DNA from: Nannocystis bainbridge
GTDB taxonomy: Bacteria > Myxococcota_A > Polyangia > Nannocystales > Nannocystaceae
NCBI RefSeq assembly: GCF_028368995.1
Contig: NZ_JAQNDL010000002.1
Coordinates: 1,248,001-1,312,000, forward strand
Direction of reading: 5' to 3'
Length of the DNA stretch: 64,000 bases
The position numbers and the translations under genes were made by a program. Below are positions 1 through 64,000 of this stretch, one piece after another. Positions within the stretch are counted from its first letter, which is position 1, and the number at the start of each line of letters is the position of its first letter. The notes under the pieces are model-generated. The model was not told the origin of the DNA. It ran no database searches and saw nothing but the letters and a program-made list of their open reading frames with translations.

Positions 1-314
1 GCGATCGGACCTGCCGCATCGGGCATGTCCGAAGGGGCATGTTCCTCGGGCTCGTCGGGCGGGGCCTCGGGGGCGACGCCGAGCAGGTCGTCGGGGTCGC
101 CGATGGTGACCTGGGCGCCGCAGACGATCGGCAGGCCGAGCTTCTGCGCGGCGACGTGGGCGCGCACGAGGCCATAGATGCCGTCGCGGTCGGTCAGCGC
201 GAGGGCCTGGAGGCCGCTGGCGTGGGCGGCGTTCACCAGCTCGTCGGGGTGCGAGGCGCCCTCGAGGAAGGAGAAGTTGCTCTTGACCCACAGAGCGGCG
301 GCGCGGACGGTCAT
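1..314 (-). CDS. dnaE2: Error-prone DNA polymerase DnaE2/ImuC, N-terminal PHP domain (runs off window start)
   Basis: Manual translation from ATG at 314 gives MTVRAAALWVKSNFSFLEGASHPDELV...ALALTDRDGIYGLVRAHVAA. This matches the DnaE2 PHP start (SNFSFLxGASHP, LTDRDGxYG). It lies directly downstream of imuB. Confidence 0.9.
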   Translation of the reverse strand, partial: MTVRAAALWVKSNFSFLEGASHPDELVNAAHASGLQALALTDRDGIYGLVRAHVAAQKLGLPIVCGAQVTIGDPDDLLGVAPEAPPDEPEEHAPSDMPDAAGPI

Positions 315-326
315 CGGCCGGCTCTC

Positions 327-1958
327 TCAGTCGAGGATCCCGTGGATGTACCAGCGGTCGCGCGGGCGGTCGTAGAACAGCCAGGCGATGTCGCCGTGGG
401 CGGTCTCGGCGAAGTAGTAGTCGCGCTCGACCTCGCGGGCCCACCAGCCGCCGCTGATCCGGTACGGCCCGGCCATGCGCACGACGGCGCCGCGGACCAG
501 GCCGCTGGCGGCCAGCCAGTGCTCGTCGGCCTCGTCGCGGCGCGGCAGCGGGACCGGCCGCGGGAGCAGGCGCCGGCACAGCGGCGGGGCGGCCAGGGCC
601 TCATGATGGTTGGCCGGGAGGTCGTGCACGATCGGGCACGTCACGTCGGACACGGGCTCCCAGGCGAAGCTGGCCTCGGGGAGGTGGGCGGAGCGCAGGC
701 TGGCGCGGGTGACGGCCTGCTCGCCGAACGCGGCGCGGACGCGGGCGAGGGCCCGGGCGGCGGCGGCGAGGTCGCGACCGCGGCCGCGCAGGAGGGCGAG
801 CTGCTCGGCGCGGGCGCGGGCGCCGAGGCCGACGAGGACGACGCGCTTGACCGGGGCGGCGAGGGTGAGGCCGTCGAGGCGCAGGCGCAGGAGGTCGAGC
901 AGCTGCAGCAGATCTTCGGGCTCGGCCTGCAGCGGGGCGGCCGGCTCGACGGTGGTGACGGCGGGATCTTCGTGGTCGAGCTCGAGGGTGAGGCGGAGCT
1001 CGACGAGGGCGTCGCCGCCGCTGCAGACCTGGCGTAAGAGACAGGCGATCGGCTCCTTGAGCGCGAACAGCAGCCGCTCGCGGTCGTCGTCGGGCGGGTC
1101 GATCTCGAGCGCGAGCTCGGGCGGATCGTCGGGCTGCGACGGCCGCAGCGGGGCGTGCTCGCGGCCGGAGGCGCGGGCGTGGAGGGCGGCGGCGGCGCTG
1201 CCGAGGCGGGTCCGCACGTCGGCGGCGGGCAGGGCGAGGAAGCCGCCGAGGGTGGAGATCCCGAGCTTCTCGAGGGTGTCCTGAAGGACAGGTGCGAGGT
1301 CGAGCGCGGCGAGCGGGACGGCGCCGACGCGGGCGGCCTCCTCGGCCGGGCTGGCGAGCACGAGCGGGGCGCTCAGCGAGCCGTGGCGGGCCAGGGCGAG
1401 GGTGTGAAAGCGGGTGAAGCCGACGGCGACCCCGGCGGTGTAGCCGAGCGCCTGGAGGTCGCTCCGCAGCCCGCCGGCCCAGGTCGGGAGGTCGCCCTGC
1501 AGCCGCTCGAGGCCGGTGGGATCGAGCCAGAAGACGCCGCGCGGATCGAGGCACGGCTCGACCCGCGGCGAGCGGCGCAGGAGCGCGCGCAGCAGCTCGT
1601 CGGCGGCCTCGTCGAGCATGTCCTCGGGGACAGGTTCGGCGTGGAGATCGGGCACCAGGCCGCGGGCGGCGGCGCAGCGCATGCCGCGAGCGACGCCGCG
1701 GCGCCGCGCGGCCTGGTTGGCCCACAGGACCTCGGCCTGCGGGCCCTCGCGGCGGAGGACGGCGACCGGGGCGCCGCGCAGCTCGGGCCGCCGCCGCAGC
1801 AGGACCTGCAGCGGAAAGGCGGGCAGGTGGGCGCAAGCGAGCCGCGCGGGCGGGTCGAGAGCGAGGCTGTCCTCAGGGACATGTGCCGATGCGCGCGCGC
1901 TGCCGAGGCTCGCAGGCGGAGCTTGGAAGTGGAGCGCGGGCTGGGAGGGACGAGCCAT
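327..1958 (-). CDS. imuB: ImuB, inactive Y-family DNA polymerase
   Basis: Y-family-like N-terminus (NQAARRRGVARGM, SPRVE) and the typical C-terminal GPYRISGGWW...ERDYY...WLFYDR motif. Sits between imuA and dnaE2. Confidence 0.9.
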   Translation of the reverse strand: MARPSQPALHFQAPPASLGSARASAHVPEDSLALDPPARLACAHLPAFPLQVLLRRRPELRGAPVAVLRREGPQAEVLWANQAARRRGVARGMRCAAARGLVPDLHAEPVPEDMLDEAADELLRALLRRSPRVEPCLDPRGVFWLDPTGLERLQGDLPTWAGGLRSDLQALGYTAGVAVGFTRFHTLALARHGSLSAPLVLASPAEEAARVGAVPLAALDLAPVLQDTLEKLGISTLGGFLALPAADVRTRLGSAAAALHARASGREHAPLRPSQPDDPPELALEIDPPDDDRERLLFALKEPIACLLRQVCSGGDALVELRLTLELDHEDPAVTTVEPAAPLQAEPEDLLQLLDLLRLRLDGLTLAAPVKRVVLVGLGARARAEQLALLRGRGRDLAAAARALARVRAAFGEQAVTRASLRSAHLPEASFAWEPVSDVTCPIVHDLPANHHEALAAPPLCRRLLPRPVPLPRRDEADEHWLAASGLVRGAVVRMAGPYRISGGWWAREVERDYYFAETAHGDIAWLFYDRPRDRWYIHGILD

Positions 1959-2099
1959 GAGGCGCGGCGCCTTGAAAGGCGAGCGAGCGGAGGAACGAGC
2001 GGAGCGCGGCGAGCGAGAGCGGGGCGAACGGAGCGCTGCGAAGGCGCAGGGGAGCGCGAGCGCGCGGCGGACTGAAGCGCGGACCGGAGCGCGGGCGCG

Positions 2100-2849
2100 T
2101 CAGGCCAGGCCCCAGGGGCCGCGGCGGAGCTCGCTGGCCGCGAGGCGCGGGGCGGCGCCCTTGTGCTTGAGGACGTCGGGGCGGAGGGCGAACAGGCCGG
2201 CGCCGCGGCGCTCGCGGCGGGGCTGGAGGCGCAGGCCGACCATCGGGCCCAGCGAGTCGCGCCGGGCCGAGCCGCGGGTCAGGAGGACGACGCGGCAGCC
2301 GTGCGCGCGCGCGAGGCCGGCCAGGCGCGCCTGCCAGGCGCTGCCGTGCAGTCCTCGAGGACAGGTCCGAACGGACATGCCCTCGGGGACAGGGCGATCG
2401 GTGGCCGGGATCTTGTCGCTCGCGTCCGCGCGGGCGGGCGGCGGGGCGCTGAGGTCGAGGACGCACAGGCCGTAACCGCCCGAGCGCAGCAGCAGCTCGG
2501 CGGCGCGAGCGATGCCGGCGGCGCCGCGATCCTCGGGGATGTGGACGACGATGAGGGAGTCGAGGTCGACGCCGGAGTCGGCCAGATCGGGCGGGAACAG
2601 CGGCCCGCCGACCGGCTGAATCCACACGGTGGTCTCGCCCTCGAGCTGGGCCTGACGGACCAGCGCGACGGCGGTGGTGAGGCGCGCGCCGGCGGCCCCG
2701 CCCGAGACCTCGATCAGCTTGCCGGGCGCGGCCAGGGTGACGAAGGAGGCGGGAGAAGCGGCGCTTTCGGTGTCTGCGGGAGCTGTCCCTTCGGACAGCT
2801 CATCCACCACGCCTTCCTCTTCGACCCCCCTCAACGCCACGACCGTCAT
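2100..2849 (-). CDS. imuA: ImuA / RecA-like mutagenesis protein
   Basis: GKLIEVSG with a degenerate P-loop, LFPPDLADSGVDLDSL, AAELLLRSGGYGLCVLDL. First gene of the imuAB-dnaE2 cassette. Confidence 0.8.
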   Translation of the reverse strand: MTVVALRGVEEEGVVDELSEGTAPADTESAASPASFVTLAAPGKLIEVSGGAAGARLTTAVALVRQAQLEGETTVWIQPVGGPLFPPDLADSGVDLDSLIVVHIPEDRGAAGIARAAELLLRSGGYGLCVLDLSAPPPARADASDKIPATDRPVPEGMSVRTCPRGLHGSAWQARLAGLARAHGCRVVLLTRGSARRDSLGPMVGLRLQPRRERRGAGLFALRPDVLKHKGAAPRLAASELRRGPWGLA

Positions 2850-2862
2850 GCGTCAAGGTTTA

Positions 2863-2878
2863 CTGAACATCCAATCAG
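2863..2878 (-). promoter_or_regulatory. Putative LexA (SOS) box upstream of imuA
   Basis: Minus strand reads CTGATTGGATGTTCAG, which shares the CTR...GTTCAG ends and spacing of the Myxococcus-type LexA box. It lies in an AT-rich patch 13 bp upstream of the imuA ATG. Confidence 0.55.
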
Positions 2879-3038
2879 AATCAAAGAAATTTGTGTGTCC
2901 TGGCTTACGCTCGGAACTGACCTGCGCGTTCCGGCGCACTGCGCGAGGCTGCGCAGCGCGGATGTGCTCGCGGGCTCGACCTGCTCGAAAGGACAGGTCA
3001 GAAAAGCGCGCGTGAGCGCGTGGTAAAACCGGCAATCG

Positions 3039-3950
3039 ATGGCAGGTGACAGCTCGACCGCCCACATCATCCAGTCGCTCGTCGCCAACTTGCTGATCGC
3101 GGTGGCGAAGGGCGTGGCAGCGATGATCACGGGCTCGGGCGCCATGCTCGCCGAGACGCTGCACTCGCTGGCCGATTGCGGGAATCAGCTGCTGCTGCTG
3201 CTCGGCGTGCGCATGAGCCGGCGACCGCCGAGCGAGAAGCACCCGCTCGGCCACGGCCGCTCGCTCTACTTCTGGTCGTTCATGGTGGCGCTGTTGTTGT
3301 TCTCGGGCGGCGGGGTGTTCTCGCTGTACGAGGGCTTCCACAAGCTCGGCCACGCGGGCGAGGTGGAGAGCGTGGAGGTCGCCCTGGCGGTGCTGGCGCT
3401 GTCGTTGGCGATCGAGGGCTGGGCGACGCTGAAGAACATCGGCGAGATGAACAAGCGCCGCCGCGGCAAGCCGTTCTTCCAGTACCTGCGCGACAGCAAG
3501 GACTCGGACCTGGTGGTGGTGTTCGGCGAGAACGCGGCGGCGTGCCTCGGCCTCATCCTGGCGCTGCTGGCCCTGCTGATGGCGAGCGTGACGGGCGACG
3601 GGCGCTGGGACGCCATCGGGACGCTGGCGATCGGCGCGGTGCTGATCGGCGTGGCGGTGTTCCTGGCCGTCGAGGTGAAGTCGCTGCTGGTCGGCGAGGC
3701 CGCCGATCCGGAGATCGCGGCGGCCGCCGCGGCGCTGGCCGTCGAGGACCCGAAGATCACGCGCGTGCTGCGGCTCATCACGGTGCAGCAAGGCCCCGGC
3801 GAGGTGCTGGTCGCGGTCAAGCTGGGGTTCGCCGAGGGGATGACGGTCGAGCAGGTCGCGGGGACGATCAATGAGTTCGAGACCCGCCTGCGCGGCCGCT
3901 GCCCCGAAGTGAAGTGGTGCTTCGTCGAGCCCGACATCCCGCGCACGTGA
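3039..3950 (+). CDS. Cation diffusion facilitator (CDF) family transporter
   Basis: GSGAMLAETLHSLAD, HPLGHGR, multiple transmembrane segments and a C-terminal cytoplasmic domain ending FVEPD. Confidence 0.9.
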   Translation: MAGDSSTAHIIQSLVANLLIAVAKGVAAMITGSGAMLAETLHSLADCGNQLLLLLGVRMSRRPPSEKHPLGHGRSLYFWSFMVALLLFSGGGVFSLYEGFHKLGHAGEVESVEVALAVLALSLAIEGWATLKNIGEMNKRRRGKPFFQYLRDSKDSDLVVVFGENAAACLGLILALLALLMASVTGDGRWDAIGTLAIGAVLIGVAVFLAVEVKSLLVGEAADPEIAAAAAALAVEDPKITRVLRLITVQQGPGEVLVAVKLGFAEGMTVEQVAGTINEFETRLRGRCPEVKWCFVEPDIPRT

Positions 3951-4042
3951 GCGCCGGAGCGAGAGACGGCGGACGGGGCGCTACGAGCCTCGAGCATGCG
4001 GGGCGGTGACTCGCACGCGTCAGGCTTCGTGAGCCTGAAGCA

Positions 4043-4438
4043 TCACTCGCGGCCGGTCTCGAACACGAGGCGTCGCGCGAACTCTCCCTCGACGAGGGCG
4101 GCGGCGGCCTCGGCCAGCTGGGCGACGCGGTCGCTGCGTTCGCTGCGGGCGAGGTCGCGGATCTGGTCGAGGAGGGCGCGGTAGGCCCCGAGCAGGCTCT
4201 CGCGCGCGCTGGACAGGCTGTCGGGCGACGATGGGACGTGCGTGGGCGTCACTCGCTGAGGTGATGTGTCCGAAGAGACAGGTTCCGCTGAGTCCGTCGG
4301 GCCGGTTCCTTTGGACATGTCCAATGGGACATGTCTATAGGGAAAGGTGGCGGACGGCGAGGTCGCTCCGGGTTCATCGGGCCTGGTCGGGCCGGACGGC
4401 GTGGCGGGGTTCGTCGTCTCCAGATCGTCGTCGTGCAT
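4043..4438 (-). CDS. Hypothetical protein (disordered N-terminus, helical C-terminus)
   Basis: ORF from ATG at 4438 (MHDDDLETT...) preceded by GGAGG-like sequence. No recognisable domain. Confidence 0.4.
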   Translation of the reverse strand: MHDDDLETTNPATPSGPTRPDEPGATSPSATFPYRHVPLDMSKGTGPTDSAEPVSSDTSPQRVTPTHVPSSPDSLSSARESLLGAYRALLDQIRDLARSERSDRVAQLAEAAAALVEGEFARRLVFETGRE

Positions 4439-4615
4439 CCGAGGCCTCCACGCGAGCCGGTCGCGGCCCGGGCGGCCAGCGTTCTCCGGGGAGGGCGAGG
4501 GTGTCAACGTTCGATCGGGCGCGCGCCGACGCTGCCGCGATCGCGCGGCGCGAGCTCGGCCGTTGAAAGAGCTGTCGCGAGAGACAGGTGAGCGCGCGAG
4601 CGATCGCGGGCGCTC

Positions 4616-5764
4616 TCAGAACGGCACGGAGAAGGCCAGGCTGCCGAGGCGGGCGTACGGCCCGAAGCGGTAGCCCTCCGAGTAGAAGACGTGGTTGTAC
4701 GTCGCCTGCACCCACGCGCCCTTGAGCCAGTGGAGCCCGCGCACGCGGGCGAGGCCGTCGAGCTCGACGGTCATCTCGACGCCGGGGGTGTGCGAGTGGA
4801 ACTTGGTCATCTTCGGGTCGGCGGTGCGATAGATGGTGTCGCTGCCGTAGTTGCCGTCTTCGCGCCAGAAGTAGGCGCCGGACTGGGTGTAGAAGCGGTA
4901 GCGCAGGCGCAGGACGACGCGGCGGAGGAAGCGGACGTGAGCGCGGACCTCGGGGGCGTGGGCGACGATGGCCCAGTCGTCGGCGTAGAAGCGGTAGCGA
5001 CCCTCGAGCACGAGCGGGGTTTTAGGCACGGCGTAGCGCAGGAAGCCGCTCAGGGCGAGGCGCCGGCGCTGGCGCGGGTGCGACTCGTCGAGGCCGTCGC
5101 GGACCTTGCGGTAGGGGTTGTCCTGCGGGCCCTTGGAATAGATGCCCTCGGCCAGCACGCCGCCGAGCAGCCGGCGGGTGAGGGCGTGGGTGTACCCGAG
5201 CCCGAGGTAGTGGACCTGCAGGAGGTTCGAAGGGCGCGCACCTGTCCCGGAGGACATCTCCTCGAGGTTCATGCGACCGCCGGTCCACGGGATGGCCCGA
5301 CCGCCGTAGAGCTGCAGCACGGAGTCGAGGTTGGCCATGTACTGCAGGCTGACGGTGCCGGCGCGGTTGAAGACGTCGCGCGCGCCGCCGAGGCCGAAGC
5401 TGCGCGAGACCCAATCGCTCTCGGTCGAGTAGCGGAAGAAGCCGCCGAACGACCACTCCTTGAGCCGCGCAGAGGCCCGCAGGGTGCCCTCGTGGCGGAA
5501 CTCGGTGAAGAGGAAGTCGCCGCCGGTGACGGCCGCCGCGCCGGCGCCGATCGAGGCCGAGGTGACGGAGTCGAGCAGGTACTCGGCGCCGATCGTGAAG
5601 CGCTCGTCGGGGAGGTCCTTCTCGACGTAGACGACCGGCGCGAGCACCCGGGTCGAGGTCTCGCGGTAGTAGTTGCCGCGCACGGTGACGCGATCCTCGG
5701 CCGCGAGATCGCGGGCGACGAGGAGCGAGACGAAACAGGCGAGGAAGACTAGCCGCAGCCGCAT
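4616..5764 (-). CDS. DUF3570-like outer-membrane beta-barrel protein
   Basis: Signal peptide, DSVTSAS motif, NPY, RYRFYADDWAIVAH, RYRFYTQSGAYF, TADPKM, C-terminal Phe. Adjacent to a DUF4266-like gene. Confidence 0.75.
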   Translation of the reverse strand: MRLRLVFLACFVSLLVARDLAAEDRVTVRGNYYRETSTRVLAPVVYVEKDLPDERFTIGAEYLLDSVTSASIGAGAAAVTGGDFLFTEFRHEGTLRASARLKEWSFGGFFRYSTESDWVSRSFGLGGARDVFNRAGTVSLQYMANLDSVLQLYGGRAIPWTGGRMNLEEMSSGTGARPSNLLQVHYLGLGYTHALTRRLLGGVLAEGIYSKGPQDNPYRKVRDGLDESHPRQRRRLALSGFLRYAVPKTPLVLEGRYRFYADDWAIVAHAPEVRAHVRFLRRVVLRLRYRFYTQSGAYFWREDGNYGSDTIYRTADPKMTKFHSHTPGVEMTVELDGLARVRGLHWLKGAWVQATYNHVFYSEGYRFGPYARLGSLAFSVPF

Positions 5765-5973
5765 CCGCCACCTGCGGCGCCGTGCCCGCCGAACCCGCCT
5801 TCGCGCGCCGATTCGACGTGCGACTGGAACTTGTCCTCCATGCCTTCGGCGGCGGGGTTCATCTCGGGGCGGCTCAGGACCTCGCGCTCGGACGGACGAA
5901 CCGTGGCGCAGCCGGCAGGCAGAGCGAGGGCTGCGAGGACGAGGGCGACGAGGCGCGCGGGTCCGGCGAACAT
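5749..5973 (-). CDS. DUF4266-like small lipoprotein
   Basis: Lipobox (AGC), VRPSERExL and the C-terminal REGGFGG...GGGCGC signature. Confidence 0.75.
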   Translation of the reverse strand: MFAGPARLVALVLAALALPAGCATVRPSEREVLSRPEMNPAAEGMEDKFQSHVESAREGGFGGHGAAGGGCGCG

Positions 5974-6082
5974 CGGCCCGACCTTAGCCGCAGAAATCTC
6001 GCGGCAGCAAGGCCCCGCGGATCGGGCTTCGCCGGCGCGGCACCCTTGTCAGCGCGGCGCGCCTGGTCTATCCCCCGTGCGA

Positions 6083-6793
6083 ATGGGCCTCCTGATCGTC
6101 ATCGACGGGCCTGCGGGCGCAGGAAAGAGCACGGTCGCGCGCCGCGTGGCGCAGCACTTCGGACTGCCGGTGCTCGACACCGGCGCCATCTACCGCACGC
6201 TGGCGCTGGCGGCCCGCGAGCGCGGGATCGCCTGGAGCGACGAGCCCGGGTTGGTGGCGCTGGCCGCGGGCCTGCCCATCCGCTTCGAGGCGGCCAGCGA
6301 GACTGGCGGCCCGCGGGTGCTGTGCGACGGGCGAGACGTCACGCAGGCGATCCGGACGCCGGAGATCTCCGATGGTTCGTCGCAGGTGTCGGCGCTGCCG
6401 GCGGTCCGCGCCAGTCTGTTGGAGATCCAGCGTCGCCTCGGCCGGGACGGCTGCGTGGCCGAGGGCCGCGACCTGGGGACGGTGGTGTTCCCCGATGCGA
6501 CGCACAAGTTCTTCCTCACGGCCAGCGACGCCGTCCGCGCCGCCCGACGTCAGGCCGAGCTCGAGGGCGTCGCGCTGGCGGACGTCCTGCGCGACCTGAA
6601 CCGGCGTGACGAACGCGATCGGTCCCGCGCTGCCGCCCCGATGGCCCGGGCCGAGGACGCCGTTCTCGTCGATTCCAGCGATCTCGACGCCGACGCGGTG
6701 GTGGCCGCCATCGTGCGCGCCGTGACGTCCAGGCTCTCTGGGCCCGGCGGGGCCGCCGGTGGGCCGGTTGACGGGTCGCCCAAAAGCGCCTAG
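6083..6793 (+). CDS. cmk: Cytidylate kinase
   Basis: IDGPAGAGKST, LDTGAIYR, EGRDLGTVVFPDA, RRDERD. Upstream of rpsA. Confidence 0.95.
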   Translation: MGLLIVIDGPAGAGKSTVARRVAQHFGLPVLDTGAIYRTLALAARERGIAWSDEPGLVALAAGLPIRFEAASETGGPRVLCDGRDVTQAIRTPEISDGSSQVSALPAVRASLLEIQRRLGRDGCVAEGRDLGTVVFPDATHKFFLTASDAVRAARRQAELEGVALADVLRDLNRRDERDRSRAAAPMARAEDAVLVDSSDLDADAVVAAIVRAVTSRLSGPGGAAGGPVDGSPKSA

Positions 6794-6796
6794 CTT
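6768..6796 (+). promoter_or_regulatory. Sigma70-like promoter for rpsA inside the 3' end of cmk
   Basis: TTGACG (6768-6773), a 17-bp spacer, then TAGCTT (6791-6796). Confidence 0.6.
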
Positions 6797-6910
6797 CCCC
6801 CCGCTCGCGTAGGCCAGAGTGGCGTGCGTCGTGCGTGTCCGTCAGGTCACGTCCACGAGGCCGCTCCTCTCAAAGAGCCAACGCGGGGCGGAAGGAACTT
6901 TCACCCGAAC

Positions 6911-8623
6911 ATGCAAGAGCAACACAACCTGCGCGCCGACGGAGACGATGATTTCGCGGCGCTCTTCGAGAAGAACACCCAGGAGAATCCGGAGATCCGT
7001 GAAGGCACGATCGTCCTGGGGACCATCGTCGACATTATCGGCGAGTACGCCGTGGTCGATGTCGGTTGCAAGGCAGAGGGCCAGGTCCCGCTGCGAGAGT
7101 TCGCCGAGGAAGACGGCAGCATCAACATCCGCGTCGGCGACAAGATCGAGGTCCTCCTCGAGGCGCAAGAGGACAACAACGGCCTCGTGGTCCTGTCGAA
7201 GGACAAGGCCCGCAAGCGCAAGGTGTGGGACGAGATCCAGACGGCGTGCGAGGCCGAGGGTCTGGTCCGCGGCACCATCCAGGCCCGCGTGAAGGGCGGC
7301 CTTGCGGTGCTGCTGCAGGGCGGCGTGAAGGCGTTCTTGCCGGGGAGCCAGGTCGATCTGCGGCCCGTCCGCAACCTGGACACCTTCATCGCCAAGGACT
7401 TCGACTTCAAGATTATAAAGTTCAACAAGAAGCGCGGTAACATCGTGTTGTCGCGCCGGGTGCTGCTCGAGGCGGAGCGCGCCAACCTGAAGAGCGACAC
7501 GCTCAACCGGCTGCAAGAGGGCGAGATCGTCGAGGGTGTGGTCAAGAACCTCACCGACTACGGTGCCTTCATCGACCTCGGCGGCATCGACGGCCTGCTC
7601 CACATCACGGACATGTCGTGGGGCCGCGTCAACCACCCGAGCGAGCTGTTCCAGGTCGGCGACAAGGTTCGCGTCAAGGTCCTGAAGTTCAACTCGGACT
7701 CCGAGCGCGTCAGCCTCGGCCTCAAGCAGATCACCGCGGATCCGTGGGTCAACGCCGAGCAGCGTTACATCCCCGGCACCGTGGTCGAGGGCAAGGTCGT
7801 CAGCATCAAGGACTACGGCGCCTTCATCGAGCTCGAGGAGGGCATCGAGGGTCTGGTCCACGTGTCCGAGATGTCCTGGACGCGCCAGATCAAGAACCCG
7901 AAGCAGATCCTCAAGATCGGCGATCAGGTCCGCGCGGTGGTCCTCGACATCGACGTGTCGCAGAACCGCATCTCCCTCGGCATGAAGCAGCTCGAGGAGA
8001 ACCCGTACGACAAGGTGCTCGAGACCTACCCGCCGGGCACCATCGTCGAGGGCGTGGTCCGCAACATCGCCGACTTCGGCGTGTTCGTGGAGCTCGAGCC
8101 GGGCATCGACGGCCTCGTGCACATCACGGATCTCAGCTGGACGCAGCGGGTCCGTCACCCGAGCGAGCTGTTCAAGAAGGGCGACCGCGTCCGCGCGATG
8201 GTCCTGAACATCGACAACTCGGGCGAGAAGCCGAAGATCAGCCTCGGCCTCAAGCAGCTCGCGCAGGATCCGTGGGACCGGATCCCGTACGACTACCCGA
8301 CGGGCAAGATCTTCGAGGTCAAGATCCTCAAGCTCACCGACTTCGGCGCGTTCGCCGAGCTCGAGCCGGGCATCGAGGGCCTGATCCACATCTCGGAGAT
8401 CAGCGAGGAGCGCATCGAGGACCCCCGGTCGGTGCTCGAGCCGAACCAGCGCGTGCGTGCGGAGCTCATCCAGATGGACCCGGCCGAGCGCAAGATCGGC
8501 CTGTCGATCAAGAGCGCCAAGCGCCAGGACGAGCTCGCCGACGCCCAGGGCTACGCCAACGCCAGCGAGGCCGGCGCGACCCTCGGCGACGTGTTCGCCA
8601 ACAAGTTCCGCGACCGCTCGTAG
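6911..8623 (+). CDS. rpsA: 30S ribosomal protein S1
   Basis: Repeated S1 domains (AFLPGSQVD, YGAFIDLGGIDGLLHITDMSW, RISLG). Start set at ATG 6911. Confidence 0.97.
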   Translation: MQEQHNLRADGDDDFAALFEKNTQENPEIREGTIVLGTIVDIIGEYAVVDVGCKAEGQVPLREFAEEDGSINIRVGDKIEVLLEAQEDNNGLVVLSKDKARKRKVWDEIQTACEAEGLVRGTIQARVKGGLAVLLQGGVKAFLPGSQVDLRPVRNLDTFIAKDFDFKIIKFNKKRGNIVLSRRVLLEAERANLKSDTLNRLQEGEIVEGVVKNLTDYGAFIDLGGIDGLLHITDMSWGRVNHPSELFQVGDKVRVKVLKFNSDSERVSLGLKQITADPWVNAEQRYIPGTVVEGKVVSIKDYGAFIELEEGIEGLVHVSEMSWTRQIKNPKQILKIGDQVRAVVLDIDVSQNRISLGMKQLEENPYDKVLETYPPGTIVEGVVRNIADFGVFVELEPGIDGLVHITDLSWTQRVRHPSELFKKGDRVRAMVLNIDNSGEKPKISLGLKQLAQDPWDRIPYDYPTGKIFEVKILKLTDFGAFAELEPGIEGLIHISEISEERIEDPRSVLEPNQRVRAELIQMDPAERKIGLSIKSAKRQDELADAQGYANASEAGATLGDVFANKFRDRS

Positions 8624-8806
8624 TCGCGGCTCGCTCCGCGCTACGGCGCGGGGCGTGTGAGCTCCCGGCGCCCTGACGGCCGCCGGGCCGACATCGAAGG
8701 CTCTGTCCGATCCGCGGTCTCCGCGGGCGGACGGGGCCTTCGCTGTTTGCGGCGGCGTGCGCGACGGCGCTTGATCGCTCCCCCGAGTCGGGGTAAGCCG
8801 CCGGGC

Positions 8807-9334
8807 ATGGCCGAGGTTCTGGCGAAGGTGCAGACGATCGAAGGCACGCTCGACGCATCGGGGCTGCGGCTGGCGATCGTCGTCAGCCGGTTCAACAGCT
8901 TCATCACCGAGCGCTTGCTCGAGGGGGCCGTCGACGCGCTGGTGCGCTCGGGGGCCCGCGCCGAGGACATCACGGTGGTGCGCTGCCCGGGGGCCTTCGA
9001 GATCCCGATGGTCGTCGGCCAGGTGCTGTCGGCCAGGAGCTACGACGCCGTGATCACGCTGGGCTGCCTGATCCGCGGCGACACCGTGCACTTCGATCTG
9101 ATCGCGGCCGAGTGCTCGCGCGGCGTGTCGCAGATGGCGCTGGCGTTCGAGGTGCCGGTGACGTTCGGCGTGCTCACGACCGACACGCTCGAGCAGGCGA
9201 TCAACCGCGCCGGCGCCAAGGCGGGCAACAAGGGCGCCGAGGCGGCGATGGCCGCGGTCGAGCAGGTCCGCCTCTATCGCGAGATCGCAAACCGCGGGGC
9301 GAGCGACGCCCAGACCGAGGCCGCCGGTGGCTGA
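8807..9334 (+). CDS. ribH: 6,7-dimethyl-8-ribityllumazine synthase
   Basis: IVVSRFNSFITERLLEGA, PGAFEIP, LGCLIRGDTVHFD, GNKG. Confidence 0.95.
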   Translation: MAEVLAKVQTIEGTLDASGLRLAIVVSRFNSFITERLLEGAVDALVRSGARAEDITVVRCPGAFEIPMVVGQVLSARSYDAVITLGCLIRGDTVHFDLIAAECSRGVSQMALAFEVPVTFGVLTTDTLEQAINRAGAKAGNKGAEAAMAAVEQVRLYREIANRGASDAQTEAAGG

Positions 9335-9830
9335 CGCCAAGCCGCCGCGGCACCCGCAGCGGGCCCAGGGCCGGGAGGTCGCGTTGCTGGCGCTGTGTCA
9401 CCTCGAGTCGTATCGGCCCGAGGAGCGCGCGCGGGCGCTCGAGCTGTTCTGGGCCCACGTGCCGGCCGAGGCCGGCGACGGCGGCCAGGAGCTGCGCGGC
9501 TGGGTGGCCGATCCCAAGGTCGTCGAGTTCGCGCGCCGGCTGCTGGCTGTGAACAGCGAGCGGGCGACGGAGATCGACGCGGCGATCGAGGCGACCTCGC
9601 GGTCGTGGCGGCTGGCGCGGATGGACCGCGTCGACCGCAACGTGCTGCGCCTGGTCGGCGCCGAGAGCCTCGGCCTGTCCGAAACGCCACGTGTGGTGAT
9701 CGTCTCCGAGGCGGTCCGGCTGGCGGCCCGCTACGGCAGCGAGCGCAGCGCGCCGTTCGTCAACGGGGTCGCGCAAGCGCTGGCGGGCAAGCTCCGCGGC
9801 GAGGTCCGCGAGGCCCGCGAGGACGGTTAG
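9327..9830 (+). CDS. nusB: Transcription antitermination factor NusB
   Basis: WRLARMDRVDRNVLRL, EAVRLAARYG, FVNGV. Follows ribH. Confidence 0.92.
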   Translation: MADAKPPRHPQRAQGREVALLALCHLESYRPEERARALELFWAHVPAEAGDGGQELRGWVADPKVVEFARRLLAVNSERATEIDAAIEATSRSWRLARMDRVDRNVLRLVGAESLGLSETPRVVIVSEAVRLAARYGSERSAPFVNGVAQALAGKLRGEVREAREDG

Positions 9831-9981
9831 GCCCGCGGTTCGGGGACGGGCGGGGTCCTGCGGTCACGCGTGGGGACTTGGCGCATGCCCGGTGACCGTA
9901 CAGCTGTCCGGCCCGGTGAGCGCAATCGCGGCCCACGCATGGTGTTAAAGGGGACGGGCGTCCGGGCGTATACTGGCCGAG

Positions 9982-10365
9982 ATGCCGATCCGCGCTCTGG
10001 TCGTCGATGACTCCGCGGCGATGCGGACCTTCGTCAGCTCGGTCCTGGAGTCGACCGGTGATTTCGATGTCGACGAGGTCGGGCACGGCTTCGAGGCCAT
10101 ACGCCTGCTGCCTCGCGGCGACTACGCCCTGTTCGTGTTCGACGTCAACATGCCCGACTTCAGCGGGATCGAGCTGATCCGGGCCGTGCGCGAGCAGCCG
10201 CGTTACTCGCGGACGCCGCTGGTGGTGATGACCACCGAGGGCCGGCTCGGCGATCTCGAGCGGGCGCGCCAGGCCGGGGCGCAGGTCGTGATCACCAAGC
10301 CGTTCACGCCGGCGGGCCTGCTCGAGGCCGTGACGCGGGCGCGCGAGCTCGGAGGCGCGGATTGA
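9982..10365 (+). CDS. cheY: CheY-like single-domain response regulator
   Basis: LVVDDS, DVNMPDFSG, TT, KPF receiver motifs. First gene of the chemosensory operon. Confidence 0.85.
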   Translation: MPIRALVVDDSAAMRTFVSSVLESTGDFDVDEVGHGFEAIRLLPRGDYALFVFDVNMPDFSGIELIRAVREQPRYSRTPLVVMTTEGRLGDLERARQAGAQVVITKPFTPAGLLEAVTRARELGGAD

Positions 10366-12554
10366 CGAGCATCGACCAGAACGCCACCGAGTTCATCGCC
10401 GAGGCGCAGGAGATCATCGAGACCTTCTCGCGCACGCTGCTCGAGCTCGAGGCGCAGTCGCGCGGGAGCGGTCCGGAGCCGGACCTGATCAACGCGGCGT
10501 TCCGGGCGATCCACAGCCTCAAGGGTCTGGCCGGTCTGTTCGGCGCGTCGGCCATCGGCGGGCTGTCGCACAGCCTCGAGAACACGCTCGACAGCCTGCG
10601 GCTCGGCAAGCTCGATCTGTCGCGGCCGGTGCTCGACGTGCTGTTCGAGGCGATCGAGGTGTTCGGCCGCCTGCTGGCGCCGCAGGGCGAAGAGGGCGGC
10701 GGGTCCGAGGTCGACACCGAGCCGGTGCTGACGCGGCTGCGCCAGCTCGGTGAGCGCGAGGCGGAGTCGGCTGGCCCTCAGGACAGCCTCGAGTGGGTCG
10801 GCGAGAACATCCTCAGCGTGCTCACCGAGTACGAGGAGCACCGGCTGCGCGAGAACATCAAGGCCGGGCGCAACCTGTACCGGGTCCACGCCAAGTTCGA
10901 CATCATGCAGATCGATGTCGGGCTCGAGCAGCTGAAGGACAAGATGAAGGGCTACGGGGAGGTCATCACCTACCTCCCCAGCGCCGACGGCTCGTCCGAC
11001 GACGCGATCGAGCTCGACATCCTGCTCGGCTCGAAGGGCACCCTCGGCGAGATCAACGGGGCGCTGGCCAACCCCGACGTGGCGGTCCATCGGCTCACGC
11101 CCGCGGCCGAGGCGCCGCCGCCGGTGCCCTCGACCGGCCGCCTGGCGCCGCTGCCGTCCGCTGCCAAACCTGCTCCTCCGGTCATGTCCGAAGGGCCATC
11201 CAGGCGCGCCGAGCCGCCGCCGCGCGCCAGCGGGCCGACGACCTCCCGCACGGTGGTGACCACCACCGAGGAGCCCGATCCGGCCGTCGTCGCCTCGAGC
11301 GAGGCGAGCCTGCGCAGCCTCAGCCAGACGGTGCGGGTCGACCTGCGCCGGCTCGACCTGCTGATGAACCTGGTCGGCGAGCTGGGCCTGGTCCAGGCCA
11401 ACCTGACGGGGGTGCTCGACGAGCTGCGCCAGCTCGATCACAGCGCCGACGTGTCGCGCGAGCTGCGGGTCCAGATCCGCGACATGCACCGCAAGCTGGC
11501 GCTGCTGCAGCAGGGCATCCTCGACGTCCGCATGGTGCCGATCGGGCAGGTGTTCGACAAGCTGGCCCGGGTGGTCCGCAAGCTCAGCCGCGACCTCGAC
11601 AAGGAGATCCGGCTCGTCATCTCGGGGGCGGAGACGGTGCTCGACAAGCTGATCGTCGAGGAGCTGTCCGACCCGCTGATGCACATGATCCGCAACTGCA
11701 TCGACCACGGGATCGAGCCGGCGGTCGAGCGGGTGGCGCTCGACAAGCTGCCGGGCGGGAAGATCGAGCTGCGGGCGTTCCAGAAGGGCAACCGCGTCGT
11801 CATCGAGGTCGAGGACGACGGCCGCGGGATGGACTGGATGCGGATCCGCGACGTCGCGGTCCGCCGCAACCTCCTCAACGCCGAGGAGGCCGTGTCGCTG
11901 ACCCCGGGCGAGGCGGTCAACCTGATCTTCCAGCCGGGCTTCAGCACCCGCGACTCGGCGACCGAGGTGTCGGGCCGCGGCGTCGGCATGGACATCGTCA
12001 AGACCAACATCGCCCGCCTGTCGGGCATGATCGACGTCACCACCGACCTCGGTCGCGGGACGACCTTCTCGATCACGCTGCCGGTGACGCTGGCGATCAT
12101 CCAGGCGCTGGTGATCCAGTCGGCCGGGCACACGTTCTGCATCCCGCTCAACTCGGTGCTCGAGTCGATCATGGTCGAGACGCGCGAGATCGGGACGGTC
12201 GAGGGCCACGAGGTCATCACGCTCGGCGGCCGCACGCTGCCGCTGCTGCAGCTGTCGCGCCTGTTCGGGCTGAGGCCGCTCAACAAGAACTACCGCGATC
12301 CGAACCGCCTCTACGTGGTGGTGGTCGGGCTGGCGCAGCACCGCGTGGGTCTGGTGGTCGACGAGCTGCTCGGCCAGCAGGACGTGGTGATCAAGCCGCT
12401 GGGCAGCGCGGTCCGCAACGTGCCCGGCATCGCCGGCGCGACCGAGCTCGGGGCCAACCGCACGGTCTTGTTGCTCGACGTCGGCCGGCTGGTCGACGAG
12501 GGCGTGCGCCAGTCGGACGTGGCCTACAACCTCGGAGGCGGGCATGTCCGGTGA
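10362..12554 (+). CDS. cheA: Chemotaxis histidine kinase CheA
   Basis: Hpt (FRAIHSLKG), dimerisation domain (VRVDLRRLDLLMNLVGEL), HATPase (HMIRNCIDHGIE, DDGRG, SGRGVGMD) and C-terminal CheW domain. Confidence 0.95.
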   Translation: MTSIDQNATEFIAEAQEIIETFSRTLLELEAQSRGSGPEPDLINAAFRAIHSLKGLAGLFGASAIGGLSHSLENTLDSLRLGKLDLSRPVLDVLFEAIEVFGRLLAPQGEEGGGSEVDTEPVLTRLRQLGEREAESAGPQDSLEWVGENILSVLTEYEEHRLRENIKAGRNLYRVHAKFDIMQIDVGLEQLKDKMKGYGEVITYLPSADGSSDDAIELDILLGSKGTLGEINGALANPDVAVHRLTPAAEAPPPVPSTGRLAPLPSAAKPAPPVMSEGPSRRAEPPPRASGPTTSRTVVTTTEEPDPAVVASSEASLRSLSQTVRVDLRRLDLLMNLVGELGLVQANLTGVLDELRQLDHSADVSRELRVQIRDMHRKLALLQQGILDVRMVPIGQVFDKLARVVRKLSRDLDKEIRLVISGAETVLDKLIVEELSDPLMHMIRNCIDHGIEPAVERVALDKLPGGKIELRAFQKGNRVVIEVEDDGRGMDWMRIRDVAVRRNLLNAEEAVSLTPGEAVNLIFQPGFSTRDSATEVSGRGVGMDIVKTNIARLSGMIDVTTDLGRGTTFSITLPVTLAIIQALVIQSAGHTFCIPLNSVLESIMVETREIGTVEGHEVITLGGRTLPLLQLSRLFGLRPLNKNYRDPNRLYVVVVGLAQHRVGLVVDELLGQQDVVIKPLGSAVRNVPGIAGATELGANRTVLLLDVGRLVDEGVRQSDVAYNLGGGHVR

Positions 12555-13110
12555 GCGCGAAGACCTGTGGCAGGCGCTGCTGCGCAGCGGCGAGGTCGTG
12601 GTCACCGACGAGGACTACGAGCACGGCTACAAGCGCGAGGTCCGGCAGGACCTGCAGCAGTACGTGACGTTCCGGGTCAGCGGCGAGGTCTACGGGCTGG
12701 CGATCCACGAGATCGAGGAGATCAGCAAGGTCTTCCAGACCACCCACGTGCCGCGCACGGCGGATTTCTTGCTCGGGATCGGCAACGTCCGCGGCCGCAT
12801 CATGCCGGTCATCGATCTGGCCCGCCGCCTGCGCCTGCGCCCGGCGGAGCGCGGTCGGGCGGCGCGGGTGTTGATCGTGCACTTCAACGACGAGCCGTAC
12901 GGGCTGGTGGTCGACGAGGTGATGGACGTGATCCGGATCCCGCCCGAGGCGATGGAAGACAAGCCGGGCGGGCTGACCGGGACGCGCGCCGAGTACATCC
13001 GCGCGCTCGGTCGCAACGGCAAGGATCTGGTGATCATCCTCCACCTGCCGGCGCTCCTCGACGCCAAGGACTTCGTCAAAGTGACGGTCTACGAGGAGGG
13101 TCGCTCGTGA
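12544..13110 (+). CDS. cheW: CheW adaptor
   Basis: YVTFRVSGEVYGL, VPRTADFLLGIGNVRGRIMPVIDL, GLVVDEV. Confidence 0.92.
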   Translation: MSGEREDLWQALLRSGEVVVTDEDYEHGYKREVRQDLQQYVTFRVSGEVYGLAIHEIEEISKVFQTTHVPRTADFLLGIGNVRGRIMPVIDLARRLRLRPAERGRAARVLIVHFNDEPYGLVVDEVMDVIRIPPEAMEDKPGGLTGTRAEYIRALGRNGKDLVIILHLPALLDAKDFVKVTVYEEGRS

Positions 13111-13712
13111 CGGAGGTCCGCGAGGGTCGCTCCAGCGCCGCCGAGGAGGACCTCAAGGTCGCCGGCTTCTACGTCGGCACGGGCCTCTACGGCATCGAGA
13201 TCATGCGGATCAAAGAGGTCATCCAGGCCCGCCCGTATCCGATCCGCCCGGTGCCGTACGCGCCCGAGATCGTGGAGGGCGTGATCCAGCTGCGCGGCGT
13301 GGTGATCCCCGTGGTGGATCTGCGGCGACGCTTCCGCGTGACGATCGATCCGGCCATCGACCACCTCAACAAGCTGATCATCGTCAGCGTGGCGGGGCGC
13401 ATCGCCGGCCTCAAGGTCGACCGCGTGCTGGGCGAGCTGCGGGTGCCCGCGGGCGGCCTGCGACCGGCGCCGTCGATGCTGCGGCCGGAGCTCGATCGCA
13501 GCGGTGATACCAATATCTTCAGCGGGGTTTCGCGGGCCCATCGACACCGCGAACGCTCGGAGAATCGCCGCCAGCCGCTGGTCGGCGGCGACCGACGAGG
13601 ACACACGCCGACGGCGGTGGGACAACCAACGCCGGTGGAAGACCGACAGGCGGGCGACGACATGGTTTTTGTGATCAACCTCGATGCGCTGCTGCGCACG
13701 GGGGGGAGGTAG
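13107..13712 (+). CDS. cheW: Second CheW adaptor, with an insertion near the C-terminus
   Basis: GTG at 13107 overlaps the previous stop. YGIEIMRIKEVI, VEGVIQLRGVVIPVVDLRRRF, GLKVDRV. Confidence 0.85.
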   Translation: MTEVREGRSSAAEEDLKVAGFYVGTGLYGIEIMRIKEVIQARPYPIRPVPYAPEIVEGVIQLRGVVIPVVDLRRRFRVTIDPAIDHLNKLIIVSVAGRIAGLKVDRVLGELRVPAGGLRPAPSMLRPELDRSGDTNIFSGVSRAHRHRERSENRRQPLVGGDRRGHTPTAVGQPTPVEDRQAGDDMVFVINLDALLRTGGR

Positions 13713-13718
13713 CGCGGG

Positions 13719-14441
13719 GTGAGCGAGGCGCAGGTGAGGCTCAAGATCCTGGTCGCCCACGAGCGGCTGGCGCTCGGACAGGCGATCGGCCGGGTGCTGG
13801 CGGCGCAGGGGTTCGTGGCGGTGACGGTGACGGACACGGCGGCGGCCGAGCAGGCGATGCGCGCCGACATGTTCGCCGCGTTGGTGCTCGACGTGGCGTT
13901 GCCGGGCGGCAAGGCGTGTCACGAGCTGATCCAGCTGGCGAAGTCCGAGCTGCCGGCGCCGATCCCCGCGGTCGTGCTGGTGGCGTCGGTGTTCCGCAAG
14001 ACCAGCTACAAGCGACGCCCGACCCAGCTGTACGGGGCCGACGATTACGTCGAGATCCATCGCCTCGGCGATCAGCTGCCGGGCAAGCTGTGGCACCTGC
14101 TCGGCGGCGATCCGGGGGCGATGCCCGGGCTCGTCGAGGCGGAGGCGGTGCTTTCGACGATCCAGGACGAGGGCGATCAGCGGCTGTTCGAGCAGCGCGG
14201 GCGCACGCTGCGGCTGTCCGAGCTGATCGTCGCCGACCTGATCCTGTACGCCGGCGATCGCGTGCTCACGGCCACGACGCAGGCCGAGGCCCGGGCGCTG
14301 CTGGCCGGCGATCTCGAGGCGGCGCGGCAGCTGTTCCGCCAGATCAATCCGGTCCCGCTGGCGCCGGGCGTCGATCCGATCGGCGCCGCCTTCGACGACA
14401 TGATGCGGATGTTCAACCTCGATCCCGGGGAGCCCTCATGA
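13719..14441 (+). CDS. Atypical response regulator (receiver plus helical C-terminal domain)
   Basis: Receiver fold with LDVALPG, but the N-terminal acidic pair is replaced (VAHE). Contains YKRRPTQLYGADDYVE. Confidence 0.7.
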   Translation: MSEAQVRLKILVAHERLALGQAIGRVLAAQGFVAVTVTDTAAAEQAMRADMFAALVLDVALPGGKACHELIQLAKSELPAPIPAVVLVASVFRKTSYKRRPTQLYGADDYVEIHRLGDQLPGKLWHLLGGDPGAMPGLVEAEAVLSTIQDEGDQRLFEQRGRTLRLSELIVADLILYAGDRVLTATTQAEARALLAGDLEAARQLFRQINPVPLAPGVDPIGAAFDDMMRMFNLDPGEPS

Positions 14442-16474
14442 ACGCGCTCCGCTCCGATCTCGCGCGCTGCATCGAATTCTTCGGGAGCGAACGCTGGCGC
14501 GAGCGCAAGGACGCGTCCCGCGACTTGCTGGCGGCGGTCCGCGAGCAGCCGCCCGCGCCGGACCAACTGGCCATCCTCGTCGAACAGCTGCTCGACGGGC
14601 TGGTGACGCCGGACTCGGTGGCACGCCGCTCGGTGTGCCACGAGGTGCTGACGGGCATCGGTCCTTCGGTGGTGCCGGCGATCCGCCGGCGACTCCGGGT
14701 CGGTGGGGTCGGGTCACGCATGGTCGTCGATCTGCTCGGCGACGTCGGCGGGGCCGACGACGTGCCGCTGCTGGCGGCGATCCTCGGCGCCCCGGGCGAC
14801 GACAACGTGCGCGCCTCGGCGGCCGCGGCCCTGGGGGTGCTCGGCGGGGCCGAGGCCGAGCGCGCGCTGGCGAATGTCCTTTCGGACAGCTCGGAGATGC
14901 TGCGGATGTTCGCCCTCGACGCGCTGGCCCGCCTCGGGGTGGTGGTGCCGCCGGCGCGGCTGAGCGGGCTGCTCGCCGATCCGGTGACGCGGCGCGCGGC
15001 GGTGGCGGTGCTCGGGTACAGCGGCGATCCGGCGGCGGCGAGCCAGCTGGTGCAGTTTCTGGGCGATCCGATGCCGGGGGTGCGCGCGGCCGCGGCGGTG
15101 GCGGTGGTGCGGCTGCACGCGACGCTGTCGCTGCGCGGCGATCCGGTGGCAGTCGCGGCGGCGCTGGCGGAGCGCGACGGCGAGCCGCTGCGCCAGCGGA
15201 TCCGCGAGCTCGTCGAGCACCGCCAGCTCGAGGTCAAGCTCGCGGCGCTGGCCCTGGCCGGGGCGCTCGGCGACGTGCGCAGCCTGGCGCATGTCCTCCG
15301 GGCCATGTCGGATCCGGAGCTGCGCGAGCGCGCGGTCGAGTTCGCGGCCGGGCTCGGGGCGGCGGCTGTACCTGTCCTTGTGGACATGGTCGAACAGACA
15401 GCCCCCGAGGCGCTCGGCGATCTGTTCTTGCTGGTGAGCGGGCTCGGGCCGGCGGGCACGCACCCGCGGCTGGTCGAGGCGTTGACGGCGGCGCTGGCCG
15501 GTCCCGACGCCCACGCGGCGTGCATGGCCGCGACGGCGCTCGGCAAGATCGGCGGGCTCGAGGTGATCGCGCCGCTGGCCCGCGCGCTCGCGCTCGAGGG
15601 TCCGGCGGGCGAGGCGGCGGCGGTGGCGTTCGCGGCGGTGGCCGGGCGAGCGCTCGGGTCGCGCCACGCCCGGGTCGCGCCGCATCTGCCGGCGGAAGCG
15701 GGCGGGGGGGCGCTGCTGCGCAACCTGTGCCGCGCGTTCGGCATGCTCGGTCGCGGCGGCGACGTCGGCTTCGTGGCGCCGCTGATCGCCCGGCTCGGCG
15801 ATAGCGACGTCGGCGTGCGTCTGCTGGCCGCACGAGCGCTGGGCCAGATCGGCGGCGAGCACGAGGGCGCGGCGGCGCTGGCCCTGGCGCTGCAAGACGA
15901 GGACGCGGGCGTGCGGGCGGCGGCGTCCCGCAGCCTGGGACAGATCGGCGCGGCGGAGTCGGTGCCGGCGCTGCTGACCGCGTCCCGTGACCCGAGCTCG
16001 TCGGTGCGCGCCGCGGCCGTGCAGGCGCTGGTCGGGCTCGACAACCCGATCGCGCTGACGCGGCTGCGCGAGGTGGTGCTGGCCGACACGGCGCCGGCGG
16101 TGGTGATCCAGGCGATCGCGGGGCTGAGCCGCTCGGGCACCGATCAGGATCTGGTGATGCTGATGAGCCTGTGCCGCGCGCCCGATCACGAGATCGTGAA
16201 GGCGGCGGCGCGCGGGCTGGCCGGCTGTCGCGGGCATCGAGCCACGGCGGCGGTGCTCGGGCTGCTCGAGCACCCGCGCTGGGACGTCCGCTGGGCGGCC
16301 GCCGAGGCGCTGGGCGAGCGCGGCGACACGACCGCCTTGCACCCGCTGCGCCGCGTCCACGCCGTCGAGCCGGATCCGCTGGTGCGCAAGGTGCTGGCGG
16401 GCGCGGTGGCGCGGCTCGAGACGCGCGCGGCCGAGCAGGCGGCGGTCGACGGCGAGGGAGCGCCCACGGCGTGA
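14438..16474 (+). CDS. HEAT/PBS-lyase repeat protein in the chemosensory cluster
   Basis: Many D.xVRxxAAxALG repeats. ATG overlaps the previous stop (ATGA). Confidence 0.88.
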   Translation: MNALRSDLARCIEFFGSERWRERKDASRDLLAAVREQPPAPDQLAILVEQLLDGLVTPDSVARRSVCHEVLTGIGPSVVPAIRRRLRVGGVGSRMVVDLLGDVGGADDVPLLAAILGAPGDDNVRASAAAALGVLGGAEAERALANVLSDSSEMLRMFALDALARLGVVVPPARLSGLLADPVTRRAAVAVLGYSGDPAAASQLVQFLGDPMPGVRAAAAVAVVRLHATLSLRGDPVAVAAALAERDGEPLRQRIRELVEHRQLEVKLAALALAGALGDVRSLAHVLRAMSDPELRERAVEFAAGLGAAAVPVLVDMVEQTAPEALGDLFLLVSGLGPAGTHPRLVEALTAALAGPDAHAACMAATALGKIGGLEVIAPLARALALEGPAGEAAAVAFAAVAGRALGSRHARVAPHLPAEAGGGALLRNLCRAFGMLGRGGDVGFVAPLIARLGDSDVGVRLLAARALGQIGGEHEGAAALALALQDEDAGVRAAASRSLGQIGAAESVPALLTASRDPSSSVRAAAVQALVGLDNPIALTRLREVVLADTAPAVVIQAIAGLSRSGTDQDLVMLMSLCRAPDHEIVKAAARGLAGCRGHRATAAVLGLLEHPRWDVRWAAAEALGERGDTTALHPLRRVHAVEPDPLVRKVLAGAVARLETRAAEQAAVDGEGAPTA

Positions 16475-17328
16475 ACACGCGGGCTTCCGGCGGGATCGAG
16501 CCCCCGGTGCGCGTGCGCATCACGCCGGAGGAGTCGCGGCTGCTGGCGGAGCTGATCCTCGAGTACTGCGGCGTGCTGCTCGCCAGCGACGCGGGGTTCT
16601 TGCTCGAGCGCCGGCTGGCGTCGCGGCTCGACCACCTGAGCCTCGGGTCGTATCTCGAGTACTACCACTACCTCAGCTACGACCTCGGCGGGCCGGTCGA
16701 GCTGCTCGAGTGCATCGAGCGGGTCACGACCCACGAGACTTACCTGTTCCGCGAGCAGTTTCAGCTCGACGCGTTCGAGCGCGAGATCCTGCCGGTGCTG
16801 CTCGGGCGACGGGGGGCGCGCGCACCCGTGGTGTGGAGCGCCGGCTGCTCGACCGGCGAAGAGGCGTACACGATCGCCGCGCTGCTGGCCGAGACCGCCC
16901 GCCCGGGGGCGCGGGTGATCGGCAGCGACATCAGCCTGCGCGGGGTCCGGACGGCCGAGGTCGGGATCTACGGGCCGAGCAGTTTTCGCACGACCCCCGA
17001 GGAGCGGCGGGAGCGCTACTTCGAGCCGCTCCCGAGCGGGCAGTGGCGGGCCATCGAGCCGCTGCGGCGGATGTGCACCTTCGTCCACCTCAACCTCCTC
17101 GACACCGCCCGGTACACCGAGCTCGGCGCCATCGACACGATTTTCTGCCGCAACGTCCTGATGTATTTATCGAGCCAGGCGAGGCGGCGCGTGGTCGAAG
17201 GGTTCTACGACGCGCTGGTGCCGGGAGGCTACCTGTTGCTCGGACACTCGGAGAGCCTGATCAGCGTCCCGGGGCGCTTCGACCTCGTGAACCTCAGCAA
17301 CGACCTCGTGTATCGCAAGCCGGGTTAG
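16471..17328 (+). CDS. cheR: Protein-glutamate O-methyltransferase CheR
   Basis: TTHETYLFRE, WSAGCSTGEEAYT, FCRNVLMY, LLLGHSE. Confidence 0.95.
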   Translation: MNTRASGGIEPPVRVRITPEESRLLAELILEYCGVLLASDAGFLLERRLASRLDHLSLGSYLEYYHYLSYDLGGPVELLECIERVTTHETYLFREQFQLDAFEREILPVLLGRRGARAPVVWSAGCSTGEEAYTIAALLAETARPGARVIGSDISLRGVRTAEVGIYGPSSFRTTPEERRERYFEPLPSGQWRAIEPLRRMCTFVHLNLLDTARYTELGAIDTIFCRNVLMYLSSQARRRVVEGFYDALVPGGYLLLGHSESLISVPGRFDLVNLSNDLVYRKPG

Positions 17329-17338
17329 AGGAACTGCG

Positions 17339-18460
17339 ATGGACGGCCATAAGCTGCGCGCCCTGGTAGTCGACGACTCGGCCTACAACCGGCAGACGAT
17401 CGCCGCGATGCTCGAGCTCGATCCGGGCGTCGAGGTCATCGGCCGCGCCTCCAACGGCAAGGAGGCGCTGCGCATGGTGTTCGACCTCCAGCCGGACGTC
17501 ATCACGCTCGACCTCGAGATGCCGGAGATGGACGGCTTCTCGTTCTTGCGGGTGCTGATGGCCAAGAAGCCGCTGCCGGTGATCGTCGTCAGCGGCCACG
17601 CCGAACGCGACCATGTGTTCCGCGCGCTCGAGCTCGGCGCGCTCGACTTCATCGCCAAGCCGGGCCGCCACATCGGCCCCGACCTGCGCACGATCCAGGA
17701 GGACCTGCTGGCCAAGCTGCGCGTGGTAAGGCGCCTCAGCGTGGTCCGCCTGCTGCAGCGCGCGCAGCACCTGGCCGAGCAGCGCGGCGAGCGGTCGACG
17801 CTCGAGGTGCCGGCGTTCGACAGCGGCCGCTACGAGCCGCAGAAGCGCCGCGGGCCGCCGCTCGGCGTGCTGGGGATCGCGGCCTCGACCGGCGGTCCGC
17901 CCGCGCTGCAGCAGCTGCTGTGCGCGCTGCCGGTGACGCTGCCGATCGCCATCCTCGTGGCCCAGCACATGCCGGCGCGCTTCACCCGGGCGTTCGCGGC
18001 GCGGCTCGACAAGATCTGCTCGTTCCAGGTGTGCGAGGCGACCGATCAGCAGGAGCTGCAGGCGGGTGTGGTGTACATCGCCCCGGGCGCGGCCAACCTC
18101 GAGGTCGACGCCGGGCCGACCGGCGTGCGCGTGCGCGTGCGGCCGCCGCGGGGCGGGGCGACGATCGTCCCGTCGGGCGACCTGCTGTTCAAGACGGTGT
18201 CCGACCTGTTCGGGCCTCGCTTCTGCGCGCTGATCTTGACCGGCATGGGCAGCGACGGGCGCGAGGGGGCCGAGCTGGCCAAGCGGCTGGGGGCGACGGT
18301 GCTGGCCGAGGATCCGAACACGGCGGTGATGCCGGGCATGCCGGCGGCCGCGATCGACGCCGGCGTGGTCGACTCCGTGCTGTCGCTCGAGGAGCTGCCG
18401 GTGGCGATCCAGCGGTTTGCAGACGCCTGCCGACCGCGGCCGGAAGAGCTGCCGCGGTAG
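17339..18460 (+). CDS. cheB: Receiver-domain methylesterase CheB
   Basis: Receiver (DLEMPEMDG) plus catalytic ASTGGP, QHMP and LTGMGSDG motifs. Confidence 0.95.
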   Translation: MDGHKLRALVVDDSAYNRQTIAAMLELDPGVEVIGRASNGKEALRMVFDLQPDVITLDLEMPEMDGFSFLRVLMAKKPLPVIVVSGHAERDHVFRALELGALDFIAKPGRHIGPDLRTIQEDLLAKLRVVRRLSVVRLLQRAQHLAEQRGERSTLEVPAFDSGRYEPQKRRGPPLGVLGIAASTGGPPALQQLLCALPVTLPIAILVAQHMPARFTRAFAARLDKICSFQVCEATDQQELQAGVVYIAPGAANLEVDAGPTGVRVRVRPPRGGATIVPSGDLLFKTVSDLFGPRFCALILTGMGSDGREGAELAKRLGATVLAEDPNTAVMPGMPAAAIDAGVVDSVLSLEELPVAIQRFADACRPRPEELPR

Positions 18461-18596
18461 CGCCCGGGGGCTGCGGGGCTCGCCGGGCGGCGGGCAGCCC
18501 GCGATGGCGGCGCTGCAGTTCGTCATGCGAAATCACCCCCAGGAGCTGGCGCCGGCGGGCGCCCGTCCGGCCTTGAGGCGTGATACCTTCGCCCCG

Positions 18597-19424
18597 ATGC
18601 GTGCGCAGGACGCCGGCCAGGGGGACCTTCACGACAAGACCCGGGCGGCACTTCATGAATTTTTCGGACGCGGGGAGGCCTTCGTCCGCCAACTCATCGC
18701 CGAGAACGAACGCCTGCGCGGCGAACTCAACGAAGCGCAACCCGATCGTCCGGCGCGACCGGAGCTGACGCCGGGCACGGTGATGGAAGGCCTCATCGGC
18801 CGCATCGTCGAGCTCGAAAAGGCGCGGGGCGCTGCAGCGGAGGCGGGGGCGCCGGCGCCGGCCGGCGAGGTCGCTCGCCTGCGCGATCGCCTGGTCCAGC
18901 TCGAGGACGAGAACTACCACCTCGCGTCGATGTACGTCGCGGGGCTGCAGTTCCACGCGTCGCGGACGATCGGCGACGTGCTGCAGACCACCACCGAGAT
19001 CCTGCTCAACTTCATCGGCGTCGGCGCCTTCACCCTCTACCTCGTCGACGAGGAGCGGCGCGTGTTGTTCCCGATCGCGCGCGAGGGCGGAGAGATGGAC
19101 GAGCTCGTCGAGATCGAGATGGACGAAGCGAGCCCCGCGGCGCAGATGGTCCAGCGGGGACGCCCGTGGACCCGCGGAGATCCCGCATACGCGTCGGACG
19201 ACGTGATCATGTATCTTCCGCTGGTCAGTGGACGGCGGCTCGTCGCGGTCCTGCGGCTCGAAGCGTTTCTGGCGCAAAAGCCCGGCTTCGAGGACAATGA
19301 CTACAGCCTCCTCTCCATGATTTCCGAACACGCCGGCATCGCCATCGAGTCGGCGTGGATCCGGGCTCACGCCAAGGCGGTCGCGCTGCAGCGGCAGGCC
19401 GTAGAACACCTCCTCGGATCATGA
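18597..19424 (+). CDS. Coiled-coil plus GAF domain protein
   Basis: N-terminal coiled coil (QLIAENERLRGEL), then a GAF-like region ending in HAGIAIESA. No output domain. Confidence 0.75.
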   Translation: MRAQDAGQGDLHDKTRAALHEFFGRGEAFVRQLIAENERLRGELNEAQPDRPARPELTPGTVMEGLIGRIVELEKARGAAAEAGAPAPAGEVARLRDRLVQLEDENYHLASMYVAGLQFHASRTIGDVLQTTTEILLNFIGVGAFTLYLVDEERRVLFPIAREGGEMDELVEIEMDEASPAAQMVQRGRPWTRGDPAYASDDVIMYLPLVSGRRLVAVLRLEAFLAQKPGFEDNDYSLLSMISEHAGIAIESAWIRAHAKAVALQRQAVEHLLGS

Positions 19425-19822
19425 CCCAGGACACCCAAACTCGCCGGCTCAACGCGTTGGTGGTCGAAGACAGCCCACCGATGCGGAAGATGATCGTGTT
19501 CGCGTTGTCGCGGATCCGGGAGCTCAGCGTGGTCGAGGCCGACGACGGCGTCGACGCGCTCCGCCGCCTGTCGGGCACCAAGTTCGACATCATCATCACC
19601 GACATCAACATGCCCATCCTCGACGGGCTGAAGCTCGTCAAGCGCCTGCGGGCGGACGAGACCTACCAGGACGTGCCGATCATCATCATCACGACCGAGG
19701 GGGCCGCCGAGGACCGGCAGCGCGCGCTGGCGCTGGGCGCCAACGCGTACATCACCAAGCCCATCCAGGCCCCGGCGGTCATCAAGCTGGTGCGCGAGAT
19801 CCTCAACCTGGAGGAGCGGTGA
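19421..19822 (+). CDS. cheY: CheY-like response regulator
   Basis: LVVEDS, TDINMPILDG, TTEG, YITKP. Confidence 0.85.
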   Translation: MTQDTQTRRLNALVVEDSPPMRKMIVFALSRIRELSVVEADDGVDALRRLSGTKFDIIITDINMPILDGLKLVKRLRADETYQDVPIIIITTEGAAEDRQRALALGANAYITKPIQAPAVIKLVREILNLEER

Positions 19823-20880
19823 CCCCAGGCCGCCGCGCCGGGCCTCGCGGGGCCGGCGGCGAGGCGGCGGGTGCTGGTCGTTCGGGCAGGTCCGAATGGA
19901 CAGGTCCGAAACGACAGGCAGGGGGGCGACCGGGAGCTGGTCGTTCGGGCAGGTCCGAAGGGACAGGTCCAAAACGACAGGCGGAGGGCGGCTCGCTCGC
20001 GCGGGCGATCGAGGCGTACCTCGAGCACCTGAAGGTCGAGCGGCGGCTGCGGCCCAACTCGCTGCTGGCGTACGGCGGCGACCTCGAGGCGTTCGCGGCC
20101 CACGCGGAGGCGGCGGAGGTCGAGGCGCTGGCGGCGGTGTCGCCGGCGCTGTTGCTGCGCTTCGCGGTCGGGTTGGCGCAGGCGGGGCTGTCGCCGCGCA
20201 GCCAGGCGCGGCGGCTGACGGCGGTGCGCGGGCTGTTTCGGTTCCTGCGCGAGGAGGGCCAGCTCGAGGTCGACCCGGCCCAGGCGCTGCGCCTACCGAA
20301 GCTGCCCAAGCGCTTGCCGGAGCTGCTGAGCCGCGGCGAGGTCGAGGCGCTGCTGGTCGCGCCGGGGCAGGACGGCCCGCTGGCGCTGCGCGACACGGCG
20401 CTGCTCGAGCTGCTCTATGCGACAGGTTGCCGGATCTCCGAGGCCCTCGATCTGACCCTCGATCGGCTCTACCTCGATCAAGCGATTGTGCGGCTCACCG
20501 GCAAGGGGGACAAGCAGCGGCTGGTGCCGCTCGGCTCGCCCGCGATCGCGGCGCTGCAGGCGTGGCTGACGAGCGGACGACCGGAGTTGGTGCGCGGCTC
20601 GCTGCGCTGGGTGTTCGTCAACCATCGTGGGGGCAAGCTGTCGCGCGTGGGTTTCTTCCTCAAGCTGCGGGAGCACGCGCTGGCGGCCGGCATCACGCGC
20701 CCGATCTCGCCGCACAAGCTGCGGCACAGCTTCGCCACGCATCTGCTCGAGGGCGGCGCCGACCTGCGCGCCGTGCAGGCGCTGCTCGGGCACGCGGACA
20801 TCGCCACGACGGAAATCTACACGCACGTGACGCGCGACCACCTGCGCGAGCGCCACAAGCGGCACCACCCGCGGGCGTGA
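19819..20880 (+). CDS. xerD: Tyrosine recombinase XerD
   Basis: RDTALLELLYATGCRISE, GKGDKQRLVP, SPHKLRHSFATHLLEGGADLR, LLGHADIATTEIYTHV. The N-terminal ~55 aa are repeat-derived. Confidence 0.9.
   Translation: MTPGRRAGPRGAGGEAAGAGRSGRSEWTGPKRQAGGRPGAGRSGRSEGTGPKRQAEGGSLARAIEAYLEHLKVERRLRPNSLLAYGGDLEAFAAHAEAAEVEALAAVSPALLLRFAVGLAQAGLSPRSQARRLTAVRGLFRFLREEGQLEVDPAQALRLPKLPKRLPELLSRGEVEALLVAPGQDGPLALRDTALLELLYATGCRISEALDLTLDRLYLDQAIVRLTGKGDKQRLVPLGSPAIAALQAWLTSGRPELVRGSLRWVFVNHRGGKLSRVGFFLKLREHALAAGITRPISPHKLRHSFATHLLEGGADLRAVQALLGHADIATTEIYTHVTRDHLRERHKRHHPRA
19873..19983 (+). repeat. Two-copy direct repeat (63-bp period) in the xerD N-terminus
   Basis: GCTGGTCGTTCGGGCAGGTCCGAA(T/G)GGACAGGTCC(G/A)AAACGACAGGC at 19873 and 19936, built from 14-bp-phased motif units. 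Confidence 0.85.
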
Positions 20881-21296
20881 AGGCAGCGCCGACGCGAGCG
20901 GCGTGATGGGCGAGGACCCGCCGGCACGCACGACGGGGGCGCGCTGCCGGGGCGGGCTCACGATCGTGAGCCCGCGAGCGTGGGGATGGGCGTGAGGTGT
21001 TCGAGGCGCGAGCGGCGGCCGGACGGCCAGAGCCGTGCGCGACGCCGGGACACGTGGCCGCGAGATGGCGGAATGGACATGGCGGAACGGGCATGTCCGA
21101 TCGGTCATGTATGCTCCGTGTCGGCGGGCGCGGACGGGGCGGCGGGGCCGGAATTTGCGCCGGCTCACGCCGCCAGGGGGCCGGGTCTGCGAGCGCGGGG
21201 GCCCGAGGTTTGACTCGGGCGGGCGCGGGCGGTAATTTTGTAGGGTCCCGCTCTCGCGGGCCTCTCGCCGTGGATCGCGCCTTCTCCCAAATTGCA

Positions 21297-22004
21297 GTGC
21301 TCGGTCTGCTCGGCGTCCAGGCCGCCGACGTCCGGCGCATGCTGGTCTTCGTCGTCTGCCTGGTGCTCGCCACGGCGGTTCACGAGTTCGCCCACGCCTA
21401 CACGGCCGACCGCCTCGGCGACCCGACGCCCGGGCGCGAGGGTCGCCTGACCCTCAACCCGCTGGCGCACGCCGACCCGATCGGCACCATCGCCCTGCCG
21501 CTGTTCGCCGGGCTGACGCACGCGCCGCTGTTCGGCTGGGGCCGGCCCGTCAACACCCAGCCCCGCTATTACAACCGCAAGCTCAGCATGCGCGGTGGCA
21601 TGGCGCTGGTCGCGTTCGCGGGGCCGCTGTCGAACATCCTGCAGGCGCTGCTGGTGGCGCTGCTGGTCCTGGGCCTGGTGGCGGGCGGCGTCAGCCCCGA
21701 CGCGCACGCCAGCGTGTTCGGGGTGCTCGGCCTGTTCTTCATCATGAACATCACGCTGGCGGTGTTCAACCTGCTGCCGGTGCACCCGCTGGACGGCGGC
21801 AAGGTGCTGGCGTGGCTGCTCCCGTCGCGCGCGCAGGCGGTCGACGATTTCCTGGCGAAGTGGGGCTGGGCGCTGCTGCTGGCGCTGCTGCTGTCACCCG
21901 CGCTGGCCATGATCTTTCAGCCGGTGATGCAGCTGGCGTACAAGACCATGGCCCTCGTCGACGTCCGCTGGCTCGCCGCCCTCGCCGAGCTGCTGGGGCG
22001 CTGA
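21297..22004 (+). CDS. Site-2 protease (peptidase M50)
   Basis: HEFAH zinc motif, LGDPTP, NLLPVHPLDG, multiple transmembrane segments. Start uncertain (21297 GTG or 21339 ATG). Confidence 0.9.
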   Translation: MLGLLGVQAADVRRMLVFVVCLVLATAVHEFAHAYTADRLGDPTPGREGRLTLNPLAHADPIGTIALPLFAGLTHAPLFGWGRPVNTQPRYYNRKLSMRGGMALVAFAGPLSNILQALLVALLVLGLVAGGVSPDAHASVFGVLGLFFIMNITLAVFNLLPVHPLDGGKVLAWLLPSRAQAVDDFLAKWGWALLLALLLSPALAMIFQPVMQLAYKTMALVDVRWLAALAELLGR

Positions 22005-22032
22005 AGCGGGCGAGAGCGAGCAAGAGCGGGCG

Positions 22033-25000
22033 ATGGAGCAGGGAAGCACGGGCCTCGGCGAGGGCGCTCCTCGCACGCGCGAGCGCAAAGGCCCTTCGAG
22101 CCCGGTCTATTCGGTCGAGCTCGAGGTGTTCGAGGGCCCGCTCGACCTGCTGCTGCACCTGGTGCGCAAGCACGAGCTCGACATCCTCGACATCCCGATC
22201 GCGTTCGTCGCCGAGAAGTACCTCGCGTACCTCGACGTGATGCGTCAGCTCGACCTCGAGATCGCGGGCGACTACCTGGTGATGGCGGCGACGCTGGCCT
22301 ACCTGAAGAGCCGCGAGCTGCTGCCGCCCGAGCCGCGCGCCGGCGAGGCGGGTCAGAGCGAGGAAGACGAGGGCGAGGACCCACGCGAGGCGCTGATCCG
22401 CCGGCTCGTCGAGTACGAGCGGTTCAAGCAGGCGGCGGCCGAGCTCGACTCGCTGCCGATGTCGGGCCGCGACGTGTTCGCTCGCGGCGCCGAGCTGGTG
22501 ATGCCGCCGGTCGATCCGGGGCTCGCGCCGGTGTCGCTGTTCAACCTCGCGGAGGCGTACTACCGCGTGCTCACGCGCGCGAAGGTGAAGTCGACCCACG
22601 AGGTCCAGATCGAGGCGGTGACGGTGGCCCAGCGGATCAAGCAGCTGGCGCTGATCCTCGAGGAGAAGCCGCACTTCGAGTTCGAAGAGCTGTTCCTGAA
22701 CCGCACCTGGGGCAGCGAGCGGGAGCTGCGGGCGATGGTGGTAGTGACCCTGATGTCGATCCTCGAGATGGTGAAGCTCGGGGTGGCGGGGGTGCAGCAG
22801 CCGCTCGACAGCACGACGATCCGGATCTACCGCCGCGCGTCCGCGGAGCAGACGCAGGCGGCGCTGGCCGACTACGACGAGGACGAGAGCTTCGGCGCGC
22901 CGAAGCCAAAGGCCGGCGAAGAGGAAGGCGCGCCGGCGAAGCCGCGCGAGACCGGGGCGTCGCGCGCAGCGGCGGAGGCGGAGCTCGATGCGGTCGAGGA
23001 GGCCGCGCTGCTGGCGGAGGCGCTGGCGTCGGTGCAAGAGCCCGAGGAGCCTGTCGTCGGCTACGCGGACGAGAGCGAGGATGTGGCGGCGAACGACGCC
23101 GCGAGCGAGTATGACGACGAGCCACGCCCGGCGCCGCGACGCAGCCGGAGCGAGGGCCGCCGGCCTGTGCTCGAGGACAGGGACGAGGCGATCGAGGAGA
23201 CGGCGGACGAGCGCTTCGTGATCGTCGAGGGGTCGAGCGCCGAGCCGCCGCGCGAGCACGTGAGCCGGTGGGGACGGGGCGCGGACGAAGCGGAGGAGCA
23301 GCGGGCCGGCGAGGAACTGTTGGAGCCCGGGGCGACGGCGGTGGGCGAGGATGTCCCCGGGGACATGTCGATCTCGGGGGAGCCAGGCGGAGTCGAGGAT
23401 GTCCTCGGGGACATGTCGACTGCGGCCGAGGATGCCCTCGAGGACATGCCGGGTGCTGATGCGTCGGGCGAAGATCTGTCCGCGGGTCCTGAAGATGGCC
23501 TTGTCGCGGGTGCGGGCGGAGAGATGCCCGGGGATTCGCTGGAGGCCGAAGATGTCCTTGAGGACATGCTGGCTGCGACGGACGAGACGGTCGCAATCGA
23601 GGATGTCTCGGAGGCGTTGCCGGACACAGGTGTCGCGGAGGGCCTCGAGGGTCTCTCCGGAGCGGACGATGAGCCGGCCGGGTCGGTGGAGGCCGAGGAT
23701 GTCCTTGGGGACATGCCGTTCGGGGACGACACGGCAGCAGCGACCGAATCGGGGCTGATCGCGGAGCTTGCGAGCGAGTCGGGCGAGCTGTCGAGCGCTG
23801 AGGACGAAGAATCGCCGCGCGGCGAGGATGACCTCGGGGTGCTGACGGTCGATGTCGCCGAGGACGAGGGCGACGGACGCGCATCGTTCGGCGAGCCGGA
23901 AGAGGGCGGCGGCCTGGATGTCCCTGAGGACACCTCCGTCATAGCGAGTGACGAGCGACTTTCGGCTGAAGACGAAGGTTTCTTTGAAGAAATTGCACGC
24001 GGCGTCGCGGTCGGAGCTGCGGAGGAACCACAGGAGAAATCCGAGAGCGACGAGAGCGCGGGGGCCGATGCTGGGGTCGCAGACGAGGCGCTCGCTCAGG
24101 GGGGCCTTGGTACTGGCTGGAGAGCGGGCGATGAGCCGGCCGCGTCGGTGAGGGCCGAGGATGTCCTCGGGGACATGCCGCTCGCCGACGACCAGGCAGC
24201 AGCAAGCGAGTCGGGTGAGCCTTCGGGCGCAGCGGACGAAGAGTCGCCGCGTGGCGAGCTGGACCTCGAGGCCCTGCCGGCCGACTTCGCCGAGGAAGAT
24301 AGCGACGGACGCGCATCGGCAGGGGCGGACCTGGATGTCCTCGAGGACGCATCCGGCTCCGCGGCGGGCGAGCGCCTCCTGGTTGCTGAGGAAGGTTCGT
24401 CGGCTGAAGCCGTTGCTCGCAGCGTCGCGGTCAGAGCTACCGAGGAGCCGCGGGAGGATGTTGAAAGCCTCGAGGGCGCGGCGATCGATGCTGGCTTCGC
24501 TGGCGAGGAGTCCGTCGCGGGCGAAGTCTTTGCCGACGCAGTGACGGAGGCCGCCGAGGAACTGCCGGAGCAATCCCGGAGTGACGCGAGCGTGGCGGAG
24601 GATGCGGGCTTCGCTGGCGAGGAGCTCGCCGCGGACGAAGTCATCGCCGACGCGGCGACGGAGGGAGCTGAATCCTCCAATGCCGGCGAAGGTGCCATGG
24701 CGCGCGGGGACGCGACGGAGGCCGCTGGAGCGGCTGACGGCGATACCGTGACTGTCGCAGACGTGGCGACGGAGGCGGCCGGATTTGCGGATGCGGGCGA
24801 AGACCCGGTCGTCGATACGGGGGATGTCGCTGACAGCGTCCCGGAGCGGTTGGCCGAGGCGCTGCTGCCGGAAGTTGCTAGCGACGAAGATGTCGTGACG
24901 GCAGATGCCGTCGTGCCGACGGAAGTCGCGGAGCCCGCCGACGGAGAGCGAGATGCGGCGGACGTCGCTGCCGGAGAGCGGCGCGAAGATGTCCTTGAGG

Positions 25001-25218
25001 ACATGTCTGATGTCGCGGTTCGGAAAGCCGAAGCGGTCCCCGAAGACGGCGAGGCGGGAGATCCAGCCGACGCCGGGCGCGAGACGACCGACGAGAAAGA
25101 AGCTGTCCTTTCAGACAGCGACGAAGAAGAGGCCGGCGGGTTGTTCCTCAACACCGGCGAGGGCCTCGGGGGCCGCGAGCTCGGCGACGTCGATGACGAT
25201 GAGGATGACGCGCAGTGA
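22033..25218 (+). CDS. scpA: Segregation and condensation protein A (kleisin) with a ~770-aa acidic C-terminal extension
   Basis: FEGPLDLLLHLVRK, YLVMAATLAYLKSRELLP, DPREALIRRLVEYERFK, followed by an open D/E/A/G-rich tail. Confidence 0.88.
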   Translation: MEQGSTGLGEGAPRTRERKGPSSPVYSVELEVFEGPLDLLLHLVRKHELDILDIPIAFVAEKYLAYLDVMRQLDLEIAGDYLVMAATLAYLKSRELLPPEPRAGEAGQSEEDEGEDPREALIRRLVEYERFKQAAAELDSLPMSGRDVFARGAELVMPPVDPGLAPVSLFNLAEAYYRVLTRAKVKSTHEVQIEAVTVAQRIKQLALILEEKPHFEFEELFLNRTWGSERELRAMVVVTLMSILEMVKLGVAGVQQPLDSTTIRIYRRASAEQTQAALADYDEDESFGAPKPKAGEEEGAPAKPRETGASRAAAEAELDAVEEAALLAEALASVQEPEEPVVGYADESEDVAANDAASEYDDEPRPAPRRSRSEGRRPVLEDRDEAIEETADERFVIVEGSSAEPPREHVSRWGRGADEAEEQRAGEELLEPGATAVGEDVPGDMSISGEPGGVEDVLGDMSTAAEDALEDMPGADASGEDLSAGPEDGLVAGAGGEMPGDSLEAEDVLEDMLAATDETVAIEDVSEALPDTGVAEGLEGLSGADDEPAGSVEAEDVLGDMPFGDDTAAATESGLIAELASESGELSSAEDEESPRGEDDLGVLTVDVAEDEGDGRASFGEPEEGGGLDVPEDTSVIASDERLSAEDEGFFEEIARGVAVGAAEEPQEKSESDESAGADAGVADEALAQGGLGTGWRAGDEPAASVRAEDVLGDMPLADDQAAASESGEPSGAADEESPRGELDLEALPADFAEEDSDGRASAGADLDVLEDASGSAAGERLLVAEEGSSAEAVARSVAVRATEEPREDVESLEGAAIDAGFAGEESVAGEVFADAVTEAAEELPEQSRSDASVAEDAGFAGEELAADEVIADAATEGAESSNAGEGAMARGDATEAAGAADGDTVTVADVATEAAGFADAGEDPVVDTGDVADSVPERLAEALLPEVASDEDVVTADAVVPTEVAEPADGERDAADVAAGERREDVLEDMSDVAVRKAEAVPEDGEAGDPADAGRETTDEKEAVLSDSDEEEAGGLFLNTGEGLGGRELGDVDDDEDDAQ

Positions 25219-25243
25219 CGGCGGCCGTGACAGGGGGTAGGAG

Positions 25244-28200
25244 ATGGTGAAGCCGCGCAAGACGGGCCTGAAGGCCCCTCCGCGGGTGCATGCGGGCGAG
25301 AGCGTGCCGGCGGTCGAGGCCGATGCGCCCGAGCCGACGGCGGAGGCGCCGGAGGCCGAACCCGACGAGCTTGCACAGGCCGAGGTCGACGCCGCGGAGG
25401 ACGTGACGGACGAGGATGCTTCTGCGGTGGCGCAGGAGGGACCCGTCGAGGACGCGGCAGAGGCAGGGGCGAGCGATGAAGCTGCGGAGGCCGGTGAGCC
25501 AGCCTCCGAGGAAGAGACGCGCGAGGCGCCGTCGCGCCCCGTCCGCCGCGGTCGCAAGGCTGCGCGCAGCCAGAGCGCGGCCAGCGAGGCGACCGCGGAT
25601 AGCGAGCCACCGCGGAAGGGCCGGCGGGGCCGCAAGGACCGAGCGAGCGCGGGCGATGGGATCGTCGGCGAAGACAGCGAGGTCGAAGCGGGGTCGACTG
25701 CACCCGCTAGCGGGCCGGACGAGGGCGAGGGCAGCGACGAGAAACGTGCAACGGTCGAGGGATCGGAGCTGGCCGATGAGACAGGTGCTTCTGGATCTGG
25801 CGAGGGGCGAGCGCTAGACGCTGACGACGCGTCAGCCGTGGTCTCGGGTGATGCGTCGCGGGCGACCGAGGAGGCAGCCGCTTCGCAAGGGAGCGAGGGC
25901 AGTGGTTCGTCCGATTCGCAGGTGTCCGAAGGGACAGATTCCCCGGGCGCCGGCGACGATGCCCGGGTGGAGGATCCTTCGGGCGCAACGGGTGAGGCTG
26001 CGGCCGAGCTGGCCGAAGGAGCAGGTCCGGAGGATGCGATCGCGGCGGCGCTGGCTGCCGCCTCGACGCCGCGGGCCGCCACCCCGGGGGTGGTGCTCAG
26101 CGACGAGCTGCCGATCGACCCCGACGACGACCTGCGCGGGATCGAGGGCGAGGCATCGGCGCGGCTGGTGTCGATCCTCGAGAGCCTGCTGTTCTCGGCG
26201 GCCAAGCCGTTGTCGGTGAAGGACCTGCGCAAGGTGCTGCAGGAGACCAGCCAGCGGCAGATCCAGCTGGCGCTGCGTCACCTGCTGGACGTGACGAGCT
26301 CGCGCGGGGTGGTGCTCGCGCAGGTCGCGGGCGGGTTCCAGTTCCGCACCCACCCGGAGAACGCGGTGTGGGTGCAGAAGATGCTGCAGGCGAAGCCGGC
26401 GAAGCTGAGCCGCACGCAGATCGAGACGCTGGCGATCGTGGCTTACCGACAGCCGGTGACTCGTCCGGAGATCGATGACATCCGCGGGGTCGACAGCGGC
26501 GCGGTGTTGAAGTCGTTGCTCGAGCGCGAGCTGATCCAGATCGTCGGCAAGAAGGACGAGCCGGGGCGCCCGCTGCTGTACGGGACGACCGTGCGGTTCC
26601 TCGAGTTCTTCAATCTCCGTGGGCTGCGCGACCTGCCGACGCTGCGAGACTTCCGTGATCTGTCCGAGGAATCCAAGGCGACCGTGCGCGAGCGCCTCGG
26701 TGACTTGCAGATCGCAGAGGCGCTGGGTCAGGAGGTGCTGGGGTTCGCCGGTGCCGAAGGAAAGGTCCCAGAGGACATGACCCCGGGGACAGGTGCGGAG
26801 GTGCCGGGGGGCGCGGCCGGGGAAGGTGCGGGCGGCGAAGCGTCGAGCACGGGCGCGTCGCAGCTTGAAGATGCGAGCCCGCAGTCTGCGGAGACGGGCG
26901 AGGACGGAGGCGTCGTTGCCTCAGGCGAGCAGGCGGAAGACGCGGCGAGCGGTGAGGCGGCGAGCGCCGGTACGGGCGAAGCCGCGGATGATGCAGGCAG
27001 CGCGAGTCGCTCCCACGACCTGAGCCCAGCGGATGCGGACGAAACCGCAGGAGCGCGTGGCTCGGGAGAACAGCGTCCGCCCGACGATACGGATGGTGTG
27101 GGCACGGTCGGCGATGCGGATGACGCGGGGGCGACCCGTGACGCGCGGGACGCCGTTACGGTGGATGAGGCCGACGACGCGGCGGCGACGGGGGACTCGG
27201 AGAGCCTCGGCACGGTCGTCGATGCGGATGAGGCGGGAGAGCCGGAGGACTCGCGGGCTCAGAATGCGATCGACGACGAGCACGCGACGAGTCACCCGGA
27301 CTCGGAGGACGAGTCCGGTGGCGACGCGGAGGACGCGGGCGAGTCGGATAACTCGGGGGAGCCCGGTACGATTGACGCTGTGAGCGACGCTCGCGCGGCG
27401 AGGGACCCGGACTCGGAGGACGAGTCTGGTGGCGACGCGGCGAGTGAGGCGGCCTCGAGGCCGGACTCGGAAGACGCGTCTGGCGAAGCGGATGCGGTGA
27501 GTGACTCGGTCTCGGAGGATGCCGCCGGCGGTGACGCGGACGCGGCGGACGAGTCGGAGCTCGAGACTGCGGACGACGCGGACGTGGCGAGCGGCTCGGA
27601 GAGCGAGCCCGCGGACGACGCGGAGACGGCGAGCGGCTCGGACGATGAGCCGGCGGACGACGCGGAGGCGGCGAGCGGCTCGGACGACGAGTCTGCCGAC
27701 GACGCGGACGTGGCGAGCGACTCGGAAGTCGAGACCACGGGCGACGCGGACGTGGCGGGCGACTCGGAAGTCGAGACTACAGACGACGCGGACGTGGCGA
27801 GCGACTCTGACGACGGCGCTGAGGACGACGGCGTGACGAGCGAATCAGCCGCGGACGACGCTGATCCAGACGACGCGGCTGCGCGAGTGGATGGCGATCG
27901 GAAAGAAGCCCCCGAGTCGGGCGACGACACGCATGGCGGTTCCGGCTCCGCGGAAGAGGGAGAAGGACCGGGACTGAACCGCGACGACGCCCTTGAAGCC
28001 GCGCCCAGCGACGACGAGGAGGAGACCGCTGCGATCACCGATCGGCGGGTCGAGCTCGACGATGAATTCGTGACGCGAGTGGACGCCGACGAGCTCAGCG
28101 AACATGATCCTGAGGACATGTCAGGGGATGCCGCGTCGGAGCAGGACGAGGACGCGAGCGCCAGCAAGCCGGCGGATCGCGCCGAACAAGATGACGAGGA

Positions 28201-28345
28201 CGGTGAGCACGGGCTCGCCGACGAGGACGGCGAGCGTGAGCTCGCCGACGAGGGCTCCGAGGAGCGCGAGGCATTCGACGGGGCGGTCACGCCTCGTCGG
28301 AAGCCGCGCGAGCCGGGGGCCGAGGATGAAGATGCCGAGAATTGA
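25244..28345 (+). CDS. scpB: Segregation and condensation protein B with acidic N- and C-terminal extensions
   Basis: Core ILESLLF...QVAGGFQFRT...ETLAIVAYRQPVTRPEIDDIRGV...GRPLLYGTT..FLEFFNL at about 26150-26700, flanked by long D/E/A/S tails. Confidence 0.88.
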   Translation: MVKPRKTGLKAPPRVHAGESVPAVEADAPEPTAEAPEAEPDELAQAEVDAAEDVTDEDASAVAQEGPVEDAAEAGASDEAAEAGEPASEEETREAPSRPVRRGRKAARSQSAASEATADSEPPRKGRRGRKDRASAGDGIVGEDSEVEAGSTAPASGPDEGEGSDEKRATVEGSELADETGASGSGEGRALDADDASAVVSGDASRATEEAAASQGSEGSGSSDSQVSEGTDSPGAGDDARVEDPSGATGEAAAELAEGAGPEDAIAAALAAASTPRAATPGVVLSDELPIDPDDDLRGIEGEASARLVSILESLLFSAAKPLSVKDLRKVLQETSQRQIQLALRHLLDVTSSRGVVLAQVAGGFQFRTHPENAVWVQKMLQAKPAKLSRTQIETLAIVAYRQPVTRPEIDDIRGVDSGAVLKSLLERELIQIVGKKDEPGRPLLYGTTVRFLEFFNLRGLRDLPTLRDFRDLSEESKATVRERLGDLQIAEALGQEVLGFAGAEGKVPEDMTPGTGAEVPGGAAGEGAGGEASSTGASQLEDASPQSAETGEDGGVVASGEQAEDAASGEAASAGTGEAADDAGSASRSHDLSPADADETAGARGSGEQRPPDDTDGVGTVGDADDAGATRDARDAVTVDEADDAAATGDSESLGTVVDADEAGEPEDSRAQNAIDDEHATSHPDSEDESGGDAEDAGESDNSGEPGTIDAVSDARAARDPDSEDESGGDAASEAASRPDSEDASGEADAVSDSVSEDAAGGDADAADESELETADDADVASGSESEPADDAETASGSDDEPADDAEAASGSDDESADDADVASDSEVETTGDADVAGDSEVETTDDADVASDSDDGAEDDGVTSESAADDADPDDAAARVDGDRKEAPESGDDTHGGSGSAEEGEGPGLNRDDALEAAPSDDEEETAAITDRRVELDDEFVTRVDADELSEHDPEDMSGDAASEQDEDASASKPADRAEQDDEDGEHGLADEDGERELADEGSEEREAFDGAVTPRRKPREPGAEDEDAEN
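27569..27820 (+). repeat. Coding tandem repeat, 6 x 42 bp, in the ScpB tail
   Basis: Units encode (A/T)(D/G)DA(D/E)xAS(G/D)S(E/D)xEx, e.g. GCGGACGACGCGGACGTGGCGAGCGGCTCGGAGAGCGAGCCC. Confidence 0.85.
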
Positions 28346-28375
28346 GCCGCGAGGCGGCGCGAAGGAGCAGCGAGC

Positions 28376-30430
28376 ATGAAGCGAACGACCAACCAGGGCA
28401 GGGCCAGTGGAACGAAGGCCGCCGCGCGGTCGCAGGGCGCCCGAAATCAGGGCAAGCCACAAAGCCGCCGAGACGCGGCAGGGGCCGAGCGACCCGCGGG
28501 CAAGGGCGGCGCGGGACGAGCTCGTCCCGCCGGAGCCGCAGGGCGCGGGCGTGCCGGGGGCGAGACCCGAGGCGGCGCAGGTCCAGCAGGGCGAGACAGG
28601 CCGGGGCGCCGGGGTGCCGAGGGCGCGGAGACCGACGGCGCGTCGGCTGGCCGCAAGGGCAGGTCCGATGCGCCAGGTCGTGGCGAGCATGTTCGAAAGG
28701 ACATGTCCCGTGGCACAGGCGCGCCGGGGCGCGGGCGCGGCGGCACGGCCGCGGGCGCCGACCGCGACGGCGGGACGCGGACCCGGGGCGGGCGTCCTGA
28801 GGAGACCGCGCAGCGGCGGGCTGTCCGCGGGGACAGGTCGGAGTCCGCGGGCCGGGCTGTCCGTGGGGACAGGTCGGAGTCCGCGGGCCGGGCTGTCCGT
28901 GGGGACAGGTCGGAGTCCGCAGGCAGGGCCGGCCGGGGGCAGTCCAAGGGGCAGGCCGTCCGTGGCAGCAGAGCGGAGCCCACGGGTCGCGCTGGCCGAA
29001 GGGACAGGACCGAGCCCACGGGGCGGGCTGGCCACAAGGAGTTTGCGGGGCGAGCTGCCCGCGGGAACAGGTCGGACTCGGCGGGTCGTCCTGGTCGTGG
29101 GGACAGGTCGAGCGCCGGCAGAGCCGCGCGCGAGGACCGGGACGACGCCGGGACGCATGAGGCTGTCCGTGGGGACAGGCCGGCGGCGCGCGGCGCGGCC
29201 CGCTCGGCCGGCCGCGAGTCGGCGGGTGACGGCGAGCGGGCAGTCCGCGGGCGCAAGCCTGAGGGTCGAGCCGCCGCGCGCGCAAACGGGGCGCCGCGCG
29301 GCGCCCTCCGCGGCCCGACCGGTCGGGCCGCGGCCCGCGGCGGTGCGGCTGCCCGTGGCGACGGGTCGCACGAGCGCACCGGCGCGGCCGGCGGTGCTTC
29401 CGGGAAGCCGAAGGCACCTGCCTCGAAGGCCAGCAAGGCTCGCGGCAAGGCGGCGGGCAGCGCGGCGCCACGCGGCCTGACGGACGCGGTGGGGCTGCGC
29501 CAGGCGGAGCGGACGGCGGCGGAGCGGACCGGGGCGAAGACCCGGGCGAAGAAGGGGATCGCGGCCGCGCCGGAGATCCTGCGGCCCCCGAAGTTGCGCC
29601 TGCAAAAGGCGCTGGCGGCGGCGGGCGTGACCTCGCGGCGCAAGGCCGAGGATCTGATCGAGGCCGGCGCGATCAAGGTCAACGGCAAGCGGGTCACCGA
29701 GCTGGGTTCGAAGGTCGATCCCGATCGCGACGTGATCGAGGTCCGAGGCTCGCGCATTCAGCTGGAGAAGAAGGTCTACTTCCTGCTGAACAAGCCCGAC
29801 GGGGTGGTGTGCTCGGCGGAGGGGCCGAAGGACAACGAGGGGCGGCCGACCGTGCTGTCGCTGTTCCCCGAGCTGCCGCAGCGGATCTACCCGGTCGGTC
29901 GCCTCGACTTTCACAGCCGCGGGGCGCTGATCCTGACCAATGACGGCGATCTCGCGGCGGCGTTGACCCACCCGCGGCACGAGATCCCGAAGACGTACCA
30001 CGTGAAGTTCCAGGGCAAGCTCACGGAGGACGAGCTCGGCACCCTGGCCAACGGGGTCACGCTCGAGGACGGGACGGTCACGCGCCCGGCGGCGGAGGTC
30101 AGCGTCATCAAGGACACCGCGACCAACAGCTGGGTGCAGATCACCCTGCAGCAGGGCCTCAATCGCCAGCTGCGCCGCATGGGCGAGGCTATCGGCAGGC
30201 CGGTGCTGAAGCTGATCCGCGTCGCTATCGGCGGCCTCACGGCGGACGGACTGGCAGATGGTGAGTTTCGTCCGCTGACCCCGACCGAGGTCTACGACCT
30301 CATGGCGGCCGCTTCGCCGGCTGCGGCGCCCGCCGCCAAGGCCCGGGCCCAGGGCGGCGCCGGGGATTCACCCGCGAGCACGGGCGGCCGGGCGCGTTCC
30401 CGGCTTGCGCCGGGGAAGCGGGCGGGGTAG
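28376..30430 (+). CDS. rluB: 23S rRNA pseudouridine synthase (RluB/RsuA family) with a ~400-aa Arg/Gly/Ala-rich N-terminal extension
   Basis: S4 domain (RLQKALAAAGVTSRRKAE), LLNKP, catalytic YPVGRLD, KTYHV, RQLRRM. Conserved scpA-scpB-rluB synteny. Confidence 0.88.
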   Translation: MKRTTNQGRASGTKAAARSQGARNQGKPQSRRDAAGAERPAGKGGAGRARPAGAAGRGRAGGETRGGAGPAGRDRPGRRGAEGAETDGASAGRKGRSDAPGRGEHVRKDMSRGTGAPGRGRGGTAAGADRDGGTRTRGGRPEETAQRRAVRGDRSESAGRAVRGDRSESAGRAVRGDRSESAGRAGRGQSKGQAVRGSRAEPTGRAGRRDRTEPTGRAGHKEFAGRAARGNRSDSAGRPGRGDRSSAGRAAREDRDDAGTHEAVRGDRPAARGAARSAGRESAGDGERAVRGRKPEGRAAARANGAPRGALRGPTGRAAARGGAAARGDGSHERTGAAGGASGKPKAPASKASKARGKAAGSAAPRGLTDAVGLRQAERTAAERTGAKTRAKKGIAAAPEILRPPKLRLQKALAAAGVTSRRKAEDLIEAGAIKVNGKRVTELGSKVDPDRDVIEVRGSRIQLEKKVYFLLNKPDGVVCSAEGPKDNEGRPTVLSLFPELPQRIYPVGRLDFHSRGALILTNDGDLAAALTHPRHEIPKTYHVKFQGKLTEDELGTLANGVTLEDGTVTRPAAEVSVIKDTATNSWVQITLQQGLNRQLRRMGEAIGRPVLKLIRVAIGGLTADGLADGEFRPLTPTEVYDLMAAASPAAAPAAKARAQGGAGDSPASTGGRARSRLAPGKRAG
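28818..28925 (+). repeat. Coding tandem repeat, 3 x 36 bp plus degenerate copies to about 29180
   Basis: GGGCTGTCCG(C/T)GGGGACAGGTCGGAGTCCGC(G/A)GGC units encode RAVRGDRSESAG. Each carries TGTC-N6-GACA. Confidence 0.85.
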
Positions 30431-30495
30431 TGTCCGCGCCCGCTCGTCGTTCAGGACCCGCAGGGTCGTGAAGACAATTTCCGCCAGGACTTCGT

Positions 30496-30801
30496 ATGGC
30501 CAAGAACTCTCAAGTTTTGCGCGACAAGAAGCGCGACAAGCTGATCAGCAAGTACGCCGCCCGCCGCAGCGACCTGCGCGACAAGCTCAAGGACCCGAAC
30601 ATCGACATCGAGGACAAGCTCACGATTTCGGCTCAGCTCACCAAGCTGCCGCTGAACTCGTGCCCGACCCGCAAGACCCGACGCTGCATGCTGACGGGCC
30701 GCTCCAAGGCGGTCTATCGCAAGTTCGGCCTGTGCCGGAACATGCTCCGTGAGCTCGCCCTCAAGGGCGAACTGCCGGGCGTGACCAAGTCGAGCTGGTG
30801 A
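30496..30801 (+). CDS. rpsN: 30S ribosomal protein S14 (101-aa, non-Zn-ribbon type)
   Basis: MAKNSQ...[37 protein letters not shown]. Lacks paired CxxC motifs. Confidence 0.95.
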
Positions 30802-30826
30802 ACTTCTCGCCCGCCGCAGGAGAGTC

Positions 30827-31186
30827 ATGAAGTCCGGAATCCATCCCAGCTACCGCAAGGTCCTGTTCGTCGACGCCTCCTCGGGTGACGAGTGGGTGTC
30901 CTACTCGACGATGACCGGCGGCGACTCGCGCGCCCACAAGGGCGAGGATCTCCCCGTCGTTCGCGTCGACATCTCGTCGTTCAGCCATCCGTTCTGGACT
31001 GGCCAATCGCGCGAGGTCGACACCGAGGGCCGCATGGACCGCTTCCGTCGCCGCTACAACGTCAAGGGCGGCCCCTCGGCGGCTGCCGCGGCCAAGCCGG
31101 CCGCTGCAGCCCCCGCTCCGGCGCCCCTGAAGGCCGAGCCGGTCGTCGCCGCCGCCAAGCCGGCCGCGAAGGCGAAGAAGAAGTAA
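30827..31186 (+). CDS. rpmE2: 50S ribosomal protein L31 type B with an Ala/Pro/Lys tail
   Basis: MKSGIHPSYRKVLFVD...DISSFSHPFWTG...DTEGRMDRFRRRY. No cysteines. Confidence 0.92.
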   Translation: MKSGIHPSYRKVLFVDASSGDEWVSYSTMTGGDSRAHKGEDLPVVRVDISSFSHPFWTGQSREVDTEGRMDRFRRRYNVKGGPSAAAAAKPAAAAPAPAPLKAEPVVAAAKPAAKAKKK

Positions 31187-31296
31187 CTCCGTCGGACCTG
31201 CCCGGTCCGGCGACGTTCGAGCTTCACGCGCGTCATGACCTCCGGGTCGTGATGCGCGTTCGCTTTGGGTCGCTGCCAGGTCGTGGCCGCCGGTGC

Positions 31297-31415
31297 GCCG
31301 AGACCGTGCGGGGTTGACCGCGAGCCGAGGCTCGCGGCTCCATCGCCCGTCTCAAGGCCGAGACCGTGCCGGCTTTGACCGCGAGCCGAGGCTCGCAGGC
31401 TCATCGCCTGTCTCG
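31297..31415. repeat. Two-copy 60-bp direct repeat with an internal hairpin, between convergent rpmE2 and fabH
   Basis: GCCGAGACCGTGC...TTGACCGCGAGCCGAGGCTCGC...ATCGCC(C/T)GTCTC at 31297 and 31357. GCGAGCC-GA-GGCTCGC is an inverted repeat. Confidence 0.75.
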
Positions 31416-31486
31416 AAGACCAGGCGATCGTCGGCGCGGCGGCGAGGGCACGGGCCTGTCCCGAAGGGCAGGTCCCGGGTTCACGC

Positions 31487-32467
31487 TCAGACGCGCAGGA
31501 CCTGGGCGGCCCAGGTGAAGCCGGTGCCGAACGCGGTCATCGCCACCAGGTCGCCGTCCTTCACGCGACCGGCGGTGCGAGCCTCGTCGAGCGCGACGGG
31601 GATCGTCGCGGCCGACATGTTGCCGTAGCGATCGACGATCGAGACCATCTTCGCCGGGGCGATCGCGGTGCGGGCCCGCGTGGCCTCCATGATGCGCGTG
31701 TTGGCCTGGTGCGGGATGAGCAGCGAGACCTCCTCGGGGGTCACGCCGGCGCGCTTCAGGGCCTCGATGGCGCCCTCGCTCATGGCGGTGACGGCGTGCT
31801 TGAACACGGTGTTGCCCTCCATGTGCACCGTGTGGGCCCGGGCCGCGACGCTCTCGGCGCTGGCGGGCTGACGCGAGCCACCGGCGGGCTGGTAGAGCAC
31901 GCGAGCGAGGGTGCCGTCGGCGCCCCAGGCCGAGCCGAGCAGGCCGCGATCTTCGTCGCAGGCCGTGAGGATGGCCGCGCCGGCGCCGTCGCCGAACAAC
32001 ACGCAGGTGCTGCGGTCCTCCCAGTTGACGACCCTGCTCATCACCTCGGCGCCGATGACCGCGGCCGTGCGTGCGCCTCCGCCGGCGATCAGGCTGGCCG
32101 CGAGCTCCATGCCGTACAGCCAGCCGGAGCAGCCGGCGCTGACGTCGAAGGCCGCAGGGCCGCGCAGGCCGAGCTTGTGCTGCACCCAGCAGGCGGTCGA
32201 CGGGAACAGCGTGTCCGGGGTCGAGGTGGCGACGATGAGGACGTCGATCGCGCCCGGATCGAGGCCCGCGGAGCCGCACGCCGACAACAACGCCTCGGCG
32301 GCGAGGTCGGAGGTGGCGACTTCGGGGGCCGCGATTCGACGCTCACGAATTCCGGTCCGCTCGACGATCCACTGGTCGGTGGTGTCGATCATCGTCTCGA
32401 GCTCGGCGTTCGTCAGCACTCGCGGCGGCAAGGCGCGCGCAGTGGCGAGGATCTTGAACCGGCGCAT
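31487..32467 (-). CDS. fabH: 3-oxoacyl-ACP synthase III
   Basis: WIVERTGIRERR, catalytic AGCSG, LFGDGAGA, PHQAN, YGNMSAATIP. Confidence 0.95.
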   Translation of the reverse strand: MRRFKILATARALPPRVLTNAELETMIDTTDQWIVERTGIRERRIAAPEVATSDLAAEALLSACGSAGLDPGAIDVLIVATSTPDTLFPSTACWVQHKLGLRGPAAFDVSAGCSGWLYGMELAASLIAGGGARTAAVIGAEVMSRVVNWEDRSTCVLFGDGAGAAILTACDEDRGLLGSAWGADGTLARVLYQPAGGSRQPASAESVAARAHTVHMEGNTVFKHAVTAMSEGAIEALKRAGVTPEEVSLLIPHQANTRIMEATRARTAIAPAKMVSIVDRYGNMSAATIPVALDEARTAGRVKDGDLVAMTAFGTGFTWAAQVLRV

Positions 32468-32629
32468 GCGTCACCTGCTAGCTCACCCTGCGACTGCACG
32501 GCAATCAAAAGGGATGTGCGGCAGCGCCGGCCGTGGAGCGATGGAGCCAACACACGCGGTTTTGTAGGCAATTGCCGGGAGATGGCTCGGGGCTGGTAGA
32601 CTGGCGGGGCCATTTTGCCCCTCGCCCGT

Positions 32630-34321
32630 ATGCGCTCTTCTCTCTCTGTTTGCGCACTCCTCCTGGCGGCCTCGACCCTGTTCGCCTGCGCCTCGTCGCT
32701 CGACAAGGGCCGCGTCGCACGCAACGCCCACGACGACGTCAAGGCCGAGCAGTACCTCCGCAAGTCGATGGCGAGCGATCCCGAGGACCGCGCGGCCGCC
32801 CAGAAAGAATTGGCGTCGCTCAAGTTCGCCCAGGCGCAGGCCAAGGCCAAGCAAGATCCCGCGGCCGCCGAGGCGCTGGTGCGCGAGAGCTTGACGCTGG
32901 CCCCGGGCGACGAGAAGGCCGTCGATCTCCTCGGCCGCGTCGTCCACGCGCAGGGCCGCCTCGACGAGGCGATCAAGATCCTCGGCGAGGGCGACGGCAA
33001 GTCCTGCGACATGTGCAAGCGCTACCTCTCGGTGCTGCTGCTCGAGCGGGCCGGCAAGCGCGAGGCGGCCAAGGACTTCGAGGGCGCGCGCGCCGACTAC
33101 TCGCGGGCGACGGAGCTCATCCCCGACGCGATGACGGCGCTGGCGGTCGCGCGCAGCAGCGAGCAGCTCGGCGATCTCGAGGGCATGACGCGGGCCATCG
33201 AGATGGCGGTGCCGCTGATCCGCCCCGACGACACCGCGGCGCAGACGGAATTCCTCGGCTTCCGCGAGCGGACCGTGATGGCCGCGGCCGGCCGCGGGGA
33301 CGTCGCCACCTGCGATCGCTGGCTCGCCTTCTTCCCGGCGGGCGCCGGCGGCGACGGTTGGTACGTGTTGCAGCTGCGCGTCGCGCAGGAGCTGTACCGC
33401 CAGAAGAAGATCGACGTCGCCGTCACGCGCGCGCGGACGATGCTCGGTTCGACGCACACCGACACGCTGCCGGCCAACCGCAAGGCCGAGTTCCAGCGCT
33501 TCCTGGCCGACATCTATCGCCTGCAGGGCGTCGGTTATCTGCGCGAGGGCAAGCTCGCCGAGGCCGACGACAACTTCCGCCTGGCGATGGAGTTTTTGCC
33601 GGGCGACGACAAGATCAAGCTGCTGCGGGCGCTGGCGATCGGCGGCAACCACGAGATCGGCAAGGCGATCCAGGTCGTCAACGCGCTGCCGAAGGACACC
33701 AAGGGGCACGCCGAGGTGCTGGCGATCCTCGAGAGCATGCAGGTCGCCGATCGCCTGGCCGACGGCGACGTCGACGGGGCGAAGGCCGCGCTCGCGCGCG
33801 CGCAGGCGGCCAGCGCGGAGACGCCCGAGGTCCACGTGGCGATGGCGGAGATGCTGGTCATCACGCCGGCGGCGGGCGTCAACAAGGGCATCGTCCGTCA
33901 GCTCAAGAAGAGCGGGATCGTCAAGTACCCCAACGACGAGGTCAACCGCTACGGCGAGGCGCTGTCGGAGCTGGCGTGGGCGCGCGAACAAGCGCGCGGG
34001 CTCGGCGAGGGCTACCTGTTTCGCGGGCCCGGGATCGACGCGCGCATGGCCAACCTCGACCGTCAGCTGCGAGCCTTTTACCCGTTCCCGGTCGAGTTCA
34101 ACGCCGACAGCACCGCCATCCTGAAGATCCGCTTCAAGAGCGGCGCGTCCGGCGAGGTCGGGGTCAAGACCGACAGCGGGGAGCAGACGGTGCGGGTCCC
34201 TGCGGGCAGCGAGGGCGCCGAGGTCATCGTGCGCGACCCGGGCCTGACGTACTTCCGCATCAACGGGAAGGTCTCCAGCTTCGTCACCGAGCCCTACACC
34301 CGGGTGACGATCGACCTGTGA
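32630..34321 (+). CDS. TPR-repeat lipoprotein with a beta-rich C-terminal domain
   Basis: Lipobox LFAC, TPR-like helices, and a C-terminal beta-strand pattern. Confidence 0.7.
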   Translation: MRSSLSVCALLLAASTLFACASSLDKGRVARNAHDDVKAEQYLRKSMASDPEDRAAAQKELASLKFAQAQAKAKQDPAAAEALVRESLTLAPGDEKAVDLLGRVVHAQGRLDEAIKILGEGDGKSCDMCKRYLSVLLLERAGKREAAKDFEGARADYSRATELIPDAMTALAVARSSEQLGDLEGMTRAIEMAVPLIRPDDTAAQTEFLGFRERTVMAAAGRGDVATCDRWLAFFPAGAGGDGWYVLQLRVAQELYRQKKIDVAVTRARTMLGSTHTDTLPANRKAEFQRFLADIYRLQGVGYLREGKLAEADDNFRLAMEFLPGDDKIKLLRALAIGGNHEIGKAIQVVNALPKDTKGHAEVLAILESMQVADRLADGDVDGAKAALARAQAASAETPEVHVAMAEMLVITPAAGVNKGIVRQLKKSGIVKYPNDEVNRYGEALSELAWAREQARGLGEGYLFRGPGIDARMANLDRQLRAFYPFPVEFNADSTAILKIRFKSGASGEVGVKTDSGEQTVRVPAGSEGAEVIVRDPGLTYFRINGKVSSFVTEPYTRVTIDL

Positions 34322-34393
34322 CGGCGACGCTGCTGAGCTCGCCGGATTTCGATCGCCGCTGCACGACGCGCCGGGCCTGATAGACTCGCGGCG

Positions 34394-35626
34394 ATGCAGC
34401 CCTGTCCCTATCGCAAGATCCGCCCGCTGGGCGAAGGGTCGATGGGGGACGTCCACCTGTGCGTCGACGTGCAGCAGCGGCGCCTGGTGGTGGTCAAGTG
34501 GCTGCGGGCCGAGCTGCACGAGGGCAGCCAGGCGGCGGTGCGGTTCCGCCGCGAGGCCGAGCTGATGGCGGGCGCCAACTTCCCCGGCGTCATCAAGGTC
34601 GAGGAGTGGGGCCTGGACGAGTTCGGTCGCACGTGGATGGCGATGGAGTTCGTCGACGGGCTCATGCCATCGGCCGTGGTCGGGCCCGGTGATTGTTGGT
34701 CGGTGCACCGGCTGCTCGCGGGCGTGGGCCAGGGGCTCGACGACCTCCACGGCCTCGGCGTGGTCCACCGCGACCTCAAGCCGGAGAACGTGCTGCTGCG
34801 GAGCTCGGTCGACGGCTGGGAGCCGGTGATCATCGACCTCGGGATCGCCAAGTGGCTGGCGCAGGAGACGGCGACCGCGAGCGGCTCGGTGTTCGGCACG
34901 CCGCACTACATGAGCCCGGAGCAGTGCCGCGACACCAAGCACGTCGGGCCGGCGACCGACCGCTACGCCGTCGCGGTCATCATCTTCGAGCTGATGGCCG
35001 GGCGCCGGCCGTTCGAGGGCCGCACGATCCCGGAGCTGCTCCGGCAGCACCTCGAGTCGCCCGTGCCCGAGCTGCAGATCCCCAAGCGCGTGCGCTCCGG
35101 GGCGATCCGCGACACCGCGGCCAAGGCGACGTACCCGTCGCCCAACCTCGACGCGTTCATGCGCAAGGCGATGGCCAAGGAGCCGCGGCTGCGGTTCGGC
35201 AGCGGCAAGGAGATGACCGACGAGTTCGAGCGCGCGGCCAAGGCCGACGGGCTGTGGGAGATCCCCGACCCGTCGGACATGACGCCGCTGTTCCCGGCGC
35301 TGACCCACCCGATGGCCGAGATCATCATCGACGGTGAGTCGCGCCAGCGCTTCGACGTGCGTCACGGGCCGCTGGTGCTCGGACGTCACGAGTCGTGCCA
35401 GGTGGTGCTCGGCTCACCGCGGCTGAGCCGCCTGCACGCGTGCGTCTACCTGCACCGCGGTCGGGTGTGGGCCGCCGACCTGCACAGCCAGAACGGGACG
35501 CTGTTCCAGGGCCGCGCGCTGCAACCGGGCGTGCCGATGCCGTTCCCGCCCGGGGGGCAGACGGCCGTGTTCACGCTCTACAACCGCAACATCGCCGTCC
35601 GCCTGTGCACCACCACGGGGGCGTGA
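34394..35626 (+). CDS. Hanks-type Ser/Thr protein kinase with C-terminal FHA domain
   Basis: GEGSMG, VVVK, HRDLKPEN, DLG, GTPHYMSPEQ. FHA motif LGR...SRLHA...DLHSQNGT. Confidence 0.92.
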   Translation: MQPCPYRKIRPLGEGSMGDVHLCVDVQQRRLVVVKWLRAELHEGSQAAVRFRREAELMAGANFPGVIKVEEWGLDEFGRTWMAMEFVDGLMPSAVVGPGDCWSVHRLLAGVGQGLDDLHGLGVVHRDLKPENVLLRSSVDGWEPVIIDLGIAKWLAQETATASGSVFGTPHYMSPEQCRDTKHVGPATDRYAVAVIIFELMAGRRPFEGRTIPELLRQHLESPVPELQIPKRVRSGAIRDTAAKATYPSPNLDAFMRKAMAKEPRLRFGSGKEMTDEFERAAKADGLWEIPDPSDMTPLFPALTHPMAEIIIDGESRQRFDVRHGPLVLGRHESCQVVLGSPRLSRLHACVYLHRGRVWAADLHSQNGTLFQGRALQPGVPMPFPPGGQTAVFTLYNRNIAVRLCTTTGA

Positions 35627-35639
35627 GCCCGGCCGCGTC

Positions 35640-37670
35640 ATGGCGGGCGGGGACGACGCGGCTGCGGGACATGTCCGGAAGGACAGGGCAGTCGAGGATG
35701 CTTCGGGACATGTCCTGAGGGACATGAGTGAAGATGCTCCGGGACATGTCCTGAGGGACAGTGACGAGGATAACTTCGGACATGTCCCGAGAGACAGCCA
35801 TCCCGCGCTCGCGGCGGGACATGATTTGCGGGCCCCGGGTGGCGGGGGGGATGCTTCGGCTCTGGGTCGGCGCGCTGCCGTCTTGCTGTTCGGGCCGGCG
35901 ATCGCGTGGACGCTGGTCGCTGCGGCCGGGCTCGGATGGGCCGGGGCGCGGGCGGACGCCTGGGGGCCCGCGCCGCGCCGCGATGCGCCGGTGGTCGGCT
36001 CCGAGGCGTGTCTGGCGTGCCACCCGACCCAGCACGCCAGCTGGTCGGCGACGTATCACCGGACGATGACGCAGCGCGCCGAAGGCGAGGCCGTGCTGGC
36101 GCCGTTCGCCGGCGAGCACGTCGACCACCTCGGCTTCCGCGCGACGATGACGCGCAGCGCCGCGGGCCGCCCGCACGTGCGCGTGAGGCCGCTCGACGAC
36201 GAGGGGCGCGAGGTCGGCGAGCCGCTGCTCGATGTCGAGGTCGTGATGACGGTGGGCAGCCACCGCTATCAGCAGTACCTGGCGCAGATCGACCGCGGCG
36301 GTGGGCCCGGCGAGGTGTGGCGCCTGCCGGTGGCCTGGCACGTCGCCACGGCGCGGTGGATCCCGATGAACGCGGCGTTCCTCGAGCCGGAGGGCGCGCG
36401 GGGCGACGCCGAGGCGTACCTGCGCCACCTCAGCCGCTGGAACGACAACTGCGTGCTGTGCCACAACACCGAGCCGCGGCCGGGGATGGCGCAAGAGACA
36501 GGTGAGGCGCCGCGCTTCGCCACCACCGTGGGCGAGCTCGGGATCGCGTGCGAGGCCTGCCACGGGCCGGCGGGCGCGCACCTGCAGCGGCACGCCGATC
36601 CGTTCCGGCGGCTGCTGGCCGGCGGGGCAGGGGACGGATCGATCGCGCACCCGGGCCGGCTGGTGACGCGCGACGAGAGCGGGGTGTGCGGGCGCTGCCA
36701 CGGCAACCGGATCAGCGCCGACGTCGCGGCGGTGCTGCGCGAGGGCGACGGGTTCTTGCCCGGGACGGACCTGGCGGCGGTTTCGCGCCCGATCTTCCGC
36801 GACGCGACGGTCGGCGGCGAGGCGCTGTTCGCCGAGCGCTTCTGGCCCGACGGGACGCCGCGCCTGTCGGCCTACGAGTACCAGGGGCTGCTGCTGTCGC
36901 CGTGCCACCAGGGCGGCCGTGAGGGCGGGCTCGGCTGCGACGACTGCCACGCGATGCACGGCGACGAGCCCGACATGCAGGTCCGCGGCGATCGCAAGGG
37001 CGCGCGGGCCTGTACTTCGTGCCATGTCCCCGAGGACATGTCCTCAGGGACACGTCACGGAGGACATGGCCCCACGGTCACGTGCCAGGGCTGCCACACG
37101 CCGCGGATCACCTACGGGCTGCTCGAGGGGATGATCGGCCACCGGATCGCGGTGCCGCGGCCGCAGGCGTGGATCGGGCGCCACGACCAACCGGACGCGT
37201 GCACGCAGTGTCACGTCGACCGCAGCCGCACGTGGGCGGCGGAGGCGCTGCCGCGGCTCGGGTTCCCGGAGGCGGGTCCGCTGCCGCCCGCGGCGCCCGA
37301 CGAGGGGTGGGGCTCGCGGGTGCAGCTCGACCTGGTCGGCGGCGATCCGCTGCAGCGGGTGCTGGCGATCCACGCGCTGACGCGGCCCGAGGTGCCGGTC
37401 GCGGCGTCCGAGCGGCGGGGGTGGATCACCGACGCGCTCGACGACGAGTACCCTGCGGTGCGGTGGTTCGCCTGGCGAGCGCTGGGGGAGCTCGCGGCGC
37501 CGGAGCAGCGCGCGCTGGTGGCGGCCTACGATCCGCACGCGGAGGCCGAGCGTCGGGTACCGGCCGCGGACGCCCTGCGCGCGGCGTTCGGGACCGGGCC
37601 GTTCAGCCCCGAGCAACGTGAGGCGCTCGAGGCTCGGCGCGAGCAGACGGTGCTGTGGATCGGCGAGTGA
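35640..37670 (+). CDS. Multiheme cytochrome c (8 CxxCH) with a C-terminal HEAT-like region
   Basis: CLACH, CVLCH, CEACH, CGRCH, CDDCH, CTSCH, CQGCH, CTQCH plus SPCH. Hydrophobic anchor near the N-terminus. True start uncertain because the first ~60 codons are a motif array. Confidence 0.85.
   Translation: MAGGDDAAAGHVRKDRAVEDASGHVLRDMSEDAPGHVLRDSDEDNFGHVPRDSHPALAAGHDLRAPGGGGDASALGRRAAVLLFGPAIAWTLVAAAGLGWAGARADAWGPAPRRDAPVVGSEACLACHPTQHASWSATYHRTMTQRAEGEAVLAPFAGEHVDHLGFRATMTRSAAGRPHVRVRPLDDEGREVGEPLLDVEVVMTVGSHRYQQYLAQIDRGGGPGEVWRLPVAWHVATARWIPMNAAFLEPEGARGDAEAYLRHLSRWNDNCVLCHNTEPRPGMAQETGEAPRFATTVGELGIACEACHGPAGAHLQRHADPFRRLLAGGAGDGSIAHPGRLVTRDESGVCGRCHGNRISADVAAVLREGDGFLPGTDLAAVSRPIFRDATVGGEALFAERFWPDGTPRLSAYEYQGLLLSPCHQGGREGGLGCDDCHAMHGDEPDMQVRGDRKGARACTSCHVPEDMSSGTRHGGHGPTVTCQGCHTPRITYGLLEGMIGHRIAVPRPQAWIGRHDQPDACTQCHVDRSRTWAAEALPRLGFPEAGPLPPAAPDEGWGSRVQLDLVGGDPLQRVLAIHALTRPEVPVAASERRGWITDALDDEYPAVRWFAWRALGELAAPEQRALVAAYDPHAEAERRVPAADALRAAFGTGPFSPEQREALEARREQTVLWIGE
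35666..35798. repeat. Array of four GGACATGTCC-N5-GACA units (36-39 bp period)
   Basis: TGTC-N6-GACA at 35672, 35711, 35747 and 35783, each preceded by GGACA. Confidence 0.85.
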
Positions 37671-37773
37671 GGGCCGCTCGTCGCGGGCCCTGGAAGCCCG
37701 CGCTCGCCCTGCAGGCGTCCGGGCCGTGAACTGAAGATTTGGCGGGCGAGCGGCCTGCGGCTAGATTCGCCCC

Positions 37774-38193
37774 GTGCGCGCCGAACGGCACCACCGGCTC
37801 TCGCTCGCCTTGCTGGCGGTCTTCCTCGCCTCGGGGCTGTGGCTCGAGGCGATGATCGGGCTGCGCGCGGCCGGGTGGGTCGACGATCCGCTGCGCCGCG
37901 AGTTCCTCCGCCTCGGCCACGCGCACGGCGGGCTGCTGGCGCTGGTCAACCTGGCGATCGCCTGGTCGCTCGGGCAGCTCGCCACGCCCGAGGCCTGGGC
38001 CGGCAAGATCCGCATCGCCGCGCTGCTCGGTGCCTTGCTCGTCGGCGTCGGCTTCATGGCCGGCGGGCTCACCCACGGACCGACCGACCCGGGGCCGCCG
38101 ATCCTCGTGGTGCCGGCCGGGGCGCTGCTGACTCTGGCCGCGGTGATCGCCACGGCGCTGGTCCGGCCCACCGATCGCCCGCCGGGGAGCTGA
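37774..38193 (+). CDS. Hypothetical 4-TM membrane protein with a His-x-His motif
   Basis: Hydrophobic helices and RLGHAHGGLL. TAGATT lies 6 nt upstream of the GTG. Confidence 0.65.
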   Translation: MRAERHHRLSLALLAVFLASGLWLEAMIGLRAAGWVDDPLRREFLRLGHAHGGLLALVNLAIAWSLGQLATPEAWAGKIRIAALLGALLVGVGFMAGGLTHGPTDPGPPILVVPAGALLTLAAVIATALVRPTDRPPGS

Positions 38194-38295
38194 GCGCTCA
38201 GGCGGCGGGCGACCGAAAGCCGACCGCCTGCCTCACGCGTCCTCCCCATCGGGTGTCCGAAGGGGCATGTTCGAGAGGACATGTGCTTTCGACCC

Positions 38296-38328
38296 AACGA
38301 AAACGGCCGGGCTGGTGGGCCCGGCCGT
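38296..38328 (-). terminator. Intrinsic terminator after ftsH
   Basis: Minus strand ACGGCCGGGC-CCACCA-GCCCGGCCGT followed by TTTCGTT, 17 bp past the ftsH stop. Confidence 0.7.
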
Positions 38329-38345
38329 CGTCCTCGCGTCGCCGA

Positions 38346-40265
<1,920 letters not shown>

Positions 40266-40395
40266 GGTGAGAAGGTTCCAGAGCCGTGCCTGGAGCTTTG
40301 CGAGCATAGCGGAAGACGGATCGCCCGGCCAGCCGCGCAGGTCCGGAACGCGCACGCCGGCCGCTCTGCTCGCCGCCTGAGCCCGCGCGTCGGCG

Positions 40396-41424
40396 CTACG
40401 TGGCCGGGATCTGCGCGCCGGGAGCGGCCCCCGCGAGCTTGAGCCCGTGGCGGTCCAGGCGCAGGTGAAGGCCGGGGCGCAGGTGCCAAACATGGGGCCG
40501 GAGCACCGCGCCCGTGCCCCCGAGCGCTGCGGCGCGCGCCATCACGGTGCGGTCGATGTCCTCGATCACGGCCGCTCGCAGCGCGCCGAGGTCGGCGCCC
40601 CCGAGGCCGCAGATCCGGCGCAAGATCCGGGTCCGGACCGCTCGTGGAAGGCGATGCAGATCGTCGGTCGACCACCAGGTGTCCGCGCCGCGCCGCCGCG
40701 CGGCCTCTTCGCGCGCGGCCCAGTCGCGCAGCGCCTCCTCCGCGTCGGCGGCCTGTGTGGCGAGACACACGAGTGCCGCCTCGACGCGGGGGTTGTGAGC
40801 CCGGAGCTCCGGCAGCACGCGCTCGCGCACGCGGATGCGCGGCTGTTCTTCGTCGGTGTTGGTCGGGTCGTCGCACCAGGTCATGCCCATGCGCTCGCAC
40901 AGCGCCCGCGTGCCGGCCCGCGGCAGCTCCAACAGCGGCCGCAGCCACGGCGCTTCCCACGGCCGCATCGCCGCCAGGCCCTCGAGTCCGCAGCCGCGGG
41001 CCGCGTGCATGAGCAAGGTCTCGGCTTGATCGGTGGCGGTGTGACCCAGGGCGATCGCGTCGCAGGCGTGCGCCGTCGCGAACGCAGACAAGGCGGCGCG
41101 CCGGGCCTCGCGGGCCCGCGCGGGCAAGCCCGAACCTGGCGAAAGGGACAGGCGCGTCGAGACGCACGCGAGGCCCCGCTCCGCGGCCGATCGCGCGACC
41201 ACCGCGGCCTCGTCGGCGGACTCGGGGCGCAGGCCGTGGTCGACGTGGGCGACGATCAGCGCGAGCGCCTCGTCGCGGGCGAGGAGGTGGAGCAGGCCGA
41301 CGAGCGCGGTCGAGTCGGCGCCGCCCGAACAGGCGACGAGGAGCCGGTGCGGGGAGCCGGCGGCGCGGAGGCTGCGGCGGACCGGGCCGAGAGCGCTGGC
41401 GATGGTCGGGTGGCGGGGTGGCAC
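40396..41424 (-). CDS. tilS: tRNA(Ile)-lysidine synthetase
   Basis: ACSGGADS PP-loop, HVDHGLR, GHTATDQAET, RPLL, DPTN. Upstream of ftsH. Confidence 0.92.
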   Translation of the reverse strand: MPPRHPTIASALGPVRRSLRAAGSPHRLLVACSGGADSTALVGLLHLLARDEALALIVAHVDHGLRPESADEAAVVARSAAERGLACVSTRLSLSPGSGLPARAREARRAALSAFATAHACDAIALGHTATDQAETLLMHAARGCGLEGLAAMRPWEAPWLRPLLELPRAGTRALCERMGMTWCDDPTNTDEEQPRIRVRERVLPELRAHNPRVEAALVCLATQAADAEEALRDWAAREEAARRRGADTWWSTDDLHRLPRAVRTRILRRICGLGGADLGALRAAVIEDIDRTVMARAAALGGTGAVLRPHVWHLRPGLHLRLDRHGLKLAGAAPGAQIPAT

Positions 41425-41453
41425 GCGCGTGCGGCGATGATACCTTCCCGCCG

Positions 41454-43196
41454 ATGACCTCGCCCGCAGAGCTCCCCGGCGCCGGCCTCGACGTCGCCAG
41501 CGTGCAGAGAGACCCGCTCGTGCTCGAGCAGCGCGACGACCTCCCGGAGTTGATCCCGCAGCTGCCGCCGACCGCGTTCGTGCAGATCGCCCGCGGGCTG
41601 CGCGAGGAGGATCGCCTCGACCTGGTGCTGCCGCACGCGTCGCCCGAACAGCTGACTGCGTTGCTCGACCTCGACGGCTGGGAGCGCGAGCGGATCGCCG
41701 TCGACAAGGCGCGCGGGTGGCTGGTGGCGATCGCCGACGCGTACATCGCGGCCGGCAAGCCCCGCGGAGATCTGCGCACCGTCATCGAGGACATGGATCC
41801 CGAGATGTGGACGATGGCGCTGTTGCCCGGGACGGCGGTCTACGAGCTCGATCCGGAGGACAACGAGCAGCGCGACCAGGCGATGGCGGCCGTCGACGCG
41901 CTGTTCCCCTACGAGACGCCCGACGGCGGCTTCGTCGTCGCGGTGCCCGACAACACGCTCGGGCACATGGTCGTGCACGTGCTCGAGCGGGTCTACGCCG
42001 ACGACCTGCAGACGGGGCGCCAGTTGACGCTGTCGCTGCGCGGGGCGCTGCCGGCCCAGCTCGAGGAGGATCTGCTGCGCTGGCGCAGCGGTCGCCTCGC
42101 CGACCTCGGGTTCGTCGCGTGGGAAGAGGCGATGAAGCTGTTCCGGCCGCTCGACGCCAAGTCGGCGCGCGAGGTCGCGGCGGCGCCGGCGGCCGCGGCT
42201 CCGCGCGAGGGCGAGGCGCTGCCGGCGGCGTTCCCGTCGCCGTCGGCGGGGCTGCTGCGGCGGGTGCTCGGCGGGCTGGTGGCGGGCGAGCAGGGCGTGC
42301 GCGCGCGCGAGTTCACGCTGCTCGTCAACGAGCTGATGTCCGCCCAGCGCAGCGAGCCGGGCGACGCCAAGGCGCAAGAGCGGGCGTTCCATCAGGCCGA
42401 GGCGACGGTGAGCCTGGGCCTCGAGGTGCTGGTGGTCGGGCTGAGCCTGCCGCCGGCCGAGGTCGACCCGTTCCTGGCCGGGCGGATCGCGGCGCTGGGG
42501 CTGCGCGGGGTGTTCCGCGTCGGCTACGGGCCGCTGGCGGCGCTGCGCAAGACGGCGCTGGCGCTGCACCGCGAGGGCCGGGTGTCGCTGACGAAGATCG
42601 GGTCGCTGCTCGATCGGCCGTGGGGACCGGCGATCGAGAGCCTGTCGCGGTGGCTGCCCGAGCTGCCGATCGAGACGGCCAGCGCCGGGGTGCGGCCGAT
42701 CGCCGGCATGCGCGACGTGGCCCGCGCGACCGAGCTGCTGGCGCAGGCCGGGGCGTTGGCGGCGTTGACGTTCGACCCGCGCGGCTACGCGGTCGACCCG
42801 CAGTGGGTCAGCCGCGTCGACGAGCCCGATCGGCTGACGCTCGGCGATCTGCTGCGCACCTCGGCGGTGCGCCGGCAGCTGCCCGGGATGTCCGAAGAGA
42901 CAGCCGCGGCGTTCGCCCCGGTCGACGCCGACGACCTGGCGTGGGCCGCCGATCACCTGCTGGTGAACGGCCGTCTGGCCCCGGTCCTGGCCGCCGACCT
43001 GCGCAAGCGCTGCCTGGCGCTCGGGGTCCCGCAGCACGCGGAGGCGTTCGTGAAGGCGGTCCTGCTGCGACTCGAGGTCGAGCTCGGGGCGCTCGAGCGC
43101 GACGAAGAGGGCACGGTCGACCTGCGGCGCGCGGGCGGGGTGATCACGCCGCAGCGGATCGGCGTGTGGCTCAAGACGGGCCTCAGCGCGAGCTGA
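41454..43196 (+). CDS. Conserved hypothetical protein (DUF6178-like)
   Basis: Long ORF with typical codon usage and motifs LDLDGWER and EEDLLRWRSGRLADLGF. Family assignment is from memory, not verified. Confidence 0.55.
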   Translation: MTSPAELPGAGLDVASVQRDPLVLEQRDDLPELIPQLPPTAFVQIARGLREEDRLDLVLPHASPEQLTALLDLDGWERERIAVDKARGWLVAIADAYIAAGKPRGDLRTVIEDMDPEMWTMALLPGTAVYELDPEDNEQRDQAMAAVDALFPYETPDGGFVVAVPDNTLGHMVVHVLERVYADDLQTGRQLTLSLRGALPAQLEEDLLRWRSGRLADLGFVAWEEAMKLFRPLDAKSAREVAAAPAAAAPREGEALPAAFPSPSAGLLRRVLGGLVAGEQGVRAREFTLLVNELMSAQRSEPGDAKAQERAFHQAEATVSLGLEVLVVGLSLPPAEVDPFLAGRIAALGLRGVFRVGYGPLAALRKTALALHREGRVSLTKIGSLLDRPWGPAIESLSRWLPELPIETASAGVRPIAGMRDVARATELLAQAGALAALTFDPRGYAVDPQWVSRVDEPDRLTLGDLLRTSAVRRQLPGMSEETAAAFAPVDADDLAWAADHLLVNGRLAPVLAADLRKRCLALGVPQHAEAFVKAVLLRLEVELGALERDEEGTVDLRRAGGVITPQRIGVWLKTGLSAS

Positions 43197-43210
43197 GGCC
43201 TCGCGCCGCG

Positions 43211-43285
43211 TGGCCGCGAGGACATGCGCGTTCGGACATGCTCGAACGCGCATGTGCGCACGGACATGTCCGTTCGCGCATGCTC
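43211..43285. repeat. 14-bp-phased motif chain between convergent genes
   Basis: CATG at 43223, 43237, 43251, 43265 and 43279. Confidence 0.85.
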
Positions 43286-43298
43286 GATCGGCCAGGTC

Positions 43299-44819
43299 TC
43301 AGTCGGGCGAGACCGGGAAGTCGCGCACCCGCAGGGCGCGGCCGTCGGACAGCACGAAGCCGACCTGGACGGCGGCGAAGCGGCCGATCTGGCGCAGCTC
43401 GGTGAGCAGCGGGCCGAGGTCGTCGCGGCTCTCGACGGGGATGCCGGCGATCTCGGACACGCGAGCGTTGCGCAGCAGCTCGCGGCCGCGGGAGCGGAAG
43501 ATCGGGGCGTCGGGGCGCAGATCCTTGACGATCGGCTCGCGGCGCGACTCGTCGAGGCGGAGGCCGAGCAGGGCGTCGGCGTCGATGAGGACCTGCTGGT
43601 CGGGCGGGGTGGCGGCGACGGGGATGTTGAACGCGAGGCGGTCCTTGCCGCGCACGACGGTGAGGTTCAGGACCTCGCCGGGGAGCAGGCCGCGCACGGT
43701 GGACACGAAGTAATTGGCGAGCCGCAGCTGGGCCTCGGGGCCGGTGCCGAAGGAGTCGAAGCGCTGGCCCTGGGCCTCGACGATCAGGTCGTCCTTGCGC
43801 AGGCCGGCGGCGTCGGCGGGCCGGCCGGCGAGGACGCGGCTGACGCGGAGGCCGTTCTGGTAGCCGAGCGCGCGGGCCTCGGCGTCGAGCTCGCCGTCGT
43901 GCGGCGCGACCTCGGCCCCGACCTGGCCGGAGCGGGCGCCATGACCGGCGCGCAGGGCCTCGAGCAGGGCCGCGATGTGGTCGATGGGGATGGCGAAGGC
44001 GATGCCCTGGGCGCGCTCGAGGGTGGCGGTGGTGATGCCGACGAGCTGGCCGCGGAGGTTGAAGATCGGGCCGCCGGAGTTGCCGAGGTTGATGGCGGCG
44101 TCGAGCTGCAAAAGCGGGGTCTGGCGGCTGCGCAGGAGGCCGGTGCGGCCGATCGCGGCGACGATGCCCTGCGACACGCTGTGCTCGAGCCCGAGCGGGG
44201 TGCCGACGGCGAACACGGCCTCGCCGACGCGCAGCTCGTGCGAGCGGCCGCGGGTGGCGAAGGCGAACCGCTCGGCGCTGTCGGCCGGCCGCAGGCGCAG
44301 GAGGGCGATGTCGCGGTCGCGGTCGGCGACCAGGAGCTCGGCCGGCAGCTCGCGGCCGTCGACGAAGCGGGCGCGGATCGGCTGCTGGGACACGGCCGAG
44401 GCGTCGGTGATGCCGCCGAGCACGCGCTGCCGCGGGTCGCGGATCTGGCCGGCGACGACGTGGTAGTTGGTGAGGACCAAACCTGTCTCATCGACCAGGA
44501 CGCCAGCGCCGAGAGCGTCGGCGCCGCTGAGGGTGACGACGGCGTCGCGGGTGCGCTCGACGGCCTCGACGAGGCCCGGGCCGCCGTCGCCGCGCGCCTC
44601 GGGGCAGTCGCAGGTGGCCGGGGCGGCGACGGGCGGCAGCGCCGGCACGGGCACGGGCGCGGTGTCGACCGGAGCGGGAGCGCCGGGCGGGGCGGTCTGG
44701 ATGCCGACCAGGACCGCGACCCCGCCGAGCAGCACGCCGAGCACGGCGGCTCCAGCGGCGATCCACAGCGATTCGCCGCGCGCAGGTCGCGGCTCGGGTC
44801 CCGGGGCAGTCGTGGGCAT
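43299..44819 (-). CDS. HtrA/DegP-like trypsin serine protease with PDZ domain
   Basis: N-terminal TM, LTNYHVV, DIALLR, DAAINLGNSGGP, PDZ (PADAAGLRKDDLI). Confidence 0.9.
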   Translation of the reverse strand: MPTTAPGPEPRPARGESLWIAAGAAVLGVLLGGVAVLVGIQTAPPGAPAPVDTAPVPVPALPPVAAPATCDCPEARGDGGPGLVEAVERTRDAVVTLSGADALGAGVLVDETGLVLTNYHVVAGQIRDPRQRVLGGITDASAVSQQPIRARFVDGRELPAELLVADRDRDIALLRLRPADSAERFAFATRGRSHELRVGEAVFAVGTPLGLEHSVSQGIVAAIGRTGLLRSRQTPLLQLDAAINLGNSGGPIFNLRGQLVGITTATLERAQGIAFAIPIDHIAALLEALRAGHGARSGQVGAEVAPHDGELDAEARALGYQNGLRVSRVLAGRPADAAGLRKDDLIVEAQGQRFDSFGTGPEAQLRLANYFVSTVRGLLPGEVLNLTVVRGKDRLAFNIPVAATPPDQQVLIDADALLGLRLDESRREPIVKDLRPDAPIFRSRGRELLRNARVSEIAGIPVESRDDLGPLLTELRQIGRFAAVQVGFVLSDGRALRVRDFPVSPD

Positions 44820-45386
44820 CGCCGGGACAACCTAGCGCGTCCTCGCCGCATTCCCAAACGGCCCGTGAAAGCGCGACCGCGAGGTCTGCGGACGCCGTTC
44901 TCGCGGGCTTTGGGGGCGGCGAGGGCCGTGACGAGCGGCGGTCATCGCTGCGCTCGCGGGGGTCGACGGGCGAGCGGCGATGCTGCGACCCCAGAGTCGC
45001 TCGAAGGCGAAGCATGGTCAGTGCGTGGCTCGGCGTGGATGGGTCGAGGCTGGAGGCCGCTCAGGACGGAGCGTGGACGCGATGCGGGAGCGCGAGGCTG
45101 TCGTCGCCGCCCGCAGCCCGTGGGCGACCGCGCACGGACGACGCCGGAGGTCGATCGCGGATGTCCGACGTGGGGATCGTGCTAGCGTGGCGCGATCGGC
45201 GATCGCAGCCGCGACAGGGCGTCGCGGGCGCGGATCTTCGCCCGGCGCCATGTCATGCTCGGGCCGGTGGGCCGATCCGCGCGCCCGCGTGAGAAAATGG
45301 CCGCCCGGCGGGCGGCGGCGGGGTGAGCCGCGCGCGCGTTTCTGGCATCCTCTCGCACCTGCGGCGCCGCGCCGCGCCGCCAGCCA

Positions 45387-46406
45387 ATGACACTTCAGGC
45401 CACGCACGCAGCCCTGCAGTCCTCGCCCGCTATCCCCGGAACGGCGCTCGAGCAGGCCGTCGGCCTCGTCGCCGGTGAGCTCACCGAGGTGGACGCGCGG
45501 CTCGAGCAGCTGCTCCAGTCGTCGATCGCGATCATCCCGGAGCTCGGCGGCAAGCTGGCGTTCGCGGGCGGCAAGCGGTTCCGACCGCTGGTGACCCTGC
45601 TGGCCGCGCGCGCGGCCGGCTTCATCGACCCGGTGCGGATCACGGTCGCGGCCGTCGGCGAGCTGCTGCACACGGCCACCCTGCTTCACGACGATGTCAT
45701 CGACGCCGGCGAATTCCGGCGCGGGCGCCCGACGGCGCGCCTGCAGTACGGCAACGGCATGGCGGTGCTGACCGGCGATTTCTGCCTGGCGCGCGCGATG
45801 CAGGCGATCGCCTACTCGGGCCGGCTGCACGCGGTGCAGACGCTGTCCGACGCGGTCACGCGCATGGCCGAGGGCGAGGTGGCGCAGCTCGAGATCGCCG
45901 GCGATCCGGCGCCCGACAAGGCCCGCTATTACCTCGTCATCGAGCGCAAGACGGCGGCGCTGATCGCCTGGTGCGCGAGCGTCGGCGGGCTGCCGGCGCC
46001 GGAGCGGGCGTCCTCGCTGTACCGCTACGGGCTCGAGATCGGCTACGCGTTCCAGATCGCCGACGACGTGCTCGACTACGCCGGCGACCTCCACGACACC
46101 GGCAAGGCCCGCGGCCAGGACCTGCGCGACGGCAAGCTGACCCTGCCGCTGATCCTCGCGTGCGAGCGCGACCCCGGGCTCGCGCGCGCGGTCCAGCAGC
46201 TGCTCGCCCACGGGCCGCCGGTCGACGCCGCGGCCGCCGAGGCGGTGGTGGCCCGCGTCGCCGACTCGCCCGGCGTCGAGCTGGCGGCCCGCGCCGCCGA
46301 GGCCCACGCCGAGGCCGCGATCGCCCAGCTGGCCGAGCTGCCGTCGTCGGCCGCGCGCGACGCCCTGGTCGAGCTGGCCCGCAGCGTGTCGCGCCGCGTC
46401 AGCTGA
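45387..46406 (+). CDS. Polyprenyl diphosphate synthase (IspB/HepT-like)
   Basis: GGKRFRP, LLHDDVID, RRGRPT, KTAAL, FQIADDVLD. Confidence 0.92.
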   Translation: MTLQATHAALQSSPAIPGTALEQAVGLVAGELTEVDARLEQLLQSSIAIIPELGGKLAFAGGKRFRPLVTLLAARAAGFIDPVRITVAAVGELLHTATLLHDDVIDAGEFRRGRPTARLQYGNGMAVLTGDFCLARAMQAIAYSGRLHAVQTLSDAVTRMAEGEVAQLEIAGDPAPDKARYYLVIERKTAALIAWCASVGGLPAPERASSLYRYGLEIGYAFQIADDVLDYAGDLHDTGKARGQDLRDGKLTLPLILACERDPGLARAVQQLLAHGPPVDAAAAEAVVARVADSPGVELAARAAEAHAEAAIAQLAELPSSAARDALVELARSVSRRVS

Positions 46407-46426
46407 GCGGGCGGCCGCCGCTCGCG

Positions 46427-46520
46427 CCTGTCGCAAGGAACATGTCGCAAAGAACCTGTTCGCTTCGCCCTGTCGTTTTCGCCCTGTCCCGACGTACCTG
46501 TCCCAAACGACCTGCCCCGA
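46427..46520. repeat. 14-bp-phased motif chain upstream of menG
   Basis: C(C/A)TG at 46427, 46441, 46455, 46469, 46483, 46497 and 46511. Confidence 0.85.
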
Positions 46521-46527
46521 GGACCCG

Positions 46528-47301
46528 ATGACCCAGCCCGCCCCGCTCGCCGAGACCGTCGCCACCCTCGACGCCCACGGGGCCCGCGTGCAGGGGATGT
46601 TCTCCGACATCGCCCGCGGCTACGACCGGGCCAACCGGTGGATGAGCCTCGGCATCGACGTGCTGTGGCGCCGACGCGCGGTCGCCGAGGTGTTGCCCGA
46701 AGAGGCAGGTACGGGCAGCGACGGGGCGCGGCCGCGGATCCTCGACCTGTGCGCCGGCACGCTCGACTCGACGCTCGAGCTGCACCGCCGCTACCCGCAG
46801 GCGGACATCGTCGGCGGCGACTTCTCGGCCGGGATGCTGGCCGTCGGCGAGGCCAAGCTGCAGGGGGAGGCGCGGGCCCGGATCGTCGCCGAGCAGATGG
46901 ACGCGCACGCGCTGCCGGGGCCCGACGCGAGCTTCGACGCGGTGTTCTGCGCGTTCGGGGCCCGCAACCTCAGCGACCTCGAGGCGGCCACGCGCGAGCA
47001 GCTGCGGGTGCTGCGGCCCGGCGGGCGGCTGACGGTGCTCGAGTTCTTCCGCCCGCGCGGGCTGTTCTCGCGCACGTTCCACGCCTGCTACAACCGCACG
47101 GTGCTGCCGGTGGTCGGCTGGGCCGCGACGGGCAACCTGGGGGCGTACCTCTACCTGCCGCGCAGCATCGGCGCGTTCGTGTCGATCGAGGACTACGCGG
47201 CGCTGCTGGAGCGGGTCGGCCTGCGGGTGATCGGCCAGGAGCGCCTGTTCGGCGGGGTGGCCGGGATCGTGCGCGCCGAGCGACCGCGAGGTGAGGCATG
47301 A
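46528..47301 (+). CDS. menG: Demethylmenaquinone methyltransferase (MenG/UbiE)
   Basis: MFSDIARGYDRANRWMSLG, LDLCAGT, FGARN, RVLRPGGRL, YLPRSI. Confidence 0.88.
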   Translation: MTQPAPLAETVATLDAHGARVQGMFSDIARGYDRANRWMSLGIDVLWRRRAVAEVLPEEAGTGSDGARPRILDLCAGTLDSTLELHRRYPQADIVGGDFSAGMLAVGEAKLQGEARARIVAEQMDAHALPGPDASFDAVFCAFGARNLSDLEAATREQLRVLRPGGRLTVLEFFRPRGLFSRTFHACYNRTVLPVVGWAATGNLGAYLYLPRSIGAFVSIEDYAALLERVGLRVIGQERLFGGVAGIVRAERPRGEA

Positions 47302-47464
47302 AGCCGGCCTCGGAGGCGCTCGCGGGGCGCGAGGGCGCGGCCTGCGGTTCGGTCGCGGGGATTCGCGAGGACGCGAGGGGCACGGCCGTGAGGGCCGCGT
47401 CGGGTTCGCGCGTGCGTGGGCTTGGGTGCGAGCGCGCCGGTTCGGCGCACGTGCGAGGTGACGC

Positions 47465-48307
47465 GTGAAGCTGGTCGTGATCGTGACGGGGGCGAGCGGG
47501 GCGATCTATGCCCGCCGGGCGCTGCATGTCCTCGCGGACCTGTGCGCAGGGACAGGGTCGAACGAACCGGCGTACCCGGGCCTCGAGGTCGACTGGGTGG
47601 CGTCGGCGACGGCGCCGCAGGTGTGGCTGACCGAGCTCGGTGAGCCGATGCCGCTCGAGATCTCGGCCCACGTGCCGACGGTGACGGCGGGCGAGCCGGA
47701 CGAGCCGGACGAGCCCGAGGTCCCGCCAGCGCTGCCGAGCGCGACGGCGGCGCGGCGCGAGCCGGGGACGTCGCGGGCGGGGCCGCCGACCGAGTTCTTC
47801 GGCTCGAACGTGTTCGGGCGCATGAGCCAGGCGGTGACCCCGTCGGCCACGCCGACGCTGAAGGGGTCGGCGCGGGAGCCGGGGCCGGCGTCCGAGTCGG
47901 CGCCGAGCCGCGTGCGCCGGTGGGACCGCCAGGACTTCTCGGCCCCGTTCGCGTCGGGCAGCAACGCGCCCGACGCGGTGCTGGTGATGCCGTGCTCGAT
48001 GAGCGCGCTCAGCCGGGTAGCCCACGGCGGCGGCGACGACCTGGCGGCTCGCGCCTGCGAGGTCGCGCTCAAGGAGCGGCGGCGGTTGGTGCTGGTGGTC
48101 CGCGAGACGCCGCTCAGCCTGGTCCATCTGCGCAACATGGTGGCCGCGACCGAGGCCGGGGCGATCATCCTGCCGGCGGTGCCGTCGTTCTATGGGGCCG
48201 TGCGCACGCTCGAGGACGCGGTCGACACCGTGGTCGCGCGCGCGCTCGATCACGTCGGGCTGCGCGTGCCGCTGACCCGCCGCTGGGGCGATCCGGAGAG
48301 CGCATGA
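47465..48307 (+). CDS. ubiX: UbiX-family flavin prenyltransferase with an internal Pro-rich insertion
   Basis: VTGASGAIYA, FSAPFASGS, PCSMSAL, ALKERRRLVLVVRETP, PSFY. Confidence 0.88.
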   Translation: MKLVVIVTGASGAIYARRALHVLADLCAGTGSNEPAYPGLEVDWVASATAPQVWLTELGEPMPLEISAHVPTVTAGEPDEPDEPEVPPALPSATAARREPGTSRAGPPTEFFGSNVFGRMSQAVTPSATPTLKGSAREPGPASESAPSRVRRWDRQDFSAPFASGSNAPDAVLVMPCSMSALSRVAHGGGDDLAARACEVALKERRRLVLVVRETPLSLVHLRNMVAATEAGAIILPAVPSFYGAVRTLEDAVDTVVARALDHVGLRVPLTRRWGDPESA

Positions 48308-49020
48308 CGCCCGCCGAGCTGGCGCGCCTGTTCGACCAGCCGGCCGAGGCCGGGGCCCGCGCGCAGGCGGCCCGCGCGAGCCATTTCGGGCGCCGGGTCC
48401 AGGTCCGCGGGACGCCGCCGCACCCGCCGCCGACCGTGGCGGCGCTGCTGCGCGGGGCGGGCCCGGTGGTGGTCGATCTTCCGGGCTGGTCTCAAGAGCA
48501 TGTCGCAAGGGCCATGGCCGATGCGACAGGGCGCTCGGGACATGCCGAATCGGACATGTCCTCGGGGACATGTGCGAGCGCCGCTCCCGGGTGGCCGGAG
48601 CCGGCGGCGCTGCGGGCCGGCGACCGCGTGGTGCTGCAGGTCGATCGGGCGCGGCTGGGCGACTACTTCGAATACCTGGTGCGCCTGGCCGCCGCGGCGC
48701 CGGAGGGGCTGTCGGTGGCGCCGTACTGCGCGCTGGCGGGCGGGCTGATGCGCCTGCACCTGATCGCGGCGGCGCGCGTGGCCCTGCCGGGGCGGGTGCG
48801 CGTCGAGGCGCGCCACGACTTGCTCGGCATCCGCCTGGCCCAGGTCGCGCTCGGGTTCGGCGCCGACACGCTGGCCGGCCCGCTGGCGCAGACCCGCAAG
48901 CTGCCGCTGGCCGGCGTGCCGCGGCCGGACGAGGCGACCCCCGCCGGTCTGGCGGCGCTGATCGAGCGGGCCGGGCTCGAACCTGTCCTTGACGACATGA
49001 CCTCGGAGACATTGCCATGA
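48304..49020 (+). CDS. Degenerate MqnE/CofH-like protein lacking the radical-SAM cysteine motif
   Basis: C-terminus GIRLAQVALGFGADTLAG...LAALIERAGLEPV parallels MqnE GVKTAQIALSFGVDDLDG...LVRLIREAGRTAV. No CxxxCxxC. Overlaps ubiX and mqnE (ATGA). Confidence 0.6.
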   Translation: MTPAELARLFDQPAEAGARAQAARASHFGRRVQVRGTPPHPPPTVAALLRGAGPVVVDLPGWSQEHVARAMADATGRSGHAESDMSSGTCASAAPGWPEPAALRAGDRVVLQVDRARLGDYFEYLVRLAAAAPEGLSVAPYCALAGGLMRLHLIAAARVALPGRVRVEARHDLLGIRLAQVALGFGADTLAGPLAQTRKLPLAGVPRPDEATPAGLAALIERAGLEPVLDDMTSETLP

Positions 49021-50258
49021 GCGAACCGTCCGCCCGTCCGTCCGCCGCCGACCACGCCCCCGAAGCCGCCGCGCCGGCGGTCCACACCGGCGATCGCGGC
49101 TTCGCCGAGATCGCGGCCAAGGTGCGCGCCGGGGTCCCGCTCGACCGCGCGGACGGGCTGGTGCTGTACCGTCACCGCGATCTGCTGGCCCTCGGGGCGC
49201 TGGCCAACGAGGTCCGCGAGCGCCTGCACGGCGACCGCACGTACTTCAACGTCAACCTGCACATCAACCCGACCAACGTGTGCGAGGCGGACTGCAAGTT
49301 CTGCTCGTTCGCGCGGCTGACCCCGGACAGCCCGCAGGCGTACACGATGACGGTCGAGCAGGTGCGGCAGAAGCTGATCGAGCGGGCGCACCAGCCGATC
49401 ACGGAGGTGCACGTGGTCAACGGGCTGCACCCGGGGGTGCCGTTCTCGTACTACACGGACATCCTGCGCGGGCTCAAGGATCTGCGCCCGGACGTGCACC
49501 TGAAGGCGTACACGGCGGTCGAGATCCACTACTTCGCCGAGAAGTACGGGATGACCTACGAGGCGGTGCTGCGGGCGCTGATCGAGGCGGGCCTCGGCAG
49601 CATGCCGGGCGGCGGGGCCGAGATCTTCGCCGACCGCGTGCGTCGCAAGATCTGCCGCGACAAGGCCGACGCGCAGCAGTGGCTCGAGGTCCATCGCACG
49701 GCCCATCGCCTGGGGCTGCGCACCAACTGCACGATGCTGTACGGCACGGTCGAGACGCTCGAGGAGCGGGTCGAGCACATGCTGGCGCTGCGCGAGCTGC
49801 AGGCCGAGACCGGCGGGTTCCAGACGTTCATCCCGCTGGCGTTCCACAACGAGCACAACGACTTCCGCAAGCTGCCGGAGCCGACCGGGGTCGACGATCT
49901 GCGCACGTACGCGGTCGGCCGCCTGATGCTCGACAACATCCCGCACATCAAGGCGTACTGGGTGATGATCGGGGTGAAGACGGCCCAGATCGCGCTCAGC
50001 TTCGGGGTCGACGACCTCGACGGGACGGTGCAGGAAGAGAAAATTTATCACATGGCGGGGGCCGACACGCCGATGGCGCTGGCCCGCGCAGATCTGGTTC
50101 GACTCATCCGCGAGGCAGGTCGCACGGCCGTGGAGCGCGACACGCTGTACGGGGTGCGCTGGGTCGACGACGGGGCGCCGCTGCCGGAGATCCGGATGGA
50201 CGCGAGCGTGCCGTTCTCGGGCCACGCGGGTCGCGTGCAGCTGCCCGTGGTGAGCTGA
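49017..50258 (+). CDS. mqnE: Aminodeoxyfutalosine synthase MqnE (radical SAM)
   Basis: NPTNVCEADCKFCSF, HLKAYTAVEIH, MPGGGAEIF, HIKAYW, EEKIYHMAGA. Confidence 0.9.
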   Translation: MSEPSARPSAADHAPEAAAPAVHTGDRGFAEIAAKVRAGVPLDRADGLVLYRHRDLLALGALANEVRERLHGDRTYFNVNLHINPTNVCEADCKFCSFARLTPDSPQAYTMTVEQVRQKLIERAHQPITEVHVVNGLHPGVPFSYYTDILRGLKDLRPDVHLKAYTAVEIHYFAEKYGMTYEAVLRALIEAGLGSMPGGGAEIFADRVRRKICRDKADAQQWLEVHRTAHRLGLRTNCTMLYGTVETLEERVEHMLALRELQAETGGFQTFIPLAFHNEHNDFRKLPEPTGVDDLRTYAVGRLMLDNIPHIKAYWVMIGVKTAQIALSFGVDDLDGTVQEEKIYHMAGADTPMALARADLVRLIREAGRTAVERDTLYGVRWVDDGAPLPEIRMDASVPFSGHAGRVQLPVVS

Positions 50259-51111
50259 GCGGCGAGCGGCCGAGTGGGGGCGGCGCTTGCGGCCGCTGGT
50301 CGCTGTCGTTCGTGGCACGGGCGGGCGCGGGGAGCAGCAAGCAGAGCAGCTCGGGTGGCGAGAGAGCGCGGGCCTCGGCGCGGGTGACTCGCAAGGGGGT
50401 CGTGCGCTGATGCCTGTACGCGCTCGGCGGACAGCCAGCGCCAGGCCGCGGTCCGCGAGAAATACCGGAACCGGGAGGAGCGAAGCGTCGCGCACCTTGC
50501 TGGTTCCGCAGAGCCTCATGTGGGTGGCGGCGAGCGAGGTACCGGACTCGGCCGAACGTGGAATTTGGGGAGAGGCGGACCCTGCCGTCACTGGACGATG
50601 GGCGAGCACCCGAAAAGATGACGGGGCGAATGCGGGGAGTCGCGGGATTGCTGCGATTCCTCGGATTGCGGGCATACGCCTGCATCCACCGCCATGGGGC
50701 GCAAAAGCCGGCGCGGGCAGGTCCGAATCGATTCTCGGCGGTCGTGGCGATTCGGGGTCGGTGGAGAAAAAAATGTCGGGTCCACGATGAATCGGCGCGA
50801 TAGTCGCGCCTTTCAAGACATTCATCGTAGCGTCGCGGGTGACGCGCTGGGGGCGTAGAGCAGGGTTCTGAGCCGCTTTTTGGCGGCAGAGCCCGATTCA
50901 GAGGTGTCGCGCTCGTTACGATTGCGACGATTCGTGGCAGCGGCGCGGCGTTCTCATCGCTTCGAATTCTTTCTTCCGTGAAGGAATGCTGTTCCAGAGC
51001 CTCCGGTACGGCGTTTTGCGGCCGGACGACGGGAACCGGTCGCTGCGCGCGCCGCGCGGTTCGCCGCCCGGCGCGATGCCCGAATCCTCGCATTCCCACG
51101 GAGAATCATCG

Positions 51112-52512
51112 ATGTCATCAACCTCGAGGCGGCCGGTTCCGGCGCGCAATCAGGTGACCGCGCGGCTGCAATCGTTGCTCGGCCGCTCCATGCCCGAGGC
51201 CGGACGCGGACGGCCGGGACCTATCGATCCGCTGCTCAAGCTGGCCATCGTCTGCGCGCTCGCGGGCCTCATCGCTGTGCCGCTCCACTACGGGCTGTCG
51301 CCGTTCCTGGTCGAGTTCGACGAGCTGGTGGCGCTGCCGGGGCTGCGGGCGGTGATCGTCACCAGCGCGGCGCTGCTGCTCGGGCACGCGGCGCTGACGT
51401 TGATGTTCTCGCTGCTGTACCGGCCGACGCCGGCGGCCCGCGGGGAGCTGCCGCGCTGCACGGTGGTGGTGCCGGCGTACAACGAGGGGCCGATGGTGGG
51501 GGTCGCGCTGGGATCGATCCTGGTCGGCGACTATCCGCGCGACCGGCTCGAGATCCTGGCGATCGACGACGGCTCGACCGACGACACCTGGCTGCACATC
51601 CAGCGGATCGCGCGTGAACACCCGGACGTGGTGCGGGCGATCAAGATGCCGAAGAACGGCGGCAAGCGGGAGGCGCTGCGGGCCGGGTTCGCGGCGGCGA
51701 CCGGCGAGATCGTCGTCTCCGTCGACTCCGACTCGCGGCTCGATCCGGACGCGCTGCGCAACATCGTCGCGCCGCTGATGGCCGATCCGCGGGTCGCCGC
51801 GGTGGCCGGCAAGGTGCTGGTGCTGAACCGCTACAGCGGGCTGCTGACCCGCTTGCTGGCGATCCGCTTCTTCCTGGCGTTCGACCTCGGGCGGGCGGCG
51901 CAGTCGCGGTTCGGCGCGGTGCTGTGCTGCCCGGGGGCGCTCACGGCGTACCGGCGGTCGGCGGTGCTGGCGGTGCTCGACCGCTGGTCCACGCAGACGT
52001 TCCTCGGCGAGCCGTGCACGATCGGCGAGGACCGGGCGCTGACGACCTGGCTTTTGCGCACCGGCCATCGCGCGGTGTACCAGTCGACGGCGGTGGTCCA
52101 CACGCTGGTGCCGACGCACTACGCCGGGCTGGCGCGCATGTACCTGCGGTGGGAGCGAGGCAACCTGCGCGAGGGCCTGACGCTGCTGCCGGTGCTGGCG
52201 ACCCGCTGGCGCCGCGAGGATCGCTGGTGGCCGACGATCGACATCCTGCTCGAGCTCGGGCAGGTGCCGCTGGCGTGCGTGGCGGTGGTGCTGACGGTGA
52301 CGCACTTGCTGGCGGCGCCGCTCGACATCCTGCGGCTGGTGGCGACGATCGCCGTGTTCGCGCTGGTGCAGTCGCTGTGCACGCTGCGATCGGAGCGCAG
52401 CACGGATTTCCTCTACGGGGTGGGTTACGCGTTCTTCGCGTTCCTGTGCCTGCAGTGGATCTACCCGTGGTCGCTGGTCACCGTGCGCAACGGCCGGTGG
52501 ATGACGCGGTGA
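51112..52512 (+). CDS. Processive GT2 glycosyltransferase (hyaluronan synthase/NodC/IcaA-like)
   Basis: VPAYNE, DDGSTD, GGKREAL, VDSDS, CCPGALTAYRR, GEDRALT, MYLRW in place of QxxRW, N- and C-terminal TMs. GGAGA RBS before ATG 51112. Confidence 0.88.
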   Translation: MSSTSRRPVPARNQVTARLQSLLGRSMPEAGRGRPGPIDPLLKLAIVCALAGLIAVPLHYGLSPFLVEFDELVALPGLRAVIVTSAALLLGHAALTLMFSLLYRPTPAARGELPRCTVVVPAYNEGPMVGVALGSILVGDYPRDRLEILAIDDGSTDDTWLHIQRIAREHPDVVRAIKMPKNGGKREALRAGFAAATGEIVVSVDSDSRLDPDALRNIVAPLMADPRVAAVAGKVLVLNRYSGLLTRLLAIRFFLAFDLGRAAQSRFGAVLCCPGALTAYRRSAVLAVLDRWSTQTFLGEPCTIGEDRALTTWLLRTGHRAVYQSTAVVHTLVPTHYAGLARMYLRWERGNLREGLTLLPVLATRWRREDRWWPTIDILLELGQVPLACVAVVLTVTHLLAAPLDILRLVATIAVFALVQSLCTLRSERSTDFLYGVGYAFFAFLCLQWIYPWSLVTVRNGRWMTR

Positions 52513-52522
52513 CGGGGGCGCC

Positions 52523-54325
52523 GTGCTGCCGGTCGTCGGTTGGCTGCCGCTGGGGGTGGCGGCCCTGTGGCTCGGAGGACATGTCCTTGCGACCAGATTG
52601 CTCGCGGGCCCGCTGGGCGAGCGGCTGTGCCTCGGGCTGACGATCGCGCTGGCGACGGCGCTCGGGCTGGTCGAGCTGCTCGGGGCGCTGGGGTGGCTGA
52701 CGGCCGCGGCGGGGCTCGTCGGCTGCCTCGGGTTCGCGACGGCGGCGACGCGGGCCGGGGACCTGCGAGCGGTGCGAGCGGACCTGGTCGCGCTCGGGCG
52801 AGTGGCGAGGGCGGCGGTGCGCGGGCCGTGGGCGCTGGCGCTGCTGGCGGGGCTGCTCGCGCTCGCGCTGGCGTCGCTGGCGGCGCTGCTGCTCGAGTCG
52901 TGGGGCTGGGACGCGCTGGCGTATCACCTGCCGCCGGTGCACGACGCGCTGCAGACCGGCCGCGTGCGCGAGGTGCCGACGCACGTGGCCTACGTGCAGG
53001 CGTATCCGCAGGCGGTCGAGCGCGTGTTCACGCTGTGGCGGCTGCTGCTGGCCGATGAGACGCTCGTCGATCTGGGGCAGCTGCCGTTCGCGCTGGCGGG
53101 TGCGGCCGGGCTGGCGACGCTGGCCCGACGCGCGGGCGTTTCGCCGGGGCGCGCCGCCGCGCTGGCGCTGGCGTGGTGCGCGACGCCGGTGGTGATGCTG
53201 CAGCTTGCGCACGCGTACGTCGACGTGGCCCACGCGGCGCTGGCGGTGCTGGCGGTGGTGTTCGTGACCGGGCCGAGAGATCGCGGGCGGCTGATCGGCG
53301 CAGCGCTGGCGCTGGGGCTGCTGCTCGGGAGCAAGCCGTCGGCGCCGCTGCCGTTCGCGCTGCTGGCGGCGACGCTGGGGCTGCGCCGCGGGCCCGGACG
53401 GGCGGGGGCGCTGGCGGCGATCGCCGCGGCGCTGGTGCTGGGCGGGGGCAGCTACGTGCGCGGTCTGATGCTGCACGGCAACCCGGTGTGGCCAGTGGCG
53501 CTGCAGGTGGGGCCGTGGACGCTGCCAGGGCCGGTGAACCCGGAGATGTTCTTCGCCGTGCTGACGCCGTCGGGGTTCGCGGAGCTCGACTGGCCGGGCC
53601 GGTTGATGCGGTCGTGGTCGACGCTGCCAGGGCCGGGCGGGTACGGCTACGACATGCGGCTGGGGCTGCACGGGCCGCTGCACCTGCTGGTGCCGCTGGC
53701 GATCGTGAGCCTGGCCTTGGGGACAGCTCGCCGGGTGCGCTTGCCGATCGCGTTGCTGGCGGTCGTGACGCTGGCGACGCCGGCCGCGTTCTGGCCGCGC
53801 TTCACGCTGGCGCTGCCGGGGGCGCTGCTGGTGGCGGTGGCGGCGGGCAGCGAGGGCTGGGCGCGGCCGGTGCGAGCCGGGGTCGATGCGGCGATCGGGG
53901 CGCTGGCGCTGGCGGGGATCGTGCTGGCAGCCCCGGGGTTTTCGCCGGACGGTCCACCGATCTGGGAGCTCGGGCGAGCGACGCCGCTGCAGCGCGCCGA
54001 GGCGGCGACGGCGATCGGGCAGGCGCGCGGGTGGCTGGAGGCGCGCGGGCGGGTGGGGACGGAGGAGTGCTTCGGGTACGACGAGAGCGTCGAGGTGCCG
54101 GGGCTGCTGTGGCGACCGGACGGGCGCGGTCGGGTGGCGTTCGTGCCGCCCGAGGTGGTCGAGGGGCCGGCGCTGGCGGCCTGGCTGGCGGCCGAGAGGG
54201 TGCGTGTGATCGCGGTCGACCGGCGCGGCCCGCGGGCGGCCTGGCTGCGCGCGCAGCCGGAGCGGTTCACGCCGCTGTTCGGGTGCCGGACGGCGCCGTG
54301 CGAGGTGTTCGCGGTCGCGCGGTGA
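52523..54325 (+). CDS. Polytopic membrane protein, probable GT-C-fold glycosyltransferase
   Basis: Many TM segments with WDALAYHLP, YVD, K, GNPVWP and RF motifs typical of ArnT/PMT-like proteins. Confidence 0.6.
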   Translation: MLPVVGWLPLGVAALWLGGHVLATRLLAGPLGERLCLGLTIALATALGLVELLGALGWLTAAAGLVGCLGFATAATRAGDLRAVRADLVALGRVARAAVRGPWALALLAGLLALALASLAALLLESWGWDALAYHLPPVHDALQTGRVREVPTHVAYVQAYPQAVERVFTLWRLLLADETLVDLGQLPFALAGAAGLATLARRAGVSPGRAAALALAWCATPVVMLQLAHAYVDVAHAALAVLAVVFVTGPRDRGRLIGAALALGLLLGSKPSAPLPFALLAATLGLRRGPGRAGALAAIAAALVLGGGSYVRGLMLHGNPVWPVALQVGPWTLPGPVNPEMFFAVLTPSGFAELDWPGRLMRSWSTLPGPGGYGYDMRLGLHGPLHLLVPLAIVSLALGTARRVRLPIALLAVVTLATPAAFWPRFTLALPGALLVAVAAGSEGWARPVRAGVDAAIGALALAGIVLAAPGFSPDGPPIWELGRATPLQRAEAATAIGQARGWLEARGRVGTEECFGYDESVEVPGLLWRPDGRGRVAFVPPEVVEGPALAAWLAAERVRVIAVDRRGPRAAWLRAQPERFTPLFGCRTAPCEVFAVAR

Positions 54326-54432
54326 AGAGGGGTTCGTGAGGCTCGGAGCGCATCGGGTGGCGGGAGAACGGTCGGGCGACGGTGTCAGTCGCGGCATGAG
54401 CCCGGAGGCATGTTCGGGGCTGGTGTCGATCG

Positions 54433-54510
54433 AGCATGTCTCTTTGGACATGCCCTTGTAAGCATGTCTGTCAGAGCATGTTCAAAAGGGCATGTCTGAA
54501 TGGACATGCC
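54433..54510. repeat. 14-bp-phased motif chain
   Basis: CATG at 54435, 54449, 54463, 54477, 54491 and 54505. Confidence 0.88.
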
Positions 54511-54514
54511 ATCC

Positions 54515-54735
54515 GGGCACAAGCGAACGGCCGCGCCTCCGGGGGAGAGCGCGGCCTTACGGACACGAGCGAAAGGCCGCGCCGGGGAGAGGGCGGCCTT
54601 CGGGGCACACGCGAAAGGCCGCGCCTCCAGGGAGAGCGCGGCCTTTGGGACACGAGCCAAGGCCGCGCCTCCGGGGGAGAGCGCGGCCTTCGGGGCCCAA
54701 GCGAAAGGCCGCGCCTCCAGGGAGAGCGCGGCCTT
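54515..54735 (-). repeat. Five tandem ~44-bp hairpin units (amplified terminator-like element)
   Basis: AAGGCCGCGC-CTCC(A/G)GGGAGA-GCGCGGCCTT x5 separated by ~14-nt related linkers. On the minus strand most hairpins are followed by TTTCGC. Confidence 0.85.
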
Positions 54736-54750
54736 GGCGGTGCGGGTCGC

Positions 54751-55554
54751 TCACAGGGAGACGACGTAGGCGATCACCGACTCTTGCTTCTCGAACGCGG
54801 CCTTGGCGGAGACGGCGGCGTCCCACGAGGTGAACTCGCCGATGCGGACGCGGTGCCACATGCGGCCGGCGGACTCGCCCGACTCGACGCGGACCTCGTG
54901 GCCGTTGCGGCGCAGCTTGTCGGCCAGCTTGGTGGCGTCGTCCTGGCTGGCGAACGCCTTCATCTGCAGCGCGAAGCCCTTCTTGCCCTTGGCGGACGGG
55001 GCGTCACCCTTGACGACGTCGCCCTTGACGGCGGCGACGATGCTGTCCTTGGCCGAGTCCTTCTCGACGATCGCGGCGGGCAGCGGGGCGGCCGGCGGCT
55101 CGACGCTGGCGAGCGGCGGCAGGACCTTGGGCGCCGAGGCCATCGCCGGCTCCTTGCCGGGCGCGGGGATGGGCTTCTTGCTCGGCTTCTTGTTCTTGCC
55201 GGGCACGCCGCCCATCGCCGCCTCACGCTCGGCCCGCACGACGCTCTCGTCGCGCGGCGGGACGGCCGGGTCGCGGGTCTCCGGCACGCCCTCGGTGGCG
55301 GGGTGCTGGAGGCCATCCTTGAAGCTGTATCCGGCGTCGGCGACCAGCGGCTCGGGATCGGCGAGGACCGCCCGGGTCTCGTTGTGCGCGACGGCCTGGG
55401 CGTTGGCGTTCCCGGCGTCGTTGCGGCGCCCGACCATCACGCCGAGCGCGAAGACGAAGCAGCCGACCACCGACAGGCCGAAGAACAAAAAGAAGACCTG
55501 GCGGTTGTCGAGCGAGAAATCGACCTTTTCCTTCGGGGCGGTCAGCTCTGGCAT
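54751..55554 (-). CDS. SPOR-domain membrane protein (FtsN/DedD-like)
   Basis: N-terminal TM (VFALGVMVGR), Pro-rich linker, C-terminal SPOR (FALQMKAF...WHRVRIGEF). Confidence 0.85.
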   Translation of the reverse strand: MPELTAPKEKVDFSLDNRQVFFLFFGLSVVGCFVFALGVMVGRRNDAGNANAQAVAHNETRAVLADPEPLVADAGYSFKDGLQHPATEGVPETRDPAVPPRDESVVRAEREAAMGGVPGKNKKPSKKPIPAPGKEPAMASAPKVLPPLASVEPPAAPLPAAIVEKDSAKDSIVAAVKGDVVKGDAPSAKGKKGFALQMKAFASQDDATKLADKLRRNGHEVRVESGESAGRMWHRVRIGEFTSWDAAVSAKAAFEKQESVIAYVVSL

Positions 55555-56088
55555 GATGGTACGGCTCCGGCGAGTGCCTCCTTGTAGGTCAGGTCCCGTG
55601 TGGGACAAAAAATTCGGCAGTCCGGGGGTGCTCAAGCGAGCCGCGGTCGGCGCCGTGTGGAGCCGGGGAGCGATGAAGCCGGCGGGCAGCGGGACGACGA
55701 GGTAGCGAATGCTCGAGGCCCGACGACCTCCAGGCAGCGGGGAGCGTCGCTCTCGAACGGGGCGCGACGGAGGAGCATGGGCTCGTCGTGGTGCCGGGCT
55801 GAGCTCGAGGTCAGGTCATGGCGGGGCGCCGGCGCGCGTGGTGGGCGAACCGGGCAGCAGGGCGGATAGGCTGGCGAGGCGCTCGTTGCCGACGCTCTGG
55901 AGGTCGCCGCGCAGCTCGCCGCCGTCGGGCAGGTCGGCGAGCTCGACGAGGGTGCACGGCTGCAGGATGAGAGCGGCGAACGGCGGTCGTCCGGCGAGGC
56001 GGTGCACCGGAGCCGATCCGAGGGGCAGGGGGCCAGCGGCGTGGCTCGAACTGCCTTCGCGTCGCGGCCGCGCGGCTGTCTCTCGCGG

Positions 56089-56275
56089 GACAGGTCCGAT
56101 GTGGCCTGGCGTGCCCGTGGCTCCGCGCGCGATCGGCATGTCTTATAAGACAGGTCCGATGTGGCCTGGCGTGCCCGTGGCTCCGCGCGCGATCGGCATG
56201 TCTTATAAGACAGGTCCGTCATGGCGCGGCGCATGCGTGGCTCCGCGCGCGATCGGCCTGTCTCGTGGGACAGGT
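56089..56275. repeat. 60-bp tandem repeat (2 near-identical plus 1 degenerate unit)
   Basis: GACAGGTCCGATGTGGCCTGGCGTGCCCGTGGCTCCGCGCGCGATCGGCATGTCTTATAA. Each junction forms TGTC-N6-GACA (56139, 56199, 56259). Confidence 0.9.
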
Positions 56276-56380
56276 CGATGAGACGCTTCCGCGGTCACCG
56301 AGCGCCGTCTCGAGGGACAGCTCAGTCGCTGCGAGTCACGGGTTCATCCTGTCCCGAGGGACAGGTGGACGCTCGCGGCC

Positions 56381-57967
56381 TCAGTGGACGATCCGCAGCT
56401 CGCGGGCCGGGTCGCGCAGGGGCTGCTGCTTCTTGGCCTCGGGCCGCTCGCCGCGCGGGTTGGTGCCGCGGCGCAGGATCTCGGTGGTGGGCGGGTAGAA
56501 GAGGTCCCAGGACTCGGTCTTCGCCATCTCGCCGGCCTGGTAGAGCTTGCGGGTGCGCACGACCTTGAAGCCGCGCATGCCTCGCTGCGACACGGTCTCG
56601 GCGCCGCTGGCGAGGCTGGAGTCGCTGCGAACGATGGTCTCGAACGGCAGGACCTCCTGCACGCGCCGCTCGAAGGCGACCTCGTCGAACACCTTGCGAG
56701 CGCCGAGGACCTCGATACGGACCTTGCCGGCGGCGACCTTGGTGTGGAACACGACCGGGAAGTCGAAGCTGTTCTTGAGCTTCATGTCGACGTGGCCGTA
56801 GACGACGGTCGAGTCGAGGCCCATGTCGACGTAGGCGCTGGGCCGGCTGTGCGGGCGGCTGTGCACGAGGTCGAGGCCGGCGAAGAAGGCGGCGCCGTAG
56901 AGGGTGGAGCTGATCTGGCAGATGCCGCCGCCGACGGTGTCGATCAGCTCGCCGTCGGCGATGCCGGCGGCGAAGCGGTAGCCGGCCTCGCCGGTGCGAT
57001 CGCCGACGATCTGGTTGAACGACATGGTGGCGCCCGGCATCAGGACGAAGCCGTCGAGCGGAGCGGCGCCGATCTTGAGGTTGTAGGCGCGGTCGGCGTA
57101 GTTGGCTTCGGTCGAGTACGGGGTCTCGAAGGCGGCGAGCACGGCGCCGATGTCGAGGCCGTCAGCGATGCTGGCCCAAGGGTCAGGTACTTCGGGACCT
57201 GGCTGCGTGACCAGGTCGATGCGGTCGCCGCCCGAGGCGAGGCCGACGGCGACGGCCGACAGCGAGTCGAAGGCGGACAGCCGGGTGCCGCGCTGGGCCG
57301 GCAGGACGCGCCGGTTGTCCATGTCGAAGCGCGTGGCGAGGCTGGGGCGCTCGACCTTGGGGGCGAGGGCGAGCAGCTGGGCGAGCGCGACTTCTTCGTT
57401 GAAGCGGAAGCCGGGGGCGAGGTCGACCTCGCCGCGGAGGGCCCGGTCGCGGGCGCGCAGGTCGGCGAGGAGGTCACCGCTGTGGCCAACGCGGAGGGCG
57501 GCCTCGATCGCGGCCTCGGGCGCGGGCACGGCCCCGAGCGCGCGGGCGGTGGTCTCGACCTCGACGCCGGGGGCGGCGAGCAGGAGCTTGCGATCGAGGG
57601 CGGTGAGGACGGCGGTCTCGGCGATCGCGGGCAGCTCGGCCGCGGTCAGGCCGCCGACCTCGTGGCCGCCGAGGCGGACGCCGGGGATGACTTGGCCCGG
57701 GTCGCGGGCGGCGGCGAGGTCCTGCCACAGCACGGCGGCGACGGCCGCGAGGCCGAGAGCCATGGCGGTGGACTCGAGGACGGGGAGGACGCCGAGGCGG
57801 CGCCGACGAGCGGCGGGGACGGCCTCGGGCGCGGCTTCGGGGGCCGCTTCGGACGCGTCGAGGAGCTCGAGCGCGGGCGTGGCGGTCGGCACGAGCGTGC
57901 GCGGCTGGGCCCGACGAGGGGCCAGCGTGCGGGCGGCCGCTGCGGCGCGCGGTGCTGGCTGCGACAT
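56381..57967 (-). CDS. VanW-family protein with putative peptidoglycan-binding and G5-like regions
   Basis: RAYNLK, SFNQIVGDRT, GGGICQISSTLY, HSRPSAYV..GLDSTV. N-terminal TM. Confidence 0.88.
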   Translation of the reverse strand: MSQPAPRAAAAARTLAPRRAQPRTLVPTATPALELLDASEAAPEAAPEAVPAARRRRLGVLPVLESTAMALGLAAVAAVLWQDLAAARDPGQVIPGVRLGGHEVGGLTAAELPAIAETAVLTALDRKLLLAAPGVEVETTARALGAVPAPEAAIEAALRVGHSGDLLADLRARDRALRGEVDLAPGFRFNEEVALAQLLALAPKVERPSLATRFDMDNRRVLPAQRGTRLSAFDSLSAVAVGLASGGDRIDLVTQPGPEVPDPWASIADGLDIGAVLAAFETPYSTEANYADRAYNLKIGAAPLDGFVLMPGATMSFNQIVGDRTGEAGYRFAAGIADGELIDTVGGGICQISSTLYGAAFFAGLDLVHSRPHSRPSAYVDMGLDSTVVYGHVDMKLKNSFDFPVVFHTKVAAGKVRIEVLGARKVFDEVAFERRVQEVLPFETIVRSDSSLASGAETVSQRGMRGFKVVRTRKLYQAGEMAKTESWDLFYPPTTEILRRGTNPRGERPEAKKQQPLRDPARELRIVH

Positions 57968-58437
57968 GGGAGGCGACGCTAGGCAGGTGGGCGACGGAAG
58001 TCCAAAAAACGGCGAATCCCGGGGGGAGGCGCGGTCGGCGGGGCGGATGAAGATGTCGGGAGAGGCGGCTCGAGCGGGCGGCCAAAGGCCGGGGACGGCG
58101 AGACGGCGGGCTCAGCGACGGGATGGGCGGGCTCGCGGCTAGTTGTTGCGGGAGGGGGGCGTGGCCGGAGCGAGCCGAGGGGGACGTAACCGGGGCCTCG
58201 GAGCGAAACCGTGCCATTGCCTCTGAAGCCCACGCAAGGGGGTCTGGCGGCCCGTGCGGTCGGGGCGGGTGGAGGCCTCTGTCAAGCGACGACTTCGGCG
58301 CGCAGGGAGTCCGGGGAGGCTCGACTTCATGACCCTCGGGAGCGTGGGTCGAGCGCAGGAGGCGGCGGGATTCGCCAGCCGGAAGCGGCGAGACGGGTTG
58401 CCGGAACCGGTCGCCCCGGGAGGCGTCCATCCGCGGT

Positions 58438-59826
58438 ATGACGAGCCCCGTGGCGCCCGCCGAACCCTCCGGTCCCCCCCCTGGTTATGGTCCGCGTGCG
58501 CGCGGGGTCCCCGTCCGCAACAAGCTGCTGGTCGCCGCGGTGACCACCAACCTGGCCGGCATGATCGCGGCGGTGTTCCTGGCCCGGCTCATCCGCGAGG
58601 TGCCGGCCGAGGCCTCGACCGAGTCGATGCTGCTGGTCGCCTACTACACGGCGCTGTGTGTGGTAGCGATCGCCGACGCGCTGCTGATCGACGAGTTCAT
58701 GTTCGGCGGGGCGTTCCGCCTGACCCACCTCCAGGGCAAGGACCCCAAGTTCGCGCGCGCGAGCGACGAGGCGGCGATGGTGGCGGCGACGATGCAGCGC
58801 TCGTCGGTCAGCTTCCCGATCGTCCTTTTGCTGTGCGGCGGGGTGACGTACCTGCTGTTCAATTTCGTGAACCAGGACTTCAACTCTTACTACCGAAGGG
58901 TTGGAATTCACGTCAGTTCTCTCCGGGGCGACGAGCCCGAGAGTCAGCCCCGGCGGCTGCAGGCGATCGCCGAGCTGTCGATGCGCCGGCACCCGACGAT
59001 CGTGCCGACCTTGCGCCAGCAGCTGGCCCGCGGCGGCGAGGTCGGCGCGTGGGCGGCCTGGTCGCTGGGCCGCTTCATCGACGTGACCTCCGAGCGCAAG
59101 GCGATCCTGGGCGACCTGCGGGAGACGATGAAGTCGCCGGACCCGAACCTGCGGCGCGAGGCGCTGATCTCGCTGGCCCGCTACCAGGACCGCGACGTGG
59201 CCGACGCCCTGGTGGGCGAGCTCGAGCGCGACCTGGCGGCGGGGGTGATCGATCGGCGGCTGCTGATCGCGGCCGGCTATATCCAGGTGCCGAAGCTGCT
59301 GCCGGCGCTGCAGCAGATCCTCCAGCGCGGCGACGAGAAGGCCCAGCGCGTGGCAGCGTGGGCGATCGCGCAGCACCGCGACCAGCGTGAGGCGAAGGAC
59401 CTCGACCTGATGCTGACGGATCGCCTGCCGTCAGCCGCGTTTTCGGTGCGCTGCGCGATCGTGTTCAGCCTCGGGATCCTCGGCAACGAGCGCGCGAACG
59501 TGCCCCTGATGCACGCGTACGACACGGCGACGCCCGAGGAGCGGGCCACGACGTGCCCGGTCGAGGTCGTGTACCTCCGGCCCGACGGCCAGCAGGACCA
59601 CTTCGAGCTGCTGCTGCCGCCCGAAAACTACGAGAACGAGATCTTCAAGGTCCTCGGGCAAATCCGCGCCACGACTCCCGAAATTCGTGCAGCGGTGGAG
59701 CCGTGGCTGGAGCGCCTGGCGGCCGCGCACAAGGGGGACGGGACGCTCACTTCCGAGCGCGCGCAGTCGCTGCTCGAGGGCATCCGCAGCGCCCGCGACG
59801 ACTCGAAGGTGGCGGCGCCGGAGTAG
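58438..59826 (+). CDS. Membrane-anchored HEAT-repeat protein
   Basis: Three N-terminal TM segments, then HEAT repeats (AAWSLG, DPNLRREALISL, VRCAIVFSLG). Confidence 0.7.
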   Translation: MTSPVAPAEPSGPPPGYGPRARGVPVRNKLLVAAVTTNLAGMIAAVFLARLIREVPAEASTESMLLVAYYTALCVVAIADALLIDEFMFGGAFRLTHLQGKDPKFARASDEAAMVAATMQRSSVSFPIVLLLCGGVTYLLFNFVNQDFNSYYRRVGIHVSSLRGDEPESQPRRLQAIAELSMRRHPTIVPTLRQQLARGGEVGAWAAWSLGRFIDVTSERKAILGDLRETMKSPDPNLRREALISLARYQDRDVADALVGELERDLAAGVIDRRLLIAAGYIQVPKLLPALQQILQRGDEKAQRVAAWAIAQHRDQREAKDLDLMLTDRLPSAAFSVRCAIVFSLGILGNERANVPLMHAYDTATPEERATTCPVEVVYLRPDGQQDHFELLLPPENYENEIFKVLGQIRATTPEIRAAVEPWLERLAAAHKGDGTLTSERAQSLLEGIRSARDDSKVAAPE

Positions 59827-59878
59827 GCGCCGCGTCGCTGGAGCCGTACAATCGGTGTGCGCGAAAGAGCACATCGAC

Positions 59879-60721
59879 ATGCACCGCTTCGCTTTTCCCG
59901 TCCTCGCTTTCGCCTGTGTCGCCGTCACCGCGACCGCGGCCCACGCTCACATCGCCCTCAGCTCGCCGCTGCCGCGGCACGTCGACCAGAAGTCAGGCCC
60001 GTGCGGGGTCGGGCCGAACGACACCCGCGGCGACGAGGTGGCGGTGTTCCAGGGCGGCGAGTCGATCGTGGTCCGCTGGACCGAGACGGTCGACCACCCG
60101 GGCCACTTCCGCATCAGCTTCGACAACGACGGCCACGACGACTTCGGGGACCCGGCCGGCTTCGACGATTTCTACTCGAACCCGGCGGTGCTGGTCGACG
60201 AGATCGCCGACAAGCAGGGCTCGCAGCAGATGTACGAGCAGGAGGTGACGCTGCCGCTGATGAGCTGCGACAACTGCACGCTGCAGCTGATCCAGGTGAT
60301 GACCGACAAGCCGCCGTACGAGATCGGCACCAACGACCTCTACTATCAGTGCGCCGACATCGTGCTCGAGGGGGCGGCCGAGACGACGGGCGAGGAGACG
60401 AGCGCGGGCGAGACGACGACGGGCGAGGCGACGACCGGCAGCGAGACCTCGGAGGGCACGGGGACGCCCGGGACCACGGGCGAGCCGGGCACGACCGGCG
60501 GGGATCCGCAGCCGACGACCGGGACGACGGCCGAGAGCGGCACGACGGCCGGAGACGGCACGACGGCCGAGAGCGGCAACGAAAGCGACGGGACCGGCAG
60601 CGCGACCGAGAGCCTGGGCGAGGGCGAGGGCGGCTGCGGCTCGTGCAACACGGGCGGGGCCGGCGGGAGCAGCTTGGCGGCGCTGTTGTTGTTGCTGGGG
60701 CGCAGGAGACGGCGTGGTTGA
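59879..60721 (+). CDS. Secreted LPMO-like (SCE4755-type) protein with Thr/Gly linker and MYXO-CTERM-like tail
   Basis: Signal peptide AHA followed by His1 (HIALSSPLPR), KSGPCG, WTETVDHPGHFRI, CDNCTLQLIQVM, YYQCAD. Tail GCGSC...LLLLLGRRRRR. Confidence 0.75.
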   Translation: MHRFAFPVLAFACVAVTATAAHAHIALSSPLPRHVDQKSGPCGVGPNDTRGDEVAVFQGGESIVVRWTETVDHPGHFRISFDNDGHDDFGDPAGFDDFYSNPAVLVDEIADKQGSQQMYEQEVTLPLMSCDNCTLQLIQVMTDKPPYEIGTNDLYYQCADIVLEGAAETTGEETSAGETTTGEATTGSETSEGTGTPGTTGEPGTTGGDPQPTTGTTAESGTTAGDGTTAESGNESDGTGSATESLGEGEGGCGSCNTGGAGGSSLAALLLLLGRRRRRG

Positions 60722-61364
60722 TGCGAGCGCTCCGAGGCGGCGGCAGCGGGCTGTCGCGTCGTGGGGGCTCTGCGGTGGTCTGGCGCTGGGCGGGCTGCTG
60801 GGCTGGCCCAGCGCTGCGCTGGCGCATATCCGCCTGATCGAGCCGGCGCCGCGACACGAGCAACAGAAGCGCGGGCCGTGCGGGGCCGGCAGCGAGGACG
60901 GGCGCGGCGAGGTGGTGAGCACGTTCCGGCCGGGGCAGACGATCACGGTGCGGTGGCAGGAGACGGTGGCGCACCCGGGCTACTTCCGCATCGCCTTCGA
61001 CGAGGAGGGCCAGGACGCGTTCGCCGATCCGGCAGAGGCCGGGCAGAGCGGCGATCCTGCGGTGGTGCTCGTCGATCTCATCGCCGACAAGGAGGGCACG
61101 CAGACGTACGAGCAGGCGGTGACGCTGCCGGACGTGGCGTGCGAGCGCTGCACGCTGCAGCTGGTGCAGGTGATGACGGACAAGGGGCCGTACGGGGACG
61201 GCAACGACCTGTACTACCAGTGCGCGGACCTGGTGCTCAGCGAGGATGCGCCGGCGAGCTCGCCGGAGAGCGACGAGGCGAGCAGCGGGTGCCGCACGGG
61301 CTCGGCGGGGCCGCTGGCGCTGGTGATGCTGCTCGGCTGGCGGCGACGCTCGCGGGCGGGCTGA
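60714..61364 (+). CDS. Second LPMO-like (SCE4755-type) paralog with MYXO-CTERM-like tail
   Basis: ALA followed by His1 (HIRLIEPAPR), KRGPCG, WQETVAHPGYFRI, CERCTLQLVQVM, YYQCAD. Tail SGC...LVMLLGWRRR. Confidence 0.75.
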   Translation: MVDASAPRRRQRAVASWGLCGGLALGGLLGWPSAALAHIRLIEPAPRHEQQKRGPCGAGSEDGRGEVVSTFRPGQTITVRWQETVAHPGYFRIAFDEEGQDAFADPAEAGQSGDPAVVLVDLIADKEGTQTYEQAVTLPDVACERCTLQLVQVMTDKGPYGDGNDLYYQCADLVLSEDAPASSPESDEASSGCRTGSAGPLALVMLLGWRRRSRAG

Positions 61365-61377
61365 AGCTCCCAAGGCC

Positions 61378-61612
61378 TGAAGCTGCGGCAGGCTGAGGGC
61401 TTCGGATGGTCTGAAGCTGCGGCAGGCTGAGGGGCTTCGGATGGCCCGAAGCTACCTGGCAGGCTGAGGCTGCGGGCAGGCTGAGGCTTCGATTTGGACC
61501 GACCTGTCGGGCAGGCTTCGGATTGAACCGAAGCTACCAGGGCGGGCTGAAGGCTGGGGGCAGGTTGAGGCTTCGGATGGACCGAAGCTACCGGGCAGGC
61601 CGAAGTTCGGCA
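61378..61612. repeat. REP-like cluster of GCTTCGG-N5-CCGAAGC hairpins and GGCAGGCTGAGG units between convergent genes
   Basis: Repeated GCTTCGGATGG(A/C/T)C(C/T)GAAGCT near 61399, 61434, 61515 and 61570, interleaved with GGCAGGCTGAG. Confidence 0.75.
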
Positions 61613-61710
61613 GGCGGCGGCAGGATGCCTGTCCTGTTGGACAGGTGAGGGAACTCGAAGCGGGCCTGGCCTTTCGGACAGCTCGGCGTGCTGGCTTCGG
61701 AGGCTCTTCT

Positions 61711-62175
61711 TTAAAATTGTAGCGCGAAGCCGCCGCCGGTCGGCTTGACGCGGATCTTCGCGGTCCAGTCCTCGCGGCTCCGCGTGAAGCGCTCGTAGCG
61801 GACTGCGCCGATGGCGGTGAGCGGCATGCCGACGAGCAGCATCAGGGCGCCGGGGATCAGGAAGTGGAGGCCCGCGTAGGGGCCTTGGGGCGCGGGGCCC
61901 GGGGGGGGGTCCTGCGGGTTCATCACCAGGAGGGTGCCGACGATCGTGGTGGGGATCCCGAAGGCGAACAGGCTGGCGCCGACGATCAGCGACTTGAGGC
62001 CGCGCGGTTGCGGGTACTGTTCTGCGACGACCGGGGCCGGGCCGGGGTCCTGGCATGGTTTCCCGGCGGCGGCCGAGCGAACCGGCAAGCGACAGGGGCG
62101 GAGGCCCGCGGTCGCGGTCGTCGGGGCGAGGGCGACGAGGGCAGCGAGCGAACACAGGCACGACGCGCGGCGCAT
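61711..62175 (-). CDS. Hypothetical exported/membrane protein
   Basis: Signal peptide, two hydrophobic segments, C-terminal GGFALQF. GGAG RBS. Confidence 0.55.
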   Translation of the reverse strand: MRRASCLCSLAALVALAPTTATAGLRPCRLPVRSAAAGKPCQDPGPAPVVAEQYPQPRGLKSLIVGASLFAFGIPTTIVGTLLVMNPQDPPPGPAPQGPYAGLHFLIPGALMLLVGMPLTAIGAVRYERFTRSREDWTAKIRVKPTGGGFALQF

Positions 62176-62306
62176 GGGGGCAGCTCCGAGTCAGAGGCAG
62201 AGGAGACCGTAGCAGCGTCCGCCATGGTCGCGAGATCTGCAAGCGAACCGTCGCCGGATGCACGGTCCGCCGAGGCGTGCTACCGATGCGGCGTCAGGAG
62301 ACCGAC

Positions 62307-62726
62307 ATGATCCACCAGGCCTTACTTCGCACCCTCGCCCTCGCGTTCGCCACCACGGCTCTGTTCGCCGGGGGCTGCAAGGACACTTCGGGCGCCGGCT
62401 CCGGAGCGCCCGGGACCGCCGCCGACCCTGCGGGGACCGCCGGTGCGGGAGGGGGTGGCGCGCAGCCGGCGGTCGACACCAGACCCGAGACGACGCCGGT
62501 CGCTGGCGAGACACCCTCGCCGACGGCTCCGCCGGGGGACGACTCGCCCGCGGCGTTCGTCGAATGCACGACGCGCACGACCATGTGCACGCGCGAATAC
62601 AACCCGGTGTGCGGCAAGCTGACCGACGGCGCGCGCAAGTCGTACTCGAACAAGTGCGTGGCGTGCGGCGACCAGGCGGTGGTCGGCTACTCGCCCGGCG
62701 CGTGCCCCGAGACGCCGCCGACGTGA
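62307..62726 (+). CDS. Lipoprotein with a C-terminal Kazal-like domain
   Basis: AGGAG RBS, lipobox GGC, CTREYNPVCG...YSNKC.AC...GAC. Confidence 0.8.
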   Translation: MIHQALLRTLALAFATTALFAGGCKDTSGAGSGAPGTAADPAGTAGAGGGGAQPAVDTRPETTPVAGETPSPTAPPGDDSPAAFVECTTRTTMCTREYNPVCGKLTDGARKSYSNKCVACGDQAVVGYSPGACPETPPT

Positions 62727-62876
62727 GGCGTGGGGCCGAGGGGCTCCGAGCGAGCGCGGAGGCGCCGCGCGGATGGCCGCGCGGTCGCTTGCGGACGCCG
62801 TGCAGGCGTCGTTCGTGAGGCGGCCTGCGGGCGCAGAGACCTGCTGCGGACGCGGGGCAGGCCTCGCAAAAAGTGC

Positions 62877-62905
62877 TTGACGCGTCTCGTGCAGCCGGGT
62901 AAAAG
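62877..62905 (+). promoter_or_regulatory. Putative sigma70 promoter for tRNA-Thr
   Basis: TTGACG (62877-62882), a 17-bp spacer, TAAAAG (62900-62905), with an A-tract upstream. Confidence 0.5.
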
Positions 62906-62921
62906 CCCGACCCTCGGTTGT

Positions 62922-62994
62922 GCCACTTTAGCTCAGTTGGTAGAGCAGCTGATTCGTAATCAGCAGGTCTCCGGTTCGAGTCCGGAAAGTGGCT
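62922..62994 (+). tRNA. tRNA-Thr(CGT)
   Basis: Cloverleaf: acceptor GCCACTT/AAGTGGC, D-arm GCTC/GAGC, anticodon stem GCTGA/TCAGC with loop TT-CGT-AA, T-arm TCCGG-TTCGAGT-CCGGA. CCA not encoded. Confidence 0.97.
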
Positions 62995-63131
62995 TGAGTC
63001 TCTCTTATTCGAGGCGGTCTCCGTCGCGGTCTATTCCCGCGCAGGAGGCCGCCTGTCCGTCGTGCCGCGGTTTGCGGCGGCTTGCGGCGGCACGGGCCCG
63101 GCTGCGGCGCATTGCCGCGGCGCTGTCAGTT

Positions 63132-63560
63132 TCACGGCGGCGTGGGCTCCCCGTCGGGACGCAGCGTGGTCTGGATGGACATGCCCGAAGCGACATGTCC
63201 GCGAGAACCGGTGAAGATGCGCGCCTCGGCAGCGGGGGTGCCGCGGTGGATGAGCAGCGCGACGGCGCTGCCGGGCCGCGAGCCGCCGTCGCGGAAGTGG
63301 GCCTGGACCTGGACGCGCCAGTGGAGGTCGTCGTGCTTCTCCATGCGGCAGGTGAAGCCGAGCATGGCGTCGTCGATGGGGCGCTGGCTCGGGACGTCGG
63401 ACGGGAGCACGACCCACCACCAGTCGTGCACGGCGGTGCCCTCGAAGACGCGGTAAAGCTCGCCGTCCTGGACGTTGGCGGCGTACGCCGACGGGATGGG
63501 TCGTGGCTCCGGATCGTCGCTGGTCCCCGCGAAGCTGCGCTGAGCGTCACTCTGATTCAC
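63132..63560 (-). CDS. Hypothetical protein
   Basis: GTG start preceded by a strong GGAGGTG Shine-Dalgarno. Globular-looking sequence with no recognised domain. Confidence 0.6.
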   Translation of the reverse strand: MNQSDAQRSFAGTSDDPEPRPIPSAYAANVQDGELYRVFEGTAVHDWWWVVLPSDVPSQRPIDDAMLGFTCRMEKHDDLHWRVQVQAHFRDGGSRPGSAVALLIHRGTPAAEARIFTGSRGHVASGMSIQTTLRPDGEPTPP

Positions 63561-64000
63561 GGCTCACCTCCCATGCGGCCTCTACGGTGAAGAAGGTCGG
63601 TGGCCGGGCAAGTGACTCGGGCTACCGGCGGCGTCGCGGGGCCGCCGCTGGCGAGAGCGCGGCGAGACGCGGTGATGCGCCAGGCCGGTCGCTTCGACCG
63701 CGGAACGTGGCTGTCGCAGGCCAGGCGCTGCGAGATCCGGCGGCGACGGCGACGGCGGCGAGGCGCGCCGATCCGCGCGAGCCGCGAGGGGCTCCGCACA
63801 GGCCGGGGTCGCGACCCGGCGCGCGGTTGCATGCGCGAGGGCGTGGGCGGCTGCGCGTGTGCTCGTTACGAGCGGTGGCCGGCATGTCCTTGCGGACATA
63901 TTCGCCCGCGGCCAGGGGCGCCGATCCTGGCGAGCCATGAGGGACAGCGCGCGGGGGGCCTCGCGCCAGGGCGTGCGCGAGGGCCTGCAAGAGGTTTTCG

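Follow-up and report, generated by a model that had tools for sequence, protein, structure and literature searches.

The palindrome described here can be compared with two iterated elements, the REP/BIME sequences of E. coli and the HIP1 element of cyanobacteria. REP/BIME sequences carry gyrase sites at the ends of transcription units and may, by analogy, illustrate the role proposed for the palindrome. Gyrase cuts DNA with a 4-bp stagger, and it is enriched downstream of transcribed operons and over-represented in REP/BIME-2, according to one study (PMC6379681). HIP1 resembles the palindrome in its genome-wide maintenance; its abundance has been tied to methylases (PMC4390886), and a 2024 preprint reports that it improves natural transformation in a cyanobacterium. 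No published description of the TGTCC-N4-GGACA palindrome was found in a literature search.

In this work, TGTC-N6-GACA was counted in a 64-kb window, that is, the whole stretch of DNA that was analysed, and in the entire 11-Mb genome. The window has exactly 40 matches, and their starts are the 40 listed by the first-pass annotation, compared with a mean of 0.55 (sd 0.86, max 3) in 100 dinucleotide-preserving shuffles, and its remark that ftsH (38346-40307) holds no copy was confirmed. It had proposed genome-wide counts at k=0-12 and a codon-preserving shuffle, and both single out the same spacing: 3,663 matches were found at k=6 vs 29-175 at k=0-5 and 7-19, and 1,216 copies lie in called genes vs 77-92 in synonymous-codon shuffles, with a peak at k=6 alone. 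The 984 genomic matches at k=20 are due to abutting copies, and the reversed pattern gave 25 matches. In non-coding DNA, 2,407 copies were observed vs 46-49 under a Markov model, again with an excess at N6 alone, and the TGTC-N6-GACA family came out top when all 4-mer gapped palindromes were scanned de novo. The exact core occurs about once per 3 kb of genome, and a relaxed pattern gave 6,808 copies.

The position matrix of all 3,663 copies has the consensus RC[A/C]TGTCC-N4-GGACA[T/G]GY, in agreement with the CMTGTCC-N4-GGACAKG read earlier by eye, with C 0.71 at position -2, A 0.58/C 0.37 at -1 and C 0.75 at +4 on the left, and G 0.72 at +9, T 0.59/G 0.35 at +14 and G 0.61 at +15 on the right. 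No conserved body was seen in this matrix beyond +/-4. The centres are nearly free (854 different 6-nt sequences), and a dispersed relative of at least 50 bp at 85% identity or more exists for only 96 of the 3,663 copies. Local duplications are present but fail to account for the excess, as the first-pass annotation had judged from the mostly different spacers. One genus shows a huge expansion of the palindrome, a sister genus has it at a moderate level, and elsewhere it is near background. It is also depleted from compositionally atypical DNA, with 4 copies in 100-kb bins of low GC and unusual codon usage compared with a mean of 33, a distribution that marks native DNA.

The position of the copies relative to genes is strongly biased. 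About two thirds (2,408 of 3,663) lie outside genes called by a purpose-made codon-score caller (81% coding), which under-calls, so some of these "intergenic" copies are truly coding. The density reached 5.2 per kb in convergent gaps of 100-250 bp, vs 1.6 for tandem and 0.2 for divergent ones. Of 372 copies in long tandem gaps, 151 fall in the first two deciles past the stop and 8 in the last, and 1,377 of the 7,660 called genes (18%) have a copy within 100 nt past the stop, while starts have few sites within 50 nt. The palindrome therefore concentrates directly past stop codons, chiefly between convergent genes, and is scarce upstream of starts. The bias could partly reflect tolerance, in the form of promoter avoidance, instead of function. 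This pile-up, the copies in reading frames with their two phases, and the chains of tail-to-tail half-sites described below had been missed by the first-pass annotation.

We hypothesize, with a probability of roughly 45%, that the lineage-specific palindrome is the recognition site of a putative two-fold-symmetric factor acting at gene ends in the manner of HIP1 or REP. The factor would be either a protein that binds DNA as a dimer or an enzyme able to cut or hold it across the 4-bp centre, and it would serve as a boundary or topology element where transcription units end. The same genome-wide pressure would also give rise, as by-products, to the copies in genes and those in disordered protein tails, which would be tolerated where the encoded peptide (V-[L/P]-x-D-[S/M/T] or [L/M]-S-x-[G/R]-T) is harmless. 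The centre has symmetric Y...R preferences and no Watson-Crick covariation (positions 5/8, 1,209 vs 1,221.5 expected; 6/7, 987 vs 962.7), and the least mutation-tolerant positions are the outermost TG/CA, 10 bp apart. On the other hand, the four variable stem pairs covary modestly (odds ratios 1.8-3.3 vs 0.3-1.7 for unpaired combinations), which points to intrastrand pairing in a hairpin or cruciform, or to arm-to-arm templated correction, and speaks against a simple duplex reading. Two inverted arrangements of half-sites are enriched, as are chains of 14-bp period in which half-sites abut tail-to-tail (GGACATGTCC), and this is unusual for a single dimer site. Also counting against the symmetric factor at gene ends, no cognate protein was identified for the palindrome, and a boundary function makes no sense for the 1,216 intragenic copies, which are spread evenly along genes. 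The earlier proposal of an undescribed chromosome-wide system stands insofar as the palindrome is genome-wide, lineage-specific, dyad-symmetric and constrained as DNA, and a symmetric factor is its leading explanation. The likeness to the lux box and SOS box, which had suggested a promoter operator, does not carry over, and the operator was rejected, since the sites avoid promoter regions, starts and divergent gaps (0.2-0.6 copies per kb vs 5.2 in short convergent gaps).

It is possible, though we consider it unlikely, that the palindrome acts instead as an RNA hairpin at mRNA 3' ends, in which a transcribed stem of 5-10 bp with a 4-nt loop would end transcription or protect the 3' end, possibly with a hairpin-binding protein, while translating ribosomes would mask the copies in genes. 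The pile-up past stops, the preference for convergent gaps and the covarying stem are in its favour. In 20 kb of the window, canonical hairpin-plus-T-tract terminators were no more frequent than expected by chance (7 vs 4.3 +/- 1.9), so another signal may be needed. Example sites in the window are predicted to fold stably. The copies at 54437..54450 and 54493..54506 form the left and right halves of a composite hairpin (54425-54515) in a convergent gap, with a predicted fold of -46.3 kcal/mol (z -7.1), and the copy at 61630..61643, in a convergent gap 67 nt past the stop of 61711..62175(-), has a predicted 8-pair hairpin of -17.6 kcal/mol. In the convergent gap 3951-4615, where the flanks of 4267..4280 are unalignable to the five relatives, the copy at 4318..4331 is abutted by half-sites on both sides (GGACATGTCC...GGACATGTCT) and its region (4250-4345) is predicted to form an 11-pair hairpin, and the copy at 4573..4586 lies 29 nt past the stop of the DUF3570 gene 4616..5764(-). 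The VanW/G5 gene 56381..57892(-) is followed by one copy (56350..56363) 17 nt past the stop and, further downstream, by three others (56139..56152, 56199..56212 and 56259..56272) in units 1-3 of a 60-bp tandem repeat (56139-56272), unit 3 being diverged. The gap matching 56350..56363 has four TGTCTGAAGAGACA-type copies in relative G005 and just one degenerate N10 form in G001, and is otherwise unalignable. The copies at 48557..48570, between 48307 and 48628 (36-330 nt in five relatives), and at 63885..63898, at the window end, lie in uncalled stretches.

However, of five example regions one has a predicted fold no more stable than its shuffles (z +0.65), and the RNA hairpin is opposed by the lack of polarity relative to transcription, which was sought in loop orientation, arm variants and flanks. 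Across 1,224 oriented intergenic copies, the sense strand carries a given centre about as often as its reverse complement (for example, CTTCGG 27 vs CCGAAG 38), and one-mismatch variants that would preserve G.U pairing show no advantage (229 vs 199 among intergenic copies, 279 vs 338 among coding ones). No T-run follows the site, and the flanks are mirror-symmetric; a canonical terminator was rejected. The same results support symmetry at the level of DNA. Furthermore, stability alone would not select a fixed, relatively A/T-rich stem in a genome of 72% GC, and the conservation of copies in genes is also unfavourable to a hairpin acting in mRNA.

This conservation was followed in five relatives, and it points to constraint at the level of DNA. 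In the ImuB-like (IMS family) gene 327..1958(-), the phase 3 copies at 1277..1290 (PVLQDT) and, in the IMS domain, 1619..1632 (PVPEDM) keep the core in 5/5 relatives, and a third one at 1868..1881 (HVPEDS) keeps it in three of four alignable relatives, G010 having TGGC. Outgroup genera encode other residues at the first and lack the second, and all three sites carry different codons in 14/14 outgroup genomes shown, whereas within the genus C[A/C]TGTCC is retained through an H/P swap. The core is also kept in 5/5 relatives at 5243..5256 in the DUF3570 gene (phase 2, centre differing), at 14875..14888 (NVLSDS) and 15373..15386 (PVLVDM, centres differing) in the HEAT-repeat gene 14438..16474(+), both in phase 3, at 42889..42902 in CDS 41418..43196(+) (phase 2) and at 48984..48997 in CDS 48628..49020(+) (phase 3, PVLDDM). 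Altogether, 7 of the 11 alignable window copies are intact in every aligned relative with differing centres. Across the five relatives, third-codon positions in the core are 97.9% identical vs 84.1% for other third positions. With base matching, A/T third bases in the core are 84.6% identical in G003 (n=52; other A/T third bases 39.4%, n=4,042) and 86.1% identical in G001 (n=36; others 41.4%, n=2,703), the relatives in these counts not being independent samples. Thus, the palindrome is constrained and retained as a DNA sequence, synonymous sites included. Two window copies differ from all five relatives. The copy at 2784..2797 in CDS 2100..2810(-) (phase 2) is intact in none of them, four having GGCCA for GGACA in the right arm as the sole difference and G003 being more diverged, so that it differs by a point change and not by an insertion. 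The copy at 37025..37038 in the cytochrome gene (phase 3) is likewise present in this genome only and differs from 5/5 relatives by one base (GGACC for GGACA); it abuts a phase 2 copy at 37039..37052 through a GGACA/TGTCC junction, the latter core being kept in 3/5 relatives. These comparisons show that the palindrome originates and persists in place via point substitution. Non-coding copies lie in less alignable DNA (12/71 and 19/54 alignable, vs 53% and 61% of non-coding bases), so individual intergenic sites turn over fast.

Gain and retention in place within genes, in two preferred phases, would also be expected of a self-recognition tag under molecular drive, such as a DNA-uptake signal, which accumulates by mutation wherever tolerated because motif-bearing DNA is preferentially taken up or recombined. 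Restriction to one genus with a weaker form in its sister and depletion from atypical DNA agree with such a tag, and inverted DUS/USS pairs sit downstream of genes, like the copies here. The genome encodes ComEC and DprA homologues, but both also match in non-competent control genomes and hence say little. Known uptake signals are, to our knowledge, asymmetric words and not fixed-gap dyads, and a tag does not predict the concentration in the first decile past stops or the 14-bp chains, so we regard it as distinctly unlikely.

A methylation-linked or repair-driven motif seems quite improbable. Here, an orphan methyltransferase or a bipartite type I-like enzyme would read TGTC-N6-GACA, and biased repair or an epigenetic function would keep the sites, as proposed for HIP1. 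The 4 + N6 + 4 geometry fits bipartite methylase targets, and two hsdM/hsdS pairs are present in the genome together with 12 matches to N6/N4 methylases. However, restriction targets are normally avoided and not enriched, nothing ties any of the methylases to the motif, and the gene-end bias is not predicted. At 419 aa, the one hsdS examined could accommodate the usual two target-recognition domains, a single Methylase_S stretch being matched in a Pfam search. No C5 methylase was found in the genome, which makes a VSP-type drive unlikely and weakens one version of the repair idea.

Thousands of clustered short palindromes in intergenic DNA near gene ends, hypervariable between species, also recall REP/BIME as mobile elements, and an unrecognised transposase or hairpin-binding enzyme could have spread the palindrome, the coding copies being in-frame insertions. 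One clean 14-bp presence/absence difference between this genome (G000) and G001 and the covarying stem are consistent with such mobility. The coding copies examined, however, differ from relatives and outgroups by substitution and not by insertion, and 3,567 of the 3,663 copies have no dispersed relative. A Y1 transposase (RAYT) gave 0 matches in this genome, while 6/14 control genomes matched. REP/RAYT and MITE elements proper were rejected, as RAYT, a GTAG-type head and a body are missing and dispersed relatives are scarce, and a mobile origin is very improbable.

The last reading, in which a peptide motif V-[L/P]-x-D-[S/M] is selected in disordered protein regions with the DNA palindrome as a side effect, is extremely improbable and already contradicted by the counts, because about two thirds of copies lie outside called genes, the DNA motif is kept despite amino acid changes, two phases are used (616 and 502 copies), a rare T-ending codon is required ahead of GTC (copies with G or C at that position are over 10-fold rarer), and the protein segments are not of lower complexity (entropy 3.509 vs 3.510 at random positions in the same genes), although repeat arrays of DVLGDM, GHVLRDS and PVPEDS keep their reading frame in ScpA, in a cytochrome and in a small GTPase. 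The ScpA ORF 22033..25218(+) has an acidic tail that is unalignable between species, and the copies in this tail encode DVPGDM (23352..23365, phase 3), DVLGDM (23400..23413, 23700..23713 and 24162..24175), DVLEDM (23553..23566 and 24990..25003), DVPEDT (23919..23932) and AVLSDS (25104..25117, with a copy at the corresponding place in G001). The N-terminal extension of the ScpB ORF 25244..28345(+) has one copy (25923..25936) upstream of the ScpB domain (aa 311-467), and that of the RluB-like ORF 28376..30430(+) has three with a 36-bp period (28822..28835, 28858..28871 and 28894..28907) and an additional one at 29164..29177. The N-terminal tail of the multihaem cytochrome ORF 35640..37670(+) encodes GHVRKD (35672..35685), GHVLRDM (35711..35724), GHVLRDS (35747..35760) and GHVPRDS (35783..35796), and its frame is open in 6/6 species despite varying length and copy number (0-5).

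In this work, the 40 exact TGTC-N6-GACA sites that the first-pass annotation had listed in the window were all recovered and no further ones were present, and across 100 dinucleotide-preserving shuffles of this sequence the average was 0.55 copies and the highest count 3. The window corresponds to C3:1248001-1312000 of a genome of 11.05 Mb in five contigs with 71.5% G+C, and this genome contains 3,663 copies. The annotation had proposed to vary the gap, to shuffle with codons preserved and to survey the relatives. The genome-wide count peaks at N6, with only 29-175 sites at gaps of 0-5 and 7-19 and a naive expectation of 74. A count of 984 at gap 20 arises because copies abut one another, and so do 2,237 sites of GACA-N0-TGTC and 1,576 of TGTC-N10-TGTC. 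In a blind scan of all 4-mer gapped palindromes with gaps of 0-12, the top seven signals were views of one motif, led by ATGT-N8-ACAT (57-fold enriched) and with TGTC-N6-GACA (44-fold), ACAT-N12-ATGT, GACA-N0-TGTC, CTGT-N8-ACAG, CATG-N10-CATG and GTCC-N4-GGAC among them. The excess also withstood codon preservation: synonymous-codon shuffling inside each of the 7,660 called genes left 77-92 copies against 1,216 observed, at gap 6 only. For intergenic DNA, a third-order Markov model gave 46-49 copies against 2,407 observed, again with gap 6 alone in excess. The over-representation is 15-fold in genes by the codon shuffles and about 50-fold in intergenic DNA.

The position matrix of all copies gives the consensus RC[A/C]TGTCC-N4-GGACA[T/G]GY and shows no conservation beyond 4 bp on either side of the 14-bp core, so the motif has no element body. 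The outermost TG and CA are the positions least tolerant of change, and a relaxed pattern, TG[TC][CT][CTG]-N4-[GAC][GA][AG]CA, matches 6,808 sites genome-wide. The 6-nt centre occurs in 854 forms with a mirror-image preference, a pyrimidine after TGTCC and a purine before GGACA, and no pairing covariation was found within it. Covariation is present at the four variable stem pairs: their odds ratios are 1.8-3.3, against 0.3-1.7 for unpaired combinations. Therefore, intrastrand pairing or arm-to-arm templated correction plays some part, and to that extent the covariation opposes a purely duplex reading. A third half-site abuts about half of the copies, GGACA being followed directly by TGTCC. When exact half-sites are parsed, 2,477 of the arrangements are solitary head-to-head pairs and 972 are solitary tail-to-tail pairs; the longer chains number about 1,040, extend to eight half-sites with a 14-bp period, and carry N4 spacers that vary between units. 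Furthermore, 28% of successive copies are at most 200 bp apart.

The 18-base form CATGTCC-N4-GGACATG was searched in 31 genomes. It occurs 369 times in this genome, 2-266 times in all ten other genomes of the genus (the low counts belong to fragmentary assemblies), 5 and 2 times in two other genera and zero times in the remaining 18, and the control pattern is absent everywhere. The 14-base core was counted in 121 genomes of the class with the reversed pattern as control. This genome has 3,663 copies against 25, three genomes of a sister genus have 422 against 18, 283 against 24 and 329 against 50, and in the other 117 the count is at most about eight times the control. The proposed survey of relatives therefore shows a motif that is high in only one genus (about 150-fold over control), moderate in a sister genus (7- to 23-fold) and near background in the rest of the class. 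Samples of 200 kb from two sister-genera genomes, G011 and G013, contain no iterated palindrome of their own; what they show is a weak peak of this motif at N6, with 14 copies in the first (0-7 at other gaps) and 11 in the second (0-1), the latter counts being those of a genome of this sister genus. Within the genome, the mean is 33 copies per 100 kb, the counts correlate with G+C (Spearman 0.46), and no obvious gradient is visible in them. The poorest 100-kb bins hold 4 copies, at 68.6-69.2% G+C and with poor codon-score coverage; their genes include those for an RHS/TcdB-like polymorphic toxin, STAND-type proteins and an SNF2 helicase, so that these bins look like accessory DNA. The motif-poor region C1:1100000-1300000 (68.6-69.2% G+C), with genes for an RHS/TcdB-like protein that has a NucA/NucB DNase end, an adenylate-cyclase/AAA/TPR protein, a pentapeptide/WD40 protein and an SNF2 helicase, is probably an accessory or defence island.

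Genes were called with a home-made codon-score caller (7,660 genes, 81% of the genome), which under-calls genes and places stop codons exactly. On these calls, genes contain 1,216 copies, or 0.136 per kb, and a further 39 are at gene edges; the remaining 2,408 copies amount to 1.155 per kb outside genes, 8.5-fold the density inside. Convergent gaps are the richest, with 2.74 copies per kb and a copy in 44% of them, and those of 100-250 bp reach 5.2 per kb; the values for tandem and divergent gaps are 1.08 and 0.44 per kb. Where tandem gaps are 450-1,200 bp long, 151 of the 372 copies fall in the first two deciles past the upstream stop and 8 in the last, and in divergent gaps (the poorest class, 0.2-0.6 per kb) the copies sit mid-gap. 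A copy lies within 100 nt past the stop in 1,377 of the 7,660 called genes. Coding copies are spread evenly along the gene length, 3' enrichment within genes being absent, and compared with random positions in the same genes they show no preference for low complexity. The first T of the motif is the third codon base in 616 of them, the second in 502 and the first in 98. Of the window copies, 19 of 40 are inside called genes, nine are in long N-terminal ORF extensions of ScpB, the RluB-like synthase and the multihaem cytochrome, one (48557) is in an uncalled stretch overlapping the listed ORF 47920..49020, and 11 are apparently non-coding.

The first-pass annotation had likened the motif to the lux and SOS boxes. 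Operator consensus sequences include TGTGA-N6-TCACA for CRP, TTGAT-N4-ATCAA for FNR and ATGT-N8-ACAT for PadR. The sites of such helix-turn-helix dimers share with the motif inverted half-sites of 4-5 bp about one helical turn apart, and the PadR operator fits it. Unlike operators, however, the motif is present in thousands of copies rather than tens and stands behind genes, with 1,178 copy-to-stop distances of at most 50 nt against 146 copy-to-start distances. The comparison with the lux and SOS boxes does not hold for an operator role, and promoter operators of the CRP/FNR, LuxR, LexA or PadR type were rejected, as the sites avoid promoters and divergent gaps are the poorest. The PadR family (PF03551) has no match in this 11-Mb genome, whereas all 14 control genomes match; C5 DNA methylases likewise have no match in it.

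Across 83-88% of the window, five congeneric species align at about 90% identity. For eleven of the window copies, the flanks on both sides could be aligned in four or more relatives. Seven of these copies are core-intact in every relative with differing centres, two are intact in three of four or three of five relatives, and two are unique to this genome. The copy at 37025 is a single-base difference from all five relatives, and that at 2784 from four. In the five relatives, identity at third codon positions is 97.9% in the core (192 cells, a number that overstates independence given the shared ancestry of the relatives), compared with 84.1% at other third positions and 78.1% in the centre. 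Over 185-260 kb of alignment, core and other third positions are 92.1% and 82.7% identical in the relative G003, and 94.0% and 85.6% in G001. The difference is largest at A/T third bases, which in the core are 84.6% (n=52, G003) and 86.1% (n=36, G001) identical and elsewhere 39.4% and 41.4%, A/T third positions outside the core being very unstable in this genome. Conservation beyond neutral expectation, by which HIP1 was judged, is therefore present here. Turnover accompanies this constraint: 28 of 48 aligned coding copies are intact in G003, and 22 of 34 in G001. Among non-coding copies, only 12 of 71 (G003) and 19 of 54 (G001) are alignable, as are 53% and 61% of all non-coding bases, so these copies sit in fast-changing DNA. 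The matching gaps of the other species hold copies of their own at a similar density (0.31-0.48 per kb), and one clean 14-bp presence/absence difference was seen. An ImuB-like gene (impB/mucB/samB family, 327-1958) illustrates how coding copies originate. At its three sites, all 14 genomes of other genera shown have other codons and partly other residues (e.g., SPKLRDH in other genera, APVLQDT in this genus), so the sites were built in place by substitution. Its product is 94% identical within the genus and 39-50% identical to other genera of the family, which places the genus on a long branch. The FtsH protein of the window likewise had only distant matches, the best being 75% to a Deltaproteobacteria MAG, followed by 57-61% to records of Anaeromyxobacter, Polyangiaceae, Haliangiales and Labilithrix, in keeping with Myxococcota. 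Thus, the sequence itself, symmetrically read, is under genome-wide constraint, and it is most favoured at transcription-unit ends.

We hypothesize, with a probability of about 0.45, that the motif is the site of a putative two-fold-symmetric factor acting at gene ends, and that it combines features of REP/BIME elements and of HIP1. REP/BIME elements are short palindromes of hundreds to thousands of copies, intergenic, near 3' ends, clustered and specific to a species or genus. A REP is defined as an imperfect extragenic palindrome of 20-40 bp with a conserved head tetranucleotide, and its RAYT is a Y1 transposase of the IS200/IS605 type. The copy number (3,663), the position at gene 3' ends (2.74 per kb in convergent gaps) and the clustering found here are all of REP type, as are the free 4-bp centre, the strict TG-N10-CA spacing of one helical turn and the chains. 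On the other hand, the unit is shorter (14-20 bp), no GTAG-like head was found, and a third of the copies (1,216 of 3,663) are in reading frames, where they are conserved and gained by substitution. A REP/RAYT system in the strict sense was set aside, as no Y1 transposase is present: PF01797 has 0 matches in this genome (90.5% complete), whereas six of 14 control genomes match. A search for a RAYT-like cognate gene flanked by copies gave 175 heterogeneous genes and no candidate. In E. coli, one study describes the REPs of BIME-2 as preferred gyrase cleavage sites, with a 4-bp stagger of gyrase cleavage, and gyrase as gathering downstream of transcribed operons (PMC6379681). By analogy, the REP/BIME-like spacing and gene-end position would make the motif resemble a gyrase site, and the putative factor would recognise it as a two-fold-symmetric target.

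The second likeness is to HIP1, a short palindrome over-represented 15-300-fold inside and between reading frames and conserved across genomes, from which selection was inferred; a nucleoid-level role was proposed, and no evidence was reported for a peptide, RNA or gene-regulation role (PMC5861425). The present motif is likewise an over-represented palindrome in and between genes, its abundance lies in the same range in coding and non-coding DNA, and it is conserved within genes and originates in place. It is not HIP1 itself, since HIP1 of cyanobacteria (GCGATCGC) is a contiguous 8-mer with methylase targets inside, whereas the dyad of the motif is interrupted by a free 4-nt centre. The motif also forms 14-bp chains, belongs to a different phylum and is much denser outside genes, where it concentrates past stop codons.

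Of the alternatives to a site for such a factor, a hairpin at RNA 3' ends would also account for copies shortly past stop codons, the position expected of an intrinsic terminator. We consider it unlikely, because it predicts a polarity relative to transcription and none was found. In 1,224 tandem-gap copies the centres on the sense strand are about as frequent as their reverse complements, and loops of the UUCG type show no excess of the sense orientation over the reverse complement. There is no preference for single changes compatible with G.U pairs, the counts being 229 vs 199 in gaps and 279 vs 338 in genes. The 836 copies oriented by their upstream gene have mirror-symmetric flanks and no T-run after the stem, by which an intrinsic terminator was rejected. 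Over 20 kb of the window, terminator-like sites of the canonical kind are about as frequent as expected by chance.

A drive by DNA uptake or self-recognition is rather improbable. The DUS of Neisseria and the USS of Pasteurellaceae are asymmetric, lineage-specific 9-12-mers at about one per kb, which occupy preferred frames in genes, form inverted pairs behind genes, are stable at orthologous positions and are rare in foreign DNA. The motif resembles them in its lineage specificity, its preferred frames, its place behind genes, its stability at orthologous positions and its rarity in foreign DNA. Its form, however, is a fixed-gap dyad with a free centre, so it is not an uptake sequence of the asymmetric 9-12-nt kind. 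Homologues of ComEC and DprA are encoded, and both match most control genomes too. A methylation-linked motif is about as improbable. The genome has two type I hsdM/hsdS pairs (C1:2006586-2008855 and C2:1539952-1542280), and a search for a link between them and the motif found none; a VSP-type repair drive was rejected, as no C5 methylase was found. A mobile element of unrecognised kind is more doubtful still. Rickettsia palindromic elements are mobile insertions of 100-150 bp lying in frame in genes, and they are similar in being DNA-level palindromic repeats translated within proteins, whereas the present unit measures 14-20 bp and substitution gave rise to those coding copies that were examined. 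Only 96 of the 3,663 copies have a dispersed relative of at least 50 bp at at least 85% identity, and these lie in ordinary multicopy elements, which argues against a MITE or longer mobile unit. IS ends were set aside as well, because in the multicopy elements (1.4 kb, 1.95 kb and a 13-kb inverted repeat) the motif is internal and not terminal. A peptide motif can be practically dismissed, since two thirds of the copies are outside called genes, two reading phases are in use, a rare T-ending codon is demanded before GTC (G or C there is more than 10-fold rarer), and a change between H and P in the ImuB-like gene of two species leaves C[A/C]TGTCC in both.

Beyond a factor at gene ends, we tentatively consider a wider possibility. 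The motif might be the read-out site of a chromosome-wide system, either of a nucleoid-organising or topology factor or of a self-DNA tag for uptake or recombination. Such a system would have originated in a shared ancestor of two genera and expanded about ten-fold in one of them. It would exert a pressure that fixes rare codons and replaces amino acids in more than a thousand genes and seeds repeat-rich disordered tails, e.g., in ScpA, and no HIP1-like system would have preceded it outside cyanobacteria; its site would be a gapped dyad. Hyper-abundant short motifs (HIP1, REP, DUS/USS, Chi) have each revealed a genome-wide process. Since the phylogenetic on/off contrast is clean, the responsible gene should be findable by phyletic profiling. 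The gene-end signature could open the question of how very GC-rich bacteria without canonical terminators delimit transcription units or manage the supercoiling of convergent genes. A DNA-level constraint shapes protein sequence here, and for annotators of these genomes the motif is a practical marker of native versus foreign DNA. Neither the motif nor REP-like repeats in myxobacteria were found described in the main texts searched, and the passages found in two genome papers mention CRISPR alone.

Several host loci are unusual in themselves. A row of scpA, scpB and rluB-like genes with very long extensions lies at 22033-30430. The ScpA ORF (1,061 aa) has an acidic tail and carries its domain at aa 43-248; in the ScpB ORF (1,033 aa) the domain is at aa 311-467, and in the RluB-like ORF (684 aa) the S4 and PseudoU domains begin at aa 406. 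These open frames are kept in six species with varying lengths, that of ScpA spanning 1,096-1,589 residues with 8-18 copies of the motif. At 35640-37670, the N-terminal tail of a multihaem cytochrome (Cytochrome_C7, paired CXXCH) is variable and made of GHVL[R/K]DS repeats that precede a membrane segment, and this N-terminus is open and in frame in all six species, with 0-5 copies. At 54425-54515, two copies fold together with their flanking sequence into a long composite hairpin (-46.3 kcal/mol, z -7.1), a local inverted duplication that resembles REP doublets. A 60-bp tandem repeat (56101-56280), located downstream of a VanW/G5 gene, comprises two identical units, a diverged third and a partial upstream unit, with one motif copy per unit. 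The 13-kb inverted repeat lies at the end of contig C5 (C5:707284-720618), is partly shared with C2:1-3617, and may be a real large repeat or an assembly join. On the same contig (C5:658301-660900), a small Arf/Ras-like GTPase has a proline-rich tail in which 11 copies are translated as PVPEDS-type repeats.
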